From the NCBI GenBank assembly GCA_905178155.1, contig CAJINV010000005.1, positions 1,514,438 to 1,578,437 of the forward strand: a stretch of DNA of 64,000 bases, in the 5' to 3' direction. Each line of letters starts with the position of its first letter. The stretch's first letter is position 1. Below the pieces are notes generated by a model that saw only the letters and a list, made by a program, of their open reading frames with translations, was not told the DNA's origin and ran no database searches. This document shows positions 1-64,000 of the stretch, piece after piece. A program made the translations under genes and the position numbers. This DNA is from Amoebophrya sp. A120. Lineage: Eukaryota > Protista > Dinoflagellata.

Positions 1-1085
1 CAGAGGGGCCGATCACTTGGCGGGACCCTGAAGTGTGAGGGTAGCAGCTCGTGGATGCTGCATCTCAAAAATTTCCGTTCTTCATTTTCTATTCGAGGAT
101 TTTTCGAGCCACAATTCCAACAAATGGTTGCACACAAAAACATTAGTTGTTCAAAATCAATACCCAAAACCAGCTCCTTTTCCGGCACCAGTGCGCATTT
201 CGGTGGATCGCCCTCTTTGTCCGGTTTACAGGCGTTCCAGTCGATAATGTGATCTTGCCAGGAGTAGCACGCGTCGCACGGGATTGCGTCTTTCCCCGGG
301 AAGGTCTTCGGTTCGCACAGGATCGGTAGCTTTGCCTGCCTGCTTGCGGTGCTCGCATACTTCGAACGGATGGACATCTGCACGCCGGCGTACGGGCACC
401 CGACCTCAAACCACGTATCTATCCCTCCCCCGCCGGCGGCGAAACTTGGATCGGAAGAGAGAGCTGCGACCCTATCCGGCTTTCCCCAGAAGCTCCAGTA
501 GCTGTCCGTGATCGCGCGCTCAGCGTTTTCCCCGGTGTGGTGCGCCCCAAAATGTTTGACGGAAGAGACACAAACCAGATTCCCTGGCTTCGTGTACGCC
601 TGCGCGGGAGGCGGTGGCGGTTCGGCTTTGTCTGGAGGTGGGGGAGCAGGAGCACCAGCGGGAGGTGCATTTTCTTGTTGTCCTGCGGCTGGTGCCGCGG
701 CCTGTTGTTCAGCAGGGTTCGTCTCTGGCGTCTGCTCAGGAGTTTGTTCTGGCGGAGGAGTGGTGGCAGCTTCTTTTGCAGCCCCTTCCCCATCACCTCC
801 TTCACTCTGTTGGTGCTCGTTGTGCTCCTCCGCTGCATGATCCGCCTCCTCCTGCTCGTCTTCCTCCTCTTCCGGTGCGACGGGACTCACTAGCTCGGAC
901 AGTTCGTCGGTGTTTTTCACTTTCTTCGGCCACGAGTGCAGCTCGTCGGAGGAAATGGCGAATTTTCGGGGACCGCCCGATTTGTCCGTTGCCGGCTCGT
1001 CCAAATCTAGTTTCTCCCAGTCCGGCTCCTGCTCGGGTTTCCGCAGAAGCCCGAAACAGGTGGTTACGTCGAAATGGAATTTCAT
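1..1085 (-). CDS. Hypothetical protein, runs off the window's left edge; acidic/Pro-rich middle, Cys/Trp-containing C-terminal part
   Basis: Minus frame open from ATG at 1085 (MKFHFDVTTCFGLLRKPEQEPDWEKLDL...EEEEDEQEEAD...PPPAQAY...CDACYSWQDH) to base 1 with no stop, so it is missing from the ORF track. The true start may lie in an upstream exon. Confidence 0.6.
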   Translation of the reverse strand, partial: MKFHFDVTTCFGLLRKPEQEPDWEKLDLDEPATDKSGGPRKFAISSDELHSWPKKVKNTDELSELVSPVAPEEEEDEQEEADHAAEEHNEHQQSEGGDGEGAAKEAATTPPPEQTPEQTPETNPAEQQAAAPAAGQQENAPPAGAPAPPPPDKAEPPPPPAQAYTKPGNLVCVSSVKHFGAHHTGENAERAITDSYWSFWGKPDRVAALSSDPSFAAGGGGIDTWFEVGCPYAGVQMSIRSKYASTASRQAKLPILCEPKTFPGKDAIPCDACYSWQDHIIDWNACKPDKEGDPPKCALVPEKELVLGIDFEQLMFLCATICWNCGSKNPRIENEERKFLRCSIHELLPSHFRVPPSDRPL

Positions 1086-1383
1086 AATTGTGTGGTGCGC
1101 GCCCGCGCCGCCCGGAGGGGTGTATCTATTACTACGGTATCTTCTACTTCAAAAGTAATCACGCCCTCGACGTTTGTTATACACAAGTATCGCTACACGA
1201 CTTGCGCCCCTCCAGAAAGTGAATGTACGATAATTCAAGTTTTGGACATCGACGCTGCTTCATTCGCTTGTAACAACCAATGCTTCACTCGCTTGCAACA
1301 GCCAGTAGCTTGTACCAAAATGGTCACGAAGATGGGCCGCGAATACTCAATGTAAACGACGGCGGATCACAACTCGTCTCCGG

Positions 1384-1404
1384 CTCTCTCTCTCTCTCTC
1401 TCTC
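1384..1404. repeat. (CT)n microsatellite
   Basis: ctctctctctctctctctctc. Confidence 0.9.
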
Positions 1405-1939
1405 GCAAAATCAGAGACACACTCACAAGTTCGCGTTCGCGACGCGTCTCTTTTCTCATCAAAATAGAAAGGCGGATCTGATCACTGACGCAGCTGCTCT
1501 TTCTCCTGATTAGTAGAAAGGTGGATCTGCGCGACTCTCATGCAGAGATCACAATCCAGAGGAACTTAATTCAATCGAAAGCATCATCTTTGTTTACTAG
1601 GAAGGAAGCACAACAGGCCTCAACATTTGGGTTTACTCTAGGACGAAGGATTAGAAAACCAGACAGCAAACCCACATGGGCTCCGTTGTCATAGGTGCAA
1701 CCAGGAGCACCTCGTCGGCCGACGAAGTCTGAAAGCTGGCGGCGGCGGGAATGTGGCAGACTGCTGCCGCCATCACTAAACCCAGGCGCCACACACGCAG
1801 GGGCTCAACTGGCCATCGATACAAAACACAATCAGGCTCAGGGCCCCAAAATGTTCCTGCGCCCGCGCATACTGAGGAAGGCCTAGTTCTCCCAATGGTT
1901 GGCCCTGCCTCCTGTCTGAACCAACGAAGACGGCCAATA

Positions 1940-2740
1940 ATGGCCCCCCCGGCCCCGTCTCTGCTGGGGGCTTGCCCTCCCTCGCGAAACAGGGCCGGCG
2001 GGCATTAATACGCCCGGGCCGCCCGCCCTGGCTTCGGATGGGGCGGCCCCGGTGGCAGGCCCATGCCACCGGCCCCTGGCTGCCTGTCGGGCCGCGGCCC
2101 CACCCTCCGCCCTGGCGAGGCAAATGGGAACAGGACGCCCATCGCTGCCTGCGACTTCAGGTCGTTCCATTCGTGCTTGGAAGGGGCCTCGGCGGCGCTG
2201 CCATATCTCTATCCGCATCAACGGGCACGGCGCCGGGGCCGTTCTCCACGCACACCGGCGCGCGGACCGGGCTCCGGCTTTTGCGAAATTCCAAGCCCCT
2301 GCAAGATTTGCGCCGGCTCTGCTCGGTTGCCGCAAGCACCTCGCGCCCCATTTTTGCGCACTCCCCTCCCGCCATGGGCAGGCACTTCGGGTCGACGCTT
2401 TCGCCGGTAGACGCGGCGCCGTTTGTGCGTTGCTGGTTCGAACCGCGGAACCGACAGACGCGAACCGCCCAGACGCGGGAATTTCTGCAACGGACTGGGG
2501 CGACACGGCGGACGCCCGCGGGCGCGCCCCTGGCAGCCTTGTTGGGAATAGCAACGCACTGCGCAGGGCAGCCGGATAAAAACGCCAAAGCCCAACGCTT
2601 GCGGCCGCTGGCCGATGAAAACATCCGCAGACGTCGACGAAACTCGAAAACCGCTCGCGCAATGAAATCAATGGAAGGCGAAAGATGAAGGCGGAGGGGC
2701 CCGCGCCGCCCCCCCCCCCGACGCGCTCCCAATCGCGGCA
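1940..2740. other. GC-rich intergenic block, possible interspersed repeat or mobile-element remnant
   Basis: Abrupt GC-rich segment with C/G runs and overlapping Arg/Gly/Ala/Pro ORFs in several frames; no termini identified. Confidence 0.3.
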
Positions 2741-3039
2741 ACGATCCGGATCCAGCTCTCCTTCTCGGTCACAAAATTACAATGTCAGTTTAACACTCGC
2801 AACGCCACTTCTCAGGAGGTACCAGGCCCACTCTCTTCTCAAATGAAGAACGAGATAGATGAAGCAGGACGAGCTACTCACTCCAGTGAACAAGAACACC
2901 GAAAGAAGTCAAGTTGTCAATATCTTCGCCGATTTGATGTCCATCTCTGGTGTTGTCGAGCTTTTGCTTTTGGCAAAGCTCTGACTACAGGAGCATGATG
3001 AGGAGCAAAACTTGTGTACTGGCTTTGCTCCAGAAACAC

Positions 3040-5790
3040 TCAGTCCTCTTGCGCTGAATCAAATTCATGCAATTCGACGTCGTCTGCAGTTGCTGACGTA
3101 ACACCTGGAGGGGTATTCGGATTCTTACTGGGCACTTCCAACTTGTAGAAAACCGTTGTCCCATCGCGCTTTTTCCTCAACACTAGAACAGAACTCGTTG
3201 TAGATGAGTTTTGCGGTGTGCTGCCAACTCCTGTCGTCGACGAAGAAATCAACCTCGGAAAAACCTTCGCTGTCGCCCTCGGGAGTACGTCAAGATGCTG
3301 CCCTAAGTCTACCTTTTGCAGATCTTGCGATCCTCCTGCAACACAACCGCCTCCACCTGCCCGAGCTCCAGCTGCACCTCTCACCGGCATCAAATTCCAG
3401 GCGCGTAACCGCTGCAGCGTTTGCAAGTGCCACACTTCGAGCAAGCCTCGTCGAGTCGCCAAGATCGCCAAGTACGTGTCTGACACAAACGCAACCTGCG
3501 CGTCACGGTACCCTCGCCACAAGTGCAGACACCGCAAGGAATCGATGCAGTACAAACCAACGCGTCCGAGGTTGTCCGCAATCGCGAGGTATTTGCGTCG
3601 GGGATCTGCGGCACAAGCGATCGCGTGGCGCCCACCGTCTTCGAGCTGTGCGGACGCGGAGAGACAAAATTCTTCAACTTTTTCGGTAAATTGAATTTCC
3701 GTGGAACGACGATAGCCTGCAGAAACGCGATCTCGTGCAGATTCTTTGAGCGGGTTGAACCTGCGGAATATTTTTTTTATTTTCTTATCATGTTGTGGCT
3801 TTTGTTCAATATGCACGAAAAAAAAAACTTTGTTTGGGAAAAAGTTACTGCAGCTGTTTTTCTTTAAAACATGCCAAAAGTGCTACTTTGCGTGAATGCT
3901 GCGAAAGGTGGAAGTTCTGCGGTCTAGCATACCCCCGCGGTTCGAATCAATTCTGCATGGTATACTCGACGTACCAAAAAAAAAAAATGTTTTCCCAGAT
4001 TTTCAAATTTTTTATTTCTTTTTTAAAGTGCTCAAACTTTTCTACCTCACTCCCGGACTTTTCGCTGCCGTCGTGGTTCCGGCGAACCTGCCCATGAAAA
4101 AATCAACGGCTGATCCGACGAGCGCGCTGACGCTCGGCGCGTTTTTCGGGTCGTTGTACATGTTGTCGCACTTTGCAATCATTGGGTTTCTCCCAACAGC
4201 CAACACTTGGTTTCGGTCGTGCTGCTTGAGCAAATTTTTCTGGTACAGCTGCTGCCTCGCCGTAGCTGCGGTGGAAGACGAAGACTTCACCGTTTGTCCA
4301 GCCTGCGCGAACGCTGAGGGAAGGTTTGATCTGGAAGATGTCCCGCCGTGGTTCTCTCGTCCAGCACTTCTACCAGAGAGTTGTGACGTCCGCGGAGACG
4401 TCGAGCCACCAGTTCTCGTCGACATAATCAACTCTTCCTCTTCCGCACTTGCCGCTAGTTCCAAGCCCCTCCGCAAGTCCGAAACGTAGAGGTTGCCACC
4501 CGAACCGCCTCCGCCGTTGAAGAACGCCAGATCGGTCGGGGAGAACTCTTTCACCATGTTCCGACGGAAAAAAAGCGTCGTCGCGAGCTGAAACTCGATC
4601 GGGAACTCCAAAAGCTCCGCGCGGAAGTTCGCCGACTCCGGGACCGGAAACGTTTTCGCCACCGCTTGCCGGATACAGGCGAAGGGCACCCGGGCGACAA
4701 AACTGCGGTCCTGGTCGGCGAGTTCGGAAGATGGGTCGTGCGGATACGGCGTTTTTGAAGATGATGTTCCTTCTGCGTTCTTTTCAGTTGAGCTACCTGC
4801 TGCTTGTTGACCGAAGTTTTTCACGGTGGTGACACCGGCTTTCTTCACTACCGCGGTTCCCGGGGCTGGTCTGGTTGAAGAGAAAGCTGGTGTTGCACCT
4901 CCGTCGGAGGACCCAGTGCCGCGTGGCCTTGGTGGGTCGAATAACGGGTTTGAACTTTTTGGCCCGCTGTTGGTTCTCGAAAACCTGCCTTGTTCGATTT
5001 GCTCTTTGTTGCTTGTTCCGTCGATCGTAATTGCTGAACTACCTCCAGGAGCGCCACTGCCGTCACCAGTAGGTGATGAAGATGGAGATGAACTTGTTGC
5101 TGCAGCTGCTTTTATCGTCGCTTGCTGTGCCGCAGCGTGCCATTTTCGCAGGTTGGAGGAAAGCGTTTGCGTGTCGATATGGTTGTGCACAATCCAGAAC
5201 AAAGCGTCTTCTTCTTCATCGGTGGTCTTATGCGACGCCGATGCCGAACCCGCAGCAGATGCCGCACTCGCGGTGCCTGAACCGCCGCTTTTATCCAACT
5301 CCACGACCCCTGTGAAGCCAAAGCTGGAGATCACAAATCCCGGCTTTAGGCTGAACGCCAGGATACACTCGAGGTTTTCAGTGTGAAAAAGCGAAACCCC
5401 ACCGTGCGAGAAACCGGCAGCGAGTAGGAGGTCGGATTTTTGCGCGGTGTTATACCCGGGGACAAACTCGAGCGCTGTGAGAAGGCAAATGGTTGTGTCG
5501 GACACCTTCAATCTGGTGCTATTTGACGTGGTCGCACCCGCGTCGCCTGTCGGACTCGAAGACGTACTAATGCTGGTGTTGGGTGCATTTGAGGATTTAT
5601 TACAACTGCCACCAGGTCCTCCACCTCCTGTGTATTCCAATCTTTTCCCATCCTTGTAGACATCGAGGAACGCTCCACTCTCCCGGTTTTCGCCACACGC
5701 GAAGTAGTGCGCGCCATTGACCCAAGCAGACCGGACGATGTCATAACTATTGTCTTCCGTTTCAAAGCGGTGCGGAAAAGCGGAAAGCAT
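3040..5790 (-). CDS. RAB3GAP2: Rab3 GTPase-activating protein non-catalytic subunit N-terminal-like protein (~821 aa; GT-AG intron 3761-4045)
   Basis: Exon 2 has the characteristic RAB3GAP2_N motifs ADNLGRV...HLWRGYRDAQ...LAILATRRGLLEVW. Splicing AG|GTAGA...CCGCAG|G gives GVR/FNPL; CDS 2466 nt, divisible by 3. Start codon uncertain (5790 ATG vs 5865 TTG). Confidence 0.8.
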
Positions 5791-6252
5791 AATTTGAGGC
5801 ACGATATTAGGTAGGGTAGGAAGAACGTGGAATGAAGGACAATCAAAACACAAAACCTCAATCAAATATTCAAATCTTAAGTTCTAGTTCTTCGTGGTCA
5901 GAACTCGCCGCCAGCGGCCTGCTAGTATTGTAGAATAGGTCGCGCCGTCTCCGTCAGCGTCACAAAAACTTCTTACCGAAGTAGCGATGGATCTTTTTCC
6001 TCACCTTGACCCTCGTCCTGCGAGCAGGAGGAAGATAAAGGAAGACAACCAAATCAAAAAGTCAGATCGAATCAAATCTCGTTCGATCGATCACATTTGT
6101 TCGTTTTTTCCGTTTATGAGGGTCTAGTATGCGGCGAAAAAAAGTTGCCTCTACTTCTGTAGCAATCGCCATGAACAACACCAGCCACCCCTCGTCTTTA
6201 GTCTTGTCGATAAGCCGTCCTGTCCATGATGAAACATGCACAGAGACTGCTT

Positions 6253-8260
6253 TTACAGTTTTACCCTTGATGCGCTATCTGTCAAAGTCCACGGACGACA
6301 GTGAGCGAGAACCATGATCATGGTGAGCATTAGCATTTCTACTGCGGCGAGCGCGGACCTTTCGCTGCTTGGTGTTCTACTCCGTGCTGCAGCTCTTGAT
6401 GAAGGCCCGACGCACTCCGCTTCCCCACCGGCTTGCCTCGACGAGCAAAGCTGTGCAGCCACTCCGGCCGGCGTGTTCATGTTAGCTGCCTGCTCTTCCG
6501 TCACGCATAAAGCGGTCACCGCACCAACAGCCGTGCTGCTCACATGCCGGAGCGGGTACCACGTGCAAATTTTGATCATGGCGATGCGAGCAGTGTCGTT
6601 GTCTGAAGGCGGGTTTACGTCGTAGCTGGTGCTGGTACACGCGACTTCTCCCTCGCTCGTCCTCTGGCTACAGATCGCGGCTTCTTGCACTGCAGAGCTG
6701 TGCTCCATATCTTGCTTTTGTTGCTGCGTGAGACACAGAGGCACCGTGGAAGTAGGCACAGCGATAGTGTACAAGACACAAGTTGTTGCATTGATTTCTG
6801 TTGCACCAGTAACGGGGCTCGCGACGGTCGTTGTCTCACACGCCGTTTTATGGATTGTAAAAATGTCGGGGTCTGGAAGAATGCTAGACTTGTCATGCAG
6901 GTTTTCCATGACCCATGGGATCTGATATGTAGGACATAGCATGACAGACTCTGTGAGAGTTCTATCATGCCTATCCTGCATGAGAAACTGCCTCTCGATT
7001 AGGTCAAAAGTGGACAGTTTTTGGTAATCATTCGCTCGTTGTGGATCGGCTCTGCCGACCGGGTAACCCAACGCCTTGCATACAAATGACCGACTTAGGC
7101 GAACCCCGTTGCGGGACATACAAACTGGCCGCACGGAAGGGCCCTAAGCGCTACATGCATAGTTCACCCTAAGCGCCTACCACTTCGGTCTGGGACCTCG
7201 TCTACCTGATCCTGGGGGTCCACAGCGCACTAGCCCTCTGCTAGCATAAACAGATTGGGTTCTACGAACTGATCTAGCTCCATCCTTTTAACAGTAAGGC
7301 CATCATAAGCGCGCGCTAAAAAGGGTTCGGGGCGCTCCGTACGGAAGGGGGCCTTTCGACGCGGCGCGCACTCCCCTGTAGAGATTTACGCGGAACACGG
7401 ATGGGCCGCGCACGCAACTCAGTCGAGGAGGACACACGCTATCCCCAATAACAGAGGCGGTAGTCCCTCACGGCGGCTGGCCTGTCTGAAAACTGTAAAC
7501 CCCACCGCCCATCTCCCCGGTTCGTCAATGACTCGGGCAAGCCATGTTACTCAGACTCCCCGCACATGCAAATATGGGCCGGCTGGGGGGGTTCAAAAAG
7601 AGCACCAGCTGCGGATGATCTAAGTGTAAAACAAAAAGCCATATTCTTCAGCTGTGCTGTTTATCTATCACTAGGTTGATGGCCTTCTGTTCTTTGTCCA
7701 GATTTTTACATGATTCAGATTTAGCATGACAAGTTGCTTTGTTCCAGACCCAGACACTTTTGCATTTGATACGTTTGTCCATTCCCTGTTTGACCTGAAC
7801 AAACCGCCGCTGCTTTTGCTTCCGGGGTATTCATATCAACTGTAAAAATGTCTGGGTCTGGAAGAATCCAACTTGTCATGCTGATTTTTGATTCTAAAAA
7901 AATCTGTATTGCATGAGGAGCAGCAAAGAGAGTCCAAGTTTTGCTACACGGAAAGAGCAATTGTCATGCGGTATAGGCATCAAGAAGCCCTCACAAAATC
8001 TGTGATGCTAGGGCATGCATCACAGACATCAGGAGTCATGCAAAACGTGCATGACAAACCTGGAAATCTTCCAGACCCCGACATTTTCACATTTCATAAT
8101 TCAGGCTGGTGACCTGGCCCGGAGTGACACACAGCGGAATGGTGCTGGACTCGCCTGTGTACCAAACGCAGGAGGGAGTGGAGGCGAGGATCACGTTGGC
8201 TTGTTGAGGATAAAGGAGAACCAAGATGAAGATGAAGAAGAAGCAGGAGCAGGTGATCAT
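6253..8260 (-). CDS. Small secreted / putatively GPI-anchored Cys-repeat surface protein (~269 aa), interrupted by two introners
   Basis: N-terminal hydrophobic MITCSCFFFIFILVLLYPQQA; three repeats of C-x-[WL]-Y...[PA]LC[VL]T...AA..CS; hydrophobic C-terminus ALAAVEMLMLTMIMVLA. Removing 7834-8098 and 6849-7771 (+5 bp each) gives 810 nt in frame (VTSL/NTPEAK, NGQT/ACETT). Confidence 0.75.
6849..7771. mobile_element. Introner family A (inverted relative to the 21075 copy) carrying a ~667-bp internal insertion (7032-7698)
   Basis: Ends tatggattgtaaaaatgtcggggtctggaa / ttccagacccagacacttttgcatttgata; TSD cgttt at 6844-6848 and 7772-7776. Confidence 0.85.
7834..8098. mobile_element. Introner family A
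   Basis: TIR tatcaactgtaaaaatgtctgggtctggaaga / tcttccagaccccgacattttcacatttcata; TSD attca. Confidence 0.9.
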
Positions 8261-9091
8261 TTTTCTGGGACGAGATCTATATCCTCGTCGCGTTACAAGA
8301 CGTGCATCGTCGCACTGCAGCTCCTTTCGTTCATGCCATTCTACTGCCGCGACGGCTGCAGCTGCATGACCGAGCCGAGTTTGGTTTACGACTTGATTGC
8401 CCGTGTTGAACACGCTAGGGTCTACTTCGCTGACAGTCATGGGAGGTTGTGCTTCGACACGCCTCCAATATACAATCGCCCAAAGTTCGTGACGATTGGT
8501 GTGTCAACAGTGAGGCAGCGTGGATGATCCACCTTGCTCGTGATCTTGTGTTCGTGCTTTAGCCCAAAATAGAAACAGTTTTACGATGGTGCATCCTTGC
8601 AGACGCTTCTGTTTCGACTCGGCGTGTTTTTGAAAAATCTTATTGTACATGACCATGCTGATGCTCGATTGCTACCGCTTGATAAAACCTGAGAGCCTGC
8701 TGAAAGGACTCCATCATATTCGTATACATTTTTCATCTGTGGCGTCTGAAACACAACTTGAATTTCATCATCAATCAATTACTTACAGGTACATGAAGAT
8801 TCGGAAACAAACGTGTAAACCTAGAATGAACGGCATCAAAATCACAAGCTGTGATTTTCATTTTTGGTTTTGCGTATAGATTTTTCAATAAACAATAATA
8901 ATTGCGAATCAATGTCAAAAACAAAATATGGTAAAATTTGTGCTTTTCAACTTCAAATGAACCTTGATTATCGAAAAACTTTTATACAAACCTGTATTGC
9001 ACCAGAGCAGGCCGCAGCTGAATATTGCATTTGCAACTCCACAGGAGTAACGAACAGCCTCTTCTTCTTTCTCTTCTACCGCGCAAGGCCT

Positions 9092-10987
9092 TTACGCATC
9101 CTCCGGGTCGTAGTCTTTGAATCGCGGCGCAGAGCCGAACTTCGTCCCGCCCGGCATTTTCATCGTGGGGTGATCGAACGTCGTGGTGGCGGGGACTGGG
9201 TACGTACCCGGTCCGGGGATCGCGTCCGTCGTCTGCCCTGGCATCTGCATCATCTTGCACGTACGGGCCCGCATGGTCCAACTGTCAAAGTATTTGTGTT
9301 GCTTGGTCAGTGTGAAGATTGAAGGTCGATGCAAGAAACAAATGCATAAACAATTTTCAAGAAAACTGCAGGGCCGCCCTTTGTTCTACACAACACGACG
9401 CAATGTTCTCTCAGGAAAGAAAAAAACACAACGGAGGCAGTAGTACATTGGTGGCCTGTTCTTGTTAACGTCAGCATCCAGAACCGTCGCTCCGCCCTTG
9501 CACCAATTAGGATTGATATTACCGCCCATCTTTGGCTTTATGCGCATGGCTGTTGTAAAAGTGGGCGAAGTAGATTTGTGTACTTTTATTCGATGCATAG
9601 CACTGCAGACAATTCAAAAACTCTGCTTCCGAGGAATCAATCTGTCCTTCTGCTGCTGCAGACAGTCCCAATTTCAGAAAAGTAAAAGAAAAGCAATACA
9701 GAAAGTTGGTGGTCTTCCCGAGAGGATTTTGTAGAAGTCCTTGGTATCGTAGGAAGACGGACCCGGGGTCTTTGCGCTTGATGGGTTCGGGTCGAATCGC
9801 GGGGGACCTCATGAGGAAGTAGAAGGGCATTTTTTTATTTGCCTAACATATCACTTTCACTTTTTGCTTGCAGTTGCATTTTTCTGGTTTCATACGATAC
9901 TTACATCTGGAGTGCTGCATGACAGAGTGTCAACAACATACTCATGTTTTTATACCTTTCATCGTTGTCCTGCCTGGCATCGGCAGGGCTGGGTGATCGA
10001 ACGAGGTGGTGCTCGGCACTGGGTACGTCCCTGGCCCGGGAATGCTGTCGGTGGTTTGCTATCGCAAGAAAAAACTGTTTCACTGTGAACCTGTGATGCA
10101 GAGAACAAAACACCAAAGTGTTTGTCTTGCTACACCTGCAACACAATGGCTTTTTAAGCGTGTTTTCCCTTGGGAAACGCGCATGGCAAATTTTCTGTGT
10201 CATGTGTAACAAACTTGTGATACAGATCTTGCAAAACCATCACAGTGAAACAATTTTTTCGTGGGATATTTGCCCAGGCATCTGCATCAGTTTGCACGTC
10301 CGCATGCGGATGCTGTACTTCGGGTTTTCGTGCTTTGCCACGCCGATGTCAATGGGTCCGGAGGTGATGTTGTTTTCCGACATCTTGGTTCTTATCTGCG
10401 CACCGAAGGATATGGGGGTGTCAGGATTGAAATCAACAAAATCGAAATAACTTGTGATGCATAAAATCGATACCAGTTGGAGCCTCAGTTTCTAAGTGGC
10501 GCATGACAAATTTCGGCAGCACCAAAATCCAGTCTGTCATGCTGTTTGGGCAAAGAGCACTGCTTCTGTCATGCTACCCTGGAAGCACATCGTCTTCCCC
10601 TCAACAGGCTTGCAATCGGTCTCATTTGCCGCCTCCCCAAGACAAGCCATACGTGCCCTACATTTTATTTTCGATTTTGTCAATTGCGATTCTGACACTT
10701 CCATAAAGGAGACCTTCGCCCGCATCGTGAATTTTGGCGCGACATACTTGGCAGCGTCGAACCTGGAGAAGATGTTATTGTGTCTTTTGGAACCACTTGC
10801 AGGCGCTATGCAAATGCAATGTATGATGGACGACGATGAAGAGCTGCTAGTTTAGAATGTACTATCAATCACGCAACAAAAATGCCAATTACAAAAAGAA
10901 AAAAAAATTTTACGCCTTATCCATCTCCTTCATATCTGGAAGCTTCCTCTGCTTCTTCCGCTCCCGAGCCTGAAGCGTGGTCGGCAT
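9092..10987 (-). CDS. SHIPPO/PGP-repeat (ODF3-like) axonemal microtubule-associated protein (~255 aa)
   Basis: Repeats IPGPGTYPVP x2, TPGPSSYD, P-x-[FYW]-[ST]-[MI]-R and FGSAPRF. Model: GT-AG introns 10763-10913, 9808-9955, 9550-9699, 9282-9446 plus introners 10411-10705 and 10060-10268; CDS 768 nt in frame. Confidence 0.8.
10060..10268. mobile_element. Introner (singleton type in this window)
   Basis: tatcgcaagaaaaaactgtttcactgtga / tcacagtgaaacaattttttcgtgggata; TSD tttgc. Confidence 0.9.
10411..10705. mobile_element. Introner family C
   Basis: tatgggggtgtcaggattgaaatcaacaaaatcgaaata / tattttcgattttgtcaattgcgattctgacacttccata; TSD aagga; internal similarity to the 34191 and 55184 copies. 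Confidence 0.9.
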
Positions 10988-12806
10988 TTTCGGAGTTTTT
11001 TGGTTTTCAGAGTGGAAGATGGAAGAGATAGAGAAACAGATCGCACGAGGACCCTAGGTACTTAACTTTCCTCAAGGGCAGGTGAGTGCTGCGCACCAGT
11101 CACTTTATGCCAATACTATCTATGTAAGTATACCACCAGCTTCTGGGCGTACGTGGTGAAACAACACAAAAAAAAAAGGCTGCGCGATTTTTTTTGTCAA
11201 AGATACGACCTTTTGTGATATCAGAGTACTTTTGTGAGGCTGAGAGCTAATGTCCTACGATAACGATGATAACACTGCATCTGCATTACGAAAAAAACGA
11301 GTTGGGTTGTGGTGGATACCAATGCAAGGGTCAATTTTCGTGCTAACTCACGTAGCTTTCCTATGGCCTATCTTCCCGGGCCCTGTAGTAGTTTCACGAG
11401 TTGCAACTACTTTTCTTTTTGATGACAGTTTTTCCTTTTATTGCAAAGCCACACATGTTATTTCTGCAGGCTGCTCCTTTATGTCGCCTAATAAATTCCT
11501 GCTTTGTATTTCATTTTTTCCCCCACCCGGATGCAGATGATCATGAGTGCTTCGATTCGTCCCCCCAGAAATGTTGAGCTTGAGCATGACGCACGACCCA
11601 CAGGAAATAAGTATGCAAAAAAAGCGATCCTTGTGCTGCTGCACCGATGACAGATCTTGACCGATGAAGATTCAAATCTACGAAGGATCCTTCCTCCTGC
11701 GGGTTGTAGCTAAAAGAGCAGAAAAATGAACAAAAGACAAAGCTCAAGCGAGTTTTAGGCCAAGTAGAGCAGAGCTTCACCAGACCGGGACCGCTTCAAG
11801 TTCAACCAAAACCATGTTTTTTACTTTCTTTATTCCTTTGTGTACATTGATAGAAAATAATAAAGCTTGTATGGATTCTTACGAAGCATTAACACGATGC
11901 ATTTTGAAAATTTTCTTGGGCGGTGAACAAAAATCTTACAGGCGGACGATCACGATGCAAAAACTTCATATAAAATGAGGTCGAAGACGAAATATCCTTT
12001 AGAAAAATGCCGGTTCTCAAAATGAGACTCACATTCTTCAGGTTTTTGCTTTTCTCGGTTTCTTGCTCTAATGCCTAGGCAGACAGAAAAATCCTATGAT
12101 TGCTTGACTCTTTACGTTTCGGTCACTATTTTGCTTGTGCGATTGCTTGAAGATGAAAAAAAATCTCTTGCTGCATACTAACAAATGAAAATTTTTGAAA
12201 TGAAAATCCGTGGCATAGTAGTACTCAGGAAGCTGTAGGAGCTGTTTCATCTGCGAAGAAATTTTCTTTATCTTACAAATTATTCGAGATGAATCTGAAT
12301 CAGATTCAGGGCTGTAACTGAAAATCAACGGTGCTACTGCTACGGCAAGCAGTTTTTTGCAACACTTCCACTACTTGTATGAAAATCAAAATCAAAATCA
12401 AACGAGTTGTGCTTGGTCCTTTCTGCAAAAGGCAGAAAGGCCGGCGTTGAGTTGTTGTATCTACATCATGTTCGAGAAAAACAAAGCTTCTAGAACCTTT
12501 ATCAGGCTTCGGCTTGTGAGTTGTATTTCTGAAAAAAGTTTCACGGAAATTGTTATGGTACACATGTCCGGGTTTTCATCTGCTTGAATGGAATAGAAAA
12601 AAAATGAAATCGAAATTATGGCATTAATTTGTGTGAGCTGCCTGAAAATCAATTTGTCCTTGAAAATAAACGTCTGGTAATTTCTGAGCAGAAGTAGTAC
12701 ACCGTCACGAAGACCGTACCAGAATGTCGGTTTTGCTGTGAAAATTCTGGACAAAGGTTCTCGTGTAGCGCGCTTTCAGATGAAGTAGCAATTATGCTTT
12801 AGTCCT

Positions 12807-15800
12807 TCATGTTCCTTTCCCTCCTTGCTTTCCGCTCCAGCCAGTGGTCTGGTCGAAAAGACCCCAGGAGCTATCTCCTCCTTTAGGTGGGCCTTTCCCC
12901 TTACCTCCAGTGAGTCCTGCTCCCAAGCCGGTCTGGTTGTCGAAGAGACTCCACGATACCTGATTCGGGTCAAACAAACTCGTTGACGTGACGTCTGCAC
13001 CATCCCAGGAACTCTGATCTTTGCCACCCGTGGGGCTCTGGTATCGGGGTGCCGAGGCTACTTGCCGCGGATCGTACTGCGGCGCGGCTACTTGTTGACT
13101 CTTTCCACCTGCTCCGGGAGCTGGACTTTGGAGGCGATTCTGGCCTTTGTTGAGACCACCACCAGCATCAACGGGACTGTTGTAGCGAAGCATCCAGGAA
13201 CTATCGGCTCCCGGAGCGGCGCCGCCACCGTCTTTCACGTATCACGCGGAAACTTTCTGCCACCATCAGGACCAAGTTTCGACATCAGTTCTTCAGATGA
13301 GAGGAGTAATCAATGCGGTTGGGGTTGCCTCATGACAATTCAGTTTCATCAGCCGCTCGTTGTCTCCTTCTGCACTCAAGAGCGGCCGGACTCGTAGTTG
13401 CTTCATGCAAGACAAAAGGCGACGTGTAAGATATCTTCATCTACTTATTTGTAGAGAATGCAAATTTATTCATTTTTACCGACAGGTAGGTGAAGGGCAA
13501 AAGTTTTCTCACATGGGATAAAAATGGGTTCAGGCTCCCCTTATTTCCGAATGGATTCAGGCCGCCCCACCCCTTATCAAAGGGTTTTTTCGTATCCACG
13601 CCCCCTCCAGGCATCGCAGGTTTCAAGGAGCCCATAGTAGCTGGTTTCCCACCCATTGCTGGCGGCTTCCCACCACCCACCGCGACTGGGGTCACGGGTG
13701 CAATGTCTGGCTTGCCGATCGGCGCAAACTCAGGCTTCCCCATCTGACCGAAGGCCGGTTTGAACGATCCCGGCATGGCCGGCTTCAGCGAGCCGGGCTT
13801 TCCTGCGCTGCTACTTGTTCCCCCAGCGATATTCTCCACGGCCCCGCCGCCAAGGAGCCAGCCGTCTTCCAACCCGGTGTCGGTCCAGCTCCAGTCGTGT
13901 TCCGGTGCGGGGGGCTGCTCGGGTAGTTGTTGAGCGGGGGGGAGTTGATGCTTCATCGGCTTGTTGGGGTCCCGTTCCGCGCGTTTTGTTTTTACCACGA
14001 CCTCGTGTTCCGGGGGCTTTTCCTCCTCCTGGTGTTCTTCTTCGGCGGGCCACGGTTCCTCTTCCTCGGGCCACGGCTCCTCTGTCTCGGGCCACTGCTC
14101 TTCTTCCTTGGGCCCCGGCTTCTCTGTCTCGGGCCACGGCTCTTCTTCCTCGGGCCACGGCTCCTCTTCCTCGGGCCAATCTTCATCTTCCTCCTCTGGA
14201 ATCTCCTCGATGTAGTCATCTTCTTGGCTATGCACTACAAATTTACTGGCGCCACTGTAGCTGTACGCAAGTACTTACTACAGGCACTGGCACACGTAAG
14301 TATTAAGCTAGCACACCGAAATAAGCATAAATGTAAATCTACAATGAACATTTTGGTACCGGCAGCTGCCTAAAGCGGCCGAGCAAGCGACGCAGATGCT
14401 TGTCACTGGTAAGGCAGCTCCTGATTGAGCAACGTTAACATGCATTTTTTCCACTTTTTTTGTATGTGCAGGCACTGGCACACACAGTGGCGCTGGCAAA
14501 TTTTCATCTTTGGATAAGGATAGTCCTCCTCTTCGGGATATGAAATGCAACAGCATCGTACTAGTATAAATCGCATGACAAATTCCCTCAGCATGAAAAA
14601 TGGAATTTGTAATGCGGATTTAGGTTAAGGTGGAGATTTGTAATGCATGATTGCGATTACTACGAGCACGATACTTTTGCACAGGATACGGGAATCTCTT
14701 CGATCCAGTCGTCCCACTCCTGTTGCTATCAAATGTAAAAATGTCTGGGTCTGGAAGAATACAACTTGTGATGCTGCATTTGGGTTCCAAAAAAATCTGT
14801 ATTGCATGAGTACCAAAGGGAATGCAATTTTTGCTACGCGGAGAGGGCGTTTGTCATGCGGAATAGGCATCAAGAAGCTCTCAAAAAATCTGTGATGCCA
14901 GGGCATGCATCACAGACACCAGGGCTCATGCAAAACGTGCATGACAAGTGTCAGAATCTTCCAGCCCAGACATTTTTACATTTGATAGTTGCCGCCGCCT
15001 TTTCTCGGCCTCTTCTGCCTCCCGCTTCTTTCGGTCGATTTCTTCCTGCAGTTTTCGCTGCCGCTCCTGCTCGTCGAGCTCTTCCGCCTCGCGCCGCAGC
15101 CGCATCTCCTCCTCCCACGCAAGGCGCTGCGCCTCCTTCTGCCGCTCGAATTCCGCCGCCTCCCGGTCCCGCGCCTTTTGCGCAAGCTCGTGCTGCCGCC
15201 GGAGTCTTTGCTCCTGCTTCATGGCACGCCGCTGGGCGAGGGTTTCCCGGAGCCGCTGCTCCCGCAGCCAGCGCTCTTGCTCGGCCTCCTGCTTTTTTCG
15301 CCATTCCTCGGTTTCCTCCTCCCGAGACCGGGTCACAATCAGCTCCAGTCGCTTCCGTTTCCGGTCTTCTTTCCGCCACTTGCGCTCCTGCTCGGCCAGC
15401 GCGCGGCGGCGCTCAAATTCCAACCTCCGCTTTTCTTCCTCCATCAGCAGCCGGTACTGCTCGCGTTCGTCCTCCCGGGCCTTGTCACTAAGCTCCAGTT
15501 GCCGTTTGCGCAACACCTCCTCCTTCCTTCTTTTCCGCTCCTCCGCGGCCTTCTGCCGCCGTTCCTCGGTTTCTAGCTGCAGTCTCTCCTGTATCCACAG
15601 TAAATTTCCCGTACACGACGTACAAATGCAGAAGTCTCTGCATGACAAAATTGGGCCTCGATCCTAGTTTAGCATGATAAGTGTTCTTACACTCCAAATT
15701 GAAGAAATTTGTGATGCATCTTGTACATGTACGGAAAATTCGTATTGCATATCCTGTTCCATGTGCAACCGCCAGTTTTCCTGCTCTTTCCGTCTTGCCT

Positions 15801-18800
15801 CGTCGGAAAGTTCCTGCTGCCGCTTCAACCGGAGACTCTCTTTCCTTTCCTTCCTGTCGGCTTCCGCCTTTTTCTGCCGTTCCTCCCGCTCAAGCGCTGC
15901 TTCCTCCTGTTGCATTTGCAGTTTCCAGATCTCCCGTTCCCGTTCCCGGGATTCCGCGGCGATCTTCGCGATTTTTTCCTCGCGCTTCAGCTTCAAACGC
16001 TCTTTGCGTTCGAGCTTCTGAATCTCGAGCTGCTTCAGCCGCTCTTCCGACTTCTGTTTGCGGAGTTCCATGGCCTCGTACTGCAGTCTTTCCTTCTCCT
16101 CCCTTTCCCGGGCCTCCTTCGCGAGCAGCTCTTGGCGCTTCCGCCTCTCCTCCTCCTTTTTCGCTTTCCGGTCCAGTTCCATACGATGCAAATGCTCCTC
16201 AGTGGTAGTTTGCCGGAGCTGCCTATCGGCTTCCGCCTGCCGTTCGAGCTCTTCCCGTGCACGCGCGTTGTCGGCGATTTCGGCCTGGCGCTTCAGCCTC
16301 ATCTCTTCTTTCCGCCGTTTGGCCTCTAGCGTGATGAAGGTCAGCCGCTCCTCGTATTCGCGCTTTCGCACCTCCTGCTCCATTCTCATTTTTTCCTCGT
16401 GGTCCCACCTCTCCTCCTCCCGCGTGCGATGCTTGTCCGCGACCTCCGCCTGTCTGCGCAGCTTCATTTCCTCCTTCCGCCGCTTCGCCTCGAGTGTGAG
16501 GAAGCTCAGCCGCTCTTCGTACTCCTGTTTCCGAAGTTCCTGTTGCATCTTCGCTTGCTGCTCTAACTGCTCCGCGGCGCGCCGCTTCTCCTCTGCCTCG
16601 TGAATCAGCTTCATCCTTTCGATTTCACGCCTCTCCTTTTGCCGCATTTCCAGGAGCTTGACCTGCTTCTTGTTCTCCTCAACTTTTTGCTCACGCTGGA
16701 TTCTTCTCTCCTCCTCGAGGTTCAACTCGCGCTGCATCTCGATCTCCTTTTGCCGTATGCAACACAAATGACCTAGTACCATGCGCGGAGGCGGACAGGG
16801 ACAGCATCACGCACAAGAGAATTATGCATCATATCACACACGACATGGACATGCTTAATTTCTCTCTTTTATTTCGCTTACTTTGCGAAGTAGAACCTAT
16901 ACACAGGTGGATGAACTACCGCGGACCCTACGAGTGTCTGCAGAAGAGTAAAATTATGTGTGATGTTGAAAAAGAGCAGCCTCATCTTCGTCATATTCAA
17001 GCAATTATGCAATGTGCAGTACATTGGCGACGGTACTACTAGTGAATGCATCACTGGGCATATCTCGGGCGAGTTTCGCGCGCTCGAACTGGCGTTTCTC
17101 CTTGTCTTCCTTGGATTTCTGTTTCATCATCAGCATTCGCTCCTCGTGGAAGATCTCCCTAGTTCTCTGCCGGGATTCCTCGTCTTCTTGTTGTAGCCAC
17201 TGCCGCTCCTCTTCTCTTCTGGCCTTGTCTGCAAGCTCTTGTTTTCTTGCGGACTTGGACCGGTGCCTCTGGAGTTGTTTCGCCGCGTTGATTTCCGCCA
17301 TGCGTTCTTCGTGCGCGAGTTCTCGCTCTTTCTGTTTTTGCTCGAGCAAGAGCTGTTGCTGCCTTTCCAAGTTTTCCCTTTTCCGGGCTTCTTCCGCGAG
17401 CTGATGTTGGTGCTGCTGCTTTTCCGATTTAGACCGCAGCTTTGCCGCGTGGATTTCCGCCATGCGCTCTTCGTGAGCGAGTTCTCGTTCTTTCTGTTTT
17501 TGCTCAAGCAAGAGCTGTTGCTGCCGTTCCAGGTCCTCCCTCTTCCGCGCCTCCTCGGCCAATTGGTGCTGCTTTTCGGATTTGGAGCGCTGCTTTGCCA
17601 CGTCGAGTTCCGCCATGCGCTCTTCATGAGCGAGTTCTCGATCTTTCTGCTTCTGTTCGAGCAGGAGCTGTTGATGTCTTTCCAAGTCCTCCCTCTTCCG
17701 CGCTTCCTCGGCCAATTGGTGCTGCTTTTCGGATTTGAGCCGCTGCTTTGCCACGTGGACTTCCGCCATGCGCTCTTCATGAGCGAGTTCTCGCTCTTTC
17801 TGCTTCTGTTCGAGCAAGACCTGTTGCTGTCTTTTCAAGTCCTCCCTTTTCCTTGCCTCCGACGCGAGCTCGCGCTGCTTTTCGGACTTGGAGCGCTGCC
17901 TTTGCAGCTGCTTTGCCGCAGCAATCTCGGCCAACCGTTCCTCGTGCGCGAGTTCCCGTTCCCGGGCGCGGGCGTCGACGAGGATTTTCTGCTGCTGCAA
18001 CTCCTCCTCGCGACTCCGTGCCCTGTCGGCGAGCTCGTCCTGGTGCCTCGTTTTCTGCAGTTTTTTGCTCATCTGTCGTGCGTTGTCCAGCGCCTTCATC
18101 CTCTCCGCGTGCTCCAGCGCCCTCTGCGCCATCACTGCCAGGGTCACCTTCTGTCGGGATTCTTCTTCGATTTTCTTCTGGTGTTCCTCGCTCGCGAGCC
18201 GCTCTTTTTTCAAATTGTGCTCCGCTTTCGTTGCTTTCAGCTCTGCCATGTGTTCTAAATGCCTTAAACGCTGCTCCTCTCGCTGCTCTTCTGCAGCATG
18301 TTTTTGCAATTCCAAATCGTGAGTCTCTTTGGACCGGCGTTGGATGAGCTCCAACTTTTTCAGGCTGTTCTTCTCCTGCCTCCGTTCCTTAATCACAGCC
18401 ATGCGCTCTTCGTGTTTCATTTCCCGCTCCCGCCTTCGCGCCTCAGCCTCTTCTTTTTCGATTCTTTCTTTCTCCGCCTGTTGGGCTTCCGCTTGGCGCA
18501 GCTCTTCGCGTTTCTTGGCTATAATTTCCTCTTTGCGCAGCTTGTGGTCGGACTGAATCTTCGCCATGCGCTCGGCGTGCTGGAACTCGCGCTCCTTCTT
18601 TAAGTTTTCCTGCTCCTCCTTCTCTTTTTTTTCCTCGATTTCCCGCTGGCGAGCCGCTTCGGCGGATTCGTGTTTTTGCTTTGCTTTTTTCGTTTGCCGT
18701 TGCAATTCCAGAGCCGCTTTCCGCTCCTCATGGCGAATCTCTTCCTGCCGCTTCTTGTCCTCCGCGTCTTTGATAAGTCTTTCCCGCTCCAGACTGGCCG

Positions 18801-21800
18801 CACGCAGGTGATCCCGCTCTTCCGCAGCAAGCTTGTCTTTGTGGAGGCGGAACTGCTCTTTCGCTTCCTTGCGGTTTATGCAACACAAATCGACCGGACA
18901 ACGACACACAGGACAAGCACGTCGACGCACAATGTGAATGTGCATGACAAGCTGGTGATGATAATTATCGTCATCTACATCTTCTTCTTCAATACGACCT
19001 CATACATGACGCAAGCAAAACAAGCAGGACGTTTCTATTGATGCTAAATAAGACAGGCAAGGCAAAGGAGCAGATTTGTCATGGAACAAGTTGCTTGTCA
19101 TCATGTATCTGATCCGGTAGATTCTCTGCCGACGATACGTTTTTCCAGGCGGTCCTTTTCTCTTTCGACGAGTTCCAACTCCATTTTTTTCCTCGCCGCC
19201 TCCCTCGATGCCTCGTCGTCTTTCGCATCTCGCAATCGTTGCTTCTCCAACAACAAATGCTCTGCTTTCTCGTGTTCTTTCTGGAATCGGCGGGCGCGAA
19301 TGTCGGCGATTCGCTTCTTTTCCTTCAGCTCCTGCATGGCGTTTTCGTGTTCGAGCAGATGTTGCTTCTCCACGCGGGCTGCCTCCTCGTGTTGCGCTTG
19401 CTCTTTCAGTTTTTGGATCCGCAGCTCCTGTTGCTGTTTCCTATTCAGCATCTTTTGCTCGTGCTGTTCGTGTGCCTTCCTAGCTTGTTCCGCTTCTTCA
19501 AAAGCTCGATGCCGCTCCAGGATCTGTTTTTTGTGCGCGGCGTCCGCCTCGCGTTTCCGGGCCAAATTCGACATCGTTTCGAGATGTTTTCGCTTTTCGA
19601 GCGCGTGCTGTTCTTTTTCGGTAATCTGCCGCTTTTCATCCGCAAGCTTGTCTTCCTGCTGTTTCTTTTCTCTCAGCCATTTCTGTTTTTCTATTTCCGC
19701 CTGCTTGTGCTTTTTTGCCTCGGCCAGCCTCTCGAATTCTTGGAGGCGCTTTTGGTGCTCGCGGGAAAGTTTGCGCTGCTTCTCCAAGTGCTTTTCGTGC
19801 TCATGCTTCGCTTCCCGGGCCAGTCGCTGCTGCTCCGCGAGCGCGGCCTGCCGGTTCGACTCCTCCTCCTGGGCCTTTCTCGCCAGGAGCGTTTGCTGTC
19901 GCAGGTCTTGCTCCCGCTTTCTCTTCTCCGCCGACCGCCGTCGGGCTTTTTCTTCCAGCACTTTTTGCGTCATTTTCTCCAGCGCTTGCTTCTCCTGCTT
20001 GGATCCCTCGGACCGCGCCTGGCTGACGGCTCGCTTCCGCGCCTCGTCGCGCGCTTTCGAAGCTTTCATAAACTCTCGCTGCGCCTTCTTCCGCTCTTTC
20101 TCCGCGGCCTCCTTTTCCTCTTTTTGCTTCAACTTCGCGGCCTCGAGCTTCTCCTCGGCCTCCTTCAGCTTCCGAGCCTCGCCGGCCTTGGCAAGCTCCG
20201 TCACGTCGCGCATGCGCTTCTGCATCTGCCGCTTGTGCTGCTCTTCCTGCTTCTTGCGGAGGTCCTGCGGGGAGAGAAAATGTTGTGAGGATCAAAGCAG
20301 GACACAATCAATGATAAAGATGAAGTAGAAGATGGCTCAAAAGAAGAAAGTTTCTCCCGCCCCGTCTGCGAGAATCAACTGCGAAAGTGAGTAGCACGTT
20401 ATGATGAACAGCAACAGTGTCTGAATTCTTGACTCACATAATTCTAGCAAAACCACGGAAGCAGGCGAAGGGGAAGCGTGTATTAAATTCAACCCATCAA
20501 CAAGATCAAACAGTAAGTACCTCCTGCCGTTTTAGCTCAGCCTCGTAGGCTTTTTTGTGTTCCTCGAATTCCTTTTCGTGTTTTTTCAATTTCTCCTCCG
20601 CCGCCCGTTTTTCTTTCTCCTTCGCAATTCGCAAGGCCTCTTTCTCTTTTACGGCAGCAGCGAGTTTTTCCTGTTTTTCCCGTTCCGCCTGCAACAGTTT
20701 TTGCGCCATGTCGTCCTTCAATTTCTTTTCAATCTTCGCTTTTTCCTCGGCATACGCTATCCCGAGTAAAAACGTACCCACGCCAGAGTTGTAATGCAGA
20801 TTTGCGAAGACAGGAAGGCTTGTAATGCGCATCCCCATGAGAGCCATTTCCAATCGTGTTTTGGAATTTGTGATGCTGTGAACAGGATGAGCAGATGAAT
20901 CTGTGACGCGGCTGCACTTGCTAACCTGCACTACACTGCAGAGTGCAACTTGTCATGCGTGACTCACAAAACTCCTAGGTTTCTGTTGCAAAATCCCCAT
21001 CCTGACTCTGGTGTGGGTATGTTTTTACTCAGGATATTCGCCCGCTCCTGGTCCCGTTGCTTCCGCTCCGCGAGTATCAAATGCAAAAGTGTCTGGGTCT
21101 GGAACATGGCAACTTGTCATGCTCAATCTGAATCATGCAAAAATCTGTGTTGCATGATTACCAAAAGTCGTCCACTTTTGACCAAGTCGAGAGGGAGTTT
21201 CTCATGCAGGATAGGCACGATAGAGATCTCGCGGAGTTTGTCATGCTAGGTCCCGCATTCCAGACCTTCTGGGTCATGGAAAACCTGCATGACAAGACTT
21301 GCAATTTTCCAGACCCAGACATTTTTGCATTTGATAGCGAGCCTTGCCTTCGCCTCCGCAGCTTGTTTCGCCTCCTTTTCCTTTTCCGCTTGGAGTTTTC
21401 TCTCCTCCGCCATCTTGTCTTCGTATTGCTTCTTTAGTTTCTCTAGTTGCTCCGCGGCGCGTTTTTCCTGTTCTTTAGCTTTTTTCTGCGCTTCCCGGTC
21501 CTTCGCGGCGTTGGCGAGCTGCTGCTGCTTTTCCTTTTCGGCTTGCAACTTTTTCTCCTCCGCGAGGTGATCTTCAAATTCCTTTTTCAGGCGCTCGACC
21601 TCAGCCTTCTCGGCTTTGCCTTGACCTTTACTTGTTTTTCCACCTTTCGGACTAGAGCCCCGAGATGAATCGTCGCTCGCCGAGCGCTTTTTGCCTTTTC
21701 CCTTTTTCGCGGTGTGCTGTTGCACCTTTGCAGCCTCGACGTAGCGCTGTCTCATTTCCTCTTCGAGGTTCGCTACTCTCTCCTGCTCCAGCCTCTCCTG

Positions 21801-24800
21801 CTCGGCGGCTTTCTCGGCGGCGATTCTTTTTCTGTTCTCCTCCTCTGCAGCCGCGATGGCGGCAGCTGCGGCGGAATTACTATCTTCCACATTTTCCTCC
21901 ACCTCGTTATCCTCCTCCTCTAGTGCCTCCTCTGGAGGCTCGTCCTGATCCTCCTCGTCACTAGAAGACTTTGGCGCGGCGAGGGAAACTTTGTCCTCCT
22001 CATCTGCAGACTCTTGTTCCTCCAATGGGCTGAGCTGCAGCTCATCCACGTGGCCAGCGTCTGTGGCGGGTTCAGGTTCTTGGTCTTCAAACAAACGAGT
22101 TTGTCGGTGGGAAGAGCCGCGGATTTCGGGTCGGGATCGATGAGAAGAGGCTGTCGCAGACGGATCGGACGACTCCAAAATGTTTCTGCGACTCGAGTCA
22201 TCGGGAAAAGCATCTTCAGAAGATTGTTGTTCATCGGCTTCTGGTGCTTCAGCCTGTTGTTCTTCTTCAGCATCTTCATCCAACACGATCGGCGGTATGG
22301 TCCCCAGGAGCGTCGGCTCCGACGCGGCTTCGGCTTGCTCATCTTCAACAGCGGCAGCAGCAGCTTCAGGCTGGTCATCTTCGGCCTGATGTTCCTCCTC
22401 GTCTTGGTCTTCCTCCTCCTCCTCGTCCTCCGCATCGTCCGGACCTGCAACGACGCCTTTTTTGTAGTATTTCCTGGCGCCATCGGCGGCTTGCACGGCG
22501 GCGGAAGATTCTTGTTCCTCTTCGTCATACTCTTCGTATGATCCACCCGTAGCGGAACTGCGGAACACCTCCTCGGTTACGCTAGCATTCTCAGCTCCAA
22601 AAGCAGCGTTGAGATCCTCGGTGGAAGGGGGTTGGGGTTCTTGTTGATCTTCCGTTGAAGCCGGTACTATCTCAGCCTGTTCCTCTTCTTCCTCCTCCTC
22701 CTCAACAGCAGCCTCCTCTACAACTTCCTGCGCATCGGGAGCAGTGACTTCTAAAGCAGCGTTTCTGTAGTAATCTCGTGTGTTATCCTGCAGTCTCTTT
22801 TGCCGCTTCCATTCTTGCTCTTTCTTTTTCGCGGCTGCTACAGCGTCTTTGCGGCGCTTTTCCTCCTCTTCGGCCTGTACTTGCCGCGCGCGCTCCTCCT
22901 CCTCTTCGGCCGCTTTGCGAGCGCGTAGTTCCTCTCTCTCTCTCGCTTTCGCTGCAGCGCCGTCGTCGAAGTCCAGATTGCCATCGTCGTCATCAGATGA
23001 GGATTCCTCTTCGCTGCTTTCCTCGTCTGCTTGCGGAGCAGAAGGTCCTGCAGCTGCACCATCGTCCTGATCATCATCACCTCCATCCCCATCGTCAACC
23101 CCTCCTGGACCACGAGGCTCCTTTTCATCTTCCGTTGCGGACGGGAACTGCTGGGTCTTATCCAGCTTGTCTTCATCTTCTGCGGCCGAGGGAAACTGCT
23201 GCTCCTCGTCCTGCGTCTGTTCTAATCTTGCACGAAGCGCATCCAATTCCGCCCGCAGTTTCTCGTTTTCTTGTTCCAGTTCCCGCGTCGAAATATCTTC
23301 CATCTGCTCGCTGCTCGTTCTAGTCGTATCAAATGCAAATATGTCTGGGTCTGAAAACTTGCGATGCATGTCAGTGAATAGAGAACGCATTGCATGGCAC
23401 ATGCGCCGCCAAGCATGACAGGTTTTTCCGTATTTTTGTGTTGCGTATTCCGCGACGTGTGAAACAGCGTTTCTGCATGAGCATGATAGAGAAGACGGGC
23501 TCTACTTGCTGGCCACGCAATACAAAGCTCAGCTTCATGCCAGAATAGCATGACAAGTCTCGCATTCTTCCAGAGGACCCAGACATATTTGCATTCGATA
23601 ACTCGGGATTCTTTGCAATGCCGCGAGCCTGTCCGCCTCCTCCTGCTCCTTTTTCCGTTGTAGCTGCTGTTCTTCTCGTTTTTCCTTCTCCAATTGCTTC
23701 CGCTTTTTCTCCTCTTCCACCAGCTGCTTATGCTTCGCTTTCACCTTCTTTTCGATCTGCTTCTGTACTTCCTGTTTCACTTTTTCCCGGTAATTGGCCA
23801 CGTAATACTCGTGGACTTTCGCATCGTCAAACGCCCTCGGCTTCGGCAGCTCTTCCTCCTCCTCTTCCCCTAAATGGTCTTCTGCGAAGTGGTCGGCAAG
23901 CGACGAGCGCATCTCCAGTGTGGACCTCGTTTCCTCGAAACTGCCCGCGTGGTCTTCCAATTCTTGACTAACGTGTTCACCGTAGTTCTCATCTGCCACG
24001 TGGTCTAGGTAAGAAGACACCAAATCGTTCTCCGCATCGGAATCCGCGACAACCGTGTCGTGGTACTCTTCAATCAGTGTGGACAAACGTTTTCTTGATC
24101 CTTCCACGATCACGTCCCTGTAGCGAAACTGATCCAGCACGCCTTGCACGGCCTTCTTTTGCCGCTCCGCGACGTGCTCTTCCATCTCGAGAGCAAGTTC
24201 GTGTTGGTCCGCGATCGCCCGAGTTTGCCGCATCGCTTCTGCCTCTTCCGCAGAAGAGGAGCTGGATTCGTCCACCGGGGGAGGGAATTGGACCCCGAAA
24301 TCCTTCGTTTTTGGTTCCTGCGCGACTTCCAGCTCGTGACTGGTGCGGATCACTTCCGAAATCATGGATTCCGCTCTGGACCCGATGCTTTCTGTAGAAG
24401 TACTGTTCCTGCCCGGATAAAGGTCCTTTTTGTCGGAGATGCGGAGCGAATTGTGGAATTTCTTCACGAGCTTGTGGACCTTCAGCTTCAGTTTCGCAAA
24501 CTTGCTGATTTTACTGTCTACATCTTGGCTGGCTTGCTTTTCAACAAGCGGAACAGCAACAGCATCTTTCGCTTTCTGCCTGTAGTATTTTTTCAACACG
24601 GGCTGGACCATGTCCCTGAATCCCTGTGTCTTCTCGTCGACCTCATTCGCGGTGGCTTCCCACTTCTGCATCGCGCGCTTCGCCTCCGCGTCCCGGGACG
24701 CCTTCACGCGGTTAGCGGCGGCTCGCACCAGCTTGCTGGATGAGGACTCTTTGTTCGAGGCCTTCGGCTTGGACGTTTGCTGTTTGTGAAACTGCTCGAC

Positions 24801-27800
24801 TTTTTGCTCAAGATTCGACCTGGCCTTGGTCAAGAGCTTCTTGCCGAATTTATTCACGTAGTAGTGCTTCAGAACCGTGCCGGCAAGCTTAGACTTTTCT
24901 TCCTGGATTTCTTGTGTAACAGACTGGTACTCGGAGATCAGAGACTTAATCTTATTCATGTCGGAAGGTTCAGCTCCTTCGGACTGCTCCTCTTCTTCAT
25001 ACTCCTCTTCGTACTCCTCATATCCACAGGAAGTTTCTCGTACAGCTACAGGTGCCGCACACACAAATGCCGCAAAAAGCATGACAAAAAATCGAAATGT
25101 CTCTTATCCTATTCAGCATGACCACAAGTCACCTCTTTCTTTTCATCTGTTGGAAAAATTTGTGATGCGTTTTGTACGTCGTGTTGTACGGGAAACTTGT
25201 ATTGCATACCTCGTCACCAGGATCATCCTGTTCTTCCTGCTGTCTTACGTATTCCTCCACGACAGCCGTCGAAGCTATTTGAACTTCTTCCTCGTCGCTG
25301 TCGTTTTCCATTGCCTCGTCATACTCCGCCACCGCATCATCCAACGCCGGATTTCCGGAACTGACCGAAATCCTTACGGCATCCTTGTAGTACCCGCGGA
25401 GGGCAGAGTTCAACAATCGGTTTTTCAATTCCAATCTCCTCTGCTCCTTCTCCTCGAGAGATTTTCGACTGTCAGCAACTTGCTCTTTCTGCACTTCATC
25501 CGCCTGTTTATCCATTTCGAACGCGTCAAACATTTCCGAAGCGGCTTGGTTCGACTTTGCGTGCTCCGTGTCGATTTCGCAATAAGCCTCGACCAATTTT
25601 TCCTGCTCGGACAGATCGGTTGACTCGTCCTTCCCGAGGTCCGCGACAAAGTGCTTCTCTAACGCGACATCCACCGCCTTCGCTTTCGCCTCCTGTTCTC
25701 GTGCCGCAGCTTCAGCGGCCGCGCGGTAGGCAGCGGCCTTTTCGGCGAAATTTTTATCGGACGAGTCGGCAGCAGGTTCTGATGAAGACTCAGATTCTTG
25801 TTCCGAAGCGTCTTCCTCCTCTGCTTCATCACCAGCAGGCCGCTTTTCTTCTTGTTTGGCAAGTTCTTGCTGTTCCAAAAACGCGTCCACCAGCTGTTTC
25901 GAGGTTTCCTCATCGTGTTCGAACATGCCGGTTTCTTCGTCATGCTCCTGCTCCACCATGTCATCCAACGCGGGATTGTCGTAATTTTCCGATACCCGCA
26001 GTTTCTGGTACTTCTGGATCATAGCTTTCATTGCAGACTCCCGCGCTTTCGTCGCGTCGTCGACCGATTTCCGATAATCGAGAATGCTCTGTCTTTGCTG
26101 CTCTCTCGACTCGGCGGTGGACGAGATGTTGACAGGATCTACATCTTCTTGGTCGGCGGGGGAAGTTTCTTCATCTACATCTTGCTCGTAGTACTCGTCT
26201 AGAATTTGCTCCTCCAACACCGCAGTTGTGTCGTCCGCAGACGCAACCACCGCATCGGCCTTCGGCTTCAAGTGGTTCAACGCTTTTATTTTGAAAACCG
26301 CTCTGTGAATCTTTCCCATCAATTTTCTCCGGTTTTCCTTGTGTTTTGCCTCGAGGTCTTGTTCATCTTGAGAAGCTATCGGCTTATTCGGAGGTTTCTT
26401 CACTTCCTGAGCGCCTGTCATGTAGTACTTTTTCAGCTGGTCGGGCGTCAAATACGAGGGGGCGGGGAGCGACATTCGTTTTTTACTTCGAATCGCCGCC
26501 TCGTCCGGTTCCTCGCCCGCGTCTTTTTGCGTCGGATCATCCTCTTCAGTTAAAAGAATTTGGTCCAAATGCTCATCGATACTGGCCCGCTTTCCATCCA
26601 TCACCTGCTCCACTGCCGTGTGCAGAGCGGCCTTTTTGTGCCGCGCGAGCTGCTTCAAGACCCAGTCTCGCTCCATCGTCTTCTGCTTCGGCAGCGCACC
26701 GTAGTGGGATGCAGCTTCGGGTGGAGGAGATGCGGCTTTAGCTGATGCTTCAGCTGCTTCAAGTTCTCCATCCTCCTCCTCTTCTTCCGAAGCGGCAGAA
26801 GAGGTTTCATCGTCTTTGTACTCTTCAGAAGCTGAGGATGCAACTTCCTCCTCTTCCCGCCTCTGTAGTTCCTCCTGCTCTGCCCGCAGCCGCGCGGCTT
26901 CCTCCTCCTCCCGCGCAGCCTCAGCCGCGGCGATCGCTTTAACTCTATCGAGTATTTCTTGCTTTTTCCGTTTTGCCTCCTGCTCCTTCCCCGCGGATTT
27001 CAGCCTCACTACCGTCATCAACTTGCCAACGGATTTCACCAGCTTCCCCACCGCGTCATCGTGCACTTTTTGTTTCCTTGCTTTCTCTTTCTCGAACTCG
27101 ATCTCTTTTTGCCTCTCCTCCTCCGCCTCCTCCTCTTCCAGCTCTTTGCGGATCCTTTCGCGCTCTTGTTCTGCTTTTAGTTCCGCTTCCTCCGCCTCGA
27201 TTTCTGCTTGCCTCTTCCGTCTTTGAAAATGATCCTCCCCTGCGGATACGACCCGGTTCACAGCTTCGACTTTTACCACACCTAAGTAGAGTTTTCTCAT
27301 CGTCTCGTCCCGGAATTTCTTTTTCCGCTCCCGCTCGATTTCCGCTTCTTTTGCGAGTCGGGCTTCCTCCTCCTCTTTCTTCTTTTCCATCTCCACCAGC
27401 TCGCTGTGCACGATGTTGAACTCTTTCGTCGTAACCAAGGTTGGCATCTTCAATTTCGAAAAGTAGCCGATAAACCAGGCGACCAACTCCTTCGCTAAGG
27501 GCGTTGGCGCGTTCCAATCGCCGTAGGCTTCGTACTTGTAGTAGTCGTCGATCGTTTTCAGCAGTTGCGTCTCCGTCCTCCACAACTCCGGTTCGAGGTG
27601 CACTAACTTCAAGCACTCGGTCAAAAAGTCCCAGAAATCCTTATCACAAATTTCCGCGTCGACCGGCTTCGCGAGCAGGCGCCGGAGTTTGGACGAGGCG
27701 CGCGCCATGTATTCCCTGAAAATTAACCATCCCCATCCAATTTGTCATGCAAAACATACATAAAATCATGTGTTTGCCATGCAGAAAGTGGATGGGGATG

Positions 27801-30800
27801 GGTAATTTTCAGGGAATACCATGCGCTGGTTCCGCAGCGTAAACTGCCTTCTCCGCTCCCCCAATCGTTTCGACACGGTGGCGAGAGAGGCGATGCTGGC
27901 CACGGAAGGAACGGAGTGGAGACTTTCCAGGTCGAATTCCTTCAAGTGCTCCTCCTGATTCGGGTCGAAGCTCGAGTCCGGCTTCTCGGATTCGTCGGAA
28001 GAAGACACCCCGCGGTCATTTTCCAAACGCGGTTTTTTGAACCTGGGTGGGAGAATTGGCGGCTGTAATTTGCGGCTCTTCGGAAGCCAAATCTCGCCGT
28101 GGGGAAGTTGAAAAGCCCGGTCTTTTCCGATCGTCAGTTCCGCGGTGATACCGACAACTTGTTCAGCGAGAAAGACTGACAGCCATTGTTCTCCTCTACT
28201 GCCGTCGTTGAATAGACCACCTGATTTTTCGATGTTATCGTCAGCTGCGCCCGAAACGATCTCGGTTTTCTTCTGCACCACAAATCTCGGTCTTCTGATC
28301 TCTTCCAGCCCCAGTGCGAGATTCTTTTTCTCCTTCTCGTCAAGCGTCGTGTCGAGAAAGTCTTCCAAAGCCATACTGCCGGCTCTTGCGGAAAACACAG
28401 CAGAAGACCGCTTTCCTTGCTCTACTTCTTCCGGGAGTGGATCGGGCTGAAAAAGAATTTCAATCCGTTTTGTCGTCTTGTTTTTCCTGTGGAACAGCTG
28501 TCCTTGTGCGAGGACTGTCTGCTTCCCAGAGGTCCACTCTTCGGTGATCACAGTAGCGGGCGACCTTTCATCCGGGCCATGTGGATGCAGGTCGTCCGAA
28601 AGAATCGAATGTCTCGAGGACGTCGCTGAAGCCCGGCTCTTCTTTGCTTTTCTATTTCTATCTGCAGCAGAAGCTCGTGCTAGCTCCTCCGGAAGTTCTT
28701 GACGAACGAGGATGTCCAAGATTCGCAAAATCTGCACAGGCTTGGTGCTTGTAACCAGAGCTACCCGCGAACCACTCCGAACAAGGTACTCCGCGTCCTC
28801 AGCAGCGATGTGCTTAGATAGCTTCTTAGCTGGATCACCTTGCAGCTGTAGCTCCTGCTCTTTATCATCGTCGCGTTTATCATCCTGGTCCAGTTTCTTC
28901 GTGTAAGTCAGCAAGTCGGATTTCTTCCGGTGATTGTTCTTTTTCAGAAACACAATCGTTTTCGCTCTTTTGATGTCAAGAACCTCAGCATCTTCGCCAT
29001 TTGAAGAAGGCAAAACACCTGTTCCAACTGGCTGCTCCACCCTCCAAATGATCTTTTCCGCAAACCCGGTTCTTTCGTCCGTGATAATGTCCCCCGCCGG
29101 AATGGATTGCAAAAACATTCTCCTGTCGTCCGGCAGTTGCGACAGAGAGTCCCTTTTCCTCTTGACAACATCGGCGTCCGCTTTGCTTTTGCTGACCGCT
29201 AATTTCTCTGCCGCATCTTTCACGACCAAGGCAACTGCTTTACTAGGTTCCGCTTTGATCTTTGTCGGCTTCTTTTTCTTCCGACTTTTCTTGAGATGAC
29301 TACCGTGCATTTCATCATCATCCGAAGAAACGGAAGAAGTCGACTCGGACGTGCTCGATTCCGGCGACGTTGTCGTGACCAATTCAGATTTCATGTGCAG
29401 CTCGTCGTGCCTCGCCGCTCGATTCAAAAACGACTGGTCCGATTTTTTCTGAAACACGGAATCCCCATTCTTCACCGTCGCGGTCGCGCCGTCGGGACAA
29501 ACCAAAACCACGTCGGCATTGTGCTGCACGAGTCTCGCAGCATGGACGATGGAAATGATCCCGGCCTCGGAAACGAGCTTCACCTGGTTACTATCTTCAT
29601 CGTGCTGGATGTCGTTCACCCGGATGATTTCCTCCTCTTTCCCGGTTCTGCAGTCCACCGCGACCGCTTCGCCAAAGTACTGCCGGATTTGCTTCTCATA
29701 AACCTCGTCCTTTTGCCCGGTTGCCTGCAGTAGCACCAGAGTGCCGTCTTTTCGGTGAATCAAGAGCTCCTCTGGCATCAACTCCGCCGCGTCGCTATGT
29801 GTTCTGGTGTCGTGCAACTTCCTCCCGGTGTCGTAATCCACGACGAAAACAGATCCGTCTAACCTGGAAACCAACTCTCCGTGCTGCACCACGCTCCTCC
29901 TGACCTCAACCAAGGGCGTGTTGGGTTTTTCAGACAAAAAACTGTCGATCGAGATCGCAGCCTTGTTGTCATCGGAATCCGACGTCACTTCTTTCGAGCT
30001 GAGTTTACTTGCCGACAATCGACTCGCAGCGGAAGTTGCAACGCCGTGCGCGTAATGGTAGGAGGAATTATTGCTGTTTCTGTTGTTTCCAAGGAAAGCT
30101 GGTCCTCCTGCTCCAGCATCGTGTGGACCTCGACAGGTGAAAACATTTGTCACCAAGAGCCTCCTCATCATCTTCTTTTTCGTTGACAACTCCTGCGTCG
30201 GGATGATGATCCCGCCACCTTTGACCCGGTAAAACACCGACCCGTCCGGGGCTGGTAATTTCTGCCCGCTGTCCGCGGAAACAAAATGAACCTCGCCGTC
30301 CTCGGATTGCAGCACACAGTCGTCGAGCAGCGGGTGCGACTCGCCGCTGGATCGTGTGACAATCATGCGTTTCTTGTCCACCATGCCGAACGGAATTGGC
30401 AGCGTTCGCCCGTCGCTCTGCCGGACCGTCACCGCGGACCCGTCCTGCCGGATGCAAACCTGCTCCGGGTCGGTTAGCGGTTGGACCGTGGTGGTGTGCG
30501 CGATGCCGACTTCCCCGTTTTCTTTGTTTCCAGCGGTGTAGTACTTGTCCATGAGCTTGGTGATCAGAAATTTGAGTCTCGCGGCCTCCCGCTCGTCCGG
30601 CTTCTTCTTCACGTATTCCTCATCGAAAATGTGGTGGTGGTGCTTGTGGTAGTGGACGCGGTGCTGGTGATACATCCCCTTCTTCTTCGTCCGGCCAAGA
30701 GCCACCTTGAACATGTGCATCAGCCGCAGCTTCTTCCAGCCGGTCAAAGCACTAGAGTCTGCAGCAGCTGTTCCAGACGAGGACAAAGAAGTGGCGACTA

Positions 30801-33800
30801 CCTGCTTCGGCTGGTGACGAATACCAAACCCCCCGGCGGTGATCCTCGTTTGCACGTTAAACACATCGTAATTCTCACTTTCCCCCCTATGCCTTTCCCG
30901 GCGGTCTTTTCTCGCCAGGCTATCCCCTGAAAATTAACCATCCCCATCCAGTTTGTCATGGTGCAAAACATGTAGCAAATTCTGTGTTTGTCATGCAAAA
31001 AGTGGATGGGGATGGTTAATTTTCAGGGAATACAGGCTGCGCTTCTCCTCCAGAGCTTTTACACGGAACTCGTCTTCTTCGGGTAAGGACTCGATGTACT
31101 CGACAACGTCCGACTGCGCTAGCAGTTCGTGCACGATCTGCTATGAACAACAAAAGTAACGCACAACTAGTATAGATTGCATTACAAATTTGCTCAGCAC
31201 GAGGAATGAAATTTCTTGTCGTGCCGATTTGCCTTCGGAGCAAGATTTGTAATGCAAGACCTGCATTAGCATTAGCAGTAGCATTTATACGAGTACGATG
31301 CTTTTGCGGTGGATATCTGCGATTCTAAAACGATGTTCTCTTTCCGCTGCTCGTTTGCCTTCTGCGCCTTCGCTTGCTTCTCCGTTTCCTCGCGCGAGGG
31401 GCGGGTGGGACTGCGGGATAGCAGCTCTTCGGTTCCTGTTTCGACGTTTTGCTGCTGGACTGCGCCGTTTTTATTTTCTTCGAAATCTACGTTGTCCTCC
31501 TGCCCCCCATCATTTTCACCACCGACGTCATCTTCTCGTCCAAGCTCTGTTACCGACCCGTCAGAGGTTCTTTCCCACATCTGTAATTTCAGCACATTCG
31601 TATGATACCTCTCCATCATTGCCCCGAGCCTGTCGTTCGTTGTCACCAGTACCAAGCTGTTGTCGCTGTGTCGCAACAGCTGGCGCTCGTACTGCGGAAC
31701 TGTTGTGGTATGCTGGGAGAATTTATTTGCGGTGCTGTCATCAAGACTCTTATTTCCTGTTTTGCTCTTTCTCTGTTGACCACTGTAATGATCTAAAGCC
31801 CCGGACTTGCGTTCGTGCAGAGACACCTTCACCACCCGTTGCTCCTCGCCATCAGCCGCGTGCACAGCTTTGTTGTATCTGGAAATAAGTGCTGCTTTTG
31901 CTCGACTGGAGTTCCTAGCGGTGGCATCACCATGGTCGTTAGTTGTACTAATTACACTCTCGTCCTCCTGGTCGCTTTCCCCGGCAGAGACAACCATTCT
32001 TTCGGCCTCCCCCTCCTTCACAGTATCCAAAATTTGGATTTTCTTTTTCCGCTTCCTCGCTTCCTCGACGATCGACTTCTCGATCACAAAGTCGTAATCA
32101 TCGATGAACGGAATCGCGGAGGTGAATCGCACTGGGTGGACCAACGGGTTGATCACCGGGCCCGCGTAGAGCGCCGGAAACACCACGTGTCCATCCGCTC
32201 GGCGGAGCAACGTGTCGTCGTTGTTCACAGTCGCTGTCAGTCCCTCTTTCGTCACAACCACAACCGAGCCGTCGGAGCGCTGCACAACTTCGGAATTCTC
32301 CACGGGGGTGACAAACCCATTCTCCGTGACAAGAAAAGCTTCCGACTTCGTTTCGGTTGGGACGGCGCTGTCGTCGACGTCGTCGCTTTCGCCTGGGCCT
32401 TCCTCTAGTACCTGAATTGCAGCTGCCTTCTTCCTGTAGTACGCCGCAAGCAGGTCCTGCCTCAACACCCTAGGCACCACCATGATATCGGCTTTCACGA
32501 TCGGCTTCTTGACCCCCTGCGGTGTCACAAGGACCGGCGTCCCGGATTTGTCACTGATAGAGAGTCTTTCCTCAGTAACCGGTAAAATCTGCTTGTCGCC
32601 CGGCTCCCCGAAAACCGACACAATCGTGCCGTCCCGCCTCTGCACCACGGTTTCCCGCTTGTTGCTGTTCAGGTCGACTTATGCATTGCAAAAGTATCGC
32701 ACTCGTAGTAAAACGTAAGTAATTGTAATTGGAATTGCTGTTATGCTTATGACACTTTCCTTCTCGTCCTAAAGTAAAACAACATTACAAATTTCATTTG
32801 TAGTGCTGAGCTAGTTTGCAATGCAATTTCTTTGTACTAGTACGTTGCTTTTGCATTTCATACGACTTCCGGAGTGGTGGTTTCATCAGGAGCCTCGTCT
32901 GTTGGTTCAAGTTCAGAACCAGTTGTCTCAGAGGAAGAAGGCGGGAGCTCTGACGGAGGAGCAGCGTCGGGGTCATCCAATGCTTTGACCAGGTCTTCGT
33001 CCTCCACCACCGGCAGTATGATTTTCGATCCACGGAAAGTCGAAGACTTGCGAAACACTTCCTTCCCCTCGCCATGCAGTAAAGCGGTGTTTCGCTCCAG
33101 AATCTTGTCCCCATCCGAAACTGGCTGCTCCAGCCCGTCCGGCGTCACGATAGAAAGTTTTTGGCTCTTTGTCATCAAAACCAGCGTGTCTCTGTCCACC
33201 GGTTTGGCATAGGCGCCGTCCTCGGCTAGCAAAACAGCCTGCCCGGTGGAAAGCCGGTCGATTTTCGCGACTGGAACGATTTCTAAAGGCGGTTCAGGTT
33301 CTTCTTGATCCGCTACTTTTTCTTCTTTCGCGCCTTTCTTGTAACTGACCCGAATGTTTTGCTCTAGTTTTTTCAGCAGGTCGTCGTGCTCGCGGAGAGC
33401 GTCGATGTCTTCCTCCTCGACCTCTTCGGTACCACAAACTTCCAGCAAATTGATCTCCTCTTCAAAGAGATCATCTTCCAGCATTGACGGCGGCGGCTCC
33501 TCGTCGCGGCCTGGGAAGTCTTCTAATTGTTCGGAATCGGATTCCGATTTTTGTTCAGACACCCGGACTTCGACTTCGTCCATTGTAACAGTCACGCGGT
33601 GCTCCGTCCCGGAGAGGTTTCTCGTTTCTTCTGTATTTTGTTCCATTTCAACCACTTCTTGTTGCAATTTCTCCTCCCGCAGATCCAAACTCCTGTCGCA
33701 CATTAGGTGGTGCAACAAGTCATCGTCTTCCGGGGGGACGAACTGCTCTTCGTTCCTCGCAGCAGCGACCGACGACAGCCGCCACGTTCGGCGAAACTCG

Positions 33801-36800
33801 CCGACCGCTTGCTTCAGCTTTTCCTTCCGGCGCTTCTTTAATTCCGCAATTCGCTGTTTCCTCGCCTCCTCCTGCTCTTTTTGCTCCCTCTGCTTTTTCT
33901 CGTCTTCGGTTATTTCCGCTGCGCTGGTGGTTTTTACTTCAGAAGTATCAGCATCGCTATCATCTTCATCTTCTGGCGTTGGAAGTGTGGCGAGGGAGGT
34001 TCTCGTCTCCTCCTCCGCACCGGGAGGACCGAGCCTGGATTCGAAATCGCCGATCAAAGAGACCAGGAGCTCCTGCTTTTCGGATTTTTTGCGGTCCGCC
34101 AGCGCGTTTTCGTGGTGATCGAAGAACAAAAAACTCCCAGCAGAGCGCCGTTCCTCGGCGGTGACGCGTTTGTATTTCGCCACAAGCTTGTATGGATGTG
34201 TCAGAGTTGAAATCGACAAAGTTGAAATAATTTGCCATGCATAAAATGGATGCCAGTTGGAACCCAGTTTCCAAGTGGCGCATGACAAATTTCGGTGGTC
34301 CCTAAATCCAGTTTGTCATGCTGTTTAGGCAAAGAAGGGCGATTTTCTCATGCTACTTTAGCAGCTCGAGCTGTAGCCCCAAACAGGCTAACAATCTGCC
34401 TCACTTGCCTGCTCTGCAACACACGTGCCGCGGGTCATGCATTTTATGCATTACAAATCATTTCAACTCTGACGATTTCAAACCTGACGCTTCCATAGCT
34501 CGTGCAACCGCCGTTGGATTCGCCCGGAGAGGGTTGGTTGCTTCGCCGAAGCAGGAGGTAGTTCTAGCACTTCGGAAATCTTCTTCAAAATCTTCACTGT
34601 CTGTTGCTTGCTGCTCCTAATTTTTTCCGGAATCACGAGTCGCGGAGGTTCATCATCCTCTTTCACGCGAAAAATCCAGTCTCCAAGAAACGCTACCGCG
34701 ATTTCGCCGTGCGGGGAAAGGTAAGTGAGGCCCGTGTCGTTCTTTTGAGACGTCGATTGGGAAGCTGCAGGTCGCTCTCCTTCTCCCGCCGTTGTGGTCT
34801 CCTCATCTGAAGACGGAAAAGCCCCCGCTGCCCCCACCTGCAACGCCGTCGTGGAAACTGCGACTCTATTGTCCTCAAAAACGAGTAAGTCGTTTGCGCA
34901 CGGCTTGGTCGGGTCTTGTTGGAGATAAACTTGCGAGGGAGGCGCAAGTGGCTGGGAAGCGTCTATCGGTTTCAAACTGACTTCCGCCGCTTCGACGACA
35001 AAGCTCTCGCTCTGCTCGCCAGTTGTCGACACCGTCACCACCCTCCCGTCAGCCCGTAAACAAACCTGCTCCTCGGACAGTCGTAGCACTTCCGCCTTGA
35101 TATCAGCTGCACTAGATGTTGACGACCTGTGCTGCGCTTTTTCGATTGACTGTTTGTCGAAAGTGAGCAACCAGGAAAGCCCGGTGCGCATGCTGCGGAC
35201 GATCAAAGCACGCTTGTACCGGAATTTATGCAACAACGAAGCCAGCGACTGCGCCGTCGTACCAGTGACCGGATTGCGGATCCCGACGGCGATTCTCGGT
35301 CGCTCTGGAACCTCGTCTTGATCCGCCGCGTCTTCAAACAGTGGCTCCCCGGCAATCACTGGCACCGCGGTGCTGTAGCCGATGTGCCGCGCGTCCTGCA
35401 TGTCTTCGTCGTCATCGTCAGAATCGGACGCATCTTCCATAGTCTCATCTGCTGGAGCACCTCCAGGCGGACCATCACCAACTTCGGGCGCTTCCACGGC
35501 TCGGAAGCTGCTACTCGGCGCACAGTAATCAGGTGGGAAGAGAACCTCTTCGGTTTCGGAGTCCCGGTATATCGTGTCGCTTTCAGTTACTTGTGACGAC
35601 CTCCCGTCTTGTGTGATGATCTTCAGCTCCTCTTGGTCCTGATCCAAGACGATGGAGGTTTTCAGCAAGGGGGTAGAAAACCCAGTATCCCCGTCCACCA
35701 GAACCGTCCCGCGATTGTGCGGCAGAACAGCAACCGAAGCGCGGATAATGGATGTGGAGCTCGGGCGGAGATCAGGTGCTTCTTCGTCCGGCGGGGGTCC
35801 GCCGGGTCCTGCTTCTGTAGTTCCGTCGTCCCCGAGCTGAGCCGCTAGATCGTCCACGATCAGCGCTGTTGTGAGTCTCGTACTAAAAGGCTTGTCGTAG
35901 AAGTTCTCATCAACACCATCGCCCACTAATTCCTCAATCGAAACTCTTTCCTCCACAAGAGCCTGGCACTTCCCATGTTCGTTGACATGGTACAGGACAG
36001 AGGAATTTCTATCGTCCACTTCATGTCCCCCGCGAACCAACTTCGACCCGGACACCCTCTCAACCGTGCCGTCCGGAAGAACGATGTAGTGCGCGGTATC
36101 GACGTCGGACCACTTTTATCCTGTGCAAAAGTATCGTACTCGTAGTAATCGCAATCATGCATTCCTGTCTTATGGTGAACCTGCATTACAAATTCCACTT
36201 GTCACGCTGGATTTCTACTAGGTAGTACGATTACGATACTTTTGCATTGCATAACTTTCCGTGATGCCTCCGTGCCTGCTCGCGGAGTCTGTCCCGGGAA
36301 AACCGCTCCATTTCGAAGGTCAGCTGGTCTTTCAACAAGTGCCCGATGGAGACGCGAAACTCCCCGGACTGCGGCTTCATCGCTTTCAATTTCTCATTTT
36401 CCGATAAAATCGCCCGTAGCTCCGGCACGACGATGCGCTGGTCTTTGGTCCGGACGTAGATCTTGCGGAACAGCTTCAAGTGCGCAATCCGGGCGGAACC
36501 GTCGTAGCGGGAGACCACCAGCGATTGACTTCTCCTGCGGGCGAGAAGGATGACGTGGTCGGCGGCGTCGAAATTCTGCACTTTTCCGGAATGCTCGTGC
36601 CTTAAGCGAATCCGGTCCACCGGAAATCGTCTCACCAGCTCTGCGGTCAACCGCTTTTTATTCTTATTTTTAACGTCCTCGTCTCCTGGCTCGTCACTAT
36701 TTTCACCTTCAACCCCGGCCAGAACCTCGTCCAGAGCGCTGCGACGCGTGCTTCTGCGCTGCTGCGCCACTGTTCCCGTGGCTAAATCTACCCCCTCAAT

Positions 36801-39800
36801 AGATGTTCCTCCACCTCCTGAGTAGTTCTTGTCCACACCAACAGCAGAAGCAAGTTCTGCTAAAACATCCTCCTCGTCAACCTCAGTCACCCGCCCCGGC
36901 CAGTCTTCGATGTCCTCCAGAATTACCGGGATATCGATGATATCGTCCGGATCCATCACCGACACCAAGCACTCGACCTGGAGACCCGTTTCTTCCTGCT
37001 TCACGGTCGTGACTCGATACTCCCTCATGATTTCTCCGTCGTCGTCGAAAACCTTAGGTGGTTCTTCGTCCTCGTCGTCCACAACAGCGGCGACTAACTC
37101 CGGAAGGTCCTCTACCACACTGGCTTTCAGCAAAACATTCGCGCTCCATTCGGACAGCCTTTCTACGTTTTCCGGGTCTTGTACGAACGACTTCCGGTCC
37201 TCCGGATCAAGTTGCTCGACAACCGAAACCACGGATTCCAACCAGTCAGACAATCGTTTCGAGGCGCGGGCTTCGAAATTTTTCTCACTGTCGACGCCGT
37301 CGATCATGGATTTCATTCGGGACTCGATCTGGAGTTCAATTTTTTCCGGCGGCGGTGGAGGTGCTGGTTGGGAAATCCTCAAAGATTCCAGTTGTTCCTC
37401 CGAAATTTGCGACTCTTCAAAACTCAACCGATTTTCCAGATAGTCCACGATTGCGGTTTGTAAAACCTGCTTCTCCTCCGCGGTCGGCTCAGACAAAGAG
37501 ACAGACCTGGATTTTTTATTTCTATCCTTCAATCCGCTTTTGTAGCGCCGGCGCATCCGCTCCTCCAGAGTGGATCTCTTGTTTTTCGCAGGGGCCAGGA
37601 TCTTCGTCGCCCGGGGGACAAGGACGTCCAGGCCGGTTTGCAGCAGCTCTGGCTCCTTTTTCTCTTCTCTTACCGTTACAACCTCTAGTGCCTATCCAGG
37701 AAAAAACACCCATCCACATCCAATTTGTCATGCAAAACATGCATAAAATCCACTTATTTTTCATGCAAAAAATGGATGGGGATGGGTCTTTTTTCCTGGA
37801 TAGTGCCGGCGCTGGTACGATTGCTGCCAGCCGCTCCAGTCTTTCCACGTCAATTTTCGTTGCAGACGATCTGATGAATTCCGGCACAACGATAGAGCAT
37901 TTTGCAGTCGCGTTTGATGTCGTCTTCTTGGAGGCAATTTTTCCACTTGTAGTTCCATCGGCATCGTCCAAAATGACGAATAGGAAATCACCGTTGCAGA
38001 TAGGCAGCTTCTCCCCGTTGGAACTCAAAACGGAGGGAAAAAGATCGCCTTTCAGTTGCACCAGTTCGTCTTCGGTGACAAACCTGCTTTCTCTACTCGG
38101 CTGGTTCACCAGAATCCGGTTTGCGGCAAGCTCAGACCGCGTGATGTCGCCAGGGATAGCTCTAGAAGCTATGTTGATGTGTGGTCTTGATGCCGCGCCG
38201 AATGTGCTATCCGTATCTTCTCGCACAGCTGCTGCACCGGCGGAGCTCGACTTTGTAATTATAGCGGGTGTCGAAGAGAAGGACGCAGTCGTACCAGGGT
38301 TTTTACCACCAGCAACTTCTGGCGATGTTGAGGACATTGTGGCTGCGGCGTTGCAGGGCAGCAAGTGGAACGAGTCGTCTGAAATTCCCTTCACCTGCAT
38401 TTCCGCGACTCCAAAAACCTGAGTTGCGGTGGAGGACGTCCTGCGTACCAAACCAACCGACCCGTCGCACTGCCGAACTAAAACCTGATCGCCGACAGAT
38501 TCGAGTTTCAAATCCAGGCAAACTCCCGTCTCCGGATTCAAAATCGAAAAAGCGGCGGTTGCCTCGTCGATCTTGTGGTGCTCTAAATGCCCGGCATCGA
38601 CTGCGGGAATGATGTCGCCGTTGAGAATCGGGGTGCGGTTTTTGAAATCTAGTTTCGCTGCGCGATAGGACGCCGCCGATCCCCCTTCGTCACCCCCAAA
38701 GCCTTGGTAGCAAAACGGGAAAAGCACCTCGCCCGTTGTGGTGCTGCGAAAAACCCGGTCGCCAAGAGAGACTGGAGCCGTGAGGCCGTCCTTGGTCGTG
38801 ATGAAAAGAGAAGGCTCGGCTTTACCAGTACTTGATGTCGGGCTAGCAACGTTCATATTGCCGCGACTACGGTCTTGTCTCTCGCTGCTCTTAACAGGCT
38901 TGTACACCAATGCGTTCTGCGCCAGCAAGTCCAAATCATGGTCCAAAAATTCCTTCACGTCTGTGCAGTAGGTCTGAAAGTCCTTTTCCAAAGCGTGCGG
39001 CACGGGAAATTTTTCGCTTTTGAACTGCTCTTGGAGGTACAGAAGGGCTTTAACTCGGCACTTCTCGTCGTCCGTTGTTTCAATTGAGTTGTCCATGCGG
39101 CCGGCGGAAATCGCAGTCGAGCTGCGTGAGCTCAACGCCAAAGCCTCGGCGCGAAGGTTGTTCTTTTGTTGATTCAAATCTTCATCAACTTCCAAATCTT
39201 CTCTTGCACTTGCCCGAATACCGAGATTATCCGCAAACGCACTCTTCGCATTACCACTCGCCAAGTTATGGTCGTGGGGTACCGCCCGGGTGATGTAGGA
39301 CGACGGGTTCATATTGTTTTTCGACATTCTACTACTTCCTGGCAGCTTCTGCGGTCTCTTCGATTTCTCGACAACTTCTTCCCGCACGACAGTTGCTGTC
39401 CCCTGTCTCGCGTCGATAAACAACAACACGTATCCTGTGCAAAAGTATCGCACTCGTACTAATTGCAGATATGCATGACAAATCCAACTTTCTACCTGAA
39501 ACAGCATCACAAGTTGCATTTTTGTTCTTGGGAAAATTTGTAATGCAATTTATACTAGTACGATACTTTTGCAATGCATAACACGCCATGAAAGCTGACA
39601 ACTTGGTCGTGGGTGATTGTTCTCCATTTGTACTCGGTTTCGTCTTCGTAAACAACTTTCCAGATATTATTTGCTGATGAAAGACCAGCAGTAGAAACAA
39701 GCAACGCCAGATCCGTCACTTCCCGGACAATCCTATTTGCGCTGCTCGGCCGGAAGTTCAGTGATTTCGTGATCGCTAAGTCCGGCAAAGAACCGATGTA

Positions 39801-42800
39801 CTCCCCGTCTGTCTTCCTCCCAAAGAATCGCCCACCCTCGTGTTTCAAGGGAAGCGTTTCTACCGCTTTTGCAAACTGCTGCACCGTCAAAACGGTCAAA
39901 TTGGAATTCACGTCCTTCAACACCGCATTGACATGACTCCGCTTCCTCGACACTTCCAAAATTAACAACTCCGTCCTGTGTGCGCGCAGGGCGTGTTTTT
40001 CTGCCGCTGCCTGGAATAGGGCCAAAACAGCTCTTTCGCCTGCAGCTCTTCTGCTTGAAAATCTCTTCGTGTTTCGACCCTTCTCGATGTCCGCGAGGCG
40101 TAGCGAGTTGTGGTGTGAAGATGAAGCAGGTTCTTTACTCGATGTACTAGTTGCATCAGTCCCCTTGCTTGCAACTGCTATCCCTGCGTCCTTCAAAGCC
40201 AGTAGCCGCAGGCCATACTTCCTTGAACTCCGCGCCCTACTTCGCCGGATGGTCTCGTTTAGGCTTTCCAGAAACCAGGCGCCATCCTTGACGCCTTTGG
40301 ACAAGACCGTGCCCTCCGGCAAGTTGCGGAAGATGTCGCCGTTTTTGTCGACCAAGCAGACCGAGCCGTCTGCTTGCTGGATATTACAGTGAAAAGTGCC
40401 CCCCACCCCCAAAGTTGCAAAAATTTGTGATGCGAAGCTTCCAAATGAAAACCTTTTGTCATGCATGAAAGGAGTATGAATCTTTTTGATGCAGAGTCTA
40501 GTCGTGTTTCGCATCGCTTGCATGACAAGCGCCGCTCTTGCTGGGATCTTTTGCAATACAAATTGTTGCTATTCACGATCGGAAATCTGTGATGCTGATA
40601 CATGCAAGAGGGGGAGTGTTTCATTTGGAAAGGTTTGCAATACAAATGCTTTCAAGTTCGGGGGTGGGGGCATTTTTCATTGTAATACTGGAGCACCTGG
40701 TTTCTCTCCAGCGGTTTCACTTCGCCGAGCCGCGTTTCGATGACGTATTTCGACTTGTTTTTGGTCTTCTCATCGTCGTACACGTTGTTCAGAATGTTCC
40801 CGAGCAGGACCCTTTCCGCGAGCCCGTTCTCCAAAGATTGCAGGATGAAAGTCCCGTCTTGCAGTCGCCTCAGGGTGGTCTTCGTGACTTTGTCCTCTTC
40901 GATCTCCTTGTCGGTGAGCAGAAAATCGTTTTGTTCAGCCAAAAGTAAATCCGCTGTGTCTCGGGTTCTGTAGGTCAGTGCGTCCAGCAGCGTGCGGCTT
41001 CTGGTAGGGTCAAAATGATGATCTTGGTTCATCTGTTCAGTCGAAGATAAAGATGTTGAGAAGGAACCACCTCCAAAGTCCAAACAACGAATGCTGTTTC
41101 CAACGATGTTCAAAAACCTCGCATGCAGCGCGACGTTTTTTACCCAGCGCTTCACGGCCCGGCGTTCAGTATCCGTTCCGGTCAACAGCACCTGCTCGCT
41201 GAACACCCCCGAGCGAAGGTATTGGGGTAAGACCACCCCGCTATCCGTTCCCCCACGGCGCAATACCCAGTCCCCGGGCAACGCCGGGACCAAAATCCCC
41301 GACCGGAGCGCGTAGGCCGCCCCGTTGCCGTCGGGAAGAAGGATCAATTCGTCGCATTGTCTCACCGGACGGGTGAGGCCTCTGGCGTCCTCTAACAGGA
41401 GTTCGATCCTGCCACTCGATTTCGGGTTGAACTTCGGCTTCGCGTATCGCACGCGTTTAACCGCTCCGGTGAAGCAGCTGATCGTGACAAGGGAGCCGTC
41501 CGCGCGCTTCACGAGCTGCTCCTCCGAAAGAGGGACGAAATTCACGAAGTCCGTAACCCCGGTGACAGTGATAGCAGACGACTTCGTCCGCCGCAGCGCA
41601 GCCTTGGTTTCATGTTCATCCCCTTCATCGCTCCCGTCCATGAGGGTTGAGGTTCTTTCTTGTTCAACTGCAACACTAGAGTTCTTGTCAACTCGCCGGA
41701 GGTCCACCTCTCCCTCTTTCCGCTCCACGAGCACCAAGGTTCCGTTACTCTGGCGCACGAAAAAATCTTGAAATTTCGTGTCATGCTCCCGCGCATCAGT
41801 GACCAGATCCATCACCGACATCTGCAGACTCCCCCGCGTGTTCACCACGATCATGTCGAAGGCGTGGACGTTTGATATTTCATCCGCTTGCTTTCTACTC
41901 ACCGTCGAAACCGAACTCTTCAAATCCGGGCTCAGCACCGGGATCAGGTCCGCTTCGCTTTTCGGCAGAAGCAAGTTTTCGAACAACTCGCTTTCCGCAC
42001 GGAGCGGGAAGTAGTTCACATCCAGGTTTCCGTAGAAATTTCGGAATTCCCGGATTCGGTTGAACATGGAGACAAAACACGTGTCCGCGTTCGCGGTGTA
42101 CTCAAACGGGAACACGATAGAATCGTCCGATTTCCGGCGGAATATCCAGGAAAAAAGCTGTGTTAGTGTAAGTCCTTTGGGAAAAGAACAGCATCACAAG
42201 TCTGTCTGCCATGACAGGAAAAACTTGTTATGCGCACATAGCTAGGAAGGGAAAACAAATAGGAAGCGAGCCGATCATGCATGTCGAGCATGACAAGTGT
42301 AGCTGTTTTGCAATTTCTGCATCACAGATTTACACTTAGACTTACACAATTAATTTTTTTCTTGCATACGGAAAACGCGAGCGTTATTATTTGGAACACA
42401 AACCGCGTACCCACGAGGCGAGATGACGGAGATTTGCCCGGTCAACGCGTTCTGGACCAGCAGGGACTGGTAGATTGGCGTGGTCAACGCGTTCTCGGGG
42501 AAAAGCAGCTGATATCTACTCGTGCCGGCAGCGGAATTGCTCCGATACGGCAGGCGCTGAATGATTGCGCGGGGAATTATCCTTTTTCGCGATGAAGAGG
42601 TCGTGCGACGAGGAGGATCAGACGAAACCAACTCTGGAGAAGATACAGCAACGTCGGCTCCTGCGCCGACAGGAACGGCTTCCGCAAGGTTGTTGCTTCC
42701 ATCAACTACCACCGTTTCCTCCTGCACCTCGACCACGGTTTGCAATCGCACGTCGACGAAAAACAGACGACCCGTGTATTCGCTTTCGACGATTTCGCTA

Positions 42801-45800
42801 TGGATGAAGGGCATGGAGATGTTGTGCTCGTTGATCGGTTCATCTTCGCGTTCGTTTTTTTTCTTCTCTGATTCCCGTTGCTCCTTTCTCGGCACGAAAG
42901 CCAAAACCCCCTCGGACAGGCAAACTCTCCCCACTCGCAACGTCGTCAGCTCCCCACAGTAGGGATTGAACCCTGGGTGCATCGGCGCTGTCAGAAAATC
43001 CGACAGCAAAACCTCCAATTCCGGCGCCTCGGCGCTCTTGAAAACCCGGTCGTGGACACTCGCACGCGCTAACTCGACAGAAATACGAGTGGAAGTGGAA
43101 GTCGGAAAACCTCTGGTCAGTTTTTCTTCCTCTACTTCTTCTTCTGTATCGACCGGAGCTTCCACTGATTGGACGGAGTCCATGTGCAGATCAGTAGCCT
43201 GCTCGAGGAGCTCTTCCAGCTCTTCTGTGAGTCTGGTTTGCTGTCTTTCTTTGGGTAGTTTTTTGTCCTTCGCGCGTCTTGTCATGGCTTTTCTTTCCAA
43301 CAGCCGCGCACCGCGCAGGATTAGGGTTTGGGACAGCCGCTGGTGAGCGGGTATCGGCTCAACGACAGCCGCAGCAGCGGCGTCATCACCCAATGTCACC
43401 CGAATTGTTTTCTTCTCCTTGAAATCACCGTCTAAGTCATCTTCATCATGCGCCGTTATTTCATCTTCCGGATCTTCTGCAAGAGCAGGCACTTGCTCCG
43501 CCCCGGTGCTAGTAAGTTTTTTCCGCTGTAAAAGAGCAGACCGACGGCGCAGTCTGTTACTCGCGTCGTCTAGCATTTGCACAGCGGAATCCAAGTAAAC
43601 CTTTCGCACGAGCGCGGATTGCCGTTCCTCTTTCGGTTTGAGACTTTCCCGGATGGCACTGTGTCGTTTTTTCTCCTCGGTCACCGCTTCGACAAAGGTT
43701 TCCCTAACGATAGAATCTTCTTCGCTTGTTTTCAGCTCCTGCGCCAAATCCTCCGCTCCAAGGAGAAAAAGTGTGCGGGAAACTAGTTCGGATTGCCGCT
43801 CGCTCGGTAACCGAATAGCATCTTCGTCCACATTTATGTCCTCATCCCCGACAAAAGCTAGCAGATCCTGCGACGGCGGCATTTCGATCCCGAGACTGTC
43901 TTCGATTTCTTTTCTGATGCTTTCCTCCGCGGCATCCAGCTTTTCGTGCCTCAGTTGCAAATCCCGGTACCCCTGTTTGTACAGTCTGCGCATGATCCGC
44001 TCGTGCACGCTGTCGAACCGGTGCACGGAACTTTTCTTCGACGAGGCCAAACTCCGGGATTTCACCGCCAGCACCTGAAACTCGATCTCGCTCAACCGCA
44101 AGCTGGACTGTCTCGCGGACTCTATTTTGTCTTGTTCATCCCCGGGGAACATCATGGAGCTGGCTCTGGTGCTTCTAGGTTGAAGTTGTTCCATCTGTTC
44201 CTCTGTGTTGAAATCAGACGCGAAAGACAAGTCGACCTCAGAAACGATCTCGGAGGCGAGTTTCCGCAGGTAAATCTTCCCCGCGATGCTGGGCAACGCG
44301 TACTTTTCGTGCTCCATCTCGCTCGTCAAAAGGTGCTCGAAGTCCAAGGGCGGAATGGACGGGACTGCAGATGCTTTGAAGACCAGGCTATCCGTTCTAG
44401 AACCGCCGCTCTCGCGAATGTAATCTTCATCCTCCCGGCCCCCGCCGTCCTGCAAAGCCGGCGAAACGCGGATGGCGCCGGACACTTGTCTGTTCTGACT
44501 GTGCCTGCTGCTGATCCGCCCCTTGGAAACCAAACCCGTTTCGCCGGAAGGTAGTTTCTGCACTTCCGTCACGTCGATTGACTGTAATTTTTCAAAGTGG
44601 ATCAATGGTTTCCAGGCAGAAACGTGGATTTCTTCTGACGTCGTCTTCCGTGCTGGTGGAACTTGCTGGCCTGCTACTTCTTCGGACGAAGCATCTGTGT
44701 GGTCATGTTCTGTGCTGGTTGTCTCCCGGTCTGAATCAAATTCTCGAATCCAGGAAGCCAAATTCCTCGTCGACCGGCCCTGGTCGTCTGTGACGGAAGT
44801 ATTCCCTGAAAATTAGCCATCCCCATCCACTTTTTGCATGAGAAATACAGAAGCTCATACAAGTTTTGCATGACAAATAATTGGATGGGGATGCTTAATA
44901 ATTTTCAGGGGATAGGAAGAATGCGCGTCTACCACCGAGCTACGGATAAAGTCGATCAGCTCCATAGTTGGTCGGTAGTTCTCTGGCAGTTCTTTATTTT
45001 CCTTCTCGTTGTTATTTAGACTTTCGAGCATGTCCTTCACGATCGAGGTGACAAAATCCCGGATCCACGCGGCCAGCTGCTTGTCCGCCTCGGAAGTTAA
45101 TGACAGTCTTTCTCTGTCTGTTAACACGGGTCCGCTGGTGCCTTCATTTCTTATCCTTTGTCTCTCCAGTTCCGCTTGCAGTTCTAAATTTCTCAACGCG
45201 TCGAAAACAATGACCTTGTCGATCACGAAGTCGGACGGCTGCAGCTCATCCCGCACGATCATCCTCATCATCTTCCCCGGATCCCTTTCGGTTTCGATGT
45301 TCCGCCGGACCACTTTTTTCACCAGATCCCGACCCCAGTTCGCGAGCCAGAGGTCGTTCACTTCCATCAAATATCAAATGTAAAAATGTCTGGGTCTGGA
45401 AGAATGCAACTTGTGATGCTGAATTTGGATTCCAAAAAAATCTATATTGCATGAGCAGCAAAGGGAATGCAATTTTTGCTACGCGTAGAGGGCATTTGTC
45501 ATGCGGAATAGGCATCGCGAAGCCCTCAAAAAATCTGTTATGCTAGGGCATGCATCACAGACATCATGGCCAATGCAAAACATGCATGACAAGTCTCAGA
45601 ATCTTCCAGACCCAGACATTTTTACATTTGATATCAAATTCTTCAACAGAGTTTCGGGGTCCACGTCGGTAGCCAGGAGAAGCTCGGACAGAGTCCGCTG
45701 TAAGCTATGCTCCAGATTCTCGTCCCGAGCGAGAAGCCAATCAAACGCTGTTTTCTCAACGAGATCGACTTTGTCTTTGACGGCTTTCTCGAGAATCTTC

Positions 45801-48800
45801 GTGTACCCCGCTCGGGACCGCCGGACTTTTTGCTTTTCCTCCAGAAGTGCCGAGGCGCGGACCGCGGAGATAGTCCTCGGTTGCTTCATCTCGGCGCACC
45901 GCAGGAACTTCGGGATCACGAGGGAACGGTCAGTGAGTTTTCGGTACACCCAGTCTCCGTGGCGGGCGGGTGCGGTTTCCTGGGATTTGGGGAAGACAAA
46001 CACCAGCTGGTTCGCCATGCCGCTTCCAACAGGCTGTGCAAGAACTCCGTTAGTGGAAGTTGTATTTCTGTTTGGGTTCTTGTTGATGACGCCTCCGGCG
46101 CCTGTTCTCGGCAAATCGCTCGACAACCAGACGAGAGTGGGCGTTGTCAAAACGATCCGGGTTTTCAGGGAACCATTCTCAACAGCGCTCGTCCTTCTAT
46201 CCGTGTAATTACTCATGGCCGTCGCCACACCCGCACCTCCGTGCAGAAGATGTCTTCTGTTCTTCATCTGCGCGGTCCGATCCGGCGGAGTGAGAATCGC
46301 TGTTTTGGTGTTCGGACGGAAAGAGATAGCGCCACGCAGAATTGGTGTCCTAATCCCGGTTCGGGTCACTAACGCGGGCGCTTGCCCCTCGTAAAACAGG
46401 ATTTGCTCCTCGATTAGCGGCGAAATGCGGCTTCCTTGGTCCCACACCGCAAAAATGCTGCCGTCGGACTGCCGCAAGATCTTCGGAGTATCCGTCGCTG
46501 AGTTGGGCTGCGCCTTCGTCTTTTGGCTGTGCAGATTTCGGATGTGCATGTTGTAGTAGAAATTGCAAGTACTGCTACCGTCGGAAGCTACTTTCTTGTC
46601 CGAGCCTTTACCGGCGACTTCGGCGTCGAGATCTGCTGCCTCTTGTCCTGCTCCTGCAGCACCGCTGTTCATTGCTAAAGTAGCTCTACCTGCAGCTGCT
46701 TCCTCCACGTCATCAGCTTTGTTCCAATCCACCTGTCGCAGAAACCGGAGCCACGCGTCCATTTTGGCTACAGCAGCGGTGTGGTCCCTGCTTTCTTCTG
46801 TGTCATCTTCGGTTGGCGTCCTATCAAAATTTTCCATCACCACAAGGTCACCTTCGGAAACAGTCGCTGCGCCGCGGAAATAGAGTGGAGCGGACATTAA
46901 CGCGTTGCGTGTGCTGCTATTCAGCAGGGCTGTCGTCGCAATGACTGACTTTCCTCCACCCTTCTGCACCACGACACTTTTCCCAGCACCAGCACCACCT
47001 CCACCAAGACCCCTTCCTTTGGCAGCACTTTTCAAATTCGGCGCCACTGGTCGGAACATCACCTTTGGCGCTGAGTAATCGTAAGGGAACAGCGGGATCC
47101 GCGCATTTTCCTCATTCTCAACAAAGTACACGTAGTCTCCGTCGTGCAGGGATGCCGTCACACCCGAGGGCAGAACCATACCGACCCAGTCATCGGCCTC
47201 TCTGGTGCACAAAACCGCATCGACAACCGGGGTGGAGTTGCCGCTCGGACCAATGAGACCAACGCCGGTTTGATTTTTCAGAAGGAGAAAACGGTCGACG
47301 ACCTGTAGTTTAGAATTTTGTGGTGCATTTTTCGTTTAACGTAAGCGAGGGGGCCGGGGCAGACGAGCAAGAACATATTAAAAGAATCGCATTTCGTTGT
47401 TGTCGCAAATGAAGATGAAAGATACTCTAGACCAACTGCCTAGCAACTGCAACGCCGGAGGAGGAAAACACATTCACATGATCGGACCAGCTCCTACAAA
47501 AACTCGAAGACAAAGTAGATGTAGATGCAGTGACAAGCAGTGTTCGCGGATGTTGAAAATAAATATAAATTTTCATTTTGATCGTAGTACTACTTCTAGC
47601 TTTTTTAGTACGTACCGGAATCACGGTCTCCACCCCCGTTTTTTCGTTTCTCGTCATTTTCCGCATGTTCAACATTTTTCCCGCCCCCGCTACCACCGCA
47701 TGATCCGCCTTCCTCGAAACGATCCTTTCCGCGTGGACTTTTTTGATTTCGTTTTTCCAGTTCAGATAGATCAGCTGCCCGGAGGCACGCCGCAGCAGCT
47801 GGTTCCTGGCAACATCAATTGGAAGGACGTCCCCCGTCTGCAGGTCGACAATCGAAATTTTCGTCTCCAGCGTCTCGGTATCGATGACTTCCTCGATTAC
47901 GTCCGCGTCGCGAATGGAAATCTCCGCGGACAGCGGTCGAAAAACGAGGTTGTCGAGCTGGGAAGCGAGCCTTTCTTCGTCCTGAATACTCCCGGGTTGA
48001 AACTCAAAAGCGTGGCGCAGGAGGTTGTTCTTTGTCGGTTTCGAATTGGACAAAATTGTGCTGCTAGAAATTTGTTTGTCGTCAGACTGCTTGCTTTGGC
48101 TTTCCCGCTGGAACAAATCTGGCATGACCACTTTCACCGTGGTTCTCCGGCCCTCTTCGTCCCGTTCTTCGAGAATGTCCTCGATTTTCGCGGCTAAAGT
48201 CTTCTGTTCATGTTCCGCCCTCACCTCGGTGTCTGTACTGTAACCGTCGTCGTGAAGATCTTGATCTTCACGACCTGCTTCTTCGTTGACACCTGAGGCG
48301 GAGGACGATAATTTCTCTTGCTCCTTCGGTCCTCTGACGTTCACGAACATATCACTAGACTTTGCGAAAACTTTCAAACTGCAGCCGACATTCAACGGGC
48401 GAGAAACCGCTCCACCAGCGCCAACGGCAAACGCACAAAATTTATCGCGTTTCGTGCTCCTTCGGTTTTTTTTGTCAGCATTATTTTCCAGCAGTTTCCT
48501 TCCGCCAAGGACGATCTGCGCAATGTCCGTGTTCTCGTCGTCCCCTACCGTTTCTTTGTCCATCATGAAGACGCAAGACAGCAGACTGCTCCCACTCACG
48601 CCGCTGTTCCACAGCTGCTTGCGCTGTTTCCGCAGCATCCTTGCCCCGTCCGTTACGTCCCCGATCGGCCAGAAGAGACCGGTTGCTTTGTGGATCAGAA
48701 GCAAAGCCGAATTGGACGAAACGAGGAGGAAATCCTGTTGCTTCTGCAGCTTCTCCTCCGGGGAGGCGAAGACCGCGTCGGTGGTCGTTAAAAGCTGCTC

Positions 48801-51338
48801 CGGAATCGCGACCTGCTCGGTGAATCGACCTTGGTCTTCTAGATCTATTTGATCGACGTTGTCGTCCCCGTCTAGCGCGAGCATCTGCTCCCAGGTAAGC
48901 AGTTCCGGAGCTTGCAAATCCAGCTCCAGCCGATTGCCGACCGGAAGCTCACTGTCCTCGCAGTTCGGTCCGGCGGATTGTGATTGATTGTTTTTTGTTC
49001 CACCGTCCAGAAGTCTCGCTCTGTCGCTTGCCGTTTCATCAAACTCAAAAACGGTCTGAAAAACCCTCTCCGCTTCGAGCTCCTCAAGGCGGTACACCTT
49101 GCTGTTCCCCCCGACTTTAAAAGGGGTGTCCAGGGGCAGCCCGCGCTCCAAGTGCCACTTCGCCACTTGGCGGATCGAAAACGGCCCGCGCCATCTGTTC
49201 CCGAATTTGAACCGCAGCTGGAGAGACCAGATTATCGCCGGCCGCCACTTGGGAGGTTGCCGGCTGCGGTGATGAGGTTGACGCTCGCCCTCGTCCTTTA
49301 ATTGATGTTCGTCTCCTATAGAAGTAGAACTTTGATCGACTTCGCTGCTTGTGCCGCTAGTACTAGCGCTTGTCTCCGTCGCGCTCGCATCATCCAGGCC
49401 ACCAATCTTAGGCGTGCTGGCATCGTCACCATCATGAGACGCTTGCTTCCATCTGGTCTCCAAGAAAAACGGGCTCCATCGTCTCACCGCCAACTGGGCA
49501 CTGCTCCTGGCGTTGTTGCCCACATGGTCTTCAACATCGCTTAAGAACCCGACCGCCCAATTGTTGTCTACCTGGCACAACTGGAAGACCAAGTTGCTTC
49601 TCGGGTGTTTTGCGAGGAAAACTCGTCTCGAGTTTTGTGGATTGTTTGCACTTGTTCCGCTCTTGTCCTCTTCCACTATCATCACGTCCCCGCGTCGGGA
49701 CCCCACCTCCGCGGTCCAAACGCCAGTCAGGGACAGAAATTTCGCAAACTTCTGATCCGCCAAAGATTCCTGTTTCTTTTCTGGAAAGAGCAGCAACTGG
49801 GGCGGCATCTTGTACAGAAAGTTTTTCTGCAGGTACTTCTGGGGCGAATAGGTTTTCTTGATTTCCAAACCGTATTTCTTCTGAACATCTTCAAAATCCG
49901 TCATCATCCGAGAGGTGAAATCGACCGTATTTAGCGATGGAGAGGCTCTACTTGTGCGGGCCGGGGGTTGAAATCGCGTTGCCCGAGCTGGCTGACCTTC
50001 GTTGCCCTCGCTTTCATCCGGGGCCGCGAAGCTCACGTGAACGGTGCGGGTCGAGCCAAGTTCCCGCTGTCCATCAGGATAATGATCTTCACCAGGAAGA
50101 ACATCACCATTCACATTCTCGATATCGGCTTCATCATCGTCCTCATTATCGTCTACATCTTCTCGAGCCAGATCCTCCCAGATGCGTAGCGGCACGTTGG
50201 TACTATGGACACTAGGCGTGGTCGCAGCTTCGCCAAACCCGATATCCACGCTTGTTCCAAGCAGCTGTTGCAGCGCCGCGTGTCTCCTTCCGGGACTTCC
50301 ACTTCCGCTCCGGGTCGCAATCGGCATGCTCCAGGGGGTCGCTTTTGGGTTGAACACGGTCTGCTTCCGCGTGTATACGAAATTTTCGGTCGTGCTCGTC
50401 TTGTTCGTGCGCGACGAAAACGAATTTCGTCCGTCCGCGGAGTTGTAGCCGCGAGTAGAGCTACCAGGTGGAACGATTAGCAAAAATACCTTGTCCCACT
50501 GCGGCCACACGTCGCGGATGCAGTAGTCTCCGCTAGACAAATGCCCGAGTCGAATCATGGAGCGGGAGTGCAGCTGGCTCTCTGTCCCGGTACCCTCCTC
50601 GTACTTCGCCCGCATCTCGCTGAGCGTGAAGGGCCCGCGCTCCTCCTCGTCCTTGTCATCGTTCCAGCGGTAGAACCAATTCTGCTGGATCAACTTCACG
50701 AGGTTTTCCAACTTGTCATCCGTGACAAGTGTAACCGTATTTGAAGTTCTTGTTCCACCCGGTCGTGCTCCTGTCGTCGGGGAGAAAGATGAGGAAGAGG
50801 ATGATGATGCTGTAGTGCCTCTGCCCGTGGATGAGGATCTTGCAGTGTTGTAGTCCGCTTGTGTTTTTACATGAACCTCCAATAGCGGTAACTTCAGGCC
50901 CGGGGGTGCCGGCCTACCTGAAGAACTTCTGGCCGCCCTGGTCGTTGCTGGAGGACCCGTTCGGCCGTCATTCTCCTGCTCTCCGCCGGCGAGAAAATTT
51001 TCAACTTCGGCGTCGAAGTCATCCTGATCCTCTGGCCCGACATTATCCACCAGCGGTGGACGACCATCTGTCTCCTCATCAACGACCGCAGAAGCAGTTC
51101 CACGACCCCCTACTCTCCTGATAACTTGTTCCGGTTGCCAGTAGTGCTTCGCGGGGAAATAGGGTCCATGCGCAAAGGGCGAGATCGGAGTGGTGTGGGG
51201 GAGCCTCGCCTTTTTCAACCAGTGCGAAAGCTCTTTGCTGGTGCACGGCCCATAGTAAAGCCCGTCCGGAGCCAGGTAATACCAAGTTTTGCGCTCCTCG
51301 GGAGCGACTGCACCAGCAGAAAGAACAGGGGACGACAT
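12807..51338 (-). CDS. Giant ~10,981-aa protein: 3 GYF-like domains, RxxDG beta-repeat region, acidic tracts, long charged helical region, WPE repeats, Gly/Pro/NPF tail; 26 exons
   Basis: All 25 junctions were checked and are frame-compatible after removing 23 introners (+5 bp each) and GT-AG introns 47303-47615 and 20265-20520. 38532-5586=32946 nt = 10982 codons. The two most 3' junctions (14229, 13240) have degenerate TSDs and are less certain. Confidence 0.8.
13240..13520. mobile_element. Degenerate introner
   Basis: tatcacgcggaaactttctgcc / ggcaaaagttttctcacatgggata; flanks tcacg/aaaat no longer match, but phase is compatible with +5 removal. Confidence 0.6.
14043..14179 (-). repeat. 21-bp tandem repeat encoding WPEEEEP-type heptapeptides
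   Basis: Repeated tcttcctcgggccacggctc units; protein DWPEEEEPWPEEEEPWPETEKPGPKEEEQWPETEEPWPEEEEPWPAEEE. Confidence 0.9.
14229..14516. mobile_element. Introner (singleton, degenerate TSD)
   Basis: tatgcactacaaatttactggcgccactgt / acagtggcgctggcaaattttcatctttggata; flanks ttggc/aggat; phase-compatible. Confidence 0.7.
14539..14688. mobile_element. Introner family D (inverted relative to the 36117 copy)
   Basis: Right end gcgattactacgagcacgatacttttgcacaggata is the reverse complement (one mismatch) of the 36117 left end; TSD cggga. Confidence 0.9.
14727..14987. mobile_element. Introner family A
   Basis: tatcaaatgtaaaaatgtctgggtctggaaga / tcttccagcccagacatttttacatttgata; TSD gttgc; close match to the 45372 copy. 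Confidence 0.95.
15592..15751. mobile_element. Introner family E
   Basis: tatccacagtaaatttcccgtaca / tgtacggaaaattcgtattgcata; TSD tcctg. Confidence 0.9.
16756..17062. mobile_element. Introner family F (degenerate)
   Basis: Starts tatgcaacacaaatgacc, ends gggcata; flanks tgccg/tctcg; frame restored (LAR/EKEIE or LAR/QKEIE). Confidence 0.7.
17180..17990 (-). repeat. ~153-bp (51-55 aa) tandem coding repeat, about 5 units
   Basis: ttccgccatgcg recurs at 17293, 17455, 17608, 17761; unit ELAHEERMAE..AKQRSKSEKQHQLAEEARKREDLERQQQLLLEQKQKER. Confidence 0.9.
18877..19137. mobile_element. Introner family F
   Basis: tatgcaacacaaatcgaccgga / tccggtagattctctgccgacgata; flanks cggtt/cgttt; frame restored (LEK/RKEAK). 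Confidence 0.75.
20265..20520 (-). other. Canonical GT-AG intron of the giant gene
   Basis: GAG|GTACTT...TTTTCTCTCCCCGCAG|GAC joins RQE to DLRKKQEE in frame. Confidence 0.85.
20758..21036. mobile_element. Introner (singleton)
   Basis: tatcccgagtaaaaacgtacccacgccagagt / actctggtgtgggtatgtttttactcaggata; flanks tacgc/ttcgc. Confidence 0.9.
21075..21336. mobile_element. Introner family A
   Basis: tatcaaatgcaaaagtgtctgggtctggaa / ttccagacccagacatttttgcatttgata; TSD gcgag. Confidence 0.95.
23327..23600. mobile_element. Introner with family A termini and divergent interior
   Basis: tatcaaatgcaaatatgtctgggtc / gacccagacatatttgcattcgata; flanks agtcg/actcg. Confidence 0.9.
25021..25208. mobile_element. 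Introner family E
   Basis: tatccacaggaagtttctcgtaca / tgtacgggaaacttgtattgcata; flanks cctca/cctcg. Confidence 0.9.
27710..27818. mobile_element. Introner family B
   Basis: tattccctgaaaattaaccatccccatcca / tggatggggatgggtaattttcagggaata; TSD ccatg. Confidence 0.95.
30921..31032. mobile_element. Introner family B
   Basis: tatcccctgaaaattaaccatccccatcca / tggatggggatggttaattttcagggaata; TSD caggc. Confidence 0.95.
31142..31315. mobile_element. Introner family D
   Basis: tatgaacaacaaaagtaacgcac / gtacgatgcttttgcggtggata; TSD tctgc. Confidence 0.85.
32680..32862. mobile_element. Introner family D
   Basis: tatgcattgcaaaagtatcgcactcgta / tactagtacgttgcttttgcatttcata; TSD cgact. Confidence 0.9.
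34191..34497. mobile_element. Introner family C
   Basis: tatggatgtgtcagagttgaaatcgacaaagttgaaat / atttcaactctgacgatttcaaacctgacgcttccata; flanks gcttg/gctcg. Confidence 0.92.
36117..36253. mobile_element. Introner family D
   Basis: tatcctgtgcaaaagtatcgta / tacgatacttttgcattgcata; TSD acttt. Confidence 0.92.
37693..37802. mobile_element. Introner family B variant
   Basis: tatccaggaaaaaacacccatccacatcca / tggatggggatgggtcttttttcctggata; TSD gtgcc. Confidence 0.92.
39431..39580. mobile_element. Introner family D
   Basis: tatcctgtgcaaaagtatcgcactcgta / tactagtacgatacttttgcaatgcata; TSD acacg. Confidence 0.92.
40382..40687. mobile_element. Introner (singleton)
   Basis: tattacagtgaaaagtgccccccacccc / ggggtgggggcatttttcattgtaata; TSD ctgga. 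Confidence 0.92.
42143..42368. mobile_element. Introner (singleton)
   Basis: tatccaggaaaaaagctgtgttagtgtaagtc / gacttacacaattaattttttcttgcata; TSD cggaa. Confidence 0.88.
44800..44914. mobile_element. Introner family B
   Basis: tattccctgaaaattagccatccccatcca / tggatggggatgcttaataattttcaggggata; TSD ggaag. Confidence 0.93.
45372..45633. mobile_element. Introner family A
   Basis: Perfect long TIR tatcaaatgtaaaaatgtctgggtctggaaga / tcttccagacccagacatttttacatttgata; TSD tcaaa. Confidence 0.95.
47303..47615 (-). other. Canonical GT-AG intron (first intron of the giant gene)
   Basis: CCG|GTACGT...AACTACAG|GTC joins VIP to VVDRFLLLKNQTG, which continues into ORF 45596..47212. Confidence 0.8.
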
Positions 51339-52767
51339 CTTTTGAATAAGTTTCTAATGATATGATCTTCTACTTGATGATGATGATTTAGTGGTCGTAC
51401 TGTTACTTAATGTACTCATGAGGACACCGAGCCCACGGCCACAAGCGACGGAGCATACTAGTACGACAGACACAGACGTCGTAGCTAGACCAGCGTTAGT
51501 ACCGTGACTCTGACTGCTACCACGGTCTAGAATACATCCACCTTAAGCCTCGAGCCTGTGGAAATCCTACTACTATTTTCGGCCCAAAATGGGCAAAAAC
51601 TACTGCATATTTTGTCAATTCATCGATTGAAATTTTTGTTTTTGAAGGAACAAGAAGCCACAATCCATTCACTGCAAACGACCCGTCGCCACTATCAACC
51701 TCAACCATGTACTTGTTACGAAGTACATGAGACGAAGACCCACGACACGACAATTGGGAAACACGACGTCAACGACCCCAGACTACTTTCTTAAATCAAA
51801 GAACAAGCAATACGAACAAGATATACGTAAAAGTATGTACTTGATCAAAAACGAATTTAAAAACAATGACGGTGCTGGCACGAAAAAATCCACGACTGCG
51901 AGCGACTGGATAGAAAACATGCTTATGCACCCCACCACGACCATTACCACAAAATTCGAAATATTGAGACGAAATTGTTCGATCAAAAGTCCATAGAGCA
52001 CATGCATGCAGCGTCTTGCACAATGTATAATTTCGAGTTAGTTCTACTTTCTTTGTTCGACTCGACAATGACATCGACGACCCGGGGCACATACATTTGA
52101 TTTCTGATCAAAGACGAAAAAGCACGTACGATGAAAATGATTTGTATTTGAGTTGCGTCGAAATCAAGGATCACCCTGTCAACTTCGACACCAAAAAGAC
52201 TTGCAGTCACCTGATGCAGTTTTCGTTTTTACCGAGAGCGAGACCTCCGAGAGGAATTCCATGTACGAACCTCGTCTCCATAGATATCGTTTATCAGTTC
52301 CAGCACCTTTGCTTCGGCGTGGTCACTCACCAGATGAACACAAAGGCAACAACAGGCGCAATATGTTGACAAAGAATTTCGCAATCTATTCGGCAAGTGC
52401 AGTGCCGTCAACACGATTAGATAGTGTTCCATCCATGAAGATAATGATACTTAACGTGAAAAAAAAATTGTTTACAGTTGCAGTGGTCTGATTCGTAGAT
52501 TTTCCGTCGTGGAAGGTCAGAATCAAAATGAATTGCGTCTTTCTCCTCCTTGCTGGCAAATAAGGTCGCAGCGGACGCCGGCGGCCAGCAAAACCTACGC
52601 CACGCCCACGGCTTCTAATGCGAAAACATGATAACAAGAATCTCCGTACAACACTGTATGATCAAGATCATCATGTTGAAAGTCCAGTTTACAAAAGAAA
52701 CTTAAACCCTCGCGATGAGTACACTGAAATACAAATATATCTAAAGCTTAATCTATCTTTTTCGTTC

Positions 52768-55700
52768 CTAGTCGTCGTCTTCCTCCATCGTGTTTTCTCC
52801 CGACGGCTGCTCCTCCATCACCAAATGGTGCTGCATTCCCAGCTTCTTATTTCTCGCCGGAGGGTCCGGCACGAACACCACTTCCTCCTGTTCGTCCATG
52901 ATGACCTGGTGCTGTATTGCCAGCCCTTGGTTTTTCTTGGTCCTTGATGGTGCAGCTTCTGCTTCCGTCGTCATTGCTGAACCATCCTCATACTGCTCCG
53001 TCTCGCGGTACTTACTGTCCATGGAACTGTCCAAAGTTACTCCTGTAGTTGCACCTCCAGGTGAAGAAGGTGATGCAGCACCCATGTAATTGTAGCTGTT
53101 GACACTCTGCTGACCTCCACTTTGCGAATTTCTTTTTGGAGACCCAATCTCGATCGGGATCGAAGAGGCGGCCCCGGTGAGACCAAGTGTCTCCAGTGTT
53201 TGTCGCACGTTTTTGTCCATCTCCTCCTGCAGCTCCGCCGTGCTCATTGTGCCTTTCTTTTTCGCCTTTTTCAGTGCGTGCGACTCCCGCCGGAGCGCCT
53301 CCTCGCTGTCCTCGTAGCCGGGCTGGAACCGGGAACGGAGACCGGATTTCACAGCACCAGGCTTGTTTTTGTCGTCCTTCTTCTTCTTTTTGTCACCGTG
53401 GTGACCATCTTTCCGGGTCGTACAACATCGAATGTAGATGCACACGGCGATCGAACAAGCCACAACGCCACCCAACAGGAGACCGATGTACAAACCCAAG
53501 CCTGAAACCGGCAAGTCTTGTTCGCCCTGCGCTTCTTTGTGGATGTCGTTCTGGCTGCTGGTGCTATCGGAAGTTGTCGCAGGCTGCGCCGCTATCAAAC
53601 GAAAAAACCAGAAACTACGAAAGACGAACGACCCCGACCCCGTCCCTGAGAAAACTTAATATAACTTTGTTTTCCTTGTTGAAACATCAGACTTATGTTT
53701 TCGAAACAACTGCTCTTTGTCTTCTCGTGACGAATCATGCATCTGTTTCTCCACAAGAACGCCGAGATATCGCGTTTGGGCAAAAAATCACGACATTTCA
53801 TCCACCGCCTTCCATTCACTGAAAGGCGATGAAGTGTTGTCGTGCACGTGATTTTCTTGCCCACACTAAATCAAAGAAGAGAGGTAGCACCAGCGAAAGC
53901 GACTCAAATTGCTGTTTCATCCGGAAGACCTTTCTCATCACTGTGAGTGTGAAGTCGAAGATCACAATAAAGATAAAGATATCATTATGATGCTTAACAT
54001 GTACTCCCTGGTCGTGCACGAGCGTGTTATACACCACTTCTATCGTGGTCACCGTTCCAACATGACATGATCGGGCCCAACGAGGCCCTCGTGGCTGTGG
54101 GTCGACAAGTTCGTCGTAAGGAGCAGTTTTTTATTCTGTTTGATAGCGACAGCGCCATGAAGTAGAAGTCCCTGTCCTTGTCCTCCATCACTCAAGCCGC
54201 CCTCTTGAACGCCCTCGGCAGGAAAAGCTCCTTGTACCTTGTCGCCGTCGCCCCGGCCACTCGTGAAAACTACCGTGCCAGTTTCGGGCGGAGCATGCAT
54301 ATTAATACCGGTAGGTGGGCCGCCGCTCCAAATTCCGCCCCCGTCGTCGGGAAGAAATAGGGAATCCGCCAGAGAAACGAGCTTCGCGGTGAACGGGTTG
54401 TTTGCGCTTCCCCCGCCCAACAAGGTCACTGCAGCAGGATAGGACTGGGGGGGCTGCTGGTGGTGCCGTACTGGCGTCGTAATAGACGTAGGCAACATCT
54501 TATCACTACGAGATGAAGTTCTTGATGATGCGGCACCACCGGAAGTGTCTGGCGATTCCTCCTGCTCGTCGTCGTCGTGTTTATCCTTTTTCATTGAAAT
54601 GGGAGTTTTTTGTACCGGGTTCCCATTCTCCTTCGCGGCCGCCACCGCAGGTGCCTCCATGATTTTATTTCGAAATTTAAATGCGGCTTCAGAAGTTGTG
54701 TCATCTTGAAGACCAGCGTGGTCAGCTGGTGCATCCAGGATATTATTTCGAGGTGTTTGCAGCAGCTCTTCGTCTTCCCCCGATGTTGTTGATGATGATG
54801 AAGGAGACGAAAAATCCTCTACATTCAGATCGTGGGTTGAATGCTCTAGCTCCTGGCTGCCGTCTAGCGCGTCATAATAACCGTCTTCGTGGTGTTGAGG
54901 ACCTGCTCCACTGTGAAGATGTTCTTCTTTTTGTGCACTACTCGCTTGCAGTTCTAGTTCTGCCAGTCCCTTCAGGTCGGCCAGAATTTTGCTCGGCCAG
55001 GTTTGTGCCAAGGCTGTTTGCTGCTCCCGCGAGAGTTGGTCTTCCAAAAACCAGCTGGAAAAATCGCTCCCGGAAGAAGTTGCTTTAGTCCCGTCCCGTG
55101 ACGTCGCCGTGGGCCACTGGTGCGCATTCGCTTCGAAGAAGTCGTAGCAACAGCGGTCGATGCAATACGCACGGCTTTCCAGATATGGATGTGTCACGTT
55201 TGAAATCGTCAAAGTTGAAATAGTTTGCCATGCATAAAACGGATACCAGTTAGGCCTACAGTTTGTAGTCGGTGCATGACAAATTTTTCCGGTCCTGGAA
55301 GCGAGTCTGTCATGCGGTTTAGGGCAAAAGAGCTGCCTTCTGTCATGCTAGTTAGCAGTCCAACTTTTGACCCTTACCAGGGCTATAATCTGCCTCCCGT
55401 GGGTCCTCTGCAATGGAGTCACTTTTTGTGTCGCATTTTATGCATTACAAATTATTTCAACTTTGACGATTTCAAACCTGACGCTTCCATACCAGAACGC
55501 CGTCTTGAAGCGTCAGTTCGCACACGACATTTTCCCGGTCCGGGCGCACGAGGACAAAAGCGCGGTGCCCGCAGTGCTTCGCGCAGAGGACTTTTCTGGT
55601 GGAGGTAGGTGCTTTATTAGTACTGAAGCCGGTAGAGGACTTTTCAGCAGGAACAAGAGAACCTCCTCCTGAAGCAGGTGATTCTTCTTGTTCACGCTCT

Positions 55701-56464
55701 TTGCCGGCTTCTTTCGGAGGTGGACCATCTTGTTCCCACGATCCTGCTCCTCCCGAGTTTTGATTGTCATGAGGTAAATGATCATCTTTGGGGGCCATAA
55801 CGACCAGACGCCCGAGCTCATCATCATCATTGTTCAACAACAACGAGGACGACGAGGACCTGTTGTCTACAACTTTTTGCACAACTTCCTTGTTGCCTTC
55901 TTCGTGGAGCTGCAGCAGGTCCTGCTCACCGGAAGATGATGTGCTGCGAGATGTGGTGCTACTAGATGCTGTTGGATTTCTTCCACCAGTCCCAGTGCTT
56001 GTGGCAGCAGGTTTTGCTCCTCCTGAGAATCTTCCTGAATGTTGGCGCGCTAGTACCACATCCACAGCTTCACCTTTATATTTATTTGCTGTTGCTGGTA
56101 CAGCTATGGACGTTGTAGCTGAGGCCGCCAGGCTCGAGCTTGTCCGTCGTGCACCTGCTCTTCCACCGTCACCGTGGTCGTGTCGACTCGTGTCTGGGAC
56201 CTTCTTCTTGGCCAAAAAACTAGAAGTCCTAGTTCTACCGAAGGTCGGTGCCGTAGACGTAGTTCGACGGGACAAATCTTCGGAATGTTCTTTTTGGAGC
56301 AACAAGCCTCTTGCTCTGCTTCTACGTAAGAACGGCCTGGATGCTGGAGATGGTGAAGACTCGGAAAAAACTGGTGACGTCGTGGTTAATGTCGAGGTGC
56401 TTCTCGTAGTCCCGACGAGAACAAACAGCAAGACCACCAACAACAAGTTTTTGATTTCCATCAT
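52768..56464 (-). CDS. Type I single-pass membrane protein (~941 aa): signal peptide, low-complexity ectodomain with a small Cys cluster, TM helix, cytoplasmic tail
   Basis: Signal MMEIKNLLLVVLLFVLVGTT; CAKHC...C...YCIDRCCY across introner 55184; TM GLYIGLLLGGVVACSIAVCIYI followed by RCC and a Lys-rich stretch. Removing two introners (+5 bp) gives 2826 nt in frame. Confidence 0.72.
53593..54145. mobile_element. Long degenerate introner (553 bp)
   Basis: tatcaaacgaaaaaa / ttttttattctgtttgata; flanks gccgc/gcgac; frame restored (GAVA/QPATT). Confidence 0.65.
55184..55491. mobile_element. Introner family C
   Basis: tatggatgtgtcacgtttgaaatcgtcaaagttgaaata / tatttcaactttgacgatttcaaacctgacgcttccata; TSD ccaga. 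Confidence 0.95.
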
Positions 56465-58062
56465 CTTCTTGCAGCGAACGTTAATAAAATTATTGCCGAT
56501 GAAAACTATGATACCTGTTTTGTCCCCTTACGCCCGGACGAGCAGAGGGCAAGAATGAAGCGAGGCAAGAACGGCATTCGCCCTCGGGGACGAGAATAAC
56601 TTATGTTTCCCCATTTTGCAGCGCGAGCGCGGGAGCCCGCGGGGTAGATGAAGATGCTCAAATTAATACAAGAGTGGTCGTCCTTGTGCAACTTGCCAAA
56701 CAAGTTCTTTTTGTTTTCAATTTTGTTGTCACCACCGTGGGGGAAAAATAAGCGGGGGGGGACTGACTGTATCTCAACACAGAAATCAAAACGAATGCCT
56801 CAAGTTCACGAAGAGAATCAATGTGCAGTCGGCGAACGACTGTAACCGGAGAAGAACGACGTCGCATTTATGAAACGTGAAGCGAAGGTAGATGTTGACG
56901 AGGAGAATCTGTACAATTCTTGCCGCCTGCTTCAAGCAGCAACAGCGGTTGTACGAAGCTAGAGACGTGAGTACATGCACGATTGGGACGAGGAGTACAA
57001 CGAGATGCACGACGGGAAGGAGTAGATGCTACTGAACTACGATCATCGTCGATCGCAGCGTCAGCGATGCTTCAATCTATTTGCTATTCCTCCACCTAGG
57101 ACGATTATTACCGCAGCTACAGGAACGACGAAGCAAGAGGAACCGCAGGAACAACATAGCGAAAAGTAAAACTCTAATCTTCCCGGAGGATGTCAAAGTC
57201 CTTCTTCGTCCACCTATGCATATACCAACACGAAGTAGATGAGTGGCCCAACACACCGCATCAGTTTCTTGTGGGCTTAAGTTATAGCAGCGAAATTGAA
57301 ACTATAACTAACTTCGTTGGAATCAAAATATGAATTTATACATCCGGGCTACGCGCGTTCTTTTGGGGTGTTCAGGATCAGGGTGCTGCAAATACTTAGT
57401 TGCTTTCATTTCACATGTTCTGCATGAGGTGCGATTATGATCAGGCACGACATGCGGTTAAGCGGTTGTGGCCTACATGTTGTCGCTTGCGAAACCATAA
57501 AACAAGAAGCTGCTCAAGGGGATGAAAAACTATAGAGCTACAGGGGCTGTTCTGGGAAACACGAGGCACAGGTAAGAACTTTACTAGGATTAGGACTTAT
57601 GTTGATATATTTTTAGGGGCGGTGAAGAATTTGTAGGTTTCGTTACAACATTTTCGTATTCCTAGACCTAGTCCTCATCATGGGTACCTACTGCATTAAG
57701 TCGCAACATTTGTGTTCGTCGTTCTGTAGAAAAATGGAGTGCTTGCAAAAATTGTTTGTGATCTGAAAGGCGAGTGATTTTTTTTGTTGATCGATAAAAA
57801 GCCGATGAAAATAAATGCATACTTGAAAAAAAAAAATGAGGCAAAATCTCGAAGATGACACGGAAGCGTCGAACAACCCGGTCAATAAGAATAAGCTGTT
57901 CAACATCAGCATCCGCCCTCGTTCTCGTCCGCGGGCTCGTTCTTGTGCTCTTCGCCTGGATTGGCGGGAGGGGGAGTTTTATCATTCGCTCCTCCCGGTA
58001 ATTCTTGTTTTTGTTTTTCCGCCTCCCCCTCCCCCGCCTGTTCCTCGGACACCGCCACCATC

Positions 58063-59446
58063 GGACTCCCTTACGTGGAGAAGACGGACCAGCAACTGCC
58101 CGGCCCAAACTAGTACTGCTGACAGCCAGCCGGATCCGTGTGAAAAAGACGCGTCCGTGTACAACATGATGTTGTCGTCAGCAGGGTTCTCAAACTGCGC
58201 CCGCTTCCTGATCGACGAGGCCAACACCAGCGTGATGTTGTGGAGGCATTGCTTGACCTTGTCGGACAACCCGCCCCTGTGACATGCTGGCAAGTGAATA
58301 TATTGTGCCAGGGGCTTCAGCAAGGGGTTGCAACGACGATCAACCAAGGACGACAAGCAGAACATGACTTTGCCACGCAATGACTCTGCAACATCTTTTT
58401 GTAATTTAGCCCGTCGGTCCTGTCTTCCGTCTGGAGAAAAAAGTTGTTCATCCGCTCTTGGTATGAAGTTTCAATTGTTTCCCCGTTCATCACGTAGGAC
58501 CTGCTTGGCGCGAGCGAGTCCGCCGACGTCGAGAGCACCTCATAAAATTTTGAGGTAGCAATCCGCTCCCAATCGGTGTGGTTCGAGTACTCCGGTACCG
58601 CCTTGATGTGGTCTTCAATAAATAAGACCAACTTGTGCGCGTCGGCGAAGTTGTCGAACACGGGCGGCGTCTTTCCTCCGACTGCGAGGTACCGCAAAAG
58701 TGTTGATGGTTTCATTGGGCGGGTTGCTACTACTTTTGTTGAATCTGCAATCTGCACTTGATTCTTATACGTGTAGCGGACTGCTGTATTCGCGGACTGC
58801 TGTATTCGCGCCAAGCCTGCCATCTTGATAAAACTAGGGCGGGATCTTCTTGGAGAAGATCGAATGGGTGGGAAAATCAAAATGTGGAGAAAAAATGTTT
58901 CTCCTCGTCCTCAATGTCTGTGCCCTTGCTCATTTTGCTCGTCACTCTCTCAATCGATTGCAAAATTGCATCGCTGTTCTACGTGATTAGTGATTTTACA
59001 ATCTCTCTCGGTCGTAAACTCGAATTGCATGAGCTGACCCTTGTCCTGCGCGGATTCACTCAAAATGTGAGTGTCGGGAAGAATCTGAAGTCGCTCGTGA
59101 AAGCAACAACGCGTGTCGCTCGTGAAAGCAACAAACACTCCTTGCGCGCGCAACAACAGGTCGCTCATGACCGACCTGTTTGGCGAACCTCACCAACAGG
59201 TCTCGGACTGCCGCAAATGTGTGACTGAACACAGCGGAAAAAGGTCGCCAACAGGTCGGAGACTGAACTCGACTATAGCTCAGAGGGAGGCGTCGCTACT
59301 CGCCTTCATCGGTGAAATAGACGAAAAAATCAAAATGTGGAGAAAAAATGTTTCTCCTCGTCCTCAATGTCTGTGCCCTTGCTCATTTTGCTCGTCACTC
59401 TCTCAATCGATTGTAAAATTGCATCGCTGTTCTACGTGATTAGTGA
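58063..59446 (-). mobile_element. Truncated retrotransposon-derived insertion with RNase H fragment (Ty3/DIRS-type), flanked by a 49-bp host duplication
   Basis: Minus ORF 57982..58380 contains IMLYTDASFSHGSGWLSAVLV (TDAS...GW.AVL RNase H motif); flanks 58014-58062 and 59447-59495 match at 48/49 bp. Confidence 0.7.
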
Positions 59447-59450
59447 TTTT
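58873..59450. repeat. 125-bp direct repeat pair (58873-58997 and 59326-59450)
   Basis: aaaatcaaaatgtggagaaaaaatgtttctcc...ctacgtgattagtgatttt occurs twice, with one mismatch noted. Confidence 0.92.
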
Positions 59451-60806
59451 TCCGCCTCCCCCTCCCCCTCCTGTTCCTCGGACACCGCCACCATCACCGC
59501 CGCGCCACCGTTCCCGTCGGTACTCGTGGGGAGGGCCAACGTCATCGCATTGACCGGAGCAGCGCTCGTCCCGTACACCAGGGCTGACGCTTCGGACTGG
59601 AAACCGCAGGTTTTTTTCCCATCTTCCACTTCCGACAGGGCGCATAATTTTCCACCCGAGGCAAGAAGGGAAGCTCCAGCTTCGTCCTCGTTTTTCGCGC
59701 GTTCGCACAGCTGCGTGAGTTTCTGCAGGTCGGAAGAGGAAGATGATTGTCCTTCGATTGTTCAGAAGCTCCTTCCGCTTGTCCATCGGCTCCTTCCGTC
59801 AGCGCTTCCAGGTCCGAGCCCGTCACCGTACAGTAGAGAGCGCCCCGAGCGACTTCCAGCTTCAGGTCCGTGAAAAAGCAGTGACCAGTTGTCCGCGAGC
59901 TGTCAACATGTGGAAGTTCAAGTTCCCCCGCCACGGCGTCGACATCGTCTTCCCTCCAGGTGCATCTGCCCCCATTTTTCTCAATGTACTCCGGCGTACT
60001 CACGCAGTCGGCCTCCTCCGTGATCACGCCGCACAGCTTCTCCCCGGTATCCGCTGTTTCGTCCATCGCGTAATTGCATTTTGGCCCGGCGAAGTTCGCC
60101 GCGTCCCAGTAGCAAACGCCGGTCTTCGGCTTGAACGCAGGATTGTTGTCCTCGTTCCTGCACTTCTCTTCCGTGTCCAGATTGGTGCAGAACTGATCTG
60201 GAGTCTTCGCCAGCACCTCCCAAATTTTCGCGTTCACCTGCCCCGGCTTCTTCAGGCCGCACTCACCCTCGACGTTGTTCTCAGCCGCGTTTGGTGATGC
60301 AGCTGGTGTAGCGGTCCACTCGCAGGTCGTCCTCGCTTTCATTCACGATTGCTGCAGCTCCCCCACTTCGTTACTCTCGTCAACGCAAGTTTCCCTTGTC
60401 TTCCACTGCTGGCAGTACTCCACCGGAGTTCTGGCAATTATACCAGACTTTTGGTCGACGTTGTTCTTGTCTGGCAGTGGGACGTGGTCATTCTTGTGGC
60501 CCTGGTCAAGAACGTCGTTGCCGAGCGTGTCAAGGTCACCGGAGTGAACATTGCGGTGGACCTCGATCTTGACCTTGTCGTCGTCGCCGACGGAGGGATG
60601 CAGTGGTGCTTCATCTTTTTCAGGCTTCTCCTGCGTCGGCGGCGCCCTGGTGATAATAGGCACTTCAGGCTTCGGCGATATGGTTGTAACCACGCCGTCG
60701 GGGTAGCGGCAGACTTCGTTATCGTTGTACCAGATGCACATGATTGTGTGGCTTGGCGCTGAGCCAATCCCCTCGACTGTCGTTTCGCGGCAGTTTTCTT
60801 TTGCCT

Positions 60807-61140
60807 TATGAGAGTACACAGCTCCCCCCATCTTCATTTTTTGCAGGACAGGAACACCAAAAATAGAAGAGTTGGCAGGAGTGCAGGTCTTACATGGCAA
60901 GCACGCATAGGATTGCAGTACTGCTTTTCGCTGTCAGAACTACCTGTCACGCAATGTATTACTATTGCGGGCCCACTAGCAATAGGCAGTACAGCTACAG
61001 GGCGGAGGCGTACATGCGAAGTTGGTGTTCATTGGAGTAGTTCGTACCGGTAACATAAACAAAATATTCATATTGACATTCCTGATTTGCATTTCATGCC
61101 AAAAGAAGGAGGGGGTCACGACGAGTTCTGTAATGTCATA
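60807..61140. mobile_element. Introner family G
   Basis: tatgagagtacacagc / gttctgtaatgtcata; flanks tgcct/ttcct; removal gives LCNVIEE/KENCRE. Confidence 0.8.
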
Positions 61141-61526
61141 TTCCTCGATGACGTTGCACAACTGGTCCGGCGGCGAAGATGTCCCAGGGGACTCGTCTTG
61201 GACAAAAGTGCAATGCTCTTTCAGCCCTCCGCTCAACCCAAACGGTGTTGTGTGGAAAACACACTTTCCGCCGAACTGAAACTGCTCGGCGATCGGGATC
61301 GCGTTGGTGCACGAAACCGAATCCGCACTTCCCATGTCGCACCTCTTCTGCGGATCCTCCGTTGTCGGCGGCGCACTGGTGGTACTAGGCGCTCCAGGCT
61401 GCGGCGATATGGTAACCACGCCGTCGTGGTAGCAAACTTCGTTGTACTTGTACCAGAAGCACTTGAATTCTTGCTGCCTCATGGGGCTCATCACGACGGT
61501 TGTATTGTGGCAGTTTTCTTCTTCGT

Positions 61527-61907
61527 TATGAGAGTGCACAACTGCTGCTCCCCCTCATCTTCATCTTTTGCAGAGTGCGAAGACTAGCGATACCAAAAAA
61601 GAAAAGAAGTAGATCAAGCGTGGTCGGCAACTAGAACTACAAGAGTGCAGGTCTTACAGGAAGTAGAACATTTAACAAGGCCACACAGGGGGACTGCACT
61701 ACAAGTACTGCTTTCGCTGCCAGAAGACCCTGTCACGCAGACGCAACCGGTGTCACTTATGGGCGCAAAGAGCAGACGAGTCGACGCGGACGACACGGAG
61801 TAAGTTAGTGTTAAAAGTTCTTGGCAACATTCAAGTTGTAGCTGAATGACAATGACAAGTCATGACAAGAGGGAGAGGGGGTGTAGGTGTTGTTCTGCAC
61901 TCTCATA
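61527..61907. mobile_element. Introner family G
   Basis: tatgagagtgca / tgcactctcata; flanks ttcgt/ttcct; removal gives LCNVIEE/EENCHN. Confidence 0.88.
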
Positions 61908-64000
61908 TTCCTCAATCACGTTGCACAACTGATCCGATCGCGAAGCCCCACCTTGTTTCACAAAAGTGCAATGTTCTTGGAATCCTCCGCTTGAAGACCC
62001 GAACGGGGTTGTGTGGAAAACACACGCTCCGCCAAGCACTTCCCCAAAACTGGGCTGGATCGCGTCCTTGCACGAACTCGGGTTCGCTCTTCCCATGTCG
62101 CAAATTTCCTGTGGATCCACCACGTCTTCGTCTTCTCCACCGCCTGGGCTTGGTGTGGTGGCCAGCACGACTTCAGACACCGCGTCCATCACATCCAGGA
62201 TCGTCTGGGAGGGGGCGTACTGAAAGTTGCATGGTGGCATTCCTCCCGCAAATAAGACTGCATTCCAAATGCACTTCGCGCGTCCTTCGGCGGCCGCTTC
62301 AGTGTCTGGGTCCAGGTCACCGCGAGGAATCACCGCACTTTCGCAGCTGGCTTGGTCGGAAACCCGGCTGGCGTCCGCACAGTAGGTTTGGCCCTTCTCG
62401 TAAATTTGCTGAATGTAAAGGGCTTGTACAGGCGTGGAGTCGGACACGGGCAAAGAGTGTTGCGCACGAATCTGGGCCGCCAAATCGTTCAGCGAATTGA
62501 TGAGAAATGCAGGAGCAGTGTAGTCGAAGTTGCAAGTCGGAACTTGATCGTGATCTGCATCCTGAAGAAGATCCCACCGGCAATTGGCGCGCCCCTCGTC
62601 AACGGCGTGGTCGGAATCGTTACCGAGCACATCCGCCGGAATTTGGGCGGAATTACAAGCCGTGGCATCTCCCTGGTCGAAGCCGGCGCAGTAGGCCTGG
62701 CCGTTCTGCTCAATGTCGAGGATGTCCGAAAGCAAACCAAAATGTAGATATTCGGGCGAAGGCATGTCGTCGACTTTTTGTGTTCTTCCAGCCTTGTCGT
62801 GCACGGTGTTCTTTGATACCATCGACGCAATCTTTTCTGTTTGTGTTTGTGTTTTTATCATTTTCCGCCGCTGCTGCAAGAACGTTTTCTCCGTCCTGGA
62901 ACTTCTCATCTGCACCCCTGAAGTTGTTTTTGCCGTAGTAGAACTGGCGAAGAGGTGTTGTTCTTTCAATTGCCCTCGAAGCAGGGCCGCGGAAACGAAC
63001 GGAAAAAACGAGTGGTAATTGTCGTGGTTGTAGTCCTCCCCTGGCATCGGTAACAAGGAGGACAATTCGTAGGCTGTTACGGACAATCGCAGCATCCCCT
63101 TCCTCGTCAGGGATGAACCGGGCAGCAGCGACGTGCTGTCGCTGCGGCGAACCGCCTGCGACTCACTCATTCTTCTACTTCTTCGGTTTTTTGGTGATAG
63201 AGTAAAGATTTGTGAAGATTAAGATGTTGAGATGAAACTCAAACTCTTTCGTGGTCAAACCAACGAAAGAACAAGAGTGGTATGCAATACGGTTATTTTT
63301 ACTGCGGTTCTTCAGGATGAACGGTGACTGAGTGTTGTCGTGGAGGTCTTCCACCAACGAAAATCAGTATCCTGGAGCGGGTTTTCGTGAAGGAAACGGA
63401 GATCGATGTGCTTGTTGTGGTTGTTCATGTTCTAAGTACTTCTAAATTTAACACGAGTCCGAGTGTAATGCTCAGTCACAGAAGAAATTTTTTTTTAAAA
63501 ATCTTCTACCCTGTAATGACGAAAAAGCAAAACGAGCTTGTAGAAGAAGTGGCGCCAACATCACCGTAGAAGAAGATGAACGTGGTCTACGTCAGTACAG
63601 CTACAGCAGTGCTTGTGCACGATGAAAGCCAGAATCAAACTTCATCGATGCTGGAAGACATCGTGGAGTCGTTGTTTTTGGACGAGGACGACGGGACGAC
63701 ACGAACGTGATGAACGACAAGGAGTTATGGCAATGCAACAAACTTGTTCTACAGCACAACTTTTTACACCTTGCGACCTGTTCAAGACGATGTTGTTCCG
63801 ATTCCGTGTAAAAAGTGCATTGACGAAGCGCCACCTCTGTTGTAGCGAAGAACGACATGGTAGCGCATCGGCTTGAATACAATGCAAACGAATGATTTAG
63901 ATTTACGAACAAAGCTGATTCTGCTGCTGCTGCTGCTTCTGCATCGCTGACACAACAGCAACCACAACGGATGTTAATGTTGCAGAAAATATTCGAAGAT

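Follow-up and report, generated by a model that had tools for sequence, protein, structure and literature searches.

The question raised by this locus is whether the frames running on the minus strand from 51338 to 12807 of the window (the whole stretch of 64,000 nt of Amoebophrya A120 DNA that was analysed) belong to one gene and what such a gene would encode. Removal of 23 TAT…ATA elements, each together with 5 nt, and of two GT-AG introns joins 26 exons into 32,946 nt, i.e. 10,981 codons and a stop, without any internal stop. In this way, the coordinates, the number of exons, the 32,946 nt and the product of ~10,981 aa given by the first-pass annotation were all reproduced. Its statement that every junction reads through held in five of six cut registers, while the sixth, in which all 5 nt are taken from the downstream side, creates a TAA at junction 25; read-through at all junctions thus needs the register seen in RNA. 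It is very probable that the 26 exons constitute one giant gene. Its features are:

47616..51338, minus: exon 1, aa 1-1241, start codon ATG at 51338; its three GYF-like modules are set in disordered linkers
51129..51299, minus: GYF-like module 1, aa 14-70; Pfam GYF E 3.5e-5, 23.8 bits alone
50514..50687, minus: GYF-like module 2, aa 218-275; Pfam GYF E 8.8e-5, 22.6 bits alone
49059..49241, minus: GYF-like module 3, aa 700-760; alone, no Pfam match; GPF-x4-V-x2-W motif
47615-47303, minus: J1, GT-AG intron ending exon 1; GTA donor and CAG acceptor in the sequence
45635..47302, minus: exon 2, aa 1242-1797; two beta-modules
45633-45372, minus: J2, introner; perfect 5-nt direct repeat
44916..45367, minus: exon 3, in frame
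44914-44800, minus: J3, introner; perfect direct repeat
42370..44795, minus: exon 4, in frame
42368-42143, minus: J4, introner; unseeded beta-module match across it, ~9 bits, decoys <0
40689..42138, minus: exon 5, in frame
40687-40382, minus: J5, introner; joined sequence aligns with uninterrupted beta-module, E 8.8e-5
39582..40377, minus: exon 6, in frame
39580-39431, minus: J6, introner; perfect direct repeat
37804..39426, minus: exon 7; one partial beta-module
37802-37693, minus: J7, introner; perfect direct repeat
36255..37688, minus: exon 8, in frame
36253-36117, minus: J8, introner; perfect direct repeat
34499..36112, minus: exon 9; one beta-module
34497-34191, minus: J9, introner; direct repeat with one mismatch
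32864..34186, minus: exon 10; one beta-module
32862-32680, minus: J10, introner; missing from L001, exact empty site
31317..32675, minus: exon 11; two beta-modules
31315-31142, minus: J11, introner; missing from L001
31034..31137, minus: exon 12, in frame
31032-30921, minus: J12, introner; missing from L001, where a private element sits a few codons upstream
27820..30916, minus: exon 13, aa 5991-7023; several beta-modules; homologue of A25 CAD7940805.1
27818-27710, minus: J13, introner; missing from L001
25210..27705, minus: exon 14; helical, acidic
25208-25021, minus: J14, introner; common to L001
23602..25016, minus: exon 15, in frame
23600-23327, minus: J15, introner; common to L001
21338..23322, minus: exon 16; long acidic tract, then onset of the charged helix
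14693..21647, minus: proline-free charged helix, aa 8886-10598, exons 16-23
21336-21075, minus: J16, introner; missing from L001
21038..21070, minus: exon 17, 33 nt
21036-20758, minus: J17, introner; missing from L001
20521..20753, minus: exon 18, in frame
20520-20265, minus: J18, GT-AG intron; identical position in L001
19139..20264, minus: exon 19, in frame
19137-18877, minus: J19, introner; common to L001
17064..18872, minus: exon 20; 51-55-aa HEERM-type repeats
17062-16756, minus: J20, introner placed by eye; direct repeat with two mismatches
15753..16751, minus: exon 21, in frame
15751-15592, minus: J21, introner; perfect direct repeat
14989..15587, minus: exon 22, in frame
14987-14727, minus: J22, introner; perfect direct repeat; 92% identity to the J2 element
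14690..14722, minus: exon 23, 33 nt
14688-14539, minus: J23, introner; spliced in X7 RNA contig
14518..14534, minus: exon 24, 17 nt; in X7 contig between 14224 and 14689
14516-14229, minus: J24, element without direct repeat
13522..14224, minus: exon 25; acidic WPE repeats followed by a tail rich in G/K/P that carries two NPF
13520-13240, minus: J25, element without direct repeat; joint 13235|13522 in X7 and X9
12807..13235, minus: exon 26; G/S/K tail, S/G-W motifs; stop TGA 12807-12809

All 23 introner junctions are open when the element and 2, 5 or 8 additional nt are removed, none with the other six offsets. Modulo 3, the removed lengths leave 0 in 10, 1 in 4 and 2 in 9 cases, so the frame match does not simply follow from lengths divisible by three. 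A frame-blind scan, scoring only the terminal inverted repeat (TIR) and the direct repeat of TAT..ATA elements, picked 20 of the 23 (TIR score 16-56), a set whose frame match has a chance probability of (1/3)^20, ~3e-10. It missed junctions 20, 24 and 25, whose arms are decayed and which were placed by eye, and, within the limits of the gene, called three spurious elements of low score (TIR 14-15, with 2-3 of 5 direct-repeat positions matching). Intron retention leads to a stop inside the intron in 24 of 25 cases. The GTA/CAG ends of J1 resemble three of four RNA-verified GT-AG introns of the neighbouring gene region; repeat similarity across J1 is weak (E 0.004). As the ATG at 51338 is preceded by AG, a further 5′ exon is possible. 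The window contains no tRNA or Rfam families.

RNA contigs of one sample splice junctions 23-25 as predicted, each run giving a single contig of low depth (2-5) for each joint. Spliced removal from RNA was thereby seen for three of 23 introners in the gene and for both of two in the neighbouring gene. Raw RNA runs X4-X6 touch only introner sequence, neither exons nor neighbouring genes, and are therefore uninformative on the gene; in run X3, coverage piled up on introners, besides short fragments that were unspliced, and none of the runs searched matched 42000-51400. In the related genome L001, six of the nine introners of the overlap are absent, leaving exact empty sites, while four others, following the same insertion rule, are private to L001, which indicates recent insertion. 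The overlap comprises 4,570 codons without a stop, and 54 of 56 indels are multiples of three. Between A120 and L001, dN/dS is 0.20 over 4,326 codons and 0.09-0.36 in all eight bins, the most constrained being aa 8850-9450 (0.09); the L001 sequence stops before the tail and the 5′ half lies outside this comparison. Judging from these alignments, the frame is under purifying selection over the stretch comparable with L001. Altogether, nine of the 25 junctions have direct outside support, the relative has four others in an identical frame, and 12 (junctions 1-9 and 20-22) are read from the sequence alone. Hence, the proposal of one giant gene is well supported by the frame, by RNA at the 3′ joints and by the L001 empty sites, but at those 12 junctions it is carried by sequence. 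A single transcript from the 26 exons is likely; no single read or contig covers the full length. That the gene is hidden, as had also been proposed, is only partly true: the Amoebophrya genomes were annotated with a pipeline that draws on transcripts and was designed for non-canonical introns (PMC7789003), but the Amoebophrya A25 homologue of exon 13 (CAD7940805.1) is filed as a partial protein of 751 aa. Nor is the size a record, as annotated Amoebophrya exons of 44,016 and 79,744 bp exist (PMC7789003, Table 1).

The intron class itself has already been published for Amoebophrya (Farhat et al. 2021, PMC7789003), with "tens of introns in a single gene" (PMC12130899). The elements of the gene possess terminal inverted repeats starting with TAT and, save J24 and J25, direct repeats of the 3-5-nt kind at their boundaries (15 perfect, five with one mismatch, one with two, two with four, the latter J24 and J25). 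Among the 27 elements of the window, 19 BLASTN pairs are 71-92% identical, 14 of the gene's 23 elements occur in a listed pair, and one family sits in both orientations within one frame. J24 and J25 lack the direct repeat, yet the cuts fall 1 nt ahead of TAT and 4 nt past ATA; their whole-element folding energy is unremarkable (z -0.87, -0.99) though their ends pair. Insertion of these non-autonomous TAT...ATA elements duplicates 5 nt of the target, as the empty sites show, and removal from the RNA by cuts at -1/+4 deletes one copy and restores the frame. Such cutting was shown at three junctions, with the register fixed at two, and is presumed for the rest.

The architecture described in the first-pass annotation was recovered in full: three GYF-like modules (two by Pfam, the third by alignment and model), beta-repeats, acidic tracts, a helix exceeding 1,500 aa, WPE repeats and a G/P tail. 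With Pfam GYF (PF02213; cut-off 25.7), the complete exon 1 scores 36.5 bits, single modules staying below the cut-off. The tripeptide ending the GYF signature (PMC10187677) is absent, the modules ending with ARL, GTG and RGL, and module 2 also lacks the signature W. Module 3 was modelled as beta-beta-alpha-beta, in the stretch predicted best within a low-confidence model of the N-terminus, for which Foldseek listed GYF-domain rows (probability 0.66-0.90, E 0.29-1.0, residue range not given); no match of this model in the fold searches reached E<=0.001 or Z>=5. Exon 1 found no match in the PDB sequence search nor, a weak negative, among proteins of 2,173-5,000 aa in the word-indexed search, and its unspliced ORF has no exact copy in the protein collection searched. 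A link through GYF to Kelch13-compartment proteins was dropped because "GYF" is absent from the main text of PMC10718435.

Exons 2 to 13 contain at least ten copies of a 65-aa beta-module without family match, which is more conserved towards L001 than its surroundings (97.2% of 469 versus 91.7% of 1,280 residues). The model of one copy (mean pLDDT 63.7) shows five short strands, with a best Z of 2.8 (rmsd 3.8, 56 aligned); none of its fold-search matches attained E<=0.001 or Z>=5, and PDB sequence searches gave only E 0.2 or worse. A Tudor/SH3-like fold (rows at E 0.14 or worse) was not accepted, nor was Tcp10_C (17.6 bits against a cut-off of 36, one 13-residue stretch). In the word-indexed protein search (<=5,000 aa) the module profile matched P0001 alone, a weak negative, and in the Atlas exon 11 had no usable match and the leads for exon 13 remained under 0.9. 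Within these searches, which stop at 5,000 aa, the protein sequence appears restricted to Amoebophrya.

The charged helix (1,713 aa proline-free, 1,434 aa of them also glycine-free) is predicted to be helical, with 46-56% E+R+K and a net charge of +15 to +32 per 500 aa. In none of its three parts (aa 8886-10590) did a hydrophobic period exceed the shuffle maximum, and a canonical coiled coil was rejected for want of a heptad period. A charge period of 8.4-8.8 exceeded the shuffles in two parts; the third, aa 8886-9450, is the most conserved. The Pfam scan of 22 exon products detected no enzyme families, Sfi1-type patterns have no match in the protein, and neither a hydrophobic N-terminus nor a transmembrane-like stretch was found (best 19-residue hydropathy 1.53).

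The protein itself is undescribed, the literature search having found no title on such a protein. From its sequence, the product has about an even chance of being a 1.24-MDa intracellular non-enzymatic tether, probably for the cytoskeleton (flagellar apparatus or cortex); if one gene is granted, a cytoskeletal tether is slightly favoured. Three GYF-like and at least ten beta-hairpin modules on flexible linkers would form a multivalent docking arm of ~6,500 aa, the acidic tracts may serve as spacers, and the 1,700-aa charged helix without coiled-coil seam could be a long springy single helix of at most ~255 nm (0.15 nm per residue). Being mildly basic, it might run along a microtubule, to which a single alpha-helix can bind directly (INCENP, PMC4571873), and the W/F-motif tail may bind a second set of partners. 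The cytoskeletal or cortical scaffold suggested initially fits the composition, but no cytoskeletal family was matched, and the motifs of the tail suit endocytic or RNA-granule proteins no less than cytoskeletal ones. Only tentatively can a bolder proposal be made, namely a titin-class, Amoebophrya-specific single-chain ruler of 1.2 MDa with a new beta-module family and an exceptionally long single alpha-helix, encoded by a gene whose introns would be cut by measuring from paired TAT/ATA ends, no direct repeat or fixed orientation being needed.

The last 400 aa hold both NPF of the protein, two of its four WxxF and its sole WxxWxE. WxxF is known as an adaptor-ear ligand. The product of the giant gene might thus be a scaffold of endocytic sites (micropores), whose tail binds EH domains and adaptor ears through NPF and WxxF/WxxW while the helix spans the pellicle collar. 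Dinoflagellates have micropores and K13, and NPF-EH binding has been invoked there (PMC10105704). Of the shuffled 281-aa tails, 0.055% contain two NPF, but the motifs were chosen post hoc and local duplications (LNPF twice in 13 aa) overstate this value; WxxF reaches only 2.6%, and DPF or DPW is lacking in the protein. L001, ending before the tail, does not address conservation of the motifs, and exon 26 had no homologue among 250-2,000-aa proteins in the word-indexed search, a weak negative. This function is regarded as unlikely.

Of the nine W in the tail, eight come directly after G or S (0.01% of shuffles), and the tryptophan motifs of TNRC6/GW182 offer themselves for comparison. A scaffold of mRNP granules, in which the GYF-like modules bind PPG-phi proteins, is therefore to be considered, albeit as a rather improbable product of the one gene. 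The best PDB matches of the GYF profile are GIGYF1, CD2BP2 and GIGYF2 (E 5e-5 to 2e-4), the C-terminal sequence of GIGYF2 is Glu- and Gln-rich (PMC12249416), and the linker joining modules 1 and 2 contains PPGL (aa 145), which fits the GYF ligand consensus (PMC10187677). However, the GYF tripeptide is missing from all three modules, the Pfam scan revealed no RNA-binding domain, and this function gives no place to the 1,700-aa helix and 6,000 aa of beta-modules.

The frame could also yield more than one transcript, or be the ancestral form of several, split for instance at J1 or at internal spliced-leader/poly(A) sites. J1-J9 and J20-J22 are without RNA, X7 depth is zero at 16009-17342 and 18677-19343, exon 1 could stop on its own 62 codons into J1, and the A25 piece is annotated as partial. 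However, exons abut the elements, so that none of the junctions has room for UTRs or an intergenic spacer; exon 2 has its first Met 42 residues in, within a beta-module, and exons 6, 12, 17, 23 and 24 have none. A depth drop away from the 3′ end would be expected of a long, weakly expressed poly(A) RNA. Genomic spliced-leader relics or 12-A runs do not occur on the minus strand, a search that does not bear on trans-splicing. Several transcripts are thus quite improbable. Inert or host-directed filler (secreted or surface, or relaxed low-complexity sequence) would suit a mostly low-complexity protein found only in Amoebophrya, but it is highly improbable given the missing hydrophobic N-terminus and membrane segment and the dN/dS values of all eight bins.

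The locus shows the scale of protein that non-canonical introns of Amoebophrya conceal, as the product needs all 25 cuts to succeed, and insertion sites vary between close relatives (10 in 16 kb) while the protein holds at 94.5% identity. It is a test bed for the removal of these introns, offering exact cuts without repeats, both orientations, exons of 17 and 33 nt and empty alleles. If true, end-measured cutting points to a hairpin-reading splicing activity; U1 snRNA was reported as not found in Amoebophrya (PMC7789003). To the cell biology of this abundant group of marine parasites, the protein adds a beta-module without known family and an exceptionally long charged helix.

With GIGYF1/2, CD2BP2 and Smy2, the protein shares the core W-x-Y...GP[FC]-x4-hydrophobic-x2-W, but its copies number three, lie at the N-terminus and all lack the GYF tripeptide, and their ligands are putative; GIGYF proteins possess a single central GYF domain, preceded by motifs that bind 4EHP and DDX6. 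They are about eight times shorter. Short beta-strands, DG-type turns and weak Pfam/Atlas leads to Tcp10_C recall the TCP (G-box) domain of CPAP/SAS-4, which, however, consists of ~20 consecutive strands instead of dispersed five/six-strand modules (PMC3776556). An alveolate protein with long charged low-complexity sequence is reminiscent of epiplastins/alveolins, but their V/I-flanked acid-base dyad domain is beta/coil (PMC6212826), while the charged region here is predicted helical, proline-free and V/I-poor (each <=2%). The most V/I-rich 200-aa windows contain four to six acid-base dyads; an EKIVEVP-like motif is absent. The helix resembles the single alpha-helix domains of INCENP and myosins in being proline-free and without heptad seam (PMC5812594, PMC4571873); it is E/R/K-rich as well, with a charge period of ~8 in two of its three parts. 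E/R/K may amount to "up to 80%" in such helices (PMC5812594), more than in the present one, and that of INCENP comprises ~210 aa (residues 503-715; PMC4571873) against 1,713 aa here, where L, A, Q and H are more frequent and 51-55-aa repeats occur in part. The introners, finally, agree with those of A120 in their inverted repeats from TAT, short boundary direct repeats, lengths of 110-310 nt, repeated families and the mixture of canonical and non-canonical introns in one gene; what separates them from the main-text description (PMC7789003) is the fixed -1/+4 cut at two elements without direct repeat and, as a second point, the occurrence of one family in both orientations within a frame.

The window holds co-oriented minus-strand eukaryotic genes broken up by 110-310-nt elements with inverted ends. 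The elements fit the introners described for Amoebophrya A120, which have inverted repeats beginning with TAT (PMC7789003); the intron class is already known, and the elements of the giant gene belong to it. The features discussed are:

12807-51338, minus strand: probable giant gene, junctions J1 to J25 (23 introners; J1 and J18 are GT-AG introns)
9093-10990, minus strand: the next gene on the downstream side, split into 7 exons, with 6 of 6 junctions in one contig of RNA run X7
3040-5883, minus strand: gene resembling RAB3GAP2 (match to RAB3GAP2_N of Pfam at E 6.9e-19)
52768-53655, minus strand: upstream ORF, one hydrophobic segment, then a lysine-rich stretch
58014-58062 and 59447-59495: 49-nt repeat pair, 98% identity, 1,433 nt apart, upstream region

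Gaps between long minus-strand ORFs were located first, followed by a strand-wide scan for TAT...ATA pairs scored on inverted and direct repeat only. The scan recovered 20 of the 23 elements of the final model and made three low-scoring false calls inside the gene span; J20, J24 and J25 were missed and placed by eye. Removal of each element plus 5 nt and of both GT-AG introns yielded one open frame of 10,981 aa whose 26 exons total 32,946 nt, in exact agreement with the first-pass annotation. All 23 introner junctions were open at offsets 2, 5 and 8 and none at the other six offsets. Offset 5 equals the direct-repeat length; the repeats are perfect at 15 elements, contain one mismatch at five and two at one, and are absent at two. 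Retention would introduce a stop inside the intron in 24 of 25 cases, and the GC content is 54.7% in exons versus 42.2% in introns.

Runs X4-X6 covered introner sequence alone and were thus uninformative for the giant gene. Single pile-ups in X4 and X6 (20764, 21111-21161, 27739) joined the same introner families to other sequence, i.e., retained or exonic copies from other loci or a related strain. Contigs of X7 and X9, both from one sample, behave as RNA from the window's strain: GT-AG introns are missing from their copies of neighbouring genes, and zero letter differences were seen over 100-780 nt in those exon pieces that were listed. Both runs contained the J25 joint (13235|13522) unambiguously, in one contig each (depth 5.2 and 2.3), and in one X7 contig (depth 3.85) exon 24, 17 nt long, stood between 14224 and 14689, so that removal was exact at J23, J24 and J25. 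Since J24 and J25 lack a direct repeat, the cut register can be read from the RNA there: the cuts fall 1 nt upstream of TAT and 4 nt downstream of ATA. This -1/+4 register may be new; repeat positions are treated in the supplementary figures of PMC7789003. Among the RNA joints listed, two introners of the next gene (214 and 300 nt) were also removed as element plus 5 nt.

The product of this gene (~255 aa) has two PGPGTY repeats, the second being an unbroken copy of the stretch that introner 10268-10060 splits, so that the +5 rule has a control within the gene itself. It matched the SHIPPO repeat weakly (E 0.053, below cut-off) and is possibly a flagellar ODF3-like protein. A GT-AG intron of the RAB3GAP2-like gene is spliced in RNA at 3758|4044. 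The upstream ORF, for which no Pfam family scored above cut-off, apparently encodes a separate single-pass membrane protein.

A related locus in another genome (L001, contig JACKZZ010007441.1, ~93% DNA identity) overlaps J10-J19. Six of the nine introners in the overlap are absent there, missing exactly the element and one repeat copy, which demonstrates a 5-nt duplication at insertion; three introners and the GT-AG intron J18 are common to both loci. Four elements private to L001 interrupt what is exon sequence in the window. Under the same splicing rule, L001 gave 4,570 codons without a stop and 94.5% amino-acid identity; 54 of 56 indels are multiples of three. The dN/dS was 0.20 over 4,326 codons (0.09-0.36 across eight bins), hence purifying selection acts across 40% of the length. 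L001 15006-15922 is an in-frame repeat of part of the predicted helix region (window 19653-18746, with the J19 introner) after window position 18452, either a true tandem expansion or an assembly artefact.

Introners of one family occur in opposite orientations within the single frame, judged by minus-strand BLASTN pairs (44914-44800 versus 31032-30921, 27818-27710 and 37802-37693; 14688-14539 versus 39580-39431, 36253-36117 and 32862-32680), which suggests that removal is independent of orientation. At 6849-7772 the arms of a J16-family introner (6849-7031 and 7699-7772) are apparently separated by unrelated sequence of ~670 nt, and X7 contains a relative of 7040-7432 with 27 differences; one element nested in another, or a single longer one, may account for this.

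Altogether, three junctions are supported by RNA, six by an empty site and four by sharing in frame, leaving twelve (J1-J9, J20-J22) read from sequence; repeat similarity runs across J4 and J5. At junctions other than the three seen in RNA, the elements would be removed likewise. The claim of a single gene is well supported by the frame and by RNA or the relative at 13 of 25 junctions, with no RNA piece running end to end, and it is highly probable that the 26 exons form one transcript. X7 depth is ~3 over exons 25-26 and below 1 or zero at 16009-19343, which no X7 piece spans; several transcripts instead of one are nevertheless unlikely.

The predicted protein (1.24 MDa, pI 5.4) contains a 65-aa beta-rich module recurring from aa 1247 to 6492. 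The last HMM round gave 14 matches, ten in the seed alignment and four unseeded (2.6-8.7 bits versus -0.9 for the best decoy), and self-BLAST supported the module independently and pairwise (E down to 2e-5). Its model (pLDDT 63.7, five strands) found no convincing fold match, and Tcp10_C, the family of the CPAP/SAS-4 TCP domain, was a weak lead only. The modules are more conserved than their flanks in the L001 comparison. Exon 13 (27820-30916), searched against 1.84 billion representatives, matched three proteins: a pair encoded on the L001 contig, and a partial Amoebophrya A25 protein (CAD7940805.1), the only named homologue found, which is collinear with the module region (40% and 52% over two stretches). 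The region aa 7500-8850 is strongly acidic. Beyond it, aa 8886-10598 contain zero proline and 46-56% E+R+K; a heptad signal is lacking, and over the distal two thirds the charges recur with a period of 8.4-8.8. In these properties the region appears to resemble a single alpha-helix more than a coiled coil.

According to PMC4571873, single alpha-helices can bind microtubules. As the helix also holds the most constrained bin and is mildly basic, a cytoskeletal role is the favoured reading, with an even chance of being correct. A multivalent docking arm, acidic spacers, the long charged helix and the motif-bearing tail might together act as a tether. The composition fits the cytoskeletal or cortical scaffold proposed earlier, a conjectural role. 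The tail carries WPE repeats, two NPF, two WxxF and S/G-W motifs, picked after the fact and partly local duplications; a scaffold of endocytic sites is unlikely. GYF in exon 1 was the sole Pfam family above cut-off in the 22 of 26 exon products scanned. The three-module GYF-like profile matched GIGYF1/2 and CD2BP2 structures, and Smy2 weakly, and none of the three modules has the GYF tripeptide; an mRNP-granule scaffold is slightly less likely still. Between GYF-like modules 2 and 3, a low-confidence model predicts an extra small beta-sheet-plus-helix unit (49480-49770, minus strand, aa ~523-620; best Z 4.8 in the fold search). The whole predicted protein has no membrane-like segment, and a filler or secreted protein is very unlikely. 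Literature searches by title found no publication on the giant protein, and the features tested did not fit GIGYF, epiplastin or CPAP. Among known systems, the protein would work like a GYF/single alpha-helix scaffold.
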